A stretch of 64,000 nucleotides of DNA, taken from Lingula anatina (taxonomy: Eukaryota; Animalia; Brachiopoda). This document shows, piece by piece, positions 1 through 64,000 of this stretch (positions are counted from its first letter, which is position 1; the number at the start of each line of letters is the position of its first letter). The notes under the pieces were generated by a model that was given only the letters and a program-made list of their open reading frames with translations, had not been told where the DNA came from and made no database searches. Location: positions 7,378,001 to 7,442,000 of the forward strand of contig CM120642.1 in NCBI GenBank assembly GCA_051362555.1, given 5' to 3'. The position numbers were made by a program, and so were the translations under genes.

Positions 1-119
1 TCGTAAAGTCCCCATATACCCCCATAGAGACAATAAAATAGAGTACTCTAAAGTAAGAGTACAGTTTCAGGTTGTTCAGTCGAGCGTGGATGAGCCCGCA
101 GTCGTGCTACAAAATTTGT

Positions 120-238
120 TCTGGGGTATGATACTCCGAAATGCGAACTGACACACACTTTGAAAACGGGTAGTGTGGTCCGATATACCGGTTAATTCAG
201 GATCCTTATGTGCCGAGTCTGGTAGTTGGTTAGGCCTG
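120..238. mobile_element. Terminal inverted repeat of a family-Y TIR element (rest of the element lies upstream, probably beyond the window)
   Basis: gggtatgatactc...tgccgagtctggtagttggttaggcctg matches the right end of element Y at 57320-57433. Confidence 0.75.
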
Positions 239-483
239 AATATGGTGCTTGAAAAGTCAAGAGTTTTGTTTTGCTGACTGGAATTTCCACAAGTGTCCAG
301 TTAAGATAACTCAAAGCACAGGACAGTGGATACAACTTATTAATTTTGCTCTAGCAGAATAATTTTCGTTTGTTTTGAATGTAAAAAAAATGCTCTCATG
401 TTGTTATTATGGTAGTGCAGTCCATAAATGTTGTCAAAATCTTGGTTTTCTTTTGTGTGATGGAATGAATGTGTGTCACTGTG

Positions 484-486
<3 letters not shown>

Positions 487-516
<30 letters not shown>
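487..516. repeat. (GA)n microsatellite
   Basis: Direct reading. Confidence 0.95.
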
Positions 517-520
<4 letters not shown>

Positions 521-787
521 GGGAGGAGAAGAAGGAGGTTTAAAAGAAAGAGGGGAAAGGGTACATTTTCTAGGAATATTATAATCAGAAACCTTCCATT
601 TGCATTCATGAGATGATGGCGTGACATATCCAATCAGCCCAATGTACTCTTTCTTAGTAATTAGAAAGGACTGCGAGTATAAGGATGAATCTCATTTATG
701 AGAGGGCTTAGGTGCCTTGACACCTAATTTAGCAAGAAAGAAAAAAATTGCTGTCTTTTGCAAGACATTAGATTATCAGTAATTGAG

Positions 788-868
788 TTGTGTGTGTACA
801 CGTGCCTATGTGTGTGGTGTGCGTGTGTGTGTATGGGTGCCTGTACATGTGTTTGTGGTGTGTGCGTG

Positions 869-918
<50 letters not shown>
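788..918. repeat. (TG)n microsatellite with degenerate 5' part
   Basis: Direct reading; explains the Cys/Val ORFs 758..952 and 783..992. Confidence 0.95.
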
Positions 919-923
<5 letters not shown>

Positions 924-2991
924 ATTTTGCACTTGAGTTTAGGGTTATATGATGCCTTGATGATAATTTTATCAGTTAGAATCTATTCCTGAATTGTCAA
1001 TCTCTCCTTCCCTGCCTCATATAGCTAGCATAGCATAATAGTTTGTAGGCCATTTGGCATTTGTTTGAATTCACTGATGCGTACAGTAAAATTTACTTGG
1101 AGAAATTAATAATAATGTTAATAATGAATTCACACTAAGTTACCTAGAACAACCCAAGTATACTACTTCACCTTAGCTGACTGGCCTGCCATTCAGTTTA
1201 ATGGTCTCCTTAACACGAGTCTTATGCTTTAATACTTGTAAGTCTACTTAAAACCTGTGTCCTGTGCCAATCTCTGAAGGCAGAAGTGCAGCGGGATTGG
1301 AGAAAAAAATATAATAGGTTTCCATGTCCAGAATCATTGACATTTAAGATAAAAGGGTTATGTTGTTAGCTGTGCAAATATTCATTGAACCAAGCTTCTT
1401 TTGGACTTGTACAGATTTGAGATGCTATCAGACAACTGTCTGTGTCTATAGCTAGCAAACTTGGCTACATTCACTCAGCTTCCTATTCTGGGCGTGCATG
1501 ATCCGGTCCCATTGTGATGCATCTGTCCCCAAGCAAATTTGTGTGCATGACTTTTCAAGCTACATGAATGTTTACCCCCCCCCCCCCATTTATTATTTAC
1601 TACCACTGGGGAAGTAAATTGAGGAAAATAATGTGAAATATATCTCAGCTCCCTATTATAATTGTAACCAAAATATCCATGGTCAAGAGGCAGGTGCAGT
1701 GGAGTATGGGCGTAACCTTGATTGCAATCAGTTTGAAATTGATTGTTTTATCATGTACCAAAGTACTTGCCGTTCTCAGTGCCCTCTTTATTTGAATGTT
1801 GATGTTGCACATTGTAATTTGGATGGTTTGAATACAGCCTTCTCCCTCATACCCCTTTTAAATTTTCAAAAGTGTTTTTGGCAAAGTATTCAATGACTTT
1901 AGTAAAACAATCACTAGGGAGTGATATTAAAAATTTACTAGGTCAGACAATACCTAAGCTGCTTTTTCTGCAAAAACGTGGAATTCTGCATTTTTAAATT
2001 CAGTTCTGATGGGCAGCCCCCAGACCCCGGCTGGTTAGGTGTTGGGTACCATGATAAATGTTCAGAGTTTTTTTTTCTTTTTTTAAACCTAGGCTCATGT
2101 CTGTCATCCATCACAATTCTGTTGCATCATGGGATGTTATTATAATTAGGTAAGAAAGGTCATAGATTATTATTATTATGTGGAATGTAATTAAAACTTT
2201 TCAACTGTGTATGTAGCATTTAAAATTGGAATCGCAGCCTATAAGTTTTCCACTATAGTTTGTTAGGGGTTGCAGCTATCTGCAAAACCCTTGAATTATA
2301 TAGAATTCTAAATTTTGGACATGTGAATTGGAACCAAGTTATCATTTTTATCCTGACATCATATTCGCTGTATGAAACTATTTGAAGCTTATAAATGTTA
2401 TTTTATCTGTATGTAAGTCAAATGGAAGATCCGTTTATAGCAGTGTTGTTGTTTTGGGATTTGATGCTCTCTGTCTGTGGTGGACGAAACTATAAAATGT
2501 AGGAAGTGAATGTTGTTAGTCTGTTTGAAATAGAATTATAAAAGAACTTTCCCATCTGGGCCACATCAAGTTTACACTGAAAAGAAATAAAATCTCTCTG
2601 AAGCGCATTTTATGGTGAAACATCTCCAATACTGGTGAAAATATTCCCTTTTGGTTACCAAGCTGTATGGTAATTATTGGGCATGGCCAAAGTTGTATGT
2701 TTTTTTCTGCTTACATTTGGGTCAAAACAGGTTTTTTGGTGATGATTCCACAATAATTACCTATCTTTTCTTTAGCTTACTGTACTGTTTTGTAGTAGTT
2801 TGTCTAGATATATAGCCACTAGATTTACAGCTTTTGAGCATTTTCAAAACGTCATGACATGAATCAAAACTGGCCTTAGAAAAAATAATGAGGATAGTTC
2901 TTTGTCATGTATTCAACAGATAACTGATAAATTTCACCCCTTCGATCTGCATCAAATATCTGGAAATATATTGGAAATTGTTCCCAACAAA

Positions 2992-3185
2992 CTTAGAGCG
3001 CATTCAGATCAGTGATCTAACAGATCCGTAGGTCAAATATGGCCGACCCACTTGAATGCTCGTCACATATTTCCCGTGGGGAATGTATTCAGTGTCTAAT
3101 CTGAAATTAAGTGGCAAGCTATTTAGTTGGTCATCATATTTGATCCTCAGATCTATTAGTCTGCTGTTCTGAATGCATTGTTAAG
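2992..3185. mobile_element. Diverged foldback/MITE-like palindrome
   Basis: gcattcagatc...ggtcaaatatggccgacc mirrored by ggtcatcatatttgatcc...tctgaatgc. Confidence 0.5.
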
Positions 3186-6127
3186 TCTAAAAAGTCCGTG
3201 GATTAGATATGGCTGACCCCACTTTAAAGCAATGCCCTCTGATGATCTTCCTGTCTTCTACAGGCACTTCCCCTGCAGGGGCCTAGCAGTTGTAGCTTAA
3301 TTAAAACCGATTCTAGTTAGTCCGCGGATCTTATGATGTGAATGCAGCCTTTGTTTCCTTATCTATTTATAAGCACAATGAATAAAACAAAATGTGAAGT
3401 AAAAAAAGAAAAAAAATAGAAAAAAAATTTTAATTTGTACCTTTATAGGTAAAGCTACAAATACAGCTCTAGGAAACATGATCTGGTATGTCTGTTACAT
3501 ATATGGTAATTACTCATCAGATTCGAATAGCATGAATTTATTATTTTCCCGCCAAAGTAGTAATACTTAAAAATACTGATTCATACGTTTTGAAAAGTTT
3601 GTTGACTTGATATGACATTGTTTTGAGTGTCTGAAAATACTAGAAATTAAAAAAGAAAAATAATCACAAAAAAGGTGTTGAAAATGTTAAATAATTACCA
3701 TATATCCTTGCCAGAATGGGAAACCACTAACATCCATCAAACCAGGCATAGAATGTTTGTAATGCAAATACTGGCCAAGATTTCCTGTCATATATTATAG
3801 ATGAGAAGAAAGCATGTAGATGCAAGTGTTATGCAGAAAAAAATTCCTAAAAACCTGAGATTTATGCTGCCCTCTAAGTAAAAAGTGCTTGTTTGCTGTT
3901 GCAAAGGAAAGTTTGTTTTCAGATTAAAAATAAATGAAATGTGAAAAAGGAAAATGTTTCTTACTTAATGGTTACCTGTTTATTGGTGCAGGATTTTGTG
4001 AAATTCAGATAAAAAGTTAAGATATCTGATGACAGACTTATTATTAAAACTAGGAAGCACAGATAGATTACTTGCTGATTGTAGCATTTGTTTAAGCCAC
4101 ACAAGATGGAATTTTTTGCTTAATTTGTGATAAATACATAAAATTAATGAAATAATTTCCATTTTCTGTTATAGTTTCTTTAAAACAACAGCTACAAAAG
4201 GAGATGAAAGGAATCCAGATATTCGTGTATTGTATTTCTGGGCCCCAGATCTCCATTATAGAGCTGTGTGCCTTTTGGTGCTTGTATTTTCTGGATTTTT
4301 TTGAAAGGCCCACCTTCATTTCTGATAACAGAGTTGTATTCTGTCTAGTATGTTAGGGTCTTTTTAAGTTTGTTTTGAAGAAACTTATTGTAACTGAGTA
4401 TATAATATAGCTGATTAAATTCTTCCCTGGATTTTCTATTTGTGCTGTCAGATTGAACTATCCTTTTAATCAATCGTGAAAACATTATTGCTGGGGATAC
4501 AGTCATAGAAAATACATTTCAGTGTTGGTGTTATCAAAATGAGTTGTGTTTTTCTTTGATTACACTCTAAACTTAGTTTGCCTTGACAATAAATGAAAAT
4601 TTTATCCATGGCTCAACAATAGATTTGATTGCTTATGAAGCAAAACTCAATGGAGGGAAGGACAAAAAAGAAGATTGAGATAAAAAATGAAGAAAAAGAA
4701 CAGAAATCTCCAGGGACAACAAAATGTACATCTGAGGGAGAGAAAATATGATTTTGTCGAAGGGCATAAATCTTGCCAATGGAAAAGTCATCAAATGTTT
4801 CATCACATGATTAACATTGTTTTTTTCTGAATGTTTTTTTTTTCCTTTTTTTCCATGGCGACTGCATTCTAAGAGTCAATTCAGCATACTTTTGATTAGC
4901 AGAAGGTCTTCTGGAGGGATTCCCTTGAGTGTTGATTAGATTGTAAAGAGACCTGGTGTTCACATTAATTTTCCATTTAAGACTCATTACTAAGTTATCT
5001 GAAAATGGGATCCGTCTGCACGCAAGACGAGCAGGAAACAAAGCTGTCTTGGGAATACAAAGAAAGAAACACAAAGCAGCTATTATTATAAGCTGATTGC
5101 TCTTTCAGTGGAATATCTAAACATTAGTCTGTTTTTTTCTGTTGTGTCTGTTTTTTTTTTTTTTTTTTTATTGATGGAAGCTCGTCCACTTTTGATGATT
5201 TCCTTCTTGCATTAATTTATGAGAACAGAATTTTTCAATGAAGTTTGATTTTATATGTGAAATAATCTCATCTTTTTACCATGGAGATCGAAATGGGACA
5301 GGTTCCTCGTTAAAACGCCTCATATTGACGTATTTAATTGTCCCAGTTCATTAACTCGGGAAATTGAATGTAGCAGTTTTTATCAAGGCAATCTGTAGCC
5401 TAATCCAAGTAAAATAGGAATTTTTAGTCCAATGACATTGAAAGGATGTGTAGGTGCAGCCTTTATATCAGTGCAGCAGAGCATATTTTTATTGAGGTGT
5501 GTGTGTGTGGTAATTATTCAGATAATTTGATCAAATCATTCCCAAGATTAAAAAACATCTTAAAATAGTAAGTTGACTTTATGTCAGAATGTCCATTCTT
5601 GTGAATATCTAAAGATAATTAGGCCTTAAAAAGTACAAAATTGGGGAAAAGGGTTAGTGTTTAAAAATATGAGTCATTACGGTAACCGTAAAAGACATTG
5701 CAGATTCCGTCTACAACAACTTCCTGTTTTGGTGCTTTTATCAAGGAAATGTCTCTCATAATTCTTATTGATTTGGTTTTTTATAGCATCCTTTGTATGC
5801 CTGCTGTGTGCAGTCATTTGATTCATTCGTTTTTGCACTGATGAAATCTTCATTCCTGCCACGTTCTCTAGAAATCTCGGAAAAAAGCACCCCCAATTTG
5901 AATGAAGGAGAGAATTGGAAAACAATGACTGGCAGTGTTATGTACTCAATAATACAGTGAATTTAATGAAAGTCGTGTATTTGTTGAATCTTTAACCTTA
6001 TTTTTAGCCAATGTGTTTCTAAACTAATGGGACAGTGGTACTCTCTCTGATCATAACCTGGATAAGCATTAGCGAGATATATATTTTCATTGCTGTAGCA
6101 AAGTTTGTTATGTGTTATATGCACAAG

Positions 6128-6172
<45 letters not shown>
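6128..6172. repeat. (CA)n microsatellite
   Basis: Direct reading. Confidence 0.95.
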
Positions 6173-6175
<3 letters not shown>

Positions 6176-6814
6176 GTGATATCAATGAGGCAAAATCAGC
6201 ATATTCCATTCAAAATTAGGGGTTTTGGGTGAAAAACATGTACAATGTCCTTTCATATGTATGGCAAATAATGCCCTGCTACCCCCTAACCCAATATACA
6301 GCATGCTATCATGTATATTGGGTTTGTGGGAAGTGCATTATTTAGTACTTTGGCAGGAAAATGTGGTAATAATAACATTGATTGTGTTTTAAGATAAAGA
6401 ATAAGGATTTGTAGGATTATAGTGTTTTCCCAGGCTTTAGTGTATTTACTGCTTTGGCCAAGTTAACCTCTGCTTTTCTCTAGTGTTACCACATTTTGGA
6501 AGAAATGGTTGTAAAAGTGTTGAATCATAAGCAGCTCCTTTCTGGGATTGTTTTCATTGTGACAGAGGTCCCAAAGCACTGTTATAATATGCCGTTGTTA
6601 CCAGAAACAACAGTCAAATGAGCAGCCATCTTCCATATTTTTTGACAAAGACTTGGTGGTTTGAATATTTTGACAGGAAGTGTGGTGATCATTTAATCAT
6701 AATCACTTCAAAATTATCTAAGATCATTGAAAAATGTATGAAACGCATATTTTCTTTGCCATATTTTAATCACACAAACCGTATCTGTAATCATTGGTTT
6801 CTGTTTTCTTACAG

Positions 6815-9800
6815 ACACACGGAAAACCAAACTTTTAGTGGAGAAATATGACAGTGAAACATCCAAGTTCCAGGTGCAGATGGAGGAATCAGACAAATGT
6901 AAGTCACACCCAGTGATAACCAATGATATGGTTTACATTTATTAGATCTAATATTTTTCATGTTATTCATTTATGTTTCTTTTCTGATCCATAATTTTAG
7001 TTTATGATAGTAATGATTCAGATCTTGTGTTGTATAATGGTTGATTGTTACAGTGTTAACTATTAAGACGTGGAAGTGTTCTAAATGGAAATTGAAAATG
7101 TTCATTTTTAGTTTTACAAGTGAAATTCACCAGTATCTGTCTTCAATTTGAGAATGACTGAAAGATTTTAAAATGTAGAGAATTTAAAATCAGCACAAAT
7201 TTTGTCAAAACTAATGGATATGCTGTGCAGTGGTGTGAGTGAAAGTATTGAAATTTCAAGGAAATTGTTTTTTTGCCAAATAAAAGTCTAACACTCGTGT
7301 CTTTAGAATATTTATTCTTTATGTAATGTAACCCCAACTGTGAATGGTTATTTCCAGATATAAAAACATACTTCATAGTTGGCCCCAAGAGCAAGCCAGC
7401 CACTCCGAACCTGAACACAAGCAGTGAACACTCAGGGAGTAGAAGCTCCATCTCTGAAGACAAGCATGATGCTGACAGTATTGTGGTGGATGGGTTGAAT
7501 AGTCCTGTAAGTTGATGAGGCAGTTTTGTCACACCTAATGCGGTTTGTGTTACTTAGGCAATAAGATTGTGCTTTTGTCACACCTAGCACAATTTGAGTT
7601 ACTTAGGCCATAGGATTGCGATGTTGTCACACCTAGTACACTGTGTTAGAATGGTTTGGAGCTAGGTGACATATTGAATTTTTTCTTCTTTCAGAATCTT
7701 TCTGAACCACGTCGACCCAGCCTCCGCACACAGATTTTAGACTCTCACAATGACACACAAGCAGTAAGTATGGATAAATTGATGTGAGCTTTGTTGATGA
7801 ATATTGGAGACAAGACCGTTTCATAGACAACACAGGTGTATATGAGTACTAATAGGTAGATGTGCAACACTGGACATGCCATTACAGGTCAAGATACGTG
7901 AATTAATGTATTTATTAATGTACAGGAGTGTGACATGCCATAAAACTTGTTTGAAGAAAGACAATATCAGCAGAGTCTACTTGACCATGTGGTTGCATTC
8001 TGTTCAAAAAATTTATCTGATTTTTTTTTAACTGATACATTTTCTTACAGTTTTTTTTCATTTGCCATATAAATATGTGAGATGCATTTCCCAACATAGC
8101 ATGCACTTAAAAGTCTTTGCTTAAAGAAATGTAAATTCATTTCCATTTCTAGCCCAATGGAGTCACACCAGCATTCCTTCTGGGGCGCAGGCAGAGCGGG
8201 TTCTTTGCCATTAGTGAGATGTCCCTGGAGGAGATTGCAGAGGAGGAAAAAGGTTTGTACGCTCTACCTTGATATTATCAGGGTTGGATTTAATCCGTCT
8301 TCTGGATCTTCTGGTAGTCGGTCAGATTTTTAAAAGTTTACATTGACGGGTATCTAATTTTTTTCTGTTGGGAGACGGTCAAAAATGGAGGATGGATCAA
8401 TGAAGATATAATTTGGAAGAATGTCAGAAAATATTTCTTGATCTGCCCCTGATATTATGTCACACCTCACTCAGTCACATCTGAGATGGTGACTTGTCTA
8501 GACTTATATTACATAGCACAGTTTATTAGCAGACTGACATTTTCTTACCTCATATGCAATTCTGTATTTACAAATATACAACAACTCTCTTTCATGTAAA
8601 ACTTAATGAGACTGTTTAAATGATGTGACCTTATGTTCGGTATTTGAATGTACTAAAAGATTTGTTTCAAATATGTTGATATTAATTTTTACTTTTTCTA
8701 GCCTGTTTATGAAATTTATTAAAAACTGAATAGCACGATGTTATATTATTACACACAACTGACATTAGCGATATTTTCATGTCCACTATAAGACTTTAAC
8801 ATATTTATAAGATGTGTTGCATAAACTACTATTTTAAATGTGTTCTTAAAGGACTTAAACTTATCCTTCAGTGGCTTTGAAGATGTACAGCCACAGTTTA
8901 AATATCTTGATAATTGTTTCATTAACAGAGGGTATGGAGGTAGACTCCACCATGGTCCCCATCAACGAGACTCTCACCAAAACACGTCAGCTTCGACAAC
9001 AGACAGACAAGCAGCTTATTCACTACATCCAAGAAGACACGGAAAATAACAGCGATTATTTCTACAAGCCTCCTATTAACCAGTGTACACTAACTTTCAA
9101 AACAGCAGGCTTGGAGAAGCGTTACAGGGAACATTACTTAGACGACGACAATCAGCAATTGAAAGTCAAAACATTCGCCTCCCCGCGTTTTAATGCTTTT
9201 ATCGACATGGTGATCTCTTTTATCTTCCTGGTGGCTATTTCTATCTGTTGTTTCATAGTGTTTGGAATTACCATGCCATGGGTGACCTACTTTGTTGTTG
9301 CCATGGTGTTCGAGGTTGTGATGCTGATTCCGTACATTAAGGACGTGCTCATCGAGGCTCCTGCTCGAGGTTGTCTAGAACGCATCCGTCGCTGTATCTC
9401 CCTCTGGTACATGCGCCACGTTCTAGGTGCTGTTTTGACCTCACTTCCTGCGGCTGCCGTCTATGCCAATTTCTCGTGTGCTCAGGAAGAGGACCAACAA
9501 AAACACGCTATATTCTACTGCTACCTGTTACTGGTGGCACTCCTTCATTACTGTAATTTCACAATGCTTAGTTCTTGGATGAAGTCGATTTTAGCCAGTC
9601 TGGTGGGAATTGTCTTGCTTCTGCTCCTTGGGATTGGTGTGTGCTCGGAATCCCAGTACCATAACGTGTACAATGTGACCTCAAGTTCTTTTAATCTCAC
9701 CAATAACGAGACCATCTGGCAGAATTACACAGCACAAATCAAGTTGGACAGTAATGTCTTGTTCTCAGGAAAACATAAGCTTCGCTTTGAGATTATTCTG

Positions 9801-10604
9801 GATATGGCCCTACTGCTGCTCTTGGTGTGGTTTTTGAACCGCGAGTTTGAAGTCAGTTACCGTCTTGGTTTCCATGGAGACGAGGAAGCATCGGCAGACA
9901 GATCGCGCATGGAGATTGAAAAGAAGCATGCTGATTGGCTGCTGCACAACATCATTCCCGAGCACATCTCTGAGCAACTGAAGAAGACATCGAAGTACTC
10001 TAAGAATCACAAAAATGTTGGTGTTATATTTGCCAGCATCGTTAACTTCCATGAATTTTACGACGAATCCTACGAAGGAGGTAGAGAATGCCTACGAGTG
10101 TTGAATGAACTTGTCGGAAATTTTGAAGAACTACTGGGAGACTCACGCTTTAAGGATGTCGAAAAAATCAAGACCATAGGGCACACCTTGATGGTGGCGT
10201 CAGGACTCAATGAGCAGACGCGGTTGCAGAATCGGCACCCCAATGCACATTTGTACACATTGCTAGACTACACTATAGAAATGCAGCATGTGGTACAGCA
10301 ATTCAATGAAGGGATGCTGGAGTTTGGGTTTGTCTTGTCCATAGGGTTCTACTGCGGTGAAGTGACATCTGGTGTCATTGGGACATCTAAACTTCTGTAT
10401 GATATATGGGGGGACACGGTGAACATCGCAAGCCGAATGTACTCCACAGGTATGCCTGGTAGAATACAGCTTCCAGAGGGCACTGCTAATATGCTAGAGG
10501 ACAAATTTGAGTTCGAACATAGGGGCACTGTATTTGTTAAAGGCAAAGGGGACATGAGGACTTGCTTCTTACTGCACAAAAGAGAAGGGGCGCAGTGGGA
10601 CTAA
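6815..10604 (+). CDS. ADCY9: Adenylate cyclase type 9-like, 3' part; exons 6815-6898, 7358-7506, 7695-7763, 8153-8252, 8929-10604
   Basis: All introns are GT..AG and phases join (1,0,0,1). IKTYFI marks the end of C1a. The last exon has the second transmembrane cluster and the C2a motifs EKIKTIG..MVASGL and GVIGTSKLLYDIWGDTVNIASRM; KLLYDIWG is the AC9-type version. True acceptor is at 8928; the ORF-track start at 8871 is intronic. Confidence 0.9.
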
Positions 10605-12492
10605 TTTATACTAGTGTCTCGTAAGATAACATTGGACTGCTCAGCTCATAAAAAATGGCCTCGAAGAAAGAAAATCTGTTACAGAATCCGGTTTTAGTTG
10701 ATACCATGGCAAATGCGCCTTTATGACTGAATGGAGCTAATAGTTTGTGTTTAAACAGCATAAATATAAACTACTTGCAAGCATTACTTAAAATGAGTTA
10801 AGTTTGAAAGCTGGTCTTAAACTTAAGTAGTAGTCCACTAGAATAATCAAGTTATTATGATAGGCAAGATGAGAAAAACTATTAGTCCAAAACATACACC
10901 ATCTCATACTTTAAAATACAACTACAATTATCTTATTCTCTTTTATGATAGAAAGAATTACTCTGATATACAATGGTCAAAATGGGTGGCATTTTTAGTT
11001 TTATGAGTCTTAAAAGGCCAACTTTCATCTCTGTTTTGTTTTGTGAAGTTCACTCCAGGGAGATGCTGTTAAGGTGACAGAGTCAAACTCATTGGTTTGC
11101 CGCCAAAGTTCAAAGTTTAAACCATGGGTATAGACCCTGGATTATATTTGAACTATTTTCAATACTTCTTCCTTCACAGTTTAACTTCCGAATAGATATA
11201 TGTGACTTGACTTTGCTCAATGATATTTTAAGTGTGCCATTATTTTCAAACATGAAGAAAACCTTGTAAACCATCTTTTGATAGGAGTTAAGATGGTACA
11301 TAAATGTAACCTACTAGTTTTGTTTGAATGGCATTTGATTATTTTGAGATGTTTGTCTTTGAACTGTGTACAAGTTGTGAAGTTTGTTATATGCTGTAAG
11401 TATTACAGCGATGGATGAAATTGTTATAAAACTGATGTAAATTCAGAGGAGTTTGGCTAAGGTTATTCCACAAAAAGTGACCAGTTGAATCATGTCAGAG
11501 ACATGTTTTGTGTCTGAGCTGTCTCAAAAAAAATTTTTTTTTTGAATGAGAAGCCAAAATCTTTTGGCCAGCCACATTGGAGAAGCATGGAACTATACGT
11601 TGAAAAATATTTATATGTTCATATCCTCTAGTGCTGTGAAATATTCCTACTTTGACTTTAAATGTTAAATGTATATCATTAATTTTTTCTCTCTAAATAT
11701 TTGGTGCATGAAACTACACTGATTTAAAAAAAATTAAACACTCAAGTTTTCCTTCTTTTTAAATTTACCTCTCCTTTTGTTTTGATGCATTGTTAACAGT
11801 TTTGACTAAATCCTTGATTTTTGTCAAAGCTTTTACATCATATAGGTTTTGAGTATTAATCAACAGATTATTCCATGTACTAGGCAGTTAAAAGGAGAAT
11901 TATATTTTTATACTTTTTCCAGGATACCCCATGTTAAATTCACATTTTCCATTTTCTCTAACACTGTCTCCAATCTTGCTTTACAGATCAATAATTATGA
12001 TTATTTTTCTTTGTTGGGGTAAAGTTCGAAGCCAGCTCTTTTAGTCATGGCTCTTGTGCAGCTGATGGGGTTAAAAATTGAAACATCATGATTTTAAATT
12101 CACATGCTTAATCAGTCCCAAAATGTGCTTTATTCAGGTACGAACAATTTCCTATAACCACAGGCAAAGAATATTTTTTACCGAACAAGAATAGTTGTGA
12201 TGTATAAAATCCCCTCCATGTTTAAAGTATAAATTCTAATTTTAAAAAATGTTGGGCCTTGCTTGCAATTTTATGTAATGATGTGTCATAGTATTTCATT
12301 ACTATATGATTGTTACAAACCTAATTTCAAGATTTTTTTAATCTCTCAAAATGCTTTTTTTTTGTGATTTTTTCAATATGGATGTTTCACCAGTTGTAAT
12401 TTTTCATTCATTTGTGAAAAATTCATGCCTCTACTCCTAGCACTCTGTGCTCTCTTAAGCAATGTAATAAAAATAACCAAATTTATCATGAA

Positions 12493-15436
12493 TTTTATTG
12501 TACCACCAGCGTTAGCGCTGGCGGTACACATGGTTTCGGTCCCGTCCGGATCGTTCCGCCGGCTCCGCCGGCTCCGCCGGCTCCGTTGGCTCCGCCGGCT
12601 CCGCCGGCTCCGCCGGACGGCTACCGTTACCGCTTCTCCTCCTAGACGGTAAGGGCCCCCGTACCCATCTCATGGATTTAGGTCACCTATAATCTCAACT
12701 CGTTCCACGTAAAATTTGGGCTTTGTCGGTATTGGGGTCTGGGTGTGGCACTCATTACAATGCACCCTTGTCTAAAAATGGCAAAATTAAATGCTAATTA
12801 TCTACCCTACGGAAGGAGTTATGGGAAAAATTTCTATAGACGGCTTTCCAAAAGTCATATGTGTAGATTTCAAATATACCCTTGGATTTGACCTTTGACC
12901 TTTACTTCAAGGTCAAATGGGCCAAAATTTTCAAAAAAATGAAATTTTTTATGAAAAAAATTTTTTTTGCCCTGTTATTCAGACACCACACAGACTTAAC
13001 CAATAATATTATTGGAAGGTGTTACCCTTCAGGTCATCTTTCATCTCCATGAATTTGGGGTCAATCGGTGCATTTTCACGGGAGTAGCGGCCATAAGATA
13101 CCGAAACTGAAAACTGTCTCTAATTCGGGAACCGTTAATGCTAGAGACCCATTCTTTTTTGCATTTTGTAGAGCATGTAAAGCCCTACACTGGAGGTGGT
13201 CTCAGTTTTTTTGTATTCCATACGGTTTTCGAGTTACGCTGTATCAAAAAGTACATATTGGTGGTAAAAGCAAAATGTGCAGTACGGTAATGGATAATAA
13301 ATTTTGAACTCTGGAAAAATAAAACATAAGTCTTGGCAAAGCAGACAACTTGTGTTCAAAAATGACATTATTTCATCAAATTTGAACTTCTGAAACTTCA
13401 GAGCACCTCCTATTTCAAGAATTTTGACCAAAATGACATTTTCTTTATTTTAATTAATTTTTTCTGTACGAAATTTAAGGCACATTATGGTAACTCCAAA
13501 ATTATAACATTTAGTCCCTTATATCTCCAAAACTGGCAGAGATAGGTCCATAGTTACTATTGAAGTTGAATAGGAAGTCATATACTGGCAATCTTACTAT
13601 GACCTTGAAAGTGACCTTTGACCTACTTTTCACCATGAACTGAACTTTGCAAATTTTTCTTCCCTTTTATCTCCAAAACTGGCAGAGATAGGTCCATAGT
13701 TACTATTGAAGTTGAATAGGAAGTCATATACTGGCAATCCAAATGTGACCTTGAAAGTGACCTTTGACCTACTTTTCACCATGAACTGAACTTTGCAAAT
13801 TTTTCTTCCCTTTTATCTCCAAAACTGGCAGAGATAGGTCCATAGTTACTATTGAAGTTGAATAGGAAGTCATATACTGGCAATCCAAATGTGACCTTAA
13901 AATTGACCTTTGACCTACTTTTCACCATAAACTGAATTTTGCAAAATTTGCTTCCCTTTTATCTCCAAAACTGGCAGAGATAGGTCCATAGTTACTATTG
14001 AACTTGAATAGGAAGTCATATACTGGCAATCAAAATGTGACCTTAAAATTGACCTTTGACCTACTTTACACCATGAACTGAATTTTGCAAATTTTGCTTT
14101 CCTTTTATCTCCAAAACTGGCAGAGATAGGTCTATAGTTACTATTGAACTTGAATAGGAAGTCATTTACTGGCAATCTAAATGTGACCTTAAAATTGACC
14201 TTTGACCTACTTTACACCATGAACTGAATTTTGCAAATTTTGCTTTCCTTTTATCTCCAAAACTGGCTGAGATAGGTCCGTAGTTACTATTGAACTGGAA
14301 TAGGAAGTCATATACTGGCAATCTAAATGTGACCTTGAAATTGACCTTTGACCTACTTTTCACCATGAACTGAACTTTGCAAATTTTGCTTCCCTTTTAT
14401 CTCCAAAACTGGCAGAGATAGGTCCATAGTTACTATTGAACTTGAATAGGAAGTCATATACTGGCAATCTAAATGTGACCTTGAAATTGACCTTTAACCT
14501 ACTTTTCACCATGAACTGAATTTTGCAAATTTTGCTTCCCTATTATCTCCAAAACTGGCTGAGATAGGTCCATAGTTACTATTGAACTTGAATAGGAAGT
14601 CATATACTGGCAATCTAAATGTGACCTTGAAATTGACCTTTGACCTACTTTTCACCATGAACTGAACTTTGCAAATTTTGCTTTCCTTTTATCTCCAAAA
14701 CTGGCAGAGATAGGTCCATAGTTACTATTGAACTTGAAATGGAAGTCATATACTGGCAATCCAAATGTGACCTTAAAATTGACCTTTGACCTACTTTACA
14801 CCATAAACTGAATTTTGCAAATTTTGCTTTCCTTTTATCTCCAAAACTGGCTGAGATAGGTCCGTAGTTACTATTGAACTTGAATAGGAAGTCATATACT
14901 GGCATTATAAATGTGACATTAAAATTGACCTTTGTCCTACTTTTCACCATAAACTGAACTTTGCAAATTTTGCTTCCCTTTTATCTCCAAAACTGGCAGA
15001 GATAGGTCCATAGTTACTATTGAACTTGAATAGAAAGTCATATACTGGCAATCTAAATGTGACCTTGAAATTGACCTTTGACCTACTTTTTATCATGAAC
15101 TGAACTCTGCTAATTTCTTTCTCTTTTAACTTCAAACTTGACAGAGATAGGTCCATAAATACTCTTGAACTTGAATAGGAAGTCATATACTGGCAATTTA
15201 CTGTGACCTTGAAATTGACCCTTGACCTACCTTACGAAGAACTTAAATTTGATTGTACCATATATATTTTTTGCAATAGTTTAAAAATTCTTGTTGATTG
15301 AATTTTTACAGCTTGTCAAGCACAAAACTGGTGGCTGTGTCCCTTATTTTGTGTATGTGGGGGTCTATACGAATGCGCTTGCTCCAGCTGGTGGTACAAT
15401 ATTCGGAGGCGGTATCGCCTCTCTGATCCTCTAGTT
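12493..15436 (+). mobile_element. Non-autonomous Helentron-type element (HINE/pearl-like), family Z copy 1, carrying an internal satellite
   Basis: Subterminal IRs ttgtaccaccagc / gctggtggtacaa, 5' hairpin gtaccaccagcg-tag-cgctggcggtac, (ccggctccg)n microsatellite, 3' hairpin gaggcg..cgcctc then ctagtt; T-rich flanks. Confidence 0.75.
13522..15230. repeat. Tandem array of a 146-bp monomer, about 11.7 copies
   Basis: tatctccaaaactggc recurs at 13522, 13668, 13814, 13960 and onward; monomer contains tgaccttga/tgacctttgacct motifs. Confidence 0.95.
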
Positions 15437-16631
15437 AATTTTGTAGGTTTTGTCAATCTGTAAGACCATATTTTAGGAACAGTTTATTTAACTGGACAGT
15501 TTGAAGTGAAGTGTTTTGCTAAATAAGTGAATTGAATTTTTAAAATATTCTAGATATAATTGACAGTGGATATGTAGAAATATATACAGTAAATTGTAAC
15601 AAGGCAGGTTTCCTTTGAACATTTTTAACAAGTATTTTTCTCTAACTTTTAATATTAAATTGCATTTTATTATGTCTGCAAGTTTTAAATATTAATTATG
15701 AGTGAAGATAATCTCTGCATTAAATAAAGCTTAACATATAAATAAATGAAGTTGACAGATTAAAATATAGGCGTGAAAGTTTTTGAATGATAGGGATGGC
15801 CATTCAGTACTTTTTGAAATTATTCAAATGGTGAAGATTTTTTTTTTTTTTTTTTGTATTTTGTTTGTAGTTCAGATTGTTTTGGATGTGGTTTTAGTGA
15901 TTCGGAGATGGCACAAAGTTTACTGTAAAAAGGGTTTAAGGTTTGGTTGTAGAGAAATTTTTTAATTTAAAAAGTGCATTATGTTAGGTGATATATTTTG
16001 TTGAAAGTGCCACTTCATAAAGCGGCTAAGAAAACATTACATTTAAGGCATATAATTATCAAAAGTAATAATCACTATTACAGAAATAAAATAAAAATTT
16101 CATTAACTTTCCCTTCACCAAGGTATTTTAAATCCATAACTGTTGACAACTGGTTTTCGAGATCTAAAATTTTTGCTACAGGTCATGGGAATATACCAGT
16201 CTCTTTAAAAGTTGGAATCAAAAACAAAATTATAGGTGGTAATTATGTCAACAAATTTGGACATGGTGGTCATGGGAAGAGTCGCAAATTTCCAGGAAAA
16301 TGATTTTTTCTACTGTATAAGTATCTCCCTTTCATTGTATGCCTGTACTTCCTATAGGGCACCTTTATCATTAAAATGGAATTCACATGAAAACCATGTG
16401 TATAGGATATTGCATTTAATTATTGTTCATATAATATTTTAAAGTAATTGTACAGTTTGTTCTTTTCTTTAACTTAGTAACTTATTGCTTTAATGAATGA
16501 CTTTATATGTATATAAATGCACCTGCACTTGTTTTTTTAGACAACTATGTATATATAGCTAATTTATCATAAATATATAATACACTTTTTGAAACTAATA
16601 TAACCATCTGGAGACAGATGACAGTTTCAGG

Positions 16632-16879
16632 CCTTATAAATGGATTAGGTGTTTACTAACACTACATACAGATTTTTTAGCACTAATGCCCATATTAACC
16701 ACAAAACACAAATTAACCAGCACACCATACAATTATTTACCACCAACAAAGCGATACCTAACATTAAAGTTCATTTGCTCTGGTAGTGCTGGTTAATTTG
16801 TGGTTTATGTGGTTAATATGGGTGTTAGTGCTAAAAGATCTGTGGGTAGTGTTTGTAAATGCCTAATCTGTTTATAAGG
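16632..16879. mobile_element. Foldback MITE-like palindrome, about 100-bp arms
   Basis: ccttataaa..attagg..ttagcactaa..cccatattaaccaca..aattaaccagcac mirrored by gtgctggttaatt..tgtggttaatatggg..ttagtgctaa..cctaat..tttataagg. Confidence 0.8.
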
Positions 16880-18372
16880 TCTGAGGCTGCTTTGCTGTGG
16901 TGCCAAGTATGTTATGTTGACCTCCCAGCCCCGACTCATCATGTTGACCTTCAATACGAAAGATTGGTTGAATGAGATGCCACATAAGTTCAGTAGGCCT
17001 GTTGAGCACTTTTACTTTTTCCAATAGAATTATGCATTTTGTAATTTTTATACCATGATCATGTCCTGACACAGTACAATACCACCAGTGATTAATTTAT
17101 CTGCAGACAGCCCCCCCCCCCCCCCCCCCCCAATAAAAAAATTAATATTCAAAATGGAAGGTATTCAGTTTCTACAAAAAGCAATAAATAAGGTCAAATT
17201 GTATTCGGTTGTATTCAATATTGAATTTATTTTGTTTCATTTTTTCACAGCAACAGATTAAAGGGCCATGATCGACCAATGCCAGATATTGAAGGACTTT
17301 GGCAAAGAAAACTAAATACCCATTGGTCTAGTAATGAAAAGCAATTAGCACTTAAACAACATGTATACAATGAAAATTAAATTTGTATAGACTGTCAGAT
17401 AAATAGGATATACAAAGGGTGTGGACTTAAAGCTAGAATGGATTCCATTACATCCACCAAGAAAAAGCTAATGCTTTTACAGGCATAGTTTTATTTGGAA
17501 AATATCTAAGAGTTGTTTTGATGACATTTTGAAAAAGGTTTTCATTGCGTTTTTATTGGCAGAGGTTTGCACTCATGGGATGCTCCCTAATTCAGATTTT
17601 AGTTTATTTGTAACAAGTCTGTATAATGCTGCTGCTGTATTGAATGGTATTGAATAACTAACCAATGGCATGTTATTGACTGGAAGTAAGCAATTACCCA
17701 AGACCATTTTTTTTTTTACTAGATTATGCCTTGAACTAATTTTCCTTCACAGTGAAACCAATAATTGTTTGTTTTAAAATATCTTATGTAATTTTCTATG
17801 TGGAATAAATGTAGCTACACGTATAAATGAAGAAAGTTTGTTACTATTTACTAAAATTATCATACAACTGTCACTAACAATTAAAGGTTATGTAAGGACT
17901 AGTTACAACACGACTCGTCGACTAAATGCAACATACAAGAGCATAATTATATTGAGGCACAGCAGAGATACAATTTGCTATTGTATGTTGCATACAGTGG
18001 ACAATGAGTATACGTAGTTGTAATTGACTTATACCAAAGCTTGATGCCTCAAACAATAGGATGAACGCACCAAAGTGAATGAAAAAAAAGGCAAGCATGT
18101 ATGCGAAATACAAGTGCAATTATCCTATTGCTCAAAGCACCAGCCATGGTATAAGTTTTTTAAAATAAAATACCTTTTACTTGCACAATTCTCAGAATAA
18201 AGCCACTCTATATAATTCTGGTAAGCCAATTGTTTTTATATAAATTTACATATCTTGTTCAAACTGTAACTGGCTGATATACCTGCTGTACATGACTACA
18301 GCAAATTAACAAAAACTCATTTATAAATCCTGAAATCAATTAAACATGTCCATGTAAAGTACAGTTTAAGAA

Positions 18373-18373
<1 letters not shown>

Positions 18374-18445
<72 letters not shown>
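18374..18445. repeat. (TA)n microsatellite
   Basis: Direct reading. Confidence 0.95.
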
Positions 18446-18454
<9 letters not shown>

Positions 18455-18968
18455 TTTTCATCAGCAAAATTGCAAAACATGCACTTTATGACACAATGGG
18501 TTAAAATGGAATGCCAACTGACTTAAGAAGAACAAATTTAAACATATGTCACATCATGTCTATAAATGAAAAACATATATATAATCCATCAGCAAAATTG
18601 CAAAAAAAGTGCATTAAACGACACAAATTATTCTAAAATGCATTGGTTAAATTGGAAACTCAAGTAACTTGCATGTACAAAGTGTATATCATTATTAAAA
18701 CATTAACGTCTTTTTTTAATGCAAAATTATACAAAATCACTTTTTAGAGATCAATGTTACCATCACAGCACTAAAAATAACTTCAAATGAAAGCAATAAA
18801 AAATATACACAGGTAAAAAATTGCATGATTTACCAAACTATACAAATTCTAAGGATGGAAACAACTGGCACATTGCCTTTGTTTAAATATTACAAGTACA
18901 ATTTGGATTGTACTTTGCTTTCAAAAGAAATGTGCACATATTCAATATTTGTATAAATATACATTGAT

Positions 18969-19328
18969 TTATCTTGCATTAAAGCTGATTGGTTGTGTTG
19001 CATCCACTGGTTTTTCATCCTCCTCAAAATCAGGCTCTGGTTCAAGTTTGTCTGCAATGTGACCTTGACCTGTGGTTTTCAATGCCACTTTGAAGTGCCA
19101 CAATGGTTCCTTGGCACAGTCACAGGACAAGAGTGCCTTGAACATAGCACCGAATGCTTTTTCCCTTGATTGTGCATTAGCTTTTTTAATTTCATCCATC
19201 TGGTTTTCATCAATAACTTCCTTTTCATACAGATAATCCAACAACCGGACTGGGTCGTAGACTTCTTCTTTGACAAATGTTAAGTTCTTGCGTAGACATC
19301 TAAACTCATCTCCCCTATTCTTACATAT
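18969..19328 (-). CDS. Terminal exon encoding a CARD-like death-fold domain
   Basis: LRKNLTFVKEEVYDPVRLLDYLYEKEVIDENQMDEIK..SREKA..LL..FKVALKTTGQGHIADKL fits the six-helix CARD pattern; acceptor tttcag, phase 0. Confidence 0.75.
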   Translation of the reverse strand: MCKNRGDEFRCLRKNLTFVKEEVYDPVRLLDYLYEKEVIDENQMDEIKKANAQSREKAFGAMFKALLSCDCAKEPLWHFKVALKTTGQGHIADKLEPEPDFEEDEKPVDATQPISFNAR

Positions 19329-22300
19329 CTGAAAGACGAATAATAATAAATATCAGCACACACCATGATGAAGTAGTCTCTTTCACATGGAAATGGAAAA
19401 GAATCTGCACCTACAATGTATTACTACTGCCATTTAAATAAACATGGACAGAGCACATTCACATTGAGAAGAGCCGAGGCTCAACAAGGCCGAGACCTAA
19501 ATATGGCGGACATACATGAAAGAAAAACTGCTTAATCCTTAAATGTTCTCTCAATGACATTCAATGGCATTCATTGAGAGACCATTAAAGGGTTACGCAG
19601 CCTGCCTTAAGGGTGGGAGGACATCTACTGAACCACATCTGGGTACATAAAGGTCCTATATGTAGGGAATGGAATTCACTTTCACTTCTACTAAGGATAC
19701 ATTTGACTTCTTTTAAAAAGGAATTCAAGACTTCTTTTTAGTAAAATTTTTGAATAGAATTTTTATGTTTCATAAAAGACTTTTTACAGTAAATGATAAA
19801 GTAGCATTTTTTACTCTATGATATTTGTTTAAATTAATTTTTCCTATTTTTATCAATTTTTTTCTTTTCTTTTTTTTTACTAGCCTTTATTACTATGTAT
19901 TCACTTTGCATTGTAAAGCATCCTGAACAGGTATGGGTTTTAGACTCAAACTATTATTATTATTATTAAAGGTGCCTGCTGTTTCCTTGCTTGGCACACA
20001 TCGGAGTGCTTTTCTAGTTTAAATATATATTGATTTATCTTGCATTAAAGCTGATTGGTTGTGTTGCATCCACTTGTGTATTGTCCTTTTCAAAATCAGA
20101 CTCAGGTTGAAGCAGAGGTGAAATACCTGGTTTGAGAGTGAAATCTGTTTATCGTATGCTTGTCTTCAGTGCCTCTAATGGCGGCTGGGCACTAACCTAC
20201 CCAGGAAGTTGACACCATCTACATCAAGGCAAATCAGGGACAAAAATATGCCAGCCATATTGTAATTTATTGTCAAATACACTGCAGAGAGTAGTGCAAA
20301 TCCACTGCATTTATAAGAACTGGAACTTACGTTTAACACTCCACCTTTAAAATGACCACTGTTCCTTCAAGCCTTTTGAGGAATAAAATCAGAGATGCAC
20401 AGCTGCCAAGATTTGGAAGGGCAAGCTACATAATTCATTATTTCTCAATGTGCATCACACATTGTATTTTGATTATGGAAAAAGGACCATTTTAGGGAAA
20501 GATTTAAGTTGCTGGGAGCAAGTGGTAGCTCCTGACCCAGTGCTTGGACAATACAGATATAGTTGGTTTTTCAAGTCCGTCTTACTATAGCTCATTAAAT
20601 ATGTTTTCTAATCAGGTTTTTTATTGGCTTTCCCAAAGGCAAGTATGGGTCTTCTCAAATAGGAACAAATAATTGTTGACTGCAGCGACAAGAATTTTAA
20701 TATAACGTAATCCTCCTGCTTTTTGTAAAAATTACTAATAAGCCGTACAAAAAACTTTTTGGTTTAGTTTCAATGGGAATATTTTACATGAACATGTTAT
20801 AAAACCTTTTAGGAAATGAGAAAAATGCTTGGCCAGGCCTTCAATATACATGTGGGGTACAAAAAGTTTTCTTTATTTGTTAAAGACACAGGTAGCTTTC
20901 TAAAATCGGCATGATCAGTACCATATACCATAATTATTGTTGTTGTTGTTTTTTTTTTTTTGCACAATTTTGGTGATGTCCGTGACATAACTTTAAAACT
21001 GTATTTTTGTTTTACCTTAAATTTACTGAATGGCTTTGCTTGAATAAGAGGTACATTATTTTTGAAAATTGGCACGATTAGTTTACATAAAAGGTAATTA
21101 TTCCATTTTTTGCACAATTCTAGTGATGTTCACCCCATATATACCAAACCCTACTTTTGTTTTACTTTAAATTAATTGAGTGGCCTTGTTTGGTAAAGCA
21201 GCAGTTTGCTTTCAAAAATGAGCATTGTCAGTTTACATTTATGGTAATTATTCTATTTTTTTAAGGGTGAAATTTTAATTTTACACAGTGGCTTTTATAT
21301 CACATAGATTGGAATTGAATTTGCTAGTTTTTCAATGTACATGTTACCTGTAGTACTTACTGTAGGAGGAAAAGAGTGATTGTACTATTTTAAAGCATTA
21401 TGTAACAGTGCATCAAAATAGGCCAAAACATTATTTTGTGCACTTTTTTCTGCATAATATTTAAACATTTGACAACTTTGCTGCCTTGTCTCCTGTATTG
21501 TGTCTGTATATTTGTCAGCTTTGCTGTCTAGTTGTAAGTTTGAGAATAAAAATAAAACTGCAGCGACAAGAATTTTAATATAACGTAATCCTCCTGCTTT
21601 TTGTAAAAATTACTAATAAGCCGTACAAAAAACTTTTTGGTTTAGTTTCAATGGGAATATTTTACATGAACATGTTATAAAACCTTTTAGGAAATGAGAA
21701 AAATGCTTGGCCAGGCCTTCAATATACATGTGGGGTACAAAAAGTTTTCTTTATTTGTTAAAGACACAGGTAGCTTTCTAAAATCGGCATGATCAGTACC
21801 ATATACCATAATTATTGTTGTTGTTTTTTTTTTTTTTTTGCACAATTTTGGTGATGTCCGTGACATAACTTTAAAACTGTATTTTTGTTTTACCTTAAAT
21901 TTACTGAATGGCTTTGCTTGAATAAGAGGTACATTATTTTTGAAAATTGGCACGATTAGTTTACATAAAAGGTAATTATTCCATTTTTTGCACAATTCTA
22001 GTGATGTTCACCCCATATATACCAAACCCTACTTTTGTTTTACTTTAAATTAATTGAGTGGCCTTGTTTGGTAAAGCAGCAGTTTGCTTTCAAAAATGAG
22101 CATTGTCAGTTTACATTTATGGTAATTATTCTATTTTTTTAAGGGTGAAATTTTAATTTTACACAGTGGCTTTTATATCACATAGATTGGAATTGAATTT
22201 GCTAGTTTTTCAATGTACATGTTACCTGTAGTACTTACTGTAGGAGGAAAAGAGTGATTGTACTATTTTAAAGCATTATGTAACAGTGCATCAAAATAGG

Positions 22301-25300
22301 CCAAAACATTATTTTGTGCACTTTTTTCTGCATAATATTTAAACATTTGACAACTTTGCTGCCTTGTCTCCTGTATTGTGTCTGTATATTTGTCAGCTTT
22401 GCTGTCTAGTTGTAAGTTTGAGAATAAAAATAAAACACAAACAGTGAGGTAGAAAATAAAAAAAACGAGTCTTACATACACATACACAAGGTGAGTACAA
22501 GCATGGCAGTAGTATCCAACTGGAGTACCACACACGCAGACAACGCTCATATCTGTTTTTCTTTTTTATTTTTATGGTGACCAAAGATGCAGGTAATGGC
22601 TATATGTACAAACACACTGTGTCTGTACATATAAATATCTAATAACTTGTAATTTTTCTGTGAAAACTTACTTTTAGCCCTTACATATAATTTTATTCTT
22701 TTAATTGATCAAATTTTGAATTTATACTTTCTATTAACTTGACCTGTTTAATAATAACAAAAGTGGAGTTAACCAATACAGTCTAAACAACACCCACCTT
22801 CATCTCTATGACAACAGCTGAAGAAACATGCCCCTCTTTACTCAAGAACTTCACCAGCTTCAACAGATGTTTCAGAGAGCAGTTCACCTTGCAGAAGACA
22901 ATGTCAAATCTGGATGGCCCATCTGGTCTAAACAAATCCTCAGCACTGGGGATGGTTGGGTCAGGATAATGGGTATGAGTATATCTCAAAACTTTTCTCC
23001 ACACTTTATCCTGCTGGAATGCAGCATTTAACTCATCTGAAACTTTTTTGCTGATAAATTTATAGTTCTTCAATTCTTCTGGTGGTTGATTCCTGTGCTC
23101 TCTGAATTCATACTGACTTGGACTTTGGAACATTTGTGGGCATGACTGACTTTGAAGAGATGAATGGCCTTGACTTAGTGGGAAGATCCCTTGACCTGTT
23201 ACCTTATTATCAGTATGGATAGGGTTTTCAACAGTGTATCTCTCACGATAATAGACTTCCCTCTGAAAAGAGGTACATGTACTTCTCTGGGTTGGTGTTG
23301 ATGTAGTTTCTGACCTGCTGGATTCAGGTGAGGGTGGCAGGGACACTTGACTCTTGCAGCAAGCATACTGAGCAGTAGAATCCTGACCAAACTGCAGGTG
23401 TCCCTTTGATTTTGAAGTACCTGTTTTTTTCTGTAAAAGCAATTTACAAAAACAGTGGTCAAAGCCCCCTTTTTACATCAAAATAAAATGAGAAAATGAG
23501 AAATAAAATAAGAAAAGGAAATTAACTCAATTCCAGAACCTCTCATGAAACATATCTGAAAAATATCTTGCCTATGATGTTCATTTGCTTATTAGAGCAA
23601 AAATAACTCTTCCTTTGAAATTCAAAATTCCCCAAGAAATACATTGTAAGCAACGCATGGAAATATATTATGGTGCATTTTACCACTAAAATGGCTGTTA
23701 TTGTAATAAAACTAAAATCTGTGCTAATCAATCAGGCTTTCGATGCCTTTTTTTCATGGTTGTCAAGGCAGCCTTTGCCAATGACATTGGGATGTCATGC
23801 GGATTCTCGCGTTCATTTAATACAAAAAAAAAAAAAAAAAAAAAAAAACAAATGACAGCATAAGAAAGCAGACGCATGATGCAATCCTAAGCCATAAGTT
23901 TCAAGTTTTTGTACAGTGCATTGGACGACGAAAAGTCCAGAATCGCACACATTGTAGATATTAATGCATTTTGAGCAATAAGACGATATATCTTATGATT
24001 CTTATATTATTGTTATATAGTGTTGTTGTTGTCTGCTTTTCCTGCAGTTTTAAGTAGGTCACCATAAATCGCGCTTGATATCGCATGACTGTGCAATGTC
24101 AGAGAGGGCTCTGTCAGTTAAAATCTCTTAAGAAAGCGAAACGTTTAGGAAAGCAAAAAGCGAAACGTTTAGGAAAAAAACCCAGGACTAACTTTGAATG
24201 CAGGAATAGGGTCGTTGACCATTGGTTACTATGGGAAAATTGCCGTTTACTCTAGGTAAATCCAATTTTTGGCCAAAACGAAGAGTCATTATGACTTTAA
24301 GATATTAATCCAATGTGGCTTTTTTTTAACCTGCTTTGTTTATCCCCAATTTTAACAAATTATTTATTTTTGCAAAGTTTTATATGTTTATATCAAAACT
24401 CATCATTTTTTATCACAAATTTACCTCCTCTGCTTCTTCAAACCATATGTGACAATGCTCAACAGAAAATGGTCGACGGCAGCTAGAGCACCCTATTTTA
24501 GGATACTTTGGCAAAGACTCCTTCAGATCTGGACTCAATTCCATCCAGTTCTTACATTCAGTGTGATAGATGAGACAACTGGTGCTAAGATCTGGACAAT
24601 ATAATCTGGCTACCTTTGCAAGCTGTTCTTCAATGAATTCCCGTGCTGCAACATACAAATCTTTGGAGGAGTGGGGCTTGTTTAAATCCTGCATCTCAAG
24701 ACGGATGCTGTATGGTCTTTTCCACAAGGTGAGCACAAGCATGGCAGCAGGATCCAATTGCAGTCGCACACAGTTGGCAAGTAGACAACCCTCATATAGT
24801 TCATATCTGTGTAGACAAGCAGCAACTAGCCTATGAAATAGACAGTTTGGGAGAAATTTCTGCTGGGACACATAACATAAAGAAGTTTGAAGAATGTCCC
24901 TATCTTGGCTGCATATTGGTGTTTCCTCTTGGACCTTCTTGGCTTGACAAGGGACAAAATACTGGGCAGAACCAGACTTGCTGCACTTGGGATGTTTACT
25001 GATAATATCAAACTTCTCCATGACGTGCAAAATTGCCTTCTTGTTTTCATAAAGAGTAGGGTCATGATGGACCTTCTTATCCCAAACTGCACTGACCAAT
25101 TTCTCATCCAAGATGGCTTTTTCATGGAGCTTTTCCCAAAATTCATGTGTCTTGGAACAGCGATCCTCATACTTAGGCAATGTTATTATGGAGCTAAAAG
25201 CATTAATAAGCCACTGTGGATCTAAAATTACAATGTCCTCAAGTCCTTTTTCATCAAAATAGATCACCTCTCCCAAAGCATGAAGAAACACTAGACATGC

Positions 25301-25984
25301 CTTGACTTCTGTCAGGTCTGTCATGGAAATGGGTTCCTTTCCTGCTAATCGTAAGACATCATCCAGCTTCATAACCATTTTCTTACTTTGTTTGCGCAGC
25401 TGAGACTCTAATTCCAGCCATTTGCAGGGATGGTCTTCTCCCCAATAAGGCTGTTCTCTTGCAATGCCCATTACGCACTCTTTGAGGACATTCAGTTCAG
25501 GATCATTTTCATCAGTAGCATTGACCACGAAGTATTTCTTGTTATAAACATGATGGTTGTGGCTGTGCTTCCCTTTCAAATGTTGCCGTACATTTTTGCA
25601 AAATACTTCAATCTGGAAAGAAGTATAAGATAGAAAACTTTAGTTCACACAATTTTTCACGTAAAATGGCACATTACAGCTGGTCCTTCCAGTAGAAAAA
25701 AGAACCATGCAGTTAAAATAAATGTCTTACTTAGGCATAAATATGAAAATGAATAAAAATTTGACCATGTCCAGTTTTATACATGGACTCTGTTTAAGTC
25801 CCACAGGCAACCCAACACAGGGTTCTGCTTAAACAAAGCACCAACATCAATGGCACAGTGACCACAAGACGATATTACTAGTTTATACATTTGGCGATTA
25901 GTCAGTATTTTACTATTTACTTAATCACGGTAAAATCTTGAAAATTAATGTTTTTAATTGTGTAAATCTGACTAATTTTTCAAA

Positions 25985-26043
<59 letters not shown>

Positions 26044-28072
26044 CACCATTACCTCAGGTTCTGTAAGCTTATCTTTGTGGGTACCAACAATAATCACAGG
26101 TGGACATTCACTTTCGTCCACAGTTTGGCCAGTGGTAAAGCTGTGGACAGAGTCCAACCAGTAGTCACTGTGTTCTGAAGAAGACAGAATTGTCCAGGAT
26201 TAACAAAACTGGCACATGATACAGAAATTATAGGACTTCATATCTGAAGACCTGAAATAAAAGTTCATTCAATCTACAGAATTGTTAATGAGGACCATGA
26301 TTATGTGTCCATAATCATCAAAGAAATGAATTATGAAATTTCTATTAAATAACTTTTAATTATTAATTTTATTCTTGAACATTAACACTGACAGAGATGA
26401 TTTTATTCCAACATCATAAACAAGGCAGCAAAGTTGTTAAATATGTACCGACAAAAAGCAGAAAATAAAAATGCACAAAATAGGATGCTATCAATGCATA
26501 ATGTTTAACTGCATAGTCAGCATCTAACTTTAATTCTGCGCAACAGGTAATGGCGATGAAGGTAACAAGACAAACATGAAACTACCTTTAGCAGTCTGTG
26601 GCACTGTTTTGTCAAGCACTGGGCCCTCAGGTGACTGTTTGTAAGTGGATATCTCTTTATCAAGTTCACTGCTGGCATCCCATACCAGTAAATATATTGC
26701 TTTTGGTGACAGGAAAGTTTGGTGTGTAGTGTAATATACATGCTGGCCCCCAAAGTCCCAAATTGAAAGCTGAAATTTGCACTCGTCTCTTTCCACATCA
26801 TCTTGACCTTCAAATAATCTCTTTACTACTTCATGGATCTCCTTAGCATCTTCTGAAATGTCAGTCTGATCAATGTCAAATTCAAGATCAGATTCAAGAC
26901 ATGAAGCCTGTTTTGACAAATTTTCATCTGGATTTTCACCTGACTCCATCTCTACAGAGCGTGCCATCACACAGATTTTTGACTGTTTAGGTAGACTTGA
27001 AATATTACATTCCAATTCAGGTGCTTTTTCACCGCAGGCATTATGCTTAAAGCCTGTAAACAATTTTAATACACATTGCATTGGTGAACATGACAATACT
27101 CTTTATACACATTTCTATTACTAAAATGTAAAGTAATGTCAAATTTTTAAAATATATGTTATCCACATTAAATCTTCCACTTGAAGCTTACTTGATAATT
27201 ATTATAATAACTGATGTTTACTTTGAACAATCTTGAAAGCATACCTGTAAAATTCCTTTAATAATTTAGAAAAAATAAGCAATCTTTTAATATCTTTTCA
27301 CACAAAAACTTACTTTTTTTAATGGCTTCAGCTATAAGCGAATGACTTAAGTCATGTTCTTTATCTGAAATATATATATGTAATGTATATAACATAGCCT
27401 TTATTTTATACATCTGTTTTTAGAATCTACTAATGAATGATACATGATTGTGCACATATTCCTACAATTGCAGCTTTATAGTTTGTTATATATGACCCCA
27501 AACTCATGCAGATGAAAGAAGACCCCAAGTGCAACTTCTTGCCATGTTATACATGCATGGAACTATGCAGCTTAAGAATACTGACATAGAAATATTTTTA
27601 CCCAGAATACTACTTTTTTTTTTACAAAATTTTGGTCCATTTTACCTAAGTATAAGTCAAAGGTATAATCCAATGCCACATTTGAATTCTCCATGTGTGA
27701 TTTACGGTAATGTACCATGAATTTTGTACAGAAGAAATTAATTAAAGTAAGAAAAAGATTTTTTTGGTCAAAAATCATGAAATGGAGGGTATTCAGAAAT
27801 TCCAAATGTTTGAATTTCACAAAATTCTGTCATTTATGACTGGAAGTTGTCTGTCCCTCACTAGGCCTTATGATATCTTTTCCTGACAATCTCTGAGGCA
27901 GTCATTGTATAAAAGGCAATTGTGACCCAACATGGAAACATGTACTTGCACCTGTGCGGACCAAGGTGCAAGATAATGATGACCCAATGATCGGTACTGT
28001 TGGCTAGGGACACAAAACAGTATCGTAATCAATAGTGTCAATTTTCAAGGGCGATTCTTGCAGCCAGAAAGT

Positions 28073-28109
<37 letters not shown>

Positions 28110-28331
28110 AAAATGATCCTGGCACTCAGAAAGGAGTGGACGAAGGGAGAGACGGCTGGCGCTTAGCACCTACCCTGACCAGATAACCTTCATTGTGGAA
28201 GCCGGGCTTGGTGTTACTGTAGCTCCTCTAGCTCCGTGTACTGTAGCCGAAATGACAGCTGATCAGTGTCTATGGCAACCAGGTTGCCTTCATCAGTGAT
28301 AAGCTTCTACTGCAACCAGGCCCCCGTTTCA

Positions 28332-28374
<43 letters not shown>

Positions 28375-31300
28375 TCAGTCGGTTTCCCTTACTATGAGTT
28401 TGGTCGCCAACGTAATAAAGTCCTTACGTCACAAAGTCCCATTTCACGAAGAATCTAAAAGATGATACGTCGTTTTTTCTTAGCTGCTAGTCGATGATGT
28501 CTAGCCTCCTCGGGAGGAGACTTAGGTCAGCAAGCTGAACTAAAACTCAGTTAATGAGAGCATAAACAACAAAAATTTGGAAAGAACATACCTCCTTCAA
28601 GATATTGTGTAATAATATCCTTGAATCGCACTGACATTTACTGAATATTTATAGAAAAAATAAAATGCATTTTCACCCAGCTGATAGCGGGTTTGTTATG
28701 TTTTTTGACTGCTAGACATCCGTCAGTTATATGTAAGTTAAACTAATCAATTAAATTCAAAAACAAACTTTGTTTATGTTTTGACTAATTTTTATTGTTG
28801 ATAAACGATCATTCTCGACCGAAAGAGACCATGAAACATCATGTCTTGTGAAACTTTAGGAATTTTTACATCTTCGTTTCACGAGCTAGGACTTAAGATT
28901 CTTTGTGAAACACTCCTAGTTGACTGCAGTGTAGTCGACCTAGCTAGGTCACTCAGCTCGAGCTAGTCACCTACGGACTTAAGATTCTTTGTGAAACTGG
29001 GCCCAGGTTCATTGCCTTCACCGTTGAAGTCGGGCGGAGCTTCACACACCGCACATCGGTATGTACTGGTAAAGAGCACAGGTACATGTAGCCTTCTCCA
29101 CAGCAGTCAAACAGTGTATTAAGGTCTCTCTCCGCCATGCGCTGGGACCAAGATGACCACTGATGTCTACGATCAAATATACTAGGTTTGGGGGGGGGGG
29201 AGATTTATGGCCCCTGGGTGCTGGGCTCTTTATCAACAGTTCTGTGGTTGCATTTTGCAACCACTTTTTTTCACTCAGACAACCCAACCTTGACCAGCAG
29301 CTGTCAGACAACAAAAATGATTTCTTAGCACATAGTTGCGCCAATGCATAAATGAAAAAAGTGTGTACATTTTGTCATTAAATCGTCTTTAAACAAACAT
29401 GCAAGTAATCGTTAGGAAACCAAATACAGTAACGAAGTCCCTTGAACTATTATAAAAATTTCCTTATCGTAGCGCTAAGATTGCTCACGATCCCCCTTTG
29501 ACGATTTTCCAGTCTGTCTTTTTACTGTCTCTCTCAGATCGCTAACGATAAGGCAATTTTCATACTAGTTCAAGGTACTAATTAAAGACAAGAAAGCAAC
29601 TAGAGGATCACAGAGGCGATGCCGCCTCCGGATATTGTACCACCAGCGCATTCGTATGGACCCCCCCCCCCCCAAAAAAAAGGGGCACCACCACCAGTCT
29701 TGTGCTTGACAAGCTCTATAAAATGCAATCAACAAGAGTTCTCAATATATGCAAAAAATATAACTAAAAATGGTACAATCAAGCAGATTTTCAAATGGAC
29801 CTGCATTTTCCTACCATTGATCACTCCTGTGATTCTCTAGACAAAAGGCCTATTGGTTTTCCTTGAAATGTGTTGTCAGTGGTACATATATGCTGACAAA
29901 AGAGAAAACCTATGGGCAACATCGGGCACATCTCTGCTACTTTTGAAGATATTAGGGGCAAGAAAATATGCAAAGCTCAGTTCATGGTGAAAAAGAAGGT
30001 CAAAGGTCAATTTCAATATCACAGTTAGATTGCAAGTGTATTACTTCCTATTCAAGTTCAATAGTAACTATGGCCCTATCTCTGCCAGTTTTGGAGATAA
30101 AAGGGAACAAATATTTGCAAAGTTCAGTTCATGGTAAAAAGTACCGGGGTAGGTCAAAGGTCAATTTCAAGGTCACAGTACAGTAAATTGCCGGTATATG
30201 ACTTCCTATTCAAGTTCAATAGTAACTTTGGACTTATCTTTGCCAGTTTTGGAGATAAAAGGGAACGGAAATTTGCAAAGTTCAATTCATGATGAAAAGT
30301 AGGTCAAAGGTCAATTTCATGGTCACACTTAGATTGCCAGTACATGACTTCCTATTCAAGTTCAATAGGAACTATTGCTGAAAACTCTGAGGGCAATGCA
30401 GACCAATTGGCCTGCTTAGATCTGAAAATTGCAGGCCCGGACAAGATATTGCCGGCCCGAATGTTTTTTGCATTAATTTGTATTTTACCCTATTTCGCGT
30501 AAAAATTGCGCACTTTTAACTTCTGCTTTATACACTTTAAAAGGACAGTTAAGTAGCAATTAGGTGATTAAAAATCAAATAACTGCTCTTTCAATAGATC
30601 TTTTATTGAAGAGACATTTTACTGCTCAGATAACATCTGGGTAATATGACCTAAAGGTAAACTAAAGGCCAAAAAGGCATCAAAACTCACAGAAAACAAA
30701 TTTTCCATAGGTAAACTGCAGTTTTCCTGGACTAACCTTAAACCAGGCCTTAATTGAGCTAAATCATCCGCCTAAACTACCCAAGAGCACTTTTCCAAGT
30801 TTTGAGTTTCTTACAGCAGCTTTAGACAAAGTGTCAATTATCCCAACCTACACATGACTTTAACTTGCATTAAATAGAGCTTGACAGTAAATTGTATTTT
30901 TCAAACAAATTATGGTATTTACCTAACTCTTATGGTTGAGGAATAAGTTTATTGCTTTTTTAAGAAATCATAGACTTGCCCTTCAAGAAATCGACGGAAT
31001 ATAGCTCTTTTTCAAATCTGAATGGGCACTGTAAAAAACGTATGATAGCTAAAGCTAAAGCTCATAGGTGCACATAGCACATAGGTGTGATATTATGTGA
31101 AGAATAAGTGTTGTAAAATTCAGTCCAAGCAGTTGCGTATATTTTGAGATAAAACGCTTTAAATGTGCAGCAAACCGTAACGCTAATCCCTTCAAGAGCT
31201 CGACGAAAACCGGAAGTGCATCGTGACGTCACTTGTACTTGGAAAGCTGCTGGGTGATTTTCCGATGAGAAATATTTCGTAGCTTATACAAATGTTCAGA

Positions 31301-33444
31301 AAATGACAATGCAGATAAAAGAAAATTCACTAATCATCCTCACACAAATCGCACGCCACGTGTTTTGTGTGCCTCAATTACTACCAGTCAGTTGGCAGAT
31401 AGTAAATGCTGTGTGCCTACTATATACTGGGTTCCTATTGAAAATGGCTGCCCCCATCGTTTTTTAGTGAGTGAAGAATGATAAAGGTTTCTTTAATTTT
31501 TTTATTTCGGATAAGATTACAAAGTTTGAGAAATAAAATATTTCGTTAGAAAGTTTCATTAAGTGAATCAGATATTATTGCCGGCCAATTTGGGCCGACA
31601 TTCACTTAAATTTTAAGAATATTGTCGGCCCGACTCCCTGATTGGTGGGTCAAGGGCCGGCGGCCGGCAAATTTCAGCATGACTATGGACCTATCTCTGC
31701 CAGTTTTGGAGATAAAAGGGAACAAAAATTTGCAAAGTTCAGTTCATGGTGAAAAGTAGGTCAAAGGTCAATTTCAAGGTCCCAGTTAAATTGCCAGTAT
31801 GTGACTTCCTATTCAACTTTAATAGTAATTATGGACCTATCTCTGCTAGTTTTGGAGATATAAGGGACTTAATGTTACAATATTTGAGTTACAATAATGT
31901 GCCATAAATTTCCTACAGAAAAAAAATTAAAATAAAGAAAAGGTCATTTTGGTTGAAATTCTTGAAATGGGAGGTGCTCAGAAGTTCCAGATGTTCAAAT
32001 TTCATGAAATAATGTCATTTTTGACCAGAAGTTGTCTGCCTCGCCAAGTCTTATGTTTTATTTTCCTGGGTCCAAAATTCATTATACATTACCGTACTGC
32101 ACATTTTGCTTTCACCACCACAATGTACTTTTTGATACAGCATAACTCGAAATCCGTATAGAATACAAAAAAAATGGAGACCACGATCAGTGTTGGGCTT
32201 TACATGCTCTACAAAATGCAAAAAAGAATGGGTCTCTAGCATTAACAGTTTCCGAATTGGAGACAGTTTTCAGTTTCGGTATCTTATGGCCGCTACTCCC
32301 ATGAAAATGCACCGATTGACCCCAAATTCACGGAGATGAAAGATAACCCAAAGGGTAACACTTTCCAATAATATTATTGGTTAAGTCTGTGTAGTTTCTG
32401 AATATTAGCGCAAATAATTTTTTTCGTAAAAAATTTCGTTTTTTTGAAAACTTTGGCCCGTTTGACCTTGAAATAAGGGTCAAAAGTCAAATCCAAGGGC
32501 ATATTTGAAATCTCCACATATGACTTTCGGTCAGCTGTCTGTAGAAATTTTTCCAATAATTCCTTCTGTAAGGTAGATAATAGAGGCTGTCCGGGTTCTC
32601 AGCGAGAAGACCAAGTTTCCCCGTGATTTTACGAGATCTGCCTTGAGGTGGGGTTAAAATATGGAGACCACAAGGAAGTAGAGCAGCGATTTCTTTACTT
32701 GAAAAATAGCCGAACTTACACATTTTTTGAGCTACAGGCTTGTTATTTTTTCACTTTTAAAGAAAAAGTATTGATATAATATGTACGCACAAATGACATG
32801 TTGACGTACTACGCAGCAAACAGGCTACATTAGATACCGGGTATAGTGCTATGTTTAGTCTCCGGCACGTCAAATTTGTTATTGTGAGTGAACATAAATT
32901 ATTCATTTTTTTCAGTGGGGATGCCATATAAAACATGCTGTGGCTCTAGCATCATATTGGACATACCCAGTAAAGGGGGCTGGATAACTTCACATGCAAA
33001 TTCTGGGATAAAGATGGATCACATATTGCTTGGCAAATGTAAACCAGTCTAAATTGACTTGAATCCTCTAGCTGCAGGGATGGATTTTTGAAGATCAAAT
33101 GCCTTAGTGTACATACAAACTTAACAAACCTTGTTTATATAACAGGGGCAGTATTGTTATTCATTTTGAATAGGAATGATGGACTTTCACAACTATATTT
33201 AATCACCTTAATGGCCTTTGCAGAGATTCATTTGCAACCTTTTTGTCACTTTATGGGAGTGGCATGACTGTTTTGCTTTCAATGAGATCAATGTTGAAAA
33301 TAGGTCCATGTACATTCTACAAGCATTGGACATTTGTAAATAAAGTAACCCAGTGCTGTCGAGGGCTTAATTGCTTCATTCTTAGGTTATCATAATAACT
33401 AAATTTAAATTATTAGCTCCAGCGTGTTGCAATATAAAATTTCC

Positions 33445-33502
<58 letters not shown>

Positions 33503-36500
33503 AAATATTCTTCAATCGGTGTTGGCAACAAACTTCCATTTCCACTATTTCCCTGATGTAGATGTCAAGAACTTTATATAGTTATCCACTATTTTTCATT
33601 TTTAAATTGTCAATTTATATTACTGTCTTTGGGATTTTAAAGAGATGCTTGTCTAAACATGCCAGTGGATGCAAAATAGACATATTAAAGATATTGTTTA
33701 TTTTTGATTGTTCTTCATTGACTGGTCATTTCATGAGATCCGTTTGAACAACAAAAGCTTTATAACTGCAACTAATTTTTCTTTATAAATGTTTTACTAT
33801 TAAACTTTATTTATCAAGAAGTAAAATAAAATCATTTGACATTTCATTTACTGATGGATGCATATCAGAACATTAGACTTGCCTGCATCTTTGTTTTAAT
33901 TTCACTAAATTTATAGTAACTAATTCAAGAGGCTCGAGTTTGATCATAAAATTAATTTTCTTCATTTATTTACTTATGGAAATGATGCTATAGAAACTAA
34001 TGGATAGCATTCACAAAATGTAAGCTTCATTGTGATCAGATCTGACTTAAATGACAGGAAAGATGACAAAAAGTATTAAAATGGACAACATTTAAGTTGA
34101 AATTTTCACAAAATCATTGCATTTTATTGACAGTAAAACATTTGCTGTGTCTGTCATGCTCTAAAATAAATAAAATATAACTCATTTAGTTTTCTGAAAT
34201 ATATATCATTATGTGATAAACATTGTTGTAAAATACCAACTCTAATTTCTACCTTACTTGCAATTATCATAACTGACCACCCGGCATGGAATGTTACAAA
34301 TGCAACTGAACATTGTGTATGCTTAATAGGTGTGGAAGGTTCACCAGTATTTCATAATCAGGTACACGTTATATGGAGATAGGAATGGAACAAGAAAATT
34401 TGTCTGATATAGTTACCGTAAAAGACTATTAATCACAAGTACTAGGGCTGTATTACATTAATAAACCATGGTGTCCTGTAAACTACACACAAAACTTACT
34501 TATTTTAAAAAACTTACTTATATTAAAATATGACCCTCGACCGTTGATGATACGGTCTATACGGTGATGCCATGGAGCCAGTGACGAGCCGGGTGCGAGT
34601 TGTCTGCAGTTGGTCCCTTTCTTTCTACAAAATACTGCGACCTGATCTGTACTTTAAATATGTCGGCACTTAGTCCTTTTAATCAAGCCCAACTTCTCTT
34701 TCTTCACTTCACTCGCCAGTCGTGTCCGTCATCCATGGTCATTTTCCTGGTTTTCTCGCTTAACTTTAACTGCAATGCACCCTACGACACAACATTAGCA
34801 ATTCGCCATTGCGTTGCTCTATCTCAAATTACATGACAACGCCAAATTTTACCCAATGCAATCCTATAACATAGACTTGTGCCCGACCGCGAGAGAAGTT
34901 TCAATGGCAGATTTTAACCCCACCTCTCGTGAAATCTCGCTCCAATCCAGGTCTCGTTTGACGTCATCTGCTGCGCAGATGTTCAAAATAGGCTATCCCG
35001 GGCATTTAATTTTGTCATGTTTGGACAAGGGTGCATTGCAATGAGTGCCACAACTAGACCCCAGCACCGACAAAGCCCAAATTTTACGTGGAACGAGTTG
35101 AGATTATAGGTGATCTAAATCCAAGAGATGGGTACGGAGGCCCTTACCGTCTTGGAGGAGAAGCGGTAACGGTAACATGGCGGCGGAGTCGGCGGAACAA
35201 TAGGGACGGGACTAAAACCATGTGTACCGCCGGCGCCTACGCTGGTGGTACAATAATGGCAATCTTTATTGCAGCTCTTTATTCCTTCTCTTGTCCTGTT
35301 ACTGATGTCCCTACCTTTGACGATGCTATTGTGCAGCTCAGCAAAACTTCAAATCACTATCTCACACCAAGTAAAGAAATGATAGCGCGACAGTGCAGCT
35401 CTTAATAGATTTTTCTTTTATATTAATGAATGGTGATGACAATGTTGTTTTGCGTCCTAAGCTAACTGTACTGATCCTTATTTTGCACCTTGGGCCGCAC
35501 ACATAGTATTCAGGTAAAGGTATGCAAGGGCAACATTATCGACTTTACTGTTTGATGTTTATGAGCCCGAAAATTGCACATGGTCGATTTTTCAGGTGTA
35601 CAAAATTCACAAAAAAACTTCTTACTGGTCGAAATTCATGGTCCATAAAAAACTCTAGACTTCCGATCTTAAGATCATCTGAAATTAAGGAGCCGTTAGA
35701 AATTCATGTCACATTACCATATGCTTACATTACGTATGCACGTATGTGTGTGTGTGTGTATGTATGTGTGTTTGCTTGGAGAGAGAATCAAATAAAACCT
35801 GGCAACATACCATTTGCATTCCAAGACATACACCTGTTTACACACACTGTTGATACATTAGGATCAACTTCGACACCATTGGTTTCAGAGTCATTTTGTG
35901 GGTCATAGCGCTGTTTCAGTAGTGCTTTTCTAAGTCTTGTTTTTCCTGCTCCATGGTGCCCCAGCAACATGAGTCTTATACGACAGACTTTAGTTTTACC
36001 TTCTTTCAGAGCTTTGTGATAAATCTTGAGGAATTCTGGTCCTAAAGTTTGAATTTCAGACGGTACATTTGGATTGTTTCCTGCAAGAGTTTACAGAAAT
36101 TAGTTTGCAAAACAGCACGTATGCAAATATAGTATGATCTATTAAACATGAAAAATATACCACAACAATGAATATTGATCAGTAGGTCTAGCAAATATCC
36201 TGTCTGTTGGAATTTTAAACACCTTGTATTATATACCTGAGATGTGCAAATGGTGAAACTAAAAAAAGATATGCAGATAAAATATTCTCTTTTTATCCAC
36301 TTTGAATACTTTATGAATTCACGTTTTTCAGGACAAAAATGTGCATTTATAAAATGGCATCTAGACAACGTTAACTTTACTCACTGTGTTGTCTCTAGAG
36401 TAAATATTTGTGTTTTGAGCTCTGTGGGAATTTTACACATTATCACAAATATTAATTTTTCATAAAAATATTGTTAAGTGAAGCTTTACTGTCATTGAGG

Positions 36501-39500
36501 GCACATCAGTTTTGCAATTCAGCAATACAGTTTGCCATGGAACTAATCTAATCCCTGGATCAAATTTGCTATTAACCATGAGGACATAAAGGGTTTGGTG
36601 CCTAGACTTAGTGCGACAATAGATCATAGAAATCATGCATGATTACCATGACTAACATTTTATCAAAATTTACTTTGTCTCCTCTGTGATATATAGATTT
36701 GAAAGGTTTTCATAATTTTAAAACAGACACAAGGCAGCAAAGCTGTCAAATGTACAGACAAAAAGCAGAAAATAACAAGGCAGCAAAGCTGTCAAATGTA
36801 CAGACAAAAAGCAGAAAATAAAGTGCACAAAATAGGATACTGTCAATTCTGATGCAATAATGTATTATGCTTTACTGCATAGCCAACATCAAATTTTAAT
36901 TCTGCATAACAGTGGATTAGGATGAAAGTAAAATGTGTAACAAGCATTAGACCGAGTTCCCATACCTAGATCAATCTAACAGGATCAATCCAACTCCAAG
37001 GGGTTTCTCACTAAATTGCTTTCAGCTTAAGTGGCTTAGGATTCTGGCATGCCAGTTTCAGTAGGCGTGACAGACAGCTAAGCCACTTAAATTGATTGCA
37101 ATTTAGCGAGAATTTCCTTGGAGATAGATCGATCCACAGTTAGCATGATAGGGTCTGGAAATAGTCCCTAAGGCTTCAGGCTGATAAGAGTTAAACTTTG
37201 GAAATGCCAGAATGAGATAAAGTGAAAATTTCACAAACAAAAAAAAATTGCTTAGACTCAATAAAAAAAAAATATATATATATATATATAATTTAATAGA
37301 GCTGTTTTTTTAATTTGGGCTGTATGTCAATCCTAAGAATCATTCTTGTATAGAATATGTTACAAAGTAACAGTACAGGGCTCCTGGTGGATGGGAGTGA
37401 TAAGTCACATCTTGAAAATGCCAGTTTGAAAAATTAAAAAAGAAAAAATTACAAAAAATGTTCCACTAAAGCTGACATTCGGTCTAGCTGCATTACCATG
37501 ATATAAATCATCCAACTTGAGTTTAAACAGTGTAAACAACTCGCAGAAATATAATATATTTTGTTTTACCACAAAAAAGACAGTCATAGCTATTATTCTG
37601 ATATCTGAACTTGTCATCAGACCATGTGACCTCCATAGATGGCTATACTTTGAAATAATTTCTTAAGAGATTATAACAAAAAAAAAAAAAAACACTTTTT
37701 AGAAAAAAAATTAATTATTTGCCAAAAAGAACAATTATTATCCCTTTAACTGCAAAGTCAAGTTGCAAATATTGCACAACAGGTAGTATCAATAAAAGTG
37801 AACTGTTACATGCCCTTGAGAGTTATAAGTCCCACACTGAAAATGCCAGTATGTGAAGGATCATCATCATCAGTCTGTCCTTCGTTACCGAAGATGACTG
37901 CCTGAGTTGAGCTAGAGGCCCTTCATAGGCAGGCCCTCACGTGGGCTTTGAGACCAGCTTGGGATTTGCAGAAGCACTGACATCTGTTGCATTGAAAGTT
38001 GCATGGTCTGGCTGGTGAGTGTCGACGATCATGGGAACGTTGGTATTCTTGCTGGCGCTGGTCTTCAACAGCTGACAGGGTCTTTTTAAGTAGGGCATGC
38101 CATTGCTCTCTCTGGAGAGCCTCTGCCTCCCAGGTGTCTAGTGGAATGCCAGCCCTCTTCATGTGGCGCCTTATAACATCCTTGAAGCGTAGAGCTTGTC
38201 CACCATGGCTCCTTTTTCCTTGGTATAGTTCAGAGTACATGTATAGTACAGCTTTTGGCAATCTGTCATTTGTCATCCGACAGACATGTCCAGCCCAACG
38301 GAGCTGTGACACAGTTATTAGGGCTTCAGCACTGACTGTGTGAGCACGTCGAAGTACTTCAACATCAGAAATATGGTCTTGCCACTTGATATTGAGGATT
38401 GCACGAAGATGACGGAGTTGGAGTCTTGTCAAAGCCTTTATGTGTCTGCGATAAAGAGTGATACACTCGGTGGAATAGAGGAGGCAAGGAATGACTGCTG
38501 CTAAATAAACTTTCACCTTGGTATTTATGGTGATGTCATGTGAAGGATAAAAATTTCACAAAATGTACAACAGAATAACTTGGTCAATAAGATTACAGTT
38601 TCAGGACCATATGTCAGAGTTCAAATTCACATAATGAAAATCCCATTATGTGAAAAATGATGACAGTGCATAAAATAATATAATTACACAATGTTTAAAG
38701 ACATAAAAACCAACAAAACTGCTTATGTGGAAAAATAGAAAATGCACAGTGCTTCTGGTAGATGGGAGTTGAAAGTGACATCTTGAAGATGCTAGTGTTT
38801 GAAAAGTAATTAAAGAAAATGTAAAATAAAACATAACAAAAAATTCCAATAAAGCTACTATTCAAACTTTTTATCTAGCTGTGTAATTACTAACATGATA
38901 TGAATAACCCTTTTGAGTTTGAGAATAATAACGCACTGTTATTCATCTTTAGCATTAATGTAAGCCTTACACAAAGTTTTTCTTTTGTAAAATTATTTTC
39001 AATATTAAATAACATTTACCTGCATAATAATCATCAATTCCTAATTATGTGACACAGTTAAGAGAGCTAAACCTATGGGACTTTACAATGAAATCTCAAC
39101 GTGTATTTATGTAATCTTATTGAATGGCCACTTGAAAATTAATTAAGCAAAGTACTTTATAACCCTAAAATAACTTGAAAATTAATTAAGCAAATTACTA
39201 TTTAACCCTGAATTAACATACTGCCCGCTATCCATATACATTTATTGCACCATATAGCACTCTGTATAACTGCATTGCTTCCTAAACAGAAAACAATCAC
39301 ACTGGTTTTCCAACACAAGCTGCACTTCAGTCTTATGAAACTTTTCAGTAAGTTTGAGTATCATAAGTAATATGGTTTTCTCTTAATCGCTATCCTGGCA
39401 GCAGTGTCCAAAATAGGATTTTCCTCAACTTTCATGTAATATAACATAATACTAAACAGCATAATGACCGTCAATTTAAAAAATAAAAGTATCATGGATA

Positions 39501-41621
39501 TTCAGAAAATGTGATATGGGAAGGTCTTCAAGGCCATGGAAGTTCAGGGTCACACTTTCAAAATGCCAAAATGTAAACAAGAGATAACTGTACTGAAATG
39601 ATTTTCTTTCCATTTTCAACACCTTTTTACATAAAACAAAATAATCAATTTACTGTCATTTTTAAATGATCAACTAGGAAAATTGTTGACATAGGAAAAA
39701 TATCATTAGAACAATTTTAAATGTCCAATTTACTCTATTCTGAGATTCTGAACATAGTGAATGATTGAATCTGACAAACTGCAATGATGAGTTCCTTTCG
39801 ATTTTTGATACTTTATTACACAATGCACGATAACAGGTTTACCTTCATTTTTATATAATCAATTAACAATATTGTTAAGAAGCAGAAAATGTCAAAACAG
39901 CACTTTTACATATATATCTAATTAGTTCCATAATGAGACTGTTAACATGCCTAAGAATTAAATCTGAAGAAAAACCACTTATATACAAAAAGGCTAATAA
40001 CTTCATCAAAAATTAACTGATCAAGCTTATTTTCAAACTTGATCTGTATATTAGTCAGATTGATCACTCCTGTGAGCTGCAAGACAAAAGGCTGATTGGT
40101 TTTCCTTAAAATGCGTTATCATTGTTGCATATATGCTGAATAAGGGAAAAAACAGCATAACTTTTGTAAAAATAGTCCAATCATGCCAATTTTCGAACTT
40201 GACCTGCGTATTATGAATATTCATCAGTTTTGTAAGTTTCAATCCAAAAGGAAAAACATTTTTACATTTATCTTGTTATCGGTGTTATAAAAATGCTGAA
40301 AAAATTGAAAAAAAAAGGATAACTTTCATAAAAATTGCCCGATCATGCTGATTTTCAAACTTGACCTGCGTATTATGAATATTCATCAGTTCTGTAAGTT
40401 TCAAGCCAAAAGGTAAAATGGTTTTCCACCTATCGTGTTATCGGTGCTGCATATATGCGGAAAAAAGTGAAAAAACATCATAACTTCCCTAAAAATGGCC
40501 TGATCATGCTGATTTTCGAACTTGACCTGTGTATTATGAATATTCATCAGTTCTGTAAGTTTCAAGCCAAAAAGTAAAACGGTATTTCACTCATCGTGTT
40601 ATCGGCGTTGCATATATGCTGAAAATAGTGAAAAAACAGCATAACTTCCCTAAAAATGACCCGATCATGCTGATTTTCGAACTTGACCTGCGGATTATGA
40701 ATATTCATCAGTTCTGTAAGTTTCAAGCCAAAAAGTAAAATAGTTTTCCACTTATCGCGTATCGGTGCTGCACATATGCTGAAAAAAGTGAAAAAACAGC
40801 ATAACTTCCCTAAAAGTGACCCGATCATGCTGATTTTCGAACTTGACCTGCGGATTATGAATATTCCTCAATTCTGTAAGTTTCAAGCTGAAAGAAAAAA
40901 ACGTTTTTCCACTTATCGTGTTATCGGTAAAAGTGCACGGCGACGACGGCGACGACAGACGCAGGTGATGGCTATATGTACAGACACATCTGTGTCTGTA
41001 CATAAAAATGGCCCGAATATGCTGATTTTCGAACTTGACCTGCGTATTAAGAATACTCATCAGTTCTGTAAGTTTCAAGTCAAAGGAAAAAAAGGGTTTT
41101 CCACTTATCGTGTTATGGGTAAAAGAGCATGGCGACAGTGACGACAACGACGGCGACGACAGACGCAGGTGACGGCTATATGTACAGACACATCTGTGTC
41201 TGTACTTAAAAATCCATGTCAACATCCCTGTATACAACTATAATGAGCTGCAGTATTCACATGAGCTGCACCCGTGGTTTCTTAGCAATAAGTGTCCCAA
41301 CTCCAGATATTTGTTCAAAATGTAGATCATTAAAGGCAAAGTAAAAAGAAGACAGGAGTGTCAAGTTCTGTCGCACAAAAAGCCAATCCATAATAATACA
41401 CATATTAATAAGCAGTTCTGAACCTTCCTCATGCTCCATATTCAAGCTCTTCAATGATGATAGTCTTGAAAGCGAAGTATCCTCACTTCATCACTCGCTC
41501 TTAGAGGTGTTGAGTGGTGTGAATCTTTGCTGTCACTGGGTGATCAAAACAGACAGCAGCAAAGAGTTTAAGTGTGGTTATCACACGGACTGATAAAGAA
41601 AAAGAAATCCTGAGGCAATCT

Positions 41622-41662
<41 letters not shown>

Positions 41663-42263
41663 CACTCACCGATGGTTGTGCTTATGGTAGCAGAAGGGGG
41701 TGGTAGTGGAACTCTTTCTTTCATTTCACTTTCTTTACTTTCTTCTTCATTCTCTTCTATGGGGTTACTTTCTTCTAGCTCTGGCGTGGAATTGTTACTG
41801 CAACATAAATATTAAGTCAGGCTTCTCTGTCTTATTTTGGACTCCTTCAAGCAAAAATAGCTAACAAAAATTGAGTAAAACAAAGATAAATTAGTATTTT
41901 TTTTCAAAATGTTTTTCATTTCATTGCTTGTCAGAGTGAACTATGCATCAATTATATGACAATCACCGTACACAGTAGTGTGAGATTAGTATTTGCTTGA
42001 TTACTGATTATATTTCCATAGAGTTACCTTGTTGGCTCTTCTTCCTTCTCTTTCTTCTTTTCTTTCTCTTTCTCCAATTTTTCCTTTTTCTTCTTTTTCC
42101 TTTTCTCACTTTTCCTCTTTTTCTTGCTTTCTTCTCTGCTCTTCTCCTGTTCAATCTCCTCCAATAAAATGGATGCATTTTTGTCGGCTTTAGCAGCTTG
42201 CAATTGGCGGTCTTTGGCACTCACGATGATTTCCATGCACTGGTGACATTTTTTGAGCAGCTC
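18969..42263 (-). CDS. ROCO-family protein, 5'-partial. Exons in transcript order: 42263-42028, 41797-41670, 36041-35811, 27364-27314, 27053-26586, 26174-26053, 25612-24425, 23430-22798, 19328-18969
   Basis: All junctions are AG/GT with matching phases (2,1,1,1,1,0,0,0); total 3417 nt, no internal stop. Roc motifs: G1 GHHGAGKT, G2 SETNGVEV, G3 IWDFGGQHVYYTTHQTFLS, G4 VGTHKD. COR motifs: YWGEDHPCKWLELE, LVFLHALGEVIYF, ILDPQWLI. The join of the first two exons to the Roc exon is inferred from phase only. Confidence 0.8.
19528..19600. repeat. Short inverted repeat (hairpin)
   Basis: ctgcttaatccttaaatgttctctcaatga / tcattgagagaccattaaagggttacgcag. Confidence 0.65.
20029..20180 (-). pseudogene. 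Degenerate duplicate of the 3' end of the CARD exon
   Basis: Encodes LQPESDFEKDNTQVDATQPISFNAR*, versus LEPEPDFEEDEKPVDATQPISFNAR* in the terminal exon; about 45 nt identical across the stop. Confidence 0.7.
20679..22436. repeat. Near-identical 878-bp tandem duplication (2 copies), intronic
   Basis: actgcagcgacaag at 20679 and 21557; the only difference I noticed is in a (gtt)n/poly-T tract. Confidence 0.95.
24425..25612 (-). CDS. Exon with the end of Roc plus the COR domain
   Basis: 396 open codons carrying COR-A/COR-B motifs (DPQWLINAF, YFVPC, LPNCLFHRLVAAC). Confidence 0.9.
25988..26040. repeat. (TA)n microsatellite 13 bp from a splice donor
   Basis: Direct reading. Confidence 0.95.
27490..27850 (-). 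mobile_element. Deleted, diverged fragment of family Z
   Basis: gaccccaaactcatgcagatgaaaga and ttttggtcaaaaatcatgaaatggagg resemble the reverse complement of 12850-13480. Confidence 0.6.
28320..29003. mobile_element. PIF/Harbinger-like MITE
   Basis: TIRs gcccccgtttcacaaa / tttgtgaaactgggcc with 3-bp TSD CAG. Confidence 0.65.
29437..29578. mobile_element. Small foldback element
   Basis: ccttgaacta..aaaatttccttatcgtagcg mirrored by cgctaacgataaggcaatttt..tagttcaagg. Confidence 0.6.
30376..31681. mobile_element. hAT-like non-autonomous TIR element inserted in a Z monomer
   Basis: tgctgaaa / tttcagcatg ends, ggcccg/gccgg subterminal motifs; the monomer sequence actat appears on both sides. Confidence 0.55.
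32581..35001. mobile_element. Unclassified 2.4-kb insertion into Z copy 2
   Basis: Z sequence ggtagataa|gcatttaattttg is split here; the insert has short direct repeats aggctgtccggg / aggctatcccggg at its ends. Confidence 0.55.
36729..36820. repeat. 46-bp tandem duplication within a locally dispersed intronic repeat
   Basis: acaaggcagcaaagctgtcaaatgtacagacaaaaagcagaaaata x2. Confidence 0.85.
36948..37170. mobile_element. Foldback MITE-like palindrome
   Basis: ctccaagg..ctaaattgc..ttaagtggcttag mirrored by ctaagccacttaa..gcaatttag..ccttggag. Confidence 0.7.
37862..38537 (-). mobile_element. 5'-truncated RTE-clade LINE (RTE-BovB-like C-terminus)
   Basis: QLRWAGHVCRM..RLPKAVLY..GKRSHGG..RFKD and a C-terminal CxxC..H zinc finger; (gat)n tail; 11-bp TSD atgtgaaggat at 37851 and 38538. 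Confidence 0.9.
40015..41210. mobile_element. Second Helentron-type satellite-bearing element (family W), monomer about 160 bp, about 6-7 copies, terminus duplicated
   Basis: ctgattttcgaacttgacctg recurs about every 160 bp; (cga/cgg)n microsatellite and hairpin tgtacagacaca-tc-tgtgtctgtac occur at about 40975 and 41180, with a solo terminus at 22585-22632. Confidence 0.75.
41670..42263 (-). CDS. Two exons resembling the post-ankyrin region of Mask/ANKHD1/ANKRD17
   Basis: ELLKKCHQCMEIIVSAKDRQ..AAKADKNASILLEEIEQEKSREESKKK and VPLPPPSATISTTIG match my recollection of ANKHD1 (KKCHQC.E.IV.AKDQQAAEANKNASILL.ELDLEKSREES; VPIEPPSATTTTTIG); canonical splice sites. Confidence 0.8.
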
Positions 42264-42284
42264 CTGAAACATACAATGAAATAC

Positions 42285-42368
42285 AACCAGAGGATCAGAG
42301 AGGCGATACTGCCTCCGGATATTGTACCACCAGCTGGAATAAGCGCATTCCTATGGACCCCCCCCCCC

Positions 42369-42400
<32 letters not shown>

Positions 42401-42429
42401 ACACCACCACCAGTCTTGTGCTTGACAAG
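42285..42429 (-). mobile_element. Family Z copy 3, terminus only, cut off by a LINE
   Basis: agaggatcagagaggcgat..gcctccggatattgtaccaccagc..cttgtgcttgacaag as at 29600-29713. Confidence 0.8.
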
Positions 42430-43299
42430 ACAGTGACGAGGACATGAGTAGAGACATAGGAGGTTGCTAGTTGATTGTGGATATTGAACATGATTTTCTT
42501 CGCGTGGTTTCTTCGACGTTCCTCTAGTGAAACCCAGTTCAGCTGTTCCAGTACTTCACAGCGATTTGAGCCAGGAAGGGCCCCCAGTATATTAAGGCCA
42601 GCTTGATACTGGAGGGATGATAGCTTTGATAGGTTATGTAGAAACGCAGTGCTATAGAGAACATCGCAATAATCAAGCAAATGAGAAATGTACGCATTGT
42701 AAAGTATGTTAAGTACTTATATCGTAGAGTTTTAGAAAGCGAATTTAAAGGATTTAGTGCTTTTTGGGCCTTGCTTAAAGTATATGTAAAATGCTCGGAA
42801 CAGTCAAGTTTATGATCAAGAATAAACCCAAGGTGTTTGTGGTATTTTTTCTGTGTTATAGCCGTGTTGCATAGAATAAGTGGACTGTACTTTTCTACAT
42901 TTTTTTTCGTAGTAAAAATCACTTCATTGCACTTTTTTAAAAAATAATTTCCACTTCACTGACCATGCTTCAAGGTATGAGATATCAGACTGGAGAATGT
43001 CATGAGCTTTCCTGTTTCGGGTAGACGGGAGAAAAAATCGAAGTATCATCTGCATATATGAAGCAGTGCGAGATAAGACCATCAGGTAGGTCGTTTATAT
43101 ACAGAAGAAATAGAAGCGGGCCGAGTATACTTCCTTGTGGAACACTGGTATTGATGAAGTTTGTCTCAGAGACCTTTGAAAGGGTACCGTTTATGCGCAT
43201 TCCGATTTTCCTGTTGTTCAGATAAGAGGCCAAGAAAGAGTGCAGTTTACTTCTAAAACCATAGGTTATAAGTTTCAGCAGTAAAAGACTGTGAGGCAC
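42430..43299 (-). mobile_element. Degenerate CR1/L2/Jockey-group LINE reverse transcriptase fragment
   Basis: VPQGSILGPLLFLLYINDLP, YADDT, KHLGFILD, LNWVSLEERR; frameshifted; broken at the (AFDT)VPH motif by an LTR. Confidence 0.85.
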
Positions 43300-43440
43300 T
43301 GTTACGTATGTGTCTGAGCCTCTGAGAAATAACGTCCACACCAGTCAATGCATTTCTTGGAACTAACTTTATTATTCAGTTTACGAGTACAGATCAATGC
43401 GCAGTGAGTCGTGCCACACAAATAAGTCCCATACATAACA
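43300..43440 (-). mobile_element. 141-bp 3' LTR of the Gypsy element
   Basis: TG..CA ends with an 11-bp terminal IR (tgttacgtatg/catacataaca), AATAAA on the minus strand, adjacent purine-rich tract gtggggaggac at 43441-43451. Confidence 0.8.
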
Positions 43441-45924
43441 GTCCTCCCCACTGAAATGTGAGGTGCCACAAATCACAACTGTTACCAACAAATTTTTCTT
43501 TATATATGTATACATAGACATAAAAAAACATATAAATTAATGATCATACCATCACATACAGTATACGTTATGTTCTCTTCAATACAATGGGGCCTCGTTT
43601 CATTGGGCCATTTGAATCTTAAACATTTCCATAAGAAAACAAAACACTTCTCACAAAACAACGAAGATTTAATTTAAATTCAACTGACTATGACAATCAT
43701 TTTAAATCACATATCTCTACTAGTACTTAAACTGAACATAATCATTTAACCATTTAGGCAAGGAGTTATAACAGAAGGAGATTACACGCGTGGGGGCAGA
43801 GCCCGTATTACGGTCTCTCATTGGTCGGAATGAATAGAACCCAGAGAACAATGGGTTCCTATCTCTGTTACGCTTTCTGTTACTCTCGTTTAAATCTCGT
43901 TTGTCAGAATAGGTGCCTTCGTCTGTCGTTTGGAGAGGACACAAACAGAAACGCAGTCAAAAGTTTCTCAAAATGAGAGAATTACAGAGTGCAGAGGATA
44001 TAACGTTGGATAAGGTTATCAAAAAACAGGTAAGTGCTTTTAAATGCATAACTACTCGAAATATGAAGATAAATTGCAACTTTTATGCCGTGGGATCTCA
44101 CTGTGTAAGTGTCCAGCTCCACGTCGATCTCGCGTGGTGGTGTGTGGAGAATAAATATTGCACGAAAAATATTTCCCACTCATAACAAGTGCTTAAAAAT
44201 ATAGTATCAGACGAAGAAAGTTTGGTCTTTATGCAGTTGTAATTGTTTAGTTATTTGTGGCAATAGCATAGAATAAAACTTAGGTGCACTTTCAGTAGCC
44301 GAATAACAAGCAGATGCATAAGCCGCCATCTTGTTTATGTTTCGAAAAAAAATAACTCCAAAAGACATTTTCCTCCTACTTTTTCAGGCCTTCCCAACTA
44401 CCAGACTCGGCACCTACGGGTCCAGAAAAAAGCGGTTTATCAGACCACACTGCCCGTTTACAAGGTGTGTGTCAGATCGCATTACAGAGTATCAGCCACA
44501 ACACCGATTTTGCCTGGTGCGCGATGTGATAGCAATGATCCTAAGCGGGGTTGGAAAGTAGTGCATCTCATCTAGATTCATGCGCTGCTGCAATTTTCTC
44601 TGTTTATGCTAAAATCTGACAGTACCGCAATTTTTAACATAAAATTTAGGTTCGGACCAAGGAGTTATAACAGAAGGAGATTACACGCAAGCCTTTCTAT
44701 TGTCCGATGTCTGTTACGGTGGGCGGAGCTAGCTACGGGGGGCCTCCGGTCTCAAGGTTTCGTCTGCGTCGCTCTCCTCAGCTTGGAGATAAATTTCATA
44801 TGCGTTATTTCGCGTTAGAATTCGAGATCAGTAATGTCAAAGCGCCGCTGTATGCTGACGATTTTTTTCACAGGTAATTATTTGGACGATGTGCTGGAAG
44901 GGAACGATATCATAGAAAGCGATTATAAGGTGGTGACTGAGGATGGTCGCCATGAGCTTTTTTTAGTCGGTGATAGATGGCTTTTTTATGGCACAACCCG
45001 GTGAAAAATCACCAAGGAGAAGTCAAAAGAAGCGTCCCAACCGGTGTACCTAATTACCGTCGACAACCGAGCACAACCGAACACTACCGTCCACAAGCAC
45101 TAATTACCGTCCACAAGCAATAAATACCGCACACAAGCGTCCTCCCATATGAAATAGTTGTAAAATTAACTAATAGTTAGAAATTTAACATAAGATGGTG
45201 CTTTATTGAAAAAAAAAACAGGTCTGCAGACGTTTTCAAAACGGAGGACCTCACTTAATTGTCACATTTGTTGCATTGAAAACTACGTTAAACGATGTTA
45301 ACTGTTGTATGCTAGGCTTCCAAAATGCAAAAAGGGGAAAAACGTTCATAAGTATACAGTAATACATATCGTTACGCGTAAAAGCTACATTAGTGCACTG
45401 AATGCGGTTATTTCAAGCAATATCAGATGAGAAATAAAACAATTGTTTATTGACAATTCAGGTCCGACAAATGTGCATAGCAATAGCAATAGTCGGTGTT
45501 ACTTTTCTGTCAAAACCTCGATCATTTTCTAACATGTGAAAACTTTGGGACGGGAGTAAAGATCTTGTTGAAATGTTGTTTATTAGCCAAAATATAATCT
45601 GAAATTTTGTAAGATGTTCATAAAAGTAAGTGTCTTGTCCTGACGAAAGATTTAAAGTCTTATTACTTTTGATCATCCCAGGTCCGGTAAGTTGTTGGCA
45701 ATCAGGGCCGTCCAGTCGCATTCCTCCGATAAACTTTTAAGTGCAATTAGAATTATGATTACCTTCGAGGCCAGCCCGTCGCATGCCTCCCCTAAACTTA
45801 TTTCTAGTCGTATTTGATCATCTACGGACAGTTTAAGTCAATCAGGGATACGCCGGTCGCGCGACAATTATAATAATTGCAACCTAAGTGTGCAGAATAT
45901 TAAAAGCAAGTGCAAGTGTATCCA

Positions 45925-46030
45925 TCACCCTAACCGTGTGTCGAAAGCAAGGCGGACCGAGTATTCTCCTCTTGGCGACTCTCACATCAAGCGATTGTGG
46001 GACGATCATTTGCGAGCCCCAAGTGAATTT
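45925..46030 (+). pseudogene. Truncated inverted copy of the SGNH gene 5' end in the MULE left arm
   Basis: LGDSHIKRLWDDHLRAPSEFRRHMHP versus LGDSHIRRLRDDHLRAPGECRRHMDP. Confidence 0.85.
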
Positions 46031-46512
46031 AGACGACATATGCATCCACACCAACCACCACTAAATTTTACGTTTAATAAGACGTCTTTGCAATAAAAAG
46101 CTTATAATTTTTTTCATTGATTTTATTGTAATTTCCTTAAAACTGCAGGTTATTGGTTTAACAAAATGAAAATATTTCACCTGATGTTTTACGAAATTAA
46201 AAGTTTTCACCCGAAGCTTTCTGACGTTAAACAGATCCATTACTGATGTTGGTTCGTGCATTTGACAGCTTTGTTTCAATTTATCTTTTATTTCATTCTA
46301 TACTTCAATTTTTTCATTATGAATACGTCACGACCTTCTTTTTATGTTTTTACGTTTAAGGCTTGATGTCTATGCCTTATTTATTCACGTAAATACTTTA
46401 TTCTTTATTTTCATAAAGGATCAATTTATTTATTATTATAATTTTTTGGCTATATTTTTTCTCTAACCCGTGTCAGATCGAGCTAAACAGACGATGCCGA
46501 CAATTGACGTTA

Positions 46513-46650
46513 CCAGTTACCTTGCAAACAGCGTGTGCCACCTGTAAAAGGTGCTGATAATATCAGTTACCATGTAAACAGAGCGTGTGCCACCTGTAAA
46601 AGATGCTGATATTATCAGTTACCACGTAAACAGAGCGTGTGCCACCTGTT
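46513..46650. repeat. About 3 copies of a 52-53-bp repeat upstream of the transposase
   Basis: cagttacc..aaacagagcgtgtgccacctgt. Confidence 0.8.
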
Positions 46651-47062
46651 AAGGAGTGTCACGAAAGGCAATAGGAGATGAGTATTATTATTTATTCGAT
46701 TGTGACCCATCTAAAAAAAATTCAGAATAAGTATTTTACACATTTTGTACATTAATGCATGTAATATTCATAAATACAAAGAATTATACGATAGAAATTA
46801 TATAAAACTGCTTAATAAAGCTATGGAAACTAATCGATATAATAAAAGAAAGAATAAAAGATTTATGCTTGATAATGTGTACTTAATTCATGTAGGTGCA
46901 GGTATATATATACATAATCGTGAAAAATTATATACACTGTAACACATTGTATGACAAAAACTTTTGTAACGTATACACATCGTTTGCTTTTTGAGTTTAT
47001 TAAAAAATGGAACTGTTGTTCCGTGGCATGTCTTGTTTATCCCACGTGTCAAAACGATCTAG

Positions 47063-47299
47063 CCTGTGCTGACGTGTCACAATACTGATAAGATCAGTTG
47101 CCATGGGTAAAGAGTAGGTGTCCCCTGTCAATTTCTTTTGAAATGTCTTTGATTATGCATGGGCAGGTAAGTTGATTGCCCCTGTGCTGACGCGTGACAC
47201 TACTGATAAGATCAGTTGCCATGGGTATAGAGTAGGTGTCCCCTGTCAATTTCTTTTTTAATACCTTTGATTATGCATGGACAGGTAAGTTGACTGCCC
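47063..47299. repeat. Two copies of a 118-bp repeat immediately upstream of the transposase promoter
   Basis: cctgtgctgacg..tactgataagatcagttgccatgggta..tttgattatgcatgg. Confidence 0.85.
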
Positions 47300-47348
47300 A
47301 CGCTTAACCTAATCTTGCTTCATTACGTATGTTTTTGTCTGAAAATCC

Positions 47349-47387
47349 TATAAAAGCCACGCTCAATCCAGTACCTGCCTTCATTCA
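47349..47387 (+). promoter_or_regulatory. Putative TATA box and initiator of the transposase gene
   Basis: TATAAAAG at 47349, TCATTC about 32 bp downstream, ATG at 47458. Confidence 0.55.
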
Positions 47388-47457
47388 TAGCTTTGGCTCC
47401 CTGAATATACATCCGAGTGATTCCACGAACCCGTGATTCGAAATCTTTACCGCAAAG

Positions 47458-50400
47458 ATGCCTAAGAGATATCCATGTGGCGATTGCAGGAAGAACACTG
47501 CCTACACGGTGTCCATATTATGCGAGTCCTGTAATTCCTGGTTTCATAAAGATTGCCAGGGGTTAACAGAGGCAGATTTCAAGGCTTTGGGGCAAAGTAG
47601 GCTAGGGTATTGGTGCAAAAGTTGTAATTCAGCCCCAGGTGGAGATTATGACTTTCACCAAGCCCTGGTACGCCTTAAAGGTTTTGCCCCAAATAACCTT
47701 GAAGAAGCAGTACGACAAGAAGGCATGTTCATGAAGATTTTTGGGGTAAGTACAACTCACTTTCAAGGCAGCCTTCACCATTTCTCTGCTGGTGAAGGCC
47801 TTAAAGTAGATTCTACTGCAGTGGACATTTTGGTGTTATGTAGGGGCGTCCCAAAAGGTAGAAAACCAATCCGCGTCTCTGGTGACGGCAGTTGTTTGTT
47901 CAATTCTGTTTCTGTTGCTCTTTGTGGTTCTGAGAGATTGGCAAATGAGCTTCGCGTCCGTTGCAGTGTGGAAATGTTTGAAAATGAACGGTTCTATAAG
48001 CTACAGCACACTGACAATTACTGGGAGGCCATGAATGCCGATTATAATGACGCGCGAATGGATTGTGTCAAAGGGAACGAATCCACTGGATGGACAATAC
48101 ACGCTCTTTCTTCTGTTGTCGGTCGCCCAATAACATCTGTCTATCCTCCTATGAACGGATTACTCGATCCGGCAGTGGGATGCATGGGACAAACCTTTCA
48201 GCCAAGGCTACGGTTAAACAATTGCATGACCCCAGTAGTTGTTATGTGGTCCCGTTGCGGTGGCACCGGCGAGGGTAGTGGTATTTGGACTACGGACCAT
48301 TTCGTTCCGCTTATTGAGTGTACGAATAAGGAGATCAGTTCCCCAGTACATGATCTTGAAGATCCTGAAACACCACCTCAGAAGCGACCACGTAAAGACG
48401 CATCCTCCATCTCCATGAGCCCCCCAGAGACCGACTCGGCACCCACTGACGTCATAGATATTTCCGACGACGAAAAGGGCGACATTGTTTCCATCATAGA
48501 TATTTCTGACGACGAAAACGGCGATTTTGTTTTTACTCCCGATTCAAACTCCGAAGGCGGAAGCGACTTGCCAGAAATGCTTGGAATAAGCATTACTAAA
48601 TTTCAAACACCAGAAACCCTGTTAAGTATAGTTTGCGACCCACCGAAAGTCGAATCCAACATACCGCGTGGAATAAAAGAAAACGTCTATTTTGTTGTAA
48701 ACAACAGTGACAATCGAAAACGACATGAAAGGGGGGCAAAGAGTCAGTTTACAGATGACTGTGGGGTATGGGATAGCAAGCGTTCCTCTACAAAGTCGAG
48801 CCATTATATTCATACAGAAGGACGTTTAAAATTCGTCATTGAGAAAGAAGGAAGTTACGGAACTATCGTTCGAAAAGCCTGGACACCGTTGGTCCCTCAA
48901 CCATCGCCATGGGAAATCCTCACCATGAAACACCATTACTCTTCTTTAAAAAGACAGAGTGCCTTTAAGAGAAGAATCACCTGGCTTGAAAAAGTGCCCG
49001 ATTCAGTGAAAGAGAAAAGGCCCTTATCGGATTCTGTGGCAATAGCTGAATACGTAGGGACTTGGCCGCAAATTGTTTCTGTTCATGGCAACGTCAAAAA
49101 ATCTAAACGTGAGTATGTCAAAGTGCCACACCAGCTTAAAGGACGCGTTAAGGAACTCGTGAAGGATGCTCCAGCTAGGGAAGTGTATTCGAAGTTGGTA
49201 ACGGAAGAACCCGAAAACGCGCCGCGAGACTTAAAGCAGGTCCAAAATATAAAATACCAGCGTAATAGAAACGAGATGCCCCACCAAAACCGTCGTAATA
49301 ACGCCGATGACATTCAACATATTCAATCCATGATGATGGACCATGAAATGATTCAAGAAATAATCCAAAGTAAAACCACCGGCAAGAAACAATGTAAGCC
49401 ACCTTCTATCATACTTTACACAGAAGATCAGTTAGAGGAGTTACGCGCTATATGCTCAGGAGGGAAGACCAGCAGCTGTATTGGAGTTGACAGAACTTTT
49501 AATATTGGAGCCTGCTACGTCACGACAGTTGTGTACAAAAACGCGAAACTTATTCGACAAAATACGCAGCAACCGCCCATTTTCTTAGGGCCAATTTTCT
49601 TACATTGGGACGGAGAATTTGAGACGTATCAACGCTTTTTTTCTCATCTACAGGCGAAAATAGGTAAAGATCTCGTAAACAATAACGATAGCGCGTTCAC
49701 CTTGGCCTTTTCAAATCTAATTGTTGGTTCGAACGAAGAGAAAGCGCTTACGAACGCGTTGCAAATGTGCTTTCCAAACGCGACGTTCCTGTTGTGCTCG
49801 CGCCATTTGGAGGAAAATATGCGACGTCATCTCACACAGTTAAACGTGCACGATAGAGAAAAACAAGAAATAGTTAGGGACGTATTCGGAAGACAGGGGC
49901 TTCTCATAAGTGAAGACGAGTATGACTTTGATAACAAAGTTTTAAACTTACAAACCAAATACGAAACTTCGGCTCCGGCGTTTGGACCTTACTTTTCCGG
50001 GTTAGTTCCAAAATTACGCCAAAAAGTTTTTATTCCTTCCTTACATAACAAATGTGTACCGTATTCATGGACAAACAACGCCTGTGAGTCCATGAACAAT
50101 ATTTTAAAACTCAGCATAAAGTGGAAGCCGCAACGGTTACCCGAATTAGTTGACAAACTTTACCAAATAGTGAAACTGCAGTCGGCCGATGCCAGGAGGG
50201 CAATTTATGGTTGTGGCAATTTTGAGCTAGCTCCGTGGATGCAGAGATTTCGCGTTGCGAATGCCGCGTGGGCTACAAAAAGTGACACCCAAAAGAATAT
50301 GTTGTACAAAAAATTTATACAACATCGATCCAGCTCACCCGGAACTCATCCCATTGTGTCTACAGATGGAAAGCTGAAAATACCGAACACCCCCACCACA

Positions 50401-50460
50401 GCCAAAAAGCCAGGGCAGCGAAAGAGATGCAGAAGCGAAAGGGCCCAACCGCAAAAATGA
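47458..50460 (+). CDS. 1000-aa PHD finger + vertnin-like OTU cysteine protease + MULE DDE transposase
   Basis: PHD CGDC..CESC..HKDC..WCKSC; OTU GDGSCLFNSVS...DHFVPL; MULE GVDRTFN, GSNEEKAL (N at the second D position), CSRH (CxxH), TNNACESMN; single uninterrupted ORF within TIRs. Confidence 0.85.
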   Translation: MPKRYPCGDCRKNTAYTVSILCESCNSWFHKDCQGLTEADFKALGQSRLGYWCKSCNSAPGGDYDFHQALVRLKGFAPNNLEEAVRQEGMFMKIFGVSTTHFQGSLHHFSAGEGLKVDSTAVDILVLCRGVPKGRKPIRVSGDGSCLFNSVSVALCGSERLANELRVRCSVEMFENERFYKLQHTDNYWEAMNADYNDARMDCVKGNESTGWTIHALSSVVGRPITSVYPPMNGLLDPAVGCMGQTFQPRLRLNNCMTPVVVMWSRCGGTGEGSGIWTTDHFVPLIECTNKEISSPVHDLEDPETPPQKRPRKDASSISMSPPETDSAPTDVIDISDDEKGDIVSIIDISDDENGDFVFTPDSNSEGGSDLPEMLGISITKFQTPETLLSIVCDPPKVESNIPRGIKENVYFVVNNSDNRKRHERGAKSQFTDDCGVWDSKRSSTKSSHYIHTEGRLKFVIEKEGSYGTIVRKAWTPLVPQPSPWEILTMKHHYSSLKRQSAFKRRITWLEKVPDSVKEKRPLSDSVAIAEYVGTWPQIVSVHGNVKKSKREYVKVPHQLKGRVKELVKDAPAREVYSKLVTEEPENAPRDLKQVQNIKYQRNRNEMPHQNRRNNADDIQHIQSMMMDHEMIQEIIQSKTTGKKQCKPPSIILYTEDQLEELRAICSGGKTSSCIGVDRTFNIGACYVTTVVYKNAKLIRQNTQQPPIFLGPIFLHWDGEFETYQRFFSHLQAKIGKDLVNNNDSAFTLAFSNLIVGSNEEKALTNALQMCFPNATFLLCSRHLEENMRRHLTQLNVHDREKQEIVRDVFGRQGLLISEDEYDFDNKVLNLQTKYETSAPAFGPYFSGLVPKLRQKVFIPSLHNKCVPYSWTNNACESMNNILKLSIKWKPQRLPELVDKLYQIVKLQSADARRAIYGCGNFELAPWMQRFRVANAAWATKSDTQKNMLYKKFIQHRSSSPGTHPIVSTDGKLKIPNTPTTAKKPGQRKRCRSERAQPQK

Positions 50461-50649
50461 AACCAAACTCGCGTAAAATGATGACTGTTTTAAATAGAAA
50501 GAAAAAGAGATAAAAGATATGGGTTACTTTAGCAGTTTCAATAAAAAGAACGCCAAATGATATTTTCCTTATGCTACGTGGTAGCAGTTTCCAAAATCAA
50601 ATCAAATAAATCAGAATGAAATAAATTGGAATAGAATAAAATAAAATAA

Positions 50650-50952
50650 ACGCGTAAAGTGATTTTTCCCCTTCTGCTACGTGGTGGGTTACCCTAGCAG
50701 TTTAAATAAAAAAAACGCGTAAAGATATTCTTCCTTCTGCTACGTGGTGGGTTACCCTAGCAGTTTAAATAAAAAGACGCGTAAAGATATTTTTCTTTCT
50801 GCTACGTGGTGGGTTACCCTAGCAGTTTAAATAAAAAGACGCGTAAAGATATTCTTCTTTCTGCTACGTGGTGGGTTACCCTAGCAGTTTAAATAAAAAG
50901 ACGTGTAAAGATATTCTTCCTTCTGCTACGTGGTGGGTTACCCTAGCAGTTA
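50650..50952. repeat. Five copies of a 62-bp hairpin-containing repeat between the convergent MULE genes
   Basis: ctgctacgtggtgggttaccctagcag at 50674, 50737, 50799, 50861, 50923. Confidence 0.9.
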
Positions 50953-51493
50953 CAATAATAATAAAAATAAACGCATAAGTGCGGCTCTACGACCAGTTTT
51001 ATGAAGTAATTGATATTTGGTATTTCTGACCAGGTATCGGTTTTAAATGATACTAATAAGTGAAGGGATTATCTTTCAGCAATTCCTTGATTGTGTTGCC
51101 TGCGTTTAGGGGGCGGGTTCTTTTCAGATTTGACATTCGGCCCATGTGAAAAGTCTGCGACACTACGACCCTGGACGATAGCTCAGATTGGTAATACGAC
51201 CTGGCTCCTACCAAATTGGAAGCAGATCACTAAGAGTACCCGGCAGTGGTACCAGGGTGCCTCCAAAAGTTGCCTCAGATCAATGAAGACTCATCTACAA
51301 TCAATAAACGGTCCTTTTCAGGACCACCCACTTATCTCAGGAAAGGCTTACAATATGTTCCAACCTACTGACTAGTTGAATGCCTGTCTACTAGGAATGC
51401 CTAGTATGTCCGTTTGAGCTTTAACTGTTGAACAAGTTGGTATAGCTTTTCGATAAATTTGGTGGCCCTGAAAAGGGCCTTTGAAAATTACCC

Positions 51494-52075
51494 TCAAAAT
51501 TGAGAGTTCGAAGAGACAAGGGCTCCCCGAAGACCATCCTCCTTAAAATACGAAGTGTTGGGCCTCCTGAGTCGCGTGTGACTCCAAAAGCGTACACCCT
51601 CTTCATGCAATAAAGCGTCTTTGACTAATGTATTGCATTTCTTGACCGCTTTCATAACGTTTTCATTTGTCCCGGGAGATAGCGGAAGTATCTCTCCAAC
51701 GATGACCTGCCTTACTCCGCATGCCTTCACTCTCCTGGCCAGGTGAAGGAGAACCTGAGCCAGGTCTTCAGGTGCCAGAGTTTTCTTCTTAGAGCTCCTA
51801 CGCCGTGGTGGCAGGAGATCATTCACCCCTAAGTGAATATAGACAATATCAGCTTTGGTTCTTCGTATGATGTCGAAGTGTTGACGGCTACGGTCAAAGT
51901 GCACGGCCGTCAACCCTCCGACACCATACAAGGTAACTTTCGCCGAGCGGAGACAGAATTGAGGATCCATATGTCGTCTACATTCACCTGGGGCTCGCAA
52001 ATGGTCGTCCCGCAACCGCCTGATGTGAGAGTCTCCTAAGATAAGAATACTCGGCCCGTCTTGCTTTCCAGACAT
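51494..52075 (-). CDS. SGNH/GDSL hydrolase-like protein, 193 aa, lacking the block-V His
   Basis: Block I ILILGDSH, block II GVGG, block III HLGVNDL, block V truncated to EDGL-RGALV. Confidence 0.8.
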   Translation of the reverse strand: MSGKQDGPSILILGDSHIRRLRDDHLRAPGECRRHMDPQFCLRSAKVTLYGVGGLTAVHFDRSRQHFDIIRRTKADIVYIHLGVNDLLPPRRRSSKKKTLAPEDLAQVLLHLARRVKACGVRQVIVGEILPLSPGTNENVMKAVKKCNTLVKDALLHEEGVRFWSHTRLRRPNTSYFKEDGLRGALVSSNSQF

Positions 52076-55000
52076 GGTTGGAATGATGGATAACCAACGG
52101 AGGACACTTGCTTTTTATGTATTCAGCACTCTTGGCTCCAAACATCATTGGCTCACGACCGAGGTACCCCTGATTGAAATCATCTTACCAGTCCGTAGAT
52201 GATCAAAGGTAAGTACGATCTGTTTGCCGGGGGCACGCGACGGGCGAACCCCTGATTGTTATCACTTTAACTTAACTCGAAGCTGGTCCTCGGCTGATCA
52301 AAGGTAATTAGCATAAAGTTACCGGAGGCACGCACCCGGCTTATCCCTGATTGTAATCACCTCACCTGTACCTTGATGATCAAAGGCAAGTAAAAATATA
52401 TATACCAGAGGCACACGGTCGACCAACGCCAATCAACTTATCTGCCTCCAGATGATAAAAGGTAATTAGAATTTTAGTTCTGCTTCAACGTTTACCGTTG
52501 GCACGCGACCGACCTACGTCAATCAACTTATCTGTCTTTGAATGATCAAAGGTAATTAGAATTTCAATTTTACTTTAAAGTATACCGGAGGCGCGCCTAG
52601 TCGGCGAATGTTTAAAAGGTCCACTAAAGTGGAATATTAAATTACCGGAAAAGTTCTATTCTATCCATAGTAGATATAAACATTCTTTATGTACGCTTAT
52701 AACCGTCCTTCATTCAATCATTCTAAAAACGAAGTAGGGTGAAACTATGGATTCGTAATATTCTTTTTATTTATTGAAATAACCACATTTAGATATAATA
52801 AGATAAGAGTTAATTTAGCCAATTATAAAATTCGGAAATCATTTTCCTTTCGGAGCAATGTACAGAGTAAAATAATAGAATAATACAATAAATAAATAAA
52901 CTTAGAATTTGGTTTTGAGATTAGATAAAAATGCGTCGCTGCACTTGGATAAAAGCTGTTAAAAAAACGTTACTGCTGTTAAAAGTGCACAAATGTGGCT
53001 TATATTTATACACGTACAGAGACCGTTTTTCCAATAAATCACCATCTTATGCTAAATTTCTAACTATTAGTTGGTTTTACAACTATTTCATACGGGAGGA
53101 CGCTTGTGTGCGGTATTTATTGCTTGTGGACGGTAATTAGTGCTTGTGGACGGTAGTGTTCGGTAGTGCTCGGTTGTGCTCGGTTGTCGACGGTAATTAG
53201 GCACACCCCGTCCCAACTGTGGTTTGTGAAAATGACGTTCAAGTGAACGTCTGTCCTCACTGCCAAAGGACATAATATTAATACATTAACGTTTGGACCC
53301 TCCTGCCCTTGGGTCCCATAAACATATACATTGTGACAGTGCCTACGCTTTGTGTCTGGTTTTAAATTTCTTAAAGTATTTTTTCTCTCACTCGGTATAA
53401 TTTTAATATTATAATGCATTTAATTAAAATTTTAGTCCAAGGTTGAGGCAATGCCACGACACGTCAGTTTACTGAATACTCGTTATAAATTTCTTTTTCT
53501 TGGAAATTTCCCTTTTTTTCAGGATTATTTGACACGTACTAACACTGTTCATATTTGTCGGTAAACAAGTGCACAGTGCTATACATTAAGAATAATTTTT
53601 ATTCATTCATAAATATATTTATGTACAAAATATATCAGAAATTTTAGTATTCACTGAGCTCTTTAAAGTGAAACAAATAAAGATGAGAATATTGAATTTC
53701 AAACTATTATTTACTATATTAACTTAAAATATCTTTTAAGTCAACTCTATACTCAAGCACTCTATACTCTATACTCATGAAAGTAGCATCTGTGAGTAAA
53801 ACCATTTTATTATATCAATAGAAGAACAAAAACAAAAATTTTACACATAAGCAGTAATAAATGAAGTCATAAGAATGATTAAGTTGCTACAGTTTTCCAG
53901 TTTTATGCAGTCTATGATGGCATTTTTTTCAACCGTGCAAATAGAAATAATTATATTCTTTTTTATCTGACTTGCTGATACCAGTCTGTGCCAGATACTA
54001 TTCCACTTACAGGCCAGCAAGGTCTGAGAATCTAATGGGCCGAATGAAAAAAAAATCCTAGAAGATAAAGTGGTTAATTCTTACAAATAGGATGAAAAAC
54101 ATAGGATTTTCAAAAGGTTATTATAGATCAAGACAACACTTAGTAAGAACATTTATAAAATGTAACAGCTGAAAAAATTAACTGGTAAGTAAGCAGTAAG
54201 TGACATCTTTAAAGAAATTTCACTGAAACAGAAATTTCACTGGCAATCAGGTAGACTGTTATACCATGGCACTCAACAATTTATATATAGGTTTTGAATT
54301 TTTTTCCACGTAACAGTAACATAAAATTTATGTCCACTTTTGCAATGTATAGAGTCAGTTAGGTGACTGAAAATATTTTAAAATGTCATAAAGGAGCACT
54401 ATTAATTTAATGCAATCTCTGTTGGCCAGTCTTATCCAGTTTCTTCTCCAAAAAGGACAACTCAAGTGAGAATTTCTTCAGGGCCTTTTCTTCTGCCTTG
54501 CTAATGCCATGCCACTCAGAAAAGAGAGAAACCTGTAGGTTAGAAAAAAAAACATAATAATAGCATTATGAACTACTAGTATCCATGTAGACATTATGGA
54601 ATTATGCAGTGAAGTTTAATGTGTCTTGTTATGACTTGACTGAAATAATGTTCACCACATAAATGAACAATTTACAACTAAATTTACATAGAACATCAAG
54701 ATTCATGATCACAAGCTAATAACCCCAAGAAATTGAAAGAAATTGTACTTATTACAAGAAATTATTTAAATCCGCCCTGGTCCCTACACTTCTGACAGGA
54801 CAAAAAGGGGATTTCAGAGAGGCTGGTTGCTAAAAGGAAAATGCCCAAGGTTGTTGTATTTTGAAAAAAAAAAATTAAAAAGGGTACTGTTGTTAGTGAA
54901 TGTTTAATGCATCTTAGGCATTATGACAAAAGTAACTTACCCCAGACACACTGACCTCCTTTTTTCATTGACATATTTTAATTTTTTCCAGCCTGACCAT

Positions 55001-58000
55001 AATTCATATATTCAATGCAGCCTTCTCCCATATCTATAATAGAAAAAAACTTGAGTAGTGTTAAGATACGCATGTCAAATTCATTATCAATTTTGAGAGA
55101 ATTTCTGTTTCAACACTATGAATGGTGAAATATAAGATGAAATATTTAATTTCAAGTAATGAATAAACCTTAATAGAGTTCTATTCTTTTGTAACCACCA
55201 AGGCAAAGCTTCTTTCTTAAAATGAACAGAAACATCCAAGCTTGCCACCTAACATGCCAAAGTAGTGAAGTATAATTTAAGTAGAGAAGCAAGTACCCCT
55301 TAATTATAGAGGTGTCTTACACAATAAGGTGTGTCTTACACACCTGGACTCAAAGAGAGATGTGTAGTGAGATAACAGGTAAAGTAATTGGTGGAGCCTA
55401 GGTGAACTTAAAACCTTAAGACTTTAAATTAAGAAGCACCAGGATTCATGTGTGTTCTTTTTTCAAAGGTTTAATATGAATTAAAACATATATATGTAAA
55501 AAGAAGACTAAATAAGTTAAAAATAACTAATACCAAAGACACTGTGAAGTCAAACTTCCTGTTAGACCGCCATGATGGAAAATGCTGGGTGGAGGCAAAA
55601 TTTTCCAGTCAAAAAAACTGAACACTTTACTTTAACAACAAAGTTACCACTCCAAAGCCACCCACCATGGTGGGAAGAAAAATGATGACCAACTGTCATG
55701 ATAAGTCTTTTTAGATTTAGACATGAAAAAGGTAAAGGCCAAAATGGTACATTTACCCATAACACTAGAGTAAAAAATTGGTATTCTGAACAAATCGGGT
55801 TATTTTTTTCAAGAAATATTGGAGCAGTATCCATGCAATATATACCACGCCACGACCAAGATGTTCAAGAATCTAAACACACCAAATTTTTTTATAATCT
55901 TGCATTTGAAAAGTACAAAAAGCGGTAAGGCTTTTGGCCGTAACAAGCGTAACACTTTTTGATCGGAACTCTTGAAAATTGTCAATTGTCGTATCCAAGC
56001 TAGACCACATGTAAAATCGCAAAAAAAAAAAAAACAATACTGCTCAAGCAAGTGTGTTGCACACATAACAATTAGTTAAATTTTATGACTTTCATGTGAC
56101 ACAAGTTTCAAAAAGTAGGAGGAAAATGTCTTTTGGAGTAATTTTTTTCGAAATATTAACAAGGCGGCTTAAGCATCTGCTTGTTATTCGGCTACTGAAA
56201 GTGCACCTAAGTTTTATTCTTTGCTATTGCCACAAATTACTTAACAATTGCAACTGTATAAAGACCAAACTTTCTTCATCTGATACTATATTTATAGGCA
56301 CTTGTTATGAGTGGGAAATATTTTTCGTGCAATATTTATTCTCCACACACCACCTCGCGAGATCAACGTGTAGCTGGACACTTACACAGTGAGACCCTAC
56401 GACATAAAAGTTGCAATTTATCTTCATATTTCGTGTAGTTATGCATTTAAAAGCACTTACCTGTTTTTTGAAAACCTTGTCCAACGTAATATCATATAAA
56501 TTCTGTATTTCTCTCATTTTTTAGAAACTTGGGACTCCGTTTCTGTTTCTGTCCTCAAAAATCAACAGACGAAGGCACAGATACTAACAAACGAGATTTA
56601 AACGAGAGTAGCAATTAAGCGTAACAGAGATAGGCATCCATTGTTCTCTGGGTTCTATTCATTCCGACCAATGAGAGACCGTAATACGGGCTCCGCCCCC
56701 ACGCGTGTAATCTCCTTCTGTTATAACTCCTTGTTCGGACATAGCCAATGATGTTTTGTAAATAAGAACTTGCAAACTTATATATTAATTTAGAAAAGTA
56801 GACCTAATTTTGATAGCGGAAGCATATTCTGTCGGGGGTTTTAAATATTTTCATGACTACCGGGATGGACGAGATTGAGGGCAGGGGTAATCCTAGAGAG
56901 GGGTGAGAAACGTCCATTGTTCTCGTCAGCGAGGCTGTCCTTTTTCAGGGTTTGTACGCACGGACAGAAAACTTAAGTATTGTGGGAACGTTACTAATGA
57001 AGCCACTGGTAGTACTAGTAGATATCAGCCTGTAGTCTTGAACAAGCGCCTCGATGACGAGTGAACAGTTGTCAAAAACAAAAGACCCAGGTGTGGAAGT
57101 TCAACTACTGTTCATGCGTGCCGCAACGACCAAATCCAATTGCTCCTCAAGGTCACAAAACAATAACCGGTACTGACGGCTCGGCTCGTCTTAATCATAT
57201 AAGTAGCGCGTTTCCACCCCCTGATTGAGGGAGTCGTCTGTTGTATTCATACGACTCCTACTTGACGAAAACGAGGCGCGATACCCGGATGACAGGTAGG
57301 CGTACAGAATTTGTGATAGGGTATGATACTCTTTTATGCGATCTGACACACACCTTGAAAACGGATAGTGTGATCAGATATACCGGTTTATTCTGGACCC
57401 GTAGGTGCCGAGTCTGGTAGTTGGGAAGGCCTGTTTTTGATACTTGTGTCACATGACAGTCATACAATTTAACTAATTGGTGTGTGTGCAATACATTTTC
57501 TTGAGCAGTATTGTTGGTTTTTTCGATTTTACATGTGGTGTAGCTTGAATACGACAAGGGACAATTTTCACGAGTCCGGATCAAAAAGTGTTACGCTCGT
57601 TACGGCCAAAAGCCTGAACGTTTTTTGCACTTTTCAAATGCGTGATTATAAAAGATTTTGGTGTGTTTAGATTCTTGAACATCTTGGTCGTGGCTTGGTA
57701 TATATTGCATGGGTATTGCTCCAATATTTCTTGAAAAAAATAACCTGTTTTGTTCAGAATAACAATTTTTTACTTTAGTGTTATGGGTAAATGTACCATT
57801 TTTGCCTTTACCTTTTTCGTGTTTAAAACTAAGAAGACTTATCATGACAGTTGGTCATCATTTTTCTTCTCACCATGGTGGGTGGCTTTGGAGTAGTATC
57901 TTTGTTGTTAAAGTAAGGTGCTCAGTTATTTTGTCTGGAAAAGTTTTGCCTCCACCCAGCATTTTCCATCATGGCGGTCTAACGGGAAGTTTGACTTCAC

Positions 58001-59546
58001 AGTGTCTTTGGTATAGTTATTTTAAACTTATTTAGTCTTCTTTTTACATATATATGTTTTAATTCATATTAAACCTTTGAAAAAAGAACACACATGAATC
58101 CTGGTGCTTCTTAATTTAAAGTCTTAAGGTTTTAAGTTCACCTAGGCTCCACCAATTATTTTACCTGTTATCTCACTACACAGCTCCCTTTGAGTCAAGG
58201 TGTGTAAGACACACCTTATTGTGTAAGACACCTCTATAATTAAGGGGTACTTGCTTCTCTACTTTAATTACACTTCAATACTTTGGCATGCTAGGTGGCA
58301 AGCTTGGATGTTTCAGTTCATTTTAAGAAAGAAGCTTTGCCTTGGTGGATACAAAAGAATAGAACTCTATTAAGGTTTATTCATTACTTGAAATTAAATA
58401 TTTCATCTTGCAGTGTTAAAACAGAAATTCTCTCAAAATTGATAATGAATTTTACATGCTTATCTTAACATTACTCAAGTTTTTTTCTTCTATTATAGAT
58501 ATGGGAGAAGGCTGCATTGAATATATGAATTATGGTCAGTCTGGAAAAAGTGAAAAAATGTCAATGAAAAAAGAGGTCAGCGTGTCTGGGGTAAGTTACT
58601 TTTGTCATAATGCCTACGATGCATTAAACATTCACTAACAACAGTACTCTTTTTAATTATTTTTCAAAATACAACAACCTTGGGCATTTTCCTTTTAGCA
58701 ATCAGCCTCTCTGAAATCCCCTTTATGTCCTGTCAGAAGAGTAGGAACCAGGGTGGATTTAAATAATTTCTTGTAATAAGTACAATTTCTTTCAATTTCT
58801 TGGGGTTATTAGCTTGTGATCATGAATCTTGATATTCTTTATAAATTTTGTTGTAAATTGTTCATGTATGTGGTGAACATTATTTCAGTCAAGTCATAAC
58901 AATACACATTAAACTTCACTGCGTAATTCCATAATGTCTACATGGATACTTGTAGTTCATAGTGCTATTATTATGTTTTTTTTCTAACATACAGGTTTCT
59001 CTCTTTTCTGAGTGGCATGGCATTGGCAGGCAGAAGAAAAGGCCCTGAAGAAATTCTCACTTGAGTTGTCCTTTTTGGAGAAGAAACTGGAAAAGAGTGG
59101 CCAACAGAGATTGCATTAAATTAATAGTGCTCCTTCATGACATTTTAAAATATTTTCAGTCACCTCACTGACTCTATACATTTCAAAAGTTGACATAAAT
59201 TTTATGTTACTGTCACGTGGAAAAAAAATCAAAACCTATATATAATTTGTTGAGTGCCATGGTATAACAGTCTAGTTGATTGCCAGTTAAATTTGGACTG
59301 TTTCAGTGAAATTTCTTTAAAGCAGTCACTTACTGGCCCAGTTAATTTTTTCAGCTGTAACATGTACTCCAGTTCATTTTATAAATGTTCTTTAATACTA
59401 AGTGTTGTCTTGATTTATAATAACCTTTTGAAAATCCCATGTTTTTTATCCTATTTGTAAGAATTAGCCACTTTATCTTCTAGGGTTTTTTTTTTCATTC
59501 AGCCCATTAGATTCTCAGACCTTGCTGGCCTGTGAGTGGAATAGTA

Positions 59547-59631
59547 ATAATAATAATTTTATTAACGTCTCACGTTTTAAATAGATAAAACCCACCCTAC
59601 TAAGGGTTATGAGAGACTAAAACCTATACTA
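59547..59631 (-). mobile_element. Tiny retro-type insertion in outer X
   Basis: Absent from inner X; TSD aatagta; (taa)n tail. Confidence 0.6.
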
Positions 59632-62043
59632 AATAGTATCTGGCACAGACTGGTATCATAGCAAGTCAGATAAAAAAATATATATAATTATTTCTATTTG
59701 CACGGTTGAAATAAATGTCAACATAGACTGCATAAAACTGAAAAACTATAGCAACTTAATCATTCTTATGACTTAATTAATTACTGCTTATGTGTAAAAT
59801 TTTGTTTTTGTTCTTCTATTGATATAATAAAATGGTTTTACTCACAGATGCTACTATCATGATGCTTGAGTATAGAGTTGACTTAAAAGATATTTTAAGT
59901 TAATATAGTAAATAATAGTTTGAAATTCAAAATTCTCTTCTTTATTTGTTTCACTTTAAAGAGCTCAGTTAATACTAAAATTTCTGATATATTTTGTACA
60001 TAAATATATTTATGAATGAATAAAAATTATTCTAAATGTTTAGCACTGTGTACTACTTTACCGACAAATATGAAGTGTTAGTGTGTGAAATCCTGAAAAA
60101 AAGGGAGATTTCCAAGATAAAGAAATTTATAACGAGTATTTAGTAAACTGACATGTCGTGGCATTGCCTCAACCTTTGATTAAAATTTCACTTTAATGCA
60201 TTATGATATTAAAATTATACCGAGTGAGAGAAAAAAATACTTAAAGAAATTTAATACCTACCACAAAGCTTAGGCACTGTCTCAATGTATATGTTTATGG
60301 GACCCAAGGGCAGGAGGGTCCAAACGTTTATGTATTAATATTATGTTCTTTGGCAGTGAGACGTTCACTTGAATGTCATTTTCACAAACCACAGTTGGGA
60401 CGTTTTCTTTTGACTTATCCTTGGTGATTTTTCACTGTGTTGTGCAAAAGAAAAGCCATCTATCACCGACTCAAAAAAACTCATGGCGACCATCCTCAGT
60501 CACCACCTTATAATCGCTTTCTATGATATCGTTCCCTCCCAGCACATCGGCCAAATAGGGAAGTTTGGCGTAGTCAAACGTTTATGGCCTCTTTGCAACC
60601 CCACAATTTGAAATGTGTGCACTATTTGTCTGGAATTATAATTTAAATGTTGATACTTCTGGCGCACACTAAGTTTATATCATCTATCAACATTATTCAA
60701 TGTTTATCAGTAATACGCTTTATTTCTTTTTATTAATGTGACTTCCAATAAAAGCGGCCATCATCGGCCAAATTTCAAACATCACACTTGAGTCTGTTAC
60801 ATTACTAACGCGGACATATCCTAATTCTTACATCAACTTAGATCAAGGAGACATAAAACTACCTGTAAAAAAATCGTCAGCATACAGCGCCGCTTTGACA
60901 CTACTGATCTCGAATTCTAACGCGAAATAACGCATATAAAATCAATCTCCAAGCGGAGGAGAGCGACCCAGACGAAACCTTGAGACAGGAGGCCCCCTAT
61001 AGCTAGCTCCGCCCACCGTAACAGACATCGGACAATAGAGAGGCTTGCGTGTAATGTTATAACTCCTTGATTTAGGTGAGCCTGCATTACGTCTGGGGTT
61101 TTTACGTGGAAGAGCACCTGTTATCACCTAGCTTTTTCTATTATTGATTTGATCAGTGCTGGACTGCATAACTTCCTGTTCACCTTTAGTTTGTGGAGAC
61201 TGATTATCTTGGAAACACAATTCACGAGTCTGACCCCCTGAATAACTATTCTCCCACACCGACTGGGGCACATTTTAAGAGTGCGTTTCCTTATTTCGTC
61301 CCACGGAATCATGTATTTGATCAACATGCCTGCGCCAAGTACCATTTTCTACCTGTACTCGATATGACACTGGTCCGGTTTTCTCAGTAATAACCCCCGG
61401 AACCCACTTTGCATAAGCGCTCGCACGGTAATCGCCAACATCCACATGTCGTCCGGGCTTAAAGTCACGCAGCACACTCGATCTGCGACTCGCCACGTCC
61501 ACCTGTTTGTTTCGAACGCGTTGGTCAATGCTAGGTTTGATTAAGTCTAAACGAGACTGTAATTTCCGACCTAAAAACAGGTGTGCGGGAGTTTCACCTG
61601 TTGTGGCATGGGGTGCATTTCTGTATGCATTTCTCATCGGTTCATTTTCCTTCCGACTATAGCCTTCATAGCGGCCTTAAAAGACTGCACAAAGCGCTCA
61701 GCTAGCCCATTCGAGCTTGGGTGATACGGTGCACTCTTCACATGTTTAATGCCGTTCACCTTTATAAAATCGGCAAACTCCTCTGAGGAGAATTGCCGCC
61801 CATTGTCACTGAACAAGACATTGGGTACTCCGTTACATGAAAATATCTCGCGCATGACCTCGATGGTCTTTCCGGCTGTGGTCTCTCGCATCGGTACCAC
61901 TTCAGTCCATTTCGAATGCGCGTCTACCACAATCAGAAACATCGAGTTCAAAAATGGGCCTGCAAAATACACGTGTATGCGCTCCCATGGTCTACCAGGC
62001 CATTCCCAAGGGTGAATCGGAGTTGCCGCTGGGGAACGTTTTG

Positions 62044-62593
62044 TTAAGTCCCAAACTTCGTCAGTCAGACTTTACGTGAAAATAATGTTACTTTAGATAA
62101 CGCGCCGGTTCTTGGGCCTTAGTGTTGTGCGCCCAGCTGATCCAATAAAACGAACAAGATTCTCATTCGACACAAATGGAAATTTAATACTGTCTTTTGG
62201 AAAATATACAGAGTTTTCTTCTACATAGTAACGGTCAGTCCAAAATGTATAATGATATCGCCAGAGCCAAAATACGATATGAAATAACCTTAAAACAGGG
62301 CAGCCTTTATAGATCATTCAGGAATTTTAATAACCAGGAAGAAATAACACTTGACTGAGCGCAGTCCCTTTGTCTCAGGCTCTACCACAACTCAGTCACC
62401 GTGTTCCCTGGATCATCATTATCCGCCCTAGCCTTCAAAGGCATCTAAATTTTATCTCGTGCCATGTGCCCCGGTCACGATCATTCCTGAATGTCTATTG
62501 ACTGCCCCCTTCTAAGCTTATCTTAGGATATGAATATTATTTTAATTAATTATTTATATCAATTATAAAATACCCGAAGTGGTATTTTACACC
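62044..62593. mobile_element. Unclassified 550-bp insertion splitting the Gypsy integrase zinc finger from the core
   Basis: KSCEGCREH|KRSPAATPIHPWEWP rejoins across it. Confidence 0.7.
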
Positions 62594-63266
62594 TTGTGCT
62601 CACGGCACCCTTCACACGACTTCGTGATTTTCTCTATATCAGAATCAATGTTTGGCCACCACACCAGGCTTCTTGCCAGAGCCTTCATTTTCACAACTCC
62701 TACATGCCTAGCATGTTACTCCCTGAGAATATACCCTCTCAGTTTTGCTGGGATAACGACACGTATACCCCATAACAGACAACCGCTGTTCATCGACAGC
62801 TCTTCTCTACGAGTGTAAAATGGATACATTTCTCCGTCTTCTGGTTTCACGCACGCTTTCCATCCGTGCATTGTGTTTTCACATACACGTGCCATTATAG
62901 GGTCACGTCCGGTTTCCCTACGAACACAATCACTAGTAACCGGCAGGTTTTCAATTTGAAGCAAGTACAGCAAATCAGTGCTGTCATCTTCTGTCTCCAA
63001 CTAACCACCAGACATTGGTAGCCGAGACAAACAATCAGCGTTCCCATGACTACTTGTGTTTCTGTACACAATGTCATAATCATAATCAGACAAAAACAAT
63101 GCAAATCGCTGCATTCTTCCTGCCGTTGTGACTGACACACCCCTTTCTGGATGAAAAATTGACACCAAAGGTCGATGATCCGTCAACAACATGAAATGTC
63201 TGCCATAGAGGTATGTATGAAATTTCTTCACCCCCCACACTATAGCAAGAGCTTCACGATCTATTT

Positions 63267-64000
63267 CAGTCATATGGCAACTGGCTGAAAAACGTAACGT
63301 CATGGCGGTTATTTGAAACTTTTCAGCGAGTCCGCGTCACGAAGTAACGCCGTTTCTGGACATCTGCGATGGCTGACGTGAAAAACCGTACCTTGCAAAT
63401 AAAATACTTTTAAAAACAAACCAGGGATTTTTGAGTTGTGATTTTGTAAAGATAATAAGAAAAGTTCATGCTCTTACTCATGACATCAAAGGATTACTGA
63501 AACATCCATAAATTTAAATGAAATAAGTTCACGATTTTGAATTTTTGAAAAAAAAAAATCGATCCCAAAATGACTCTCGTAGGGGTTCATGATTGCTAGA
63601 AAAAAAGTTGCAAGCCTGATTTTTTTTTCATTTTTAGATATGAGTTAAAATATCATCCAAAGTTTATGATTTTGAAGGGAATAGTTTGCATACTCTCTAG
63701 TATGGTCACACGGTTCCCTAATCCAACATTCAACAAAAATTTTGAAAAAAATGGCACTTCTCGATACCTCTGCCAAACTATGAATTTTTTCTATCCAAAA
63801 ACCGTTTAAGGTTACATTTTTTATTCACATTTAATTGAAACTAACCTGAAATCGATGCTGAATCGCACACATCCAGTTTGAACTAGTTTCAGTGAGTATT
63901 TTTATGAACGACCTTCACCTATTCTTGATATGCATGATATGCAAAAGGCAACATGTGCTTGTGGATATGCATTTGGAAAGTTGGACCACTTTTGTATGAT
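63267..64000. mobile_element. Start of another non-coding insertion that cuts Gypsy RNase H
   Basis: pol similarity stops abruptly before IDREALA; AT-rich non-coding sequence starting cagtcatatggcaactgg follows. Confidence 0.5.

What the first reader, a model, noticed from the sequence alone, without database searches (positions are those of the whole stretch)
18969..42263. Chimeric ROCO gene: Mask/ANKHD1-like exons spliced in frame to Roc-COR, death-like domain and CARD
Seen: nine exons with canonical sites and consecutive phase matches give 1138 open codons; the second Mask-like exon ends in phase 1 and the Roc exon begins in phase 1. No KH-domain exon of a normal Mask is visible downstream. 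Established: invertebrate ROCO genes diversify by domain shuffling, and death folds are immune/apoptotic adaptors. Inference: a partial Mask duplicate donated the N-terminus (probably ankyrin repeats upstream of the window) to a kinase-less, CARD-tailed ROCO. This could be an NLR-like sensor-GTPase-effector.
Basis: partly seen in the sequence, partly recalled or inferred. Interest (0 to 1): 0.8.

Follow-up and report, generated by a model that had tools for sequence, protein, structure and literature searches.

The report
Mask exons capping a death-fold ROCO
In what is likely a lamp-shell (brachiopod) genome, an intact gene for a GTP-switch protein ending in a cell-death adaptor domain lies just downstream of two altered exons copied from the housekeeping gene Mask; these would give it a nuclear-import tag if spliced on, but that splice is unproven, and expressed sister copies begin with a different exon.

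Summary
The anatomy is real. Seven minus-strand exons (36080-18969) encode an intact kinase-less ROCO protein (Roc GTPase, COR, a possible death-fold, CARD), 65-95% identical exon by exon to Lingula anatina LOC106170327. Two exons 5.6 kb upstream (42263-41670) are a diverged copy of the Mask/ANKHD1 nuclear-localisation segment, with intact splice sites and a matching phase. The fusion is not shown. RNA reads on the Roc exon come from sister copies, none from this copy, and 10 reads enter it from a non-Mask exon that is absent from the window. No ankyrin, KH or start exon lies in the 21.7 kb upstream, which is mostly transposons. For the fusion: this copy is under purifying selection and needs a 5' end, the Mask exons kept their frame through two in-frame indels, and related invertebrate ROCO models carry pieces of other housekeeping genes (CBP, Med25, RhoGAP) at the same lead-in. 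I put a transcribed, copy-specific Mask-ROCO chimera at about 50%. New variant of a known kind; the ankyrin sensor and the immune role are inference.

The parts
42028..42263 (-). Exon 1, Mask/ANKHD1-derived (phase 0 in, 2 out): segment right after the second ankyrin cluster, with the basic NLS; 2-residue insertion, 3-residue deletion, 4 substitutions at near-invariant sites
   Evidence: NLS position from PMC6861002 passages
41670..41797 (-). Exon 2, Mask-derived acidic/Pro-Thr linker (phase 2 in, 1 out), ending at what is likely the ancestral Mask intron position
   Evidence: (11 of 16 residues match fish ANKHD1; single-exon homologue P0002 loses similarity at the same point)
36081..41669 (-). 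Putative 5589-base intron holding the Mask/ROCO breakpoint; A38 run, 161-bp satellite, LINE fragment
   Evidence: splicing across it not observed
35811..36080 (-). Exon 3: family lead-in helix and Roc P-loop (GHHGAGKT) and switch I; acceptor 36080, phase 1 to 1
27314..27364 (-). Exon 4 (51 nt), Roc insert
   Evidence: tblastn of P0014; 4 reads of a sister copy leave 35811 into a homologue of this exon
26586..27053 (-). Exon 5: Roc insert and G3 motif (WDFGGQ)
   Evidence: Pfam Roc E 1e-8; 79% to P0014
26053..26174 (-). Exon 6: Roc G4 region (VGTHKD)
   Evidence: 95% to P0014
24425..25612 (-). Exon 7: end of Roc and COR
   Evidence: Pfam COR-A E 8e-21; 86% to P0014
22798..23430 (-). Exon 8: low-complexity linker and a conserved ~100-residue helical domain, likely death-fold
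   Evidence: 86% to P0014 in the domain; for, searches give no support
18969..19328 (-). Exon 9: CARD and stop codon
   Evidence: Pfam CARD 28.9 bits over cut-off 23.9
42285..63336 (.). Transposon nest upstream of exon 1 (short repeat 21 bases from the acceptor, LINE RT piece, Mutator-like ORF, Gypsy-like RNase H/integrase, large inverted duplication); no coding exon of this gene found
   Evidence: 17650 of 21716 bases assigned to repeats

Best explanation
An intact kinase-less ROCO gene (Roc GTPase, COR, CARD) sits 5.6 kb downstream of two diverged Mask exons that are likely spliced onto it in this copy only, replacing the exon that sister copies use, which would give a GTP-switched death-fold adaptor carrying Mask's nuclear-import segment. 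Origin (inferred): a duplicated ROCO cassette, which opens with a phase-1 acceptor, came to lie behind a partial Mask duplicate broken in the intron after its phase-1 donor. Working (inferred from ROCO and death-fold biology): the captured basic segment brings the protein to the nucleus or to importins, or serves as bait for factors that bind Mask; Roc-COR dimerisation, set by GTP, clusters the C-terminal death folds; the CARD recruits a caspase or adaptor and triggers cell death or immune signalling. Shown: exons, domains, purifying selection on the Roc exon, a different upstream exon in sister copies. Not shown: the junction, expression of this copy, its start exon, any ankyrin repeats, any activity.
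For: (1) The ROCO part is alive or only recently dead: 3090 coding bases without stop or frameshift (a no-selection simulation keeps the frame in 6% of runs at 2% and 0.35% at 4% divergence); against the sister reads 15 of 29 listed differences on the Roc exon and 6 of the 9 shown by every covering read are silent, where 22-28% are expected (p 0.0005-0.006 and 0.006-0.019). (2) It needs a 5' end, and the sisters' upstream exon has no match on the minus strand of the window (best 7 mismatches of 23). (3) The Mask exons differ from 10 homologues at 6 of 46 near-invariant columns plus an insertion, yet both indels are in frame and all four splice ends are canonical. (4) If an ordinary phase-1 exon lay further up, inclusion of exon 1 (phase 0) would shift the frame, so intact sense-strand splice sites fit use better than skipping (inference). 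(5) Of 21 candidate acceptors between 36000 and 41660, only 36080 opens a phase-1 frame longer than 28 codons. (6) In 5 relatives inspected, a piece of CBP (two), Med25, RhoGAP or an SH2+EH protein stands directly before the same lead-in motif.
Against: (1) Ten reads in run X6 enter the Roc exon from a non-Mask exon; agreement 0.91, no Mask-type loose end listed in any of the 4 runs. (2) No read from this copy: at 36061 and 36064 all 17 of 17 covering reads carry another letter, at 36047 21 of 21. (3) No start or ankyrin exon in the 21.7 kb upstream, 81% of which is repeats. (4) The closest annotated protein (P0014) has no Mask part and starts inside the Roc exon; none of the 150 best ROCO representatives has a Mask piece; three database searches returned no fused protein up to 2000 residues. 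(5) Substitutions alone would leave the two short Mask exons open and spliceable in 14-37% of neutral simulations, so their intactness is modest evidence. (6) The phase match is 1 in 3 by chance.
Confidence: 0.5

Rival explanations
1. Silent, recently rearranged chimera: a ROCO copy that was functional with the family's normal 5' exon lost it, came to lie next to a Mask fragment, and is now untranscribed behind a transposon nest; the in-phase join is coincidence.
For: No read of this copy in the 4 runs laid at letter resolution; no start exon in 21.7 kb; a repeat ends 21 bases from the exon-1 acceptor; frame survives in 24% of simulations at 1% decay.
Against: The Mask exons had already diverged from canonical Mask with frame kept, which needs an earlier coding role; only about 6% of each run was read, and the sampled animals may lack or not express this copy.
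Confidence: 0.24
2. The ROCO gene is spliced from the family's ordinary upstream exon lying beyond position 64000 (intron over 28 kb), and the Mask exons are a skipped passenger or belong to a separate truncated Mask transcript.
For: Sister copies use a non-Mask exon; this gene already has an 8.4-kb repeat-filled intron.
Against: Two sense-strand exons with canonical sites inside that intron would tend to be included and shift the frame (inference); no terminal exon for a separate Mask transcript was recognised.
Confidence: 0.16
3. Assembly artefact: Mask and ROCO pieces were mis-joined through the satellite or LINE in 36081-41669.
For: A 1.2-kb 161-bp satellite and several dispersed repeats lie in the interval; an 880-bp 99.9% tandem duplication elsewhere in the gene may point to assembly trouble.
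Against: No N in the window; a mis-join would not explain why the Mask exons are diverged from canonical Mask.
Confidence: 0.06
4. This is the organism's only Mask gene, whose KH half was replaced or lies beyond a nested ROCO and adenylate cyclase.
For: No intact Mask elsewhere could be checked (no genome held).
Against: Changes at residues shared by 10 of 10 homologues from annelid to fish; deletion of this segment is lethal in Drosophila (PMC6861002, passages), so a sole copy should be conserved; no KH exon down to the window's start.
Confidence: 0.04

Closest known systems
Lingula anatina LOC106170327 (XP_023932245.1, P0014), uncharacterised ROCO
   Same: Same Roc-COR-linker-helical domain-CARD order, 65-95% identity per exon, no kinase.
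   Different: The annotated model starts at a Met inside the Roc exon and has no Mask segment; it has a longer linker in exon 8. Orthologue or paralogue not resolved.
Kinase-less invertebrate ROCO proteins with death-fold tails (Trichoplax set of Civiero et al. 2014, PMC4104024; Aplysia ROCO-TIR, PMC9334734; AP-GTPase conflict systems of Kaur et al. 2021, PMC8195603)
   Same: Roc-COR core flanked by variable N-terminal parts and death/CARD-type effectors; among 150 nearest representatives 3 have a kinase, 52 a Death domain, 2 a CARD.
   Different: None of the 150 carries a Mask piece; their ankyrin repeats are only 21-42% like Mask's (12 proteins); tandem death-like domain plus CARD found only in P0014.
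Mask / ANKHD1 / ANKRD17
   Same: [quoted passage not shown]
   Different: No ankyrin or KH exon in the window; diverged at invariant sites; followed by ROCO exons.
Plant NLRs with integrated domains, and animal NLRs (recalled, not from a call)
   Same: Works-like analogy: NTP switch, death-fold effector, and a piece of a host protein fused in as possible bait.
   Different: GTPase (Roc-COR) instead of NB-ARC/NACHT, effector at the C-terminus, no LRR; no bait function tested.
DAPK1, LRRK1/2, MFHAS1
   Same: Roc-COR tandem (LRRK2 and bacterial Roco structures hit at E 4e-12).
   Different: No kinase, LRR or WD40 in the exons found.

Membership tests
ROCO (Roc-COR GTPases) | Roc domain with P-loop, G3 and G4 motifs | tested here: met
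   GHHGAGKT, WDFGGQ, VGTHKD at model residues 162, 327, 414; Pfam Roc on two exons
ROCO (Roc-COR GTPases) | COR directly after Roc | tested here: met
   COR-A 74.8 bits, cut-off 35.3
ROCO (Roc-COR GTPases) | GTP binding, hydrolysis and dimerisation | not testable with these tools
   needs biochemistry
LRRK / DAPK subfamilies | Protein kinase domain | tested here: not met
   No kinase in the exons after Roc or in P0014; an N-terminal kinase beyond 64000 cannot be excluded
Mask/ANKHD1 | Conserved post-ankyrin coiled/basic NLS segment | tested here: met
   19 of 34 residues K/R in the basic stretch
Mask/ANKHD1 | Two ankyrin-repeat clusters upstream | tested here: inconclusive
   None within the 21.7 kb available; sequence beyond 64000 not held
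Mask/ANKHD1 | KH domain downstream | tested here: not met
   No hit in six frames of the window with Mask proteins and a 2420-position Mask profile
Death-fold superfamily | C-terminal CARD | tested here: met
   PF00619 above cut-off in the window and in P0014
Death-fold superfamily | Second death-fold domain in exon 8 | tested here: inconclusive
   Low-confidence model (pLDDT 57): first 16 of 50 rows are DED/CARD/PYD, top Z 5.7, rmsd 3.6, 90 aligned; Atlas lead to Death clusters at 0.83-0.86; no Pfam hit, profile test no better than shuffles
NLR (STAND) receptors | NACHT or NB-ARC ATPase | tested here: not met
   Core is Roc-COR
Integrated-decoy receptors | Host-protein domain fused into the receptor transcript | tested here: inconclusive
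   Open in-phase model; no read from this copy; sister copies use another exon
Integrated-decoy receptors | The fused domain is bound or modified by a pathogen factor and this activates the receptor | not testable with these tools
   ANKRD17 is reported to bind viral proteins (PMC7693620, passages); which region is not stated there

The most novel reading that the evidence does not exclude
Marine invertebrates run a family of GTPase-based integrated-decoy immune receptors: a Roc-COR-death-fold cassette with a fixed splice entry that captures pieces of pathogen-targeted housekeeping proteins (CBP TAZ and NCBD, Med25 ACID, Rab, RhoGAP, and here Mask's nuclear-import segment), each copy with its own bait; this locus is a young capture caught beside sister copies that still use another front end.
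Probability: 0.2. Interest if true: 0.8.

Novelty: new variant of a known kind. Interest (0 to 1): 0.5.

Why it matters
If the junction is real, it is a recent, datable case of a cell-death/immune-type GTPase switch acquiring a new front end from an essential housekeeping gene, with sister copies as built-in controls. Together with the CBP, Med25 and RhoGAP pieces seen at the same position in amphioxus, scallop and other models, it makes a testable claim that animals have a ROCO-based counterpart of plant integrated-decoy receptors. If the junction is not made, this is an ordinary member of an expanded invertebrate ROCO family next to a Mask fragment.

Tried and rejected
No whole genome is held, so an intact Mask elsewhere and the sequence beyond 64000 could not be checked. 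The run index listed no RNA holder: 'no RNA holder listed', no evidence either way. The Mask-like exons themselves were never laid with reads. P0017, listed in P0014's cluster, shows no similarity to P0014 or the window and no Mask part. The peptide end of the sisters' upstream exon matched none of the proteins fetched. A Death-domain profile from 32 relatives did not detect the exon-8 domain (HHalign probability 1.2%). A second model, of P0014's version of that domain, came out mixed alpha/beta at pLDDT 57 and gave only scattered matches with Z under 5 and no death fold among 50 rows; a missing match from a weak model excludes nothing. Look-ups of earlier scan notes by sequence, place and most word sets returned nothing. 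Literature searches listed no paper on a Lingula ROCO, a Mask-ROCO fusion, or integrated decoys in animal ROCOs; subscription papers are not in the library and no supplements were read (the source data of PMC8195603 may list such architectures). No complex was predicted, as no binding is claimed.
Full report
1. What the sequence shows. The window is AT-rich, intron-containing animal DNA without N. On the minus strand nine exons with AG/GT ends join in phase into one open frame: 42263-42028, 41797-41670, 36080-35811, 27364-27314, 27053-26586, 26174-26053, 25612-24425, 23430-22798 and 19328-18969. Introns are 230, 5589, 8446, 260, 411, 440, 994 and 3469 bases.

2. The ROCO part. Pfam finds Roc on exons 3 and 5, COR-A on exon 7 (E 8e-21) and CARD on exon 9 (28.9 bits, cut-off 23.9); no kinase. 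The G1, G3 and G4 motifs are present. The only close protein is Lingula anatina LOC106170327 (P0014), 81, 65, 79, 95, 86, 74 and 68% identical over exons 3-9. From this I infer a lingulid brachiopod. P0014 starts at a Met inside the Roc exon and has no Mask segment. The last 100 residues of exon 8 are conserved (86%). A single-sequence model (pLDDT 57) ranked death folds in its first 16 rows (top Z 5.7, rmsd 3.6, 90 aligned) and the Atlas gave Death clusters as a lead (0.83-0.86), but Pfam and a profile of 32 related Death domains did not detect it. I call it likely death-fold, unconfirmed.

3. The Mask part. Exon 1 returned 13 proteins; 7 are ankyrin-repeat Mask proteins, 1 is a KH-bearing Capitella Mask piece and 5 are short single-exon frames. 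It is the segment just after the second ankyrin cluster, which holds the conserved NLS whose deletion is lethal and keeps Mask cytoplasmic in Drosophila (PMC6861002, passages read). Against 10 homologues the copy differs at 6 of 46 near-invariant columns and has a 2-residue insertion; both indels are in frame. It is thus a diverged duplicate, not canonical Mask (inference; canonical Mask of this organism was not available). Exon 2 ends in the same few residues as fish ANKHD1 and the single-exon homologue P0002. No other Mask exon is in the window: tblastn with 13 proteins and a Mask profile over six frames found only these, while a control profile found 10 of 10 thirty-residue amphioxus ankyrin pieces. 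Pfam on 123 minus-strand frames, 119 of them upstream, found only Gypsy-type domains (frames antisense to the Mutator ORF were left out). About 17650 of the 21716 upstream bases are repeats or transposon pieces.

4. RNA. Nine raw-read runs with the same species label were offered; I laid 6 of them, about 6% of each (25% of X7). One search (X1, X4, X6, X7) showed low depth on exon 3 but was swamped by repeats. (X4, X5, X6, X2; 35600-36520; 85% likeness) laid 101 reads, 3 of them 95% or more alike, on the exon and a neighbouring repeat. Exon reads are all of the orientation expected for a minus-strand transcript, are confined to 35811-36073, and fall into at least two sequence types. At nine positions every covering read in all four runs differs from the window (for example 17 of 17 at 36061 and 36064, 21 of 21 at 36047), so none comes from this copy; they are sister copies or a diverged lineage. 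Four reads (X2) leave 35811 into a homologue of the 51-base exon, confirming that intron. Ten reads (X6) break off at 36073; their loose end continues the exon to 36080 and then reads into 23 bases that match Mask exon 2 at only 5 positions (my count) and have no minus-strand match in the window better than 7 mismatches. So the acceptor is 36080, the family default upstream exon is not Mask, and the junction in this copy is neither shown nor refuted.

5. Is this copy alive? Of 29 listed differences between window and reads on exon 3, 15 are silent, and 6 of the 9 fixed ones; 22-28% would be expected without selection (p 0.0005-0.006 and 0.006-0.019; the tool showed 40 of 63 difference rows, and one search had run this test with miscounted inputs). 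The 3090 coding bases have no stop; simulation keeps the frame in 24%, 6% and 0.35% of runs at 1, 2 and 4% neutral divergence. The copy has therefore been under selection along its own line and needs a 5' end. The Mask exons survive substitution-only simulation in 14-37% of runs, so their intactness adds little apart from the two in-frame indels. Among 21 candidate acceptors in 36000-41660 only 36080 opens a long phase-1 frame.

6. The family. A search of 1.84 billion representatives with P0014 gave 5819 hits; I scanned the best 150 (Pfam, at E cut-offs 1e-4 to 1e-7). Three have a kinase, 52 a Death domain, 2 a CARD; others end in caspase, TIR, HEPN, GT4, OTU or trypsin domains. N-termini vary widely and include pieces of housekeeping proteins: CBP NCBD (P0043, amphioxus), CBP TAZ (P0133), Med25 (P0056, scallop), SH2+EH (P0060, scallop), half a RhoGAP (P0136), Rab/Ras (P0101, P0102, P0120), PARP14 RRMs (P0081), Bcl-2 (P0031) (names). 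In the five I read, the piece stands directly before the same lead-in motif that opens exon 3. These are gene models; P0043 and P0056 have several RefSeq isoforms, but I did not check their splicing. None of the 150 has a Mask piece, and ankyrins in 12 of them are 21-42% like Mask's.

7. Mechanism. Best reading (0.5): a copy-specific exon capture gave a nuclear-import segment to a Roc-COR switch with death-fold outputs. Nucleotide-dependent dimerisation of Roc-COR is the published model (PMC4104024, passages); clustering of CARDs to recruit caspases is recalled general knowledge; a bait role is suggested only by analogy and by reports that ANKRD17 acts in NOD1/2 and RIG-I signalling and binds viral proteins (PMC7693620, passages and reference titles). 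Rivals: silent rearranged relic (0.24), ordinary upstream exon beyond the window (0.16), mis-assembly (0.06), sole Mask gene (0.04).

8. Literature. Seen as passages: PMC11378527 (ROCOs as candidate immune receptors, exon shuffling in brown algae), PMC4104024 (Trichoplax ROCOs with CARD and death domains), PMC8195603 (AP-GTPase+COR conflict systems with variable effectors, lineage-specific expansions in sessile marine animals including brachiopods), PMC9334734 (Aplysia ROCO-TIR), PMC6861002, PMC7693620. All others only as search listings. Kinase-less ROCO with death folds is known; a Mask fusion, or captured housekeeping pieces read as decoys, was not found in searches, which cover open-access text only.

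9. Verdict. Observation essentially right with one corrected acceptor; interpretation possible, unproven, and weakened by the sisters' different upstream exon and the lack of any ankyrin exon. New variant of a known kind; interest 0.5.

Noticed in passing
window 47437-50457 (+): Intact 1007-codon Mutator-like transposase frame with a PHD finger and an OTU-like domain (weak Pfam hits); OTU domains also appear in several related ROCO proteins.
   Followed up: no
window 8859-10601 (+): Large last coding exon of a membrane adenylate cyclase (581 codons, Guanylate_cyc E 3e-46), convergent with the ROCO gene.
   Followed up: no
window 20679-22436: 880-base tandem duplication at 99.9% identity in the last intron: recent duplication or assembly artefact.
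   Followed up: no
window 20017-20112 and 22485-22552: Stray copies of the 3' end of the CARD exon (87.5%) and an inverted piece of the COR exon (77%) inside the last intron, signs of local rearrangement.
   Followed up: no
window 53026-61069, 43759-45214: Large inverted duplication (about 3 kb at 91-92%) with scattered further copies; broken Gypsy-like RNase H/integrase at 61278-63336 and an SGNH-hydrolase frame at 51497-52114.
   Followed up: no
window 13515-15230, 29930-30375, 39987-41213: Satellite arrays with 146-, 158- and 161-base units.
   Followed up: no
window 35002-35260 and 12555-12794: A dispersed repeat with a 9-base GC-rich unit is very abundant in stranded RNA (depth up to 824, mostly one strand).
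   Followed up: no
proteins P0043, P0056, P0133, P0136, P0060, P0081, P0101: Invertebrate ROCO models with CBP, Med25, RhoGAP, EH/SH2, PARP14-RRM or Rab pieces at the N-terminus; worth a survey as candidate integrated decoys.
   Followed up: partly
protein P0017 (XP_023932244.1): Accession next to P0014 on a contig of the same length, ending in a PARP14-like RRM (weak); it may be the split front end of P0014's gene, as P0081 joins such RRMs to Roc-COR.
   Followed up: partly

What the first reader, a model, noticed from the sequence alone, without database searches (positions are those of the whole stretch)
45042..53208. Animal Mutator-like transposon with MuDR-style convergent genes: PHD-OTU-transposase plus SGNH hydrolase
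Seen: a complete 8.2-kb element with TIRs, a 9-bp TSD and an empty site in the window, carrying two inward-pointing ORFs. Established: maize MuDR has convergent mudrA/mudrB, and some MULEs carry Ulp1-type proteases or anti-silencing genes; SGNH esterases are better known from LINE ORF1 proteins. Inference: here an SGNH hydrolase occupies the mudrB position, and the element may carry its own reader/eraser kit (PHD, deubiquitinase, acyl-hydrolase) to counter silencing or help targeting. I do not know of a described family with this combination.
Basis: partly seen in the sequence, partly recalled or inferred. Interest (0 to 1): 0.85.

Follow-up and report, generated by a model that had tools for sequence, protein, structure and literature searches.

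The report
Mutator transposon carrying its own esterase
An 8.2-kb cut-and-paste transposon of an invertebrate carries, facing its transposase, a second gene for a predicted ester-cleaving enzyme best known from retrotransposons; this copy is broken in both genes, but differences among sister copies suggest the family has kept the enzyme gene as a likely helper.

Summary
The anatomy is real: 8,167 bp, ~172-bp TIRs, 9-bp TSD, empty site at 60394-60402, a 1,000-aa PHD-OTU-DDE transposase (+) and a convergent 193-aa SGNH ORF (-). PHD-OTU-MULE transposases are widespread and an OTU-bearing MuDR is published (MuDR-6_HM). The SGNH gene is not clade-wide: 0 of 80 related loci, 14 long enough to show it. 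Within this species it looks native: diverged sister copies cover it, 11 of 15 listed differences are synonymous (5.0 expected; biased sample), and its upstream repeats carry the TIR motif. Its family profile matches the zebrafish LINE ORF1 esterase best. A chromatin 'eraser' role is unsupported; a lipid/membrane helper role is likelier but untested. Nine paper searches found no MULE with an SGNH gene; Repbase was not searchable; two unchecked scan notes report other MULE-SGNH pairings. New variant of a known kind.

The parts
45033..45041 (.). Left target-site duplication, 9 bp (CGTCCCAAC)
45042..53208 (+). Whole MULE copy, 8,167 bp
45043..45214 (+). Left TIR, built of 10- and 20-bp units; motif CTAATTACC at 45050 and 45100
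45650..46050 (+). Decayed inverted copy of the SGNH upstream repeats and first ~38 codons (77% identity, 1-bp gap in the coding part)
46514..46649 (.). 52-bp tandem repeat, 2.7 copies
47063..47299 (.). 118-bp tandem repeat, 2 copies, upstream of ORF1
47458..50460 (+). ORF1, 1,000 aa, one exon: PHD finger - OTU protease - disordered linker - Mutator-family transposase
47476..47625 (+). PHD finger (aa 7-56)
   Evidence: Pfam PF00628 E 4e-5, 23.9 bits against cut-off 24
47881..48303 (+). OTU protease domain; catalytic Cys146 and His281 intact
   Evidence: PF02338 E 5e-4; Foldseek DUBA, A20, OTUD3; residues
49489..50088 (+). DDE core: D678, N759 (Asp in homologues; codon at 49732), C780-x-x-H783, E877
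   Evidence: Foldseek top hit ISCth4 transposase E 3e-7
50639..50958 (.). 62-bp tandem repeat, 5.1 copies, between the two genes; each unit has AATAAA on the + strand
51494..52075 (-). ORF2, 193 aa SGNH hydrolase: S16, G54, N85, D180 present; block-V His lost in an in-frame gap at 51531/51532
   Evidence: (table 5c)
52165..52596 (-). Five diverged 80-95-bp repeat units upstream of ORF2; three carry the TIR motif CTAATTACC
53026..53207 (-). Right TIR; motif CTAATTACC at 53132 and 53192
53209..53217 (.). Right target-site duplication
60394..60402 (-). Empty site in an inverted paralogue of the flanking host repeat

Best explanation
This is a decayed copy of an animal Mutator-family cut-and-paste transposon whose family likely carries a retroelement-type SGNH esterase as a selected second gene, which would help transposition by acting on lipids or lipid-modified proteins rather than on chromatin. 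Shown: TIRs, 9-bp TSD, empty site, both ORFs, their folds and this copy's two active-site defects. Established: a Mutator DDE enzyme binds the TIRs, excises the element and makes a 9-bp staggered insertion. Inferred: an ancestor of an already PHD-OTU-bearing MULE took up the esterase, probably from the retroelement pool, into its right arm; the arm's TIR-motif repeats became its upstream region; selection has kept the reading frame since sister subfamilies split. Inferred by analogy with the ZfL2-1 esterase: the small basic protein (pI 10.3) binds anionic membranes and removes acyl groups, which could help the transposase or its mRNA reach germ-line nuclei. PHD as chromatin reader and OTU as de-ubiquitinating or self-processing protease are inferred from fold only. 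This copy could move only with a transposase supplied by another copy.
For: Structure. Mutator fold and OTU fold; SGNH fold: (pLDDT 88.8). Best PDB sequence hit of the family profile is the ZfL2-1 ORF1 esterase 4c1b, E 2e-10, just ahead of PAF-AH, E 5e-10. Sister copies: 4 of 4 DNA runs cover the SGNH ORF and show variant letters in the ORF, its upstream repeats and 3' region; one contig joins a transposase stretch (49316) to the intergenic repeat (50677) in 2 of 4 runs; one contig in run X6 has 40 extra letters at 51532/51531 that, read by eye, give in-frame D-G-L-H. Listed differences in the SGNH ORF: 7 of 8 synonymous in DNA (2.9 expected, p 0.004); 11 of 15 with RNA rows added (5.0 expected, p 0.002), 3 of the other 4 being K/R swaps. 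CTAATTACC: 7 of 7 window hits lie in the element, 4 in TIRs and 3 upstream of ORF2 in right-TIR orientation; 0.006 expected in that 955-bp stretch, though the three are units of one repeat. No TSD-like or own termini were seen around ORF2, and no Ngaro/LINE coding sequence adjoins it. Lipid binding and no HDAC activity for the ZfL2-1 esterase: PMC3905857 passages.
Against: No contig spans both ORFs, so co-residence in other copies is not directly shown; no genome was available. The synonymous count rests on the 40 best-supported of 656 DNA rows and 40 of 146 RNA rows, a biased sample and not a dN/dS. SGNH is absent from 80 of 80 related loci (14 have at least 1.7 kb downstream), so the gene is dispensable for the clade. 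Some sister copies break the gene (168-bp skip over the start codon in 2 of 4 DNA runs; a 1-bp deletion and a 98-bp duplication in RNA run X17). RNA depth over both ORFs is 0-5 with mixed strands, so expression of an intact gene is not shown. No - strand AATAAA lies in 50461-51500. Nothing here tests substrate or role; the 4c1b and PAF-AH scores are nearly equal.
Confidence: 0.55

Rival explanations
1. Passenger: the SGNH ORF is a recently captured retroelement or host fragment (Pack-MULE-like) that rides along without function; the synonymous excess was inherited from its donor or reflects several captures.
For: Absent from 80 of 80 related loci; broken in this copy and in some sisters; little RNA; SGNH ORFs are common in retroelements that could donate them (PMC5408684, PMC9210276, PMC3905857 passages).
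Against: Variant copies share the same upstream repeats and 3' region, those repeats carry the TIR motif, and differences among copies are mostly synonymous. Summed contig depth over ORF2 is of the same order as over ORF1 in 4 of 4 runs, with no sign of an abundant separate donor family (depth is a weak measure).
Confidence: 0.2
2. One reading: PHD, OTU and SGNH form an anti-silencing kit; the SGNH protein removes acyl marks from chromatin or silencing proteins, in the way VANC counters silencing of VANDAL elements.
For: PHD and an OTU domain with intact catalytic residues are present; ORF2 has a basic stretch (RRRSSKKK) that could be a nuclear signal (sequence; untested); second MULE genes can be anti-silencing (PMC6446971 passage).
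Against: PHD-OTU transposases occur without SGNH; the ZfL2-1 esterase was inactive in a histone deacetylation assay; SGNH enzymes cleave esters, while lysine acyl marks are amides (general knowledge).
Confidence: 0.12
3. Nested insertion: ORF2 belongs to a separate element (Ngaro, LINE, Penelope or Helitron remnant) inserted in this one copy.
For: SGNH ORFs are part of Ngaro, CR1/RTEX, Penelope and fish Helitron elements.
Against: No RT, tyrosine recombinase or Rep ORF next to it; diverged copies in 4 of 4 DNA runs share its surroundings; a mirrored relic is in the left arm; TIR motif upstream.
Confidence: 0.05
4. The gene is kept because it benefits the host germ line or the element's transmission between cells or hosts, as proposed for texim genes in fish Helitrons, not because it acts in transposition.
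For: Platyfish texim SGNH genes in Helitrons are testis-expressed, and the authors leave both readings open (PMC4021074 passages); membrane passage has been proposed for GDSL ORFs.
Against: Low copy, insertion-polymorphic element with little RNA in four runs of unknown tissue.
Confidence: 0.08

Closest known systems
Animal MULEs with protease/PHD domains: Hydra MuDR-6_HM (OTU), hydra and lancelet MuDR with Ulp1, Rehavkus (PHD)
   Same: Mutator-type DDE transposase with PHD and cysteine-protease domain; 9-bp TSD; long TIRs (PMC6446971 Table 1; PMC2836005 passage)
   Different: All are listed with one ORF; MuDR-6_HM is listed without TIRs; none with an SGNH gene. Whether this transposase falls in the MuDR-6_HM clade could not be tested (no reference sequence held).
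Maize MuDR (mudrA/mudrB), yeast Mutyl (mutB), Arabidopsis VANDAL/Hiun (vanB, vanC)
   Same: Two-gene MULE; convergent layout with tandem repeats between the genes (convergence of mudrA/mudrB is recalled, not from a call)
   Different: Second gene here is a recognisable enzyme, unrelated to the listed second genes; animal host
ZfL2-1 ORF1 esterase (PDB 4c1b) and SGNH ORFs of CR1/L2/RTEX, Penelope/Terminon, bdelloid LTR and Ngaro elements
   Same: SGNH fold, S-G-N-D/H blocks, basic charge; top PDB hit of the family profile
   Different: Stand-alone ORF without coiled coil, in an element with no RNA intermediate
texim SGNH genes in fish Helitrons (PMC4021074)
   Same: SGNH gene carried by a DNA transposon of an animal
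   Different: Rolling-circle element, intron-containing genes; here a TIR cut-and-paste element and a single-exon ORF
Ginger1 and Helitron OTU domains (PMC2836005)
   Same: OTU protease fused to a transposition enzyme
   Different: C-terminal in Ginger1; here N-terminal, after a PHD finger

Membership tests
Mutator/MULE superfamily | 8-11-bp TSD | tested here: met
   9 bp, with empty site; range from PMC6446971
Mutator/MULE superfamily | Long TIRs | tested here: met
   About 172 bp, 7 mismatches and one indel
Mutator/MULE superfamily | Mutator-type DDE domain with C-x-x-H motif | tested here: met
   PF10551 E 0.012 here, to 1e-7 in homologues; CSRH at 780-783; Foldseek top hit ISCth4
Autonomous (active) MULE copy | Intact D-D-E triad | tested here: not met
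   N759; D in 20 of 20 aligned homologues and 72 of 72 loci where the motif was found, of 80
MuDR-6_HM group (group 14 of PMC6446971) | Transposase clusters with MuDR-6_HM | not testable with these tools
   No Repbase sequence held; motif DRTFN had 0 hits in the 3 supplement files held
MuDR-6_HM group (group 14 of PMC6446971) | OTU domain, one ORF, no TIRs as tabulated | tested here: inconclusive
   OTU met; this element has TIRs and two ORFs
Rehavkus | PHD finger, 9-bp TSD, minisatellite before 3' TIR, one ORF | tested here: inconclusive
   PHD, TSD and repeats present, but two ORFs; phylogenetic placement not tested
SGNH hydrolase superfamily | Flavodoxin-like SGNH fold | tested here: met
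   PF13472 E 1e-7; Foldseek E 4e-8, TM 0.67
SGNH hydrolase superfamily | Catalytic S, G, N, and D-x-x-H | tested here: inconclusive
   S16, G54, N85, D180 present; His absent in this copy, present by eye in one sister contig and in 37 of 44 homologues
SGNH hydrolase superfamily | Esterase activity | not testable with these tools
   Needs an assay
Ngaro retrotransposon | SGNH ORF after and overlapping a tyrosine-recombinase ORF, with RT and split direct repeats | tested here: not met
   No such ORFs in the element; layout from PMC9210276
Pack-MULE | No transposase; neutral host gene fragments between TIRs | tested here: not met
   Full transposase ORF; near-complete cargo ORF with synonymous excess
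VANDAL/VANC-type anti-silencing system | Second gene relieves silencing of its own element | not testable with these tools
   No functional data

The most novel reading that the evidence does not exclude
Animal Mutator transposons have repeatedly recruited the retrotransposon esterase as a working accessory enzyme. Because a cut-and-paste element has no RNA particle to package, the enzyme's shared role across mobile elements would then be something else, such as de-acylating the transposition enzyme or a host restriction factor, or opening a membrane route to germ-line nuclei. The TIR motif upstream of the gene would put it under transposase control.
Probability: 0.25. Interest if true: 0.75.

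Novelty: new variant of a known kind. Interest (0 to 1): 0.5.

Why it matters
SGNH esterases recur in LINEs, Penelope, LTR, Ngaro and Helitron elements, and their role is unknown; the leading idea is membrane targeting of the retrotransposon RNA particle (PMC3905857). A selected esterase gene in a TIR DNA transposon would test that idea from outside, since there is no such particle, and as a separate gene it can be dropped from a transposition assay without touching the transposase. It also adds an animal example with a recognisable enzyme to the old question of what second MULE genes such as mudrB do.

Tried and rejected
No host genome is held, so copies could not be counted or aligned. Word-based homologue search with ORF2 found nothing among 191 candidates; HMMER over representatives found 45 relatives at 27-45% identity, none with genomic context; of 10 looked up, 2 clusters carry names, all 'hypothetical protein' of Branchiostoma belcheri. 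Search for longer fused forms gave 2 hits, neither with transposase, RT or recombinase Pfam domains; only the top 7,992 candidates were scored, so this is weak. Viral contigs: no relative of either protein. Prokaryotic genome contigs: none. The protein Atlas gave no result. No RNA holder was listed for the element. Run X9 has no contig over 49464-50071; no joint explains it in the rows shown, so nothing is concluded. Earlier-findings look-ups by sequence and place were blank. The outer inverted repeat of L032 has no 9-bp TSD and may be another element, so it is not counted as a second complete relative. Rejected: nested Ngaro/LINE insertion; Pack-MULE; 'active complete element'; PHD+OTU as a novelty. 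The transposase differences listed (4 of 10 synonymous, p 0.25, plus one double-hit codon left out) are mostly private to this copy and fit neutral decay.
Full report
OBSERVATION. The element spans 45042-53208. The TIRs (45043-45214, 53026-53207) differ by 7 substitutions and one 10-bp unit in about 172 bp. The 9-mer CGTCCCAAC flanks both ends and occurs once, with both flanks continuous, at 60394-60402 on the - strand. That empty site lies in an inverted paralogue of the flanking sequence, which is itself a high-copy repeat: contig depth there is about a hundredfold that inside the element, and empty junctions appear in 3 of 4 RNA runs and 4 of 4 DNA runs. ORF1 (47458-50460, +) and ORF2 (51494-52075, -) face each other across a 62-bp tandem array.

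ORF1. Pfam gives PHD (E 4e-5), OTU (5e-4) and MULE (0.012), all under the curated cut-offs. The AlphaFold model (mean pLDDT 73.7) matches the ISCth4 transposase first (E 3e-7) and the OTU deubiquitinases DUBA, A20 and OTUD3 next; that ISCth4 is a Mutator-family IS256 enzyme is recalled. OTU Cys146 and His281 are intact. The second catalytic Asp is Asn here, against Asp in 20 of 20 aligned homologues and in 72 of 72 loci where the motif was found, of 80. Near-identical contigs in the DNA runs have one unlisted difference in 49669-50330, which may or may not be this site. The architecture is widespread: 24 homologues including Pinctada, Tubulanus and Styela proteins; PHD+OTU+MULE in 3 of 6 scanned homologues; OTU region in 31 of 80 metagenome loci. 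In print, MuDR-6_HM of Hydra is tabulated with an OTU domain and Rehavkus with a PHD finger (PMC6446971, section 6 read whole), and OTU/Ulp1/PHD domains are described for Ginger, Mutator and Helitron proteins (PMC2836005 passages; PMC1702500 passage). This half of the finding is not new in kind.

ORF2. Pfam Lipase_GDSL_2 E 1e-7; model pLDDT 88.8 and SGNH fold. It belongs to a family of 45 mostly unnamed proteins at 27-45% identity, whose profile hits the zebrafish ZfL2-1 ORF1 esterase best (4c1b, E 2e-10), closely followed by PAF-AH. Blocks I-III and D180 are present, but the His is not; 37 of 44 homologues have D-x-x-H near the end. One contig of run X6 has 40 more letters at 51532/51531 (table 5c); read by eye they give an in-frame D-G-L-H and 14 more residues in all, so the window copy has an in-frame deletion. 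Both genes of this copy are therefore disabled at the active site.

IS ORF2 NATIVE TO THE FAMILY? For: (a) all 4 DNA runs laid show variant letters across the ORF, its upstream repeats and its 3' region, and a contig with a diverged transposase stretch joins to the intergenic repeat in 2 of 4 runs. (b) Of the differences listed inside ORF2, 7 of 8 in DNA and 11 of 15 with RNA rows are synonymous, against 2.9 and 5.0 expected (p 0.004 and 0.002), and 3 of the 4 others are K/R swaps. The only other frame scoring 11 of 15 is the opposite-strand frame that shares third positions; no + strand ORF of 80 aa covers this stretch. The rows are the best-supported 40 of 656 and 40 of 146, so this is a hint, not a dN/dS. 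(c) The TIR motif CTAATTACC occurs 7 times in the window, all in the element, three of them in the repeats upstream of ORF2 and in right-TIR orientation. (d) The left arm holds a decayed mirror image of those repeats and the first 38 codons, and contigs in 2 of 4 runs join the left arm (45422, 45433) to 52686 on the opposite strand, suggesting longer mirrored arms in other copies. Against: no contig spans both ORFs; some sisters break the gene; RNA depth is 0-5 with mixed strands, and the best-covered RNA (X17) comes partly from a frameshifted copy.

DISTRIBUTION. An SGNH profile found nothing in 80 of 80 related loci (best E 1.9). The control recovered 10 of 10 held-out homologues and 20 of 20 half-length fragments. 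Only 14 of 80 loci have 1.7 kb or more after the transposase and 24 have 1 kb, and all are distant (25-50% identity). L007 shows both TIRs, made of similar ACCGCAAGC units, and no SGNH. So the esterase is a lineage-specific addition to a broad clade. Two unchecked notes of this scan describe an SGNH domain fused to a different MULE transposase (e1-7274972) and an intron-containing SGNH second gene in a MULE (e1-9944855) in other genomes. I could not test them; they suggest repeated recruitment and are not counted as support.

MECHANISM. Transposition by the Mutator DDE route follows from established knowledge. For ORF2 I favour a lipid-directed helper. The one characterised TE esterase hydrolyses esters, binds anionic phospholipids through surface charge, and was inactive in a histone deacetylation assay (PMC3905857 passages). 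ORF2 is likewise basic (34 K/R against 19 D/E, pI 10.3; homologue median 9.1). A DNA transposon has no RNA particle to assemble, so the likely targets are membrane access or acyl groups on proteins; this step is inference.

WHAT IS KNOWN. SGNH ORFs are reported from CR1/L2/RTEX and Penelope, bdelloid LTR elements and Terminons (PMC5408684 and PMC6431247 passages), Ngaro (PMC9210276 passages) and fish Helitrons (PMC4021074 passages). Nine full-text searches listed no paper describing a MULE with an SGNH gene; I saw most listings as titles and abstract starts only. Table 1 of PMC6446971 lists none; its 3 held supplement files have 0 hits for SGNH, and its alignment was apparently not among them. 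A 2026 arthropod MULE survey has 0 hits for SGNH, OTU or PHD in its main text (PMC13359780; supplements not read). PMC3597677 had nothing relevant. Repbase Reports and Dfam could not be searched, and a Repbase entry with this pair may exist.

VERDICT. Real feature; MULE membership met; new variant of a known kind. Probability that ORF2 is a selected family gene is about 0.7; the combined reading with a lipid- or acyl-directed helper role 0.55. Interest 0.5.

Noticed in passing
window 43759-61069: Large inverted duplication: 44658-45041 plus 53209-56114 mirrors 57434-61069 at 91-92%. The repeat has about a hundredfold higher contig depth than the MULE, begins near 44658 with varied flanks in RNA reads, and is transcribed. 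Its family was not identified.
   Followed up: partly
window 45650-46050: Mirror relic of the SGNH upstream repeats and 5' coding region in the left arm; with the right arm it could form a long hairpin RNA or supply an inward promoter towards ORF1 (inference).
   Followed up: partly
window 8859-10604 (+): 581-aa uninterrupted ORF that looks by eye like a transmembrane adenylate/guanylate cyclase half; not scanned.
   Followed up: no
window 24413-25639 and 26530-27102 (-): ORFs that look by eye like COR and Roc parts of a ROCO protein; not scanned.
   Followed up: no
window 13371-15233: 146-bp satellite, about 12 copies, with inverted dispersed copies near 30184-30375 and 31682-31924.
   Followed up: no
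window 20679-22139: 878-bp tandem duplication with 100% identity over the blocks shown; recent duplication or assembly artefact.
   Followed up: no
window 37923-38555 (-), 61275-62071 (-): LINE reverse-transcriptase C-terminal fragment and Gypsy-like integrase fragments, by eye.
   Followed up: no
L007 2-351 and 7777-8169: Related PHD-OTU MULE whose long TIRs are arrays of ACCGCAAGC units (18 and 20 copies), resembling the ACCGTCCACAAGC units of the window TIR; no second gene found.
   Followed up: partly
window 49316-50677 (runs X3, X6): A sister copy skips 1,360 bp including the whole catalytic region: an internal deletion derivative.
   Followed up: no
P0069: 2,341-aa protein with several SGNH stretches and a weak OSK (Oskar) match, related to the ORF2 family.
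   Followed up: no
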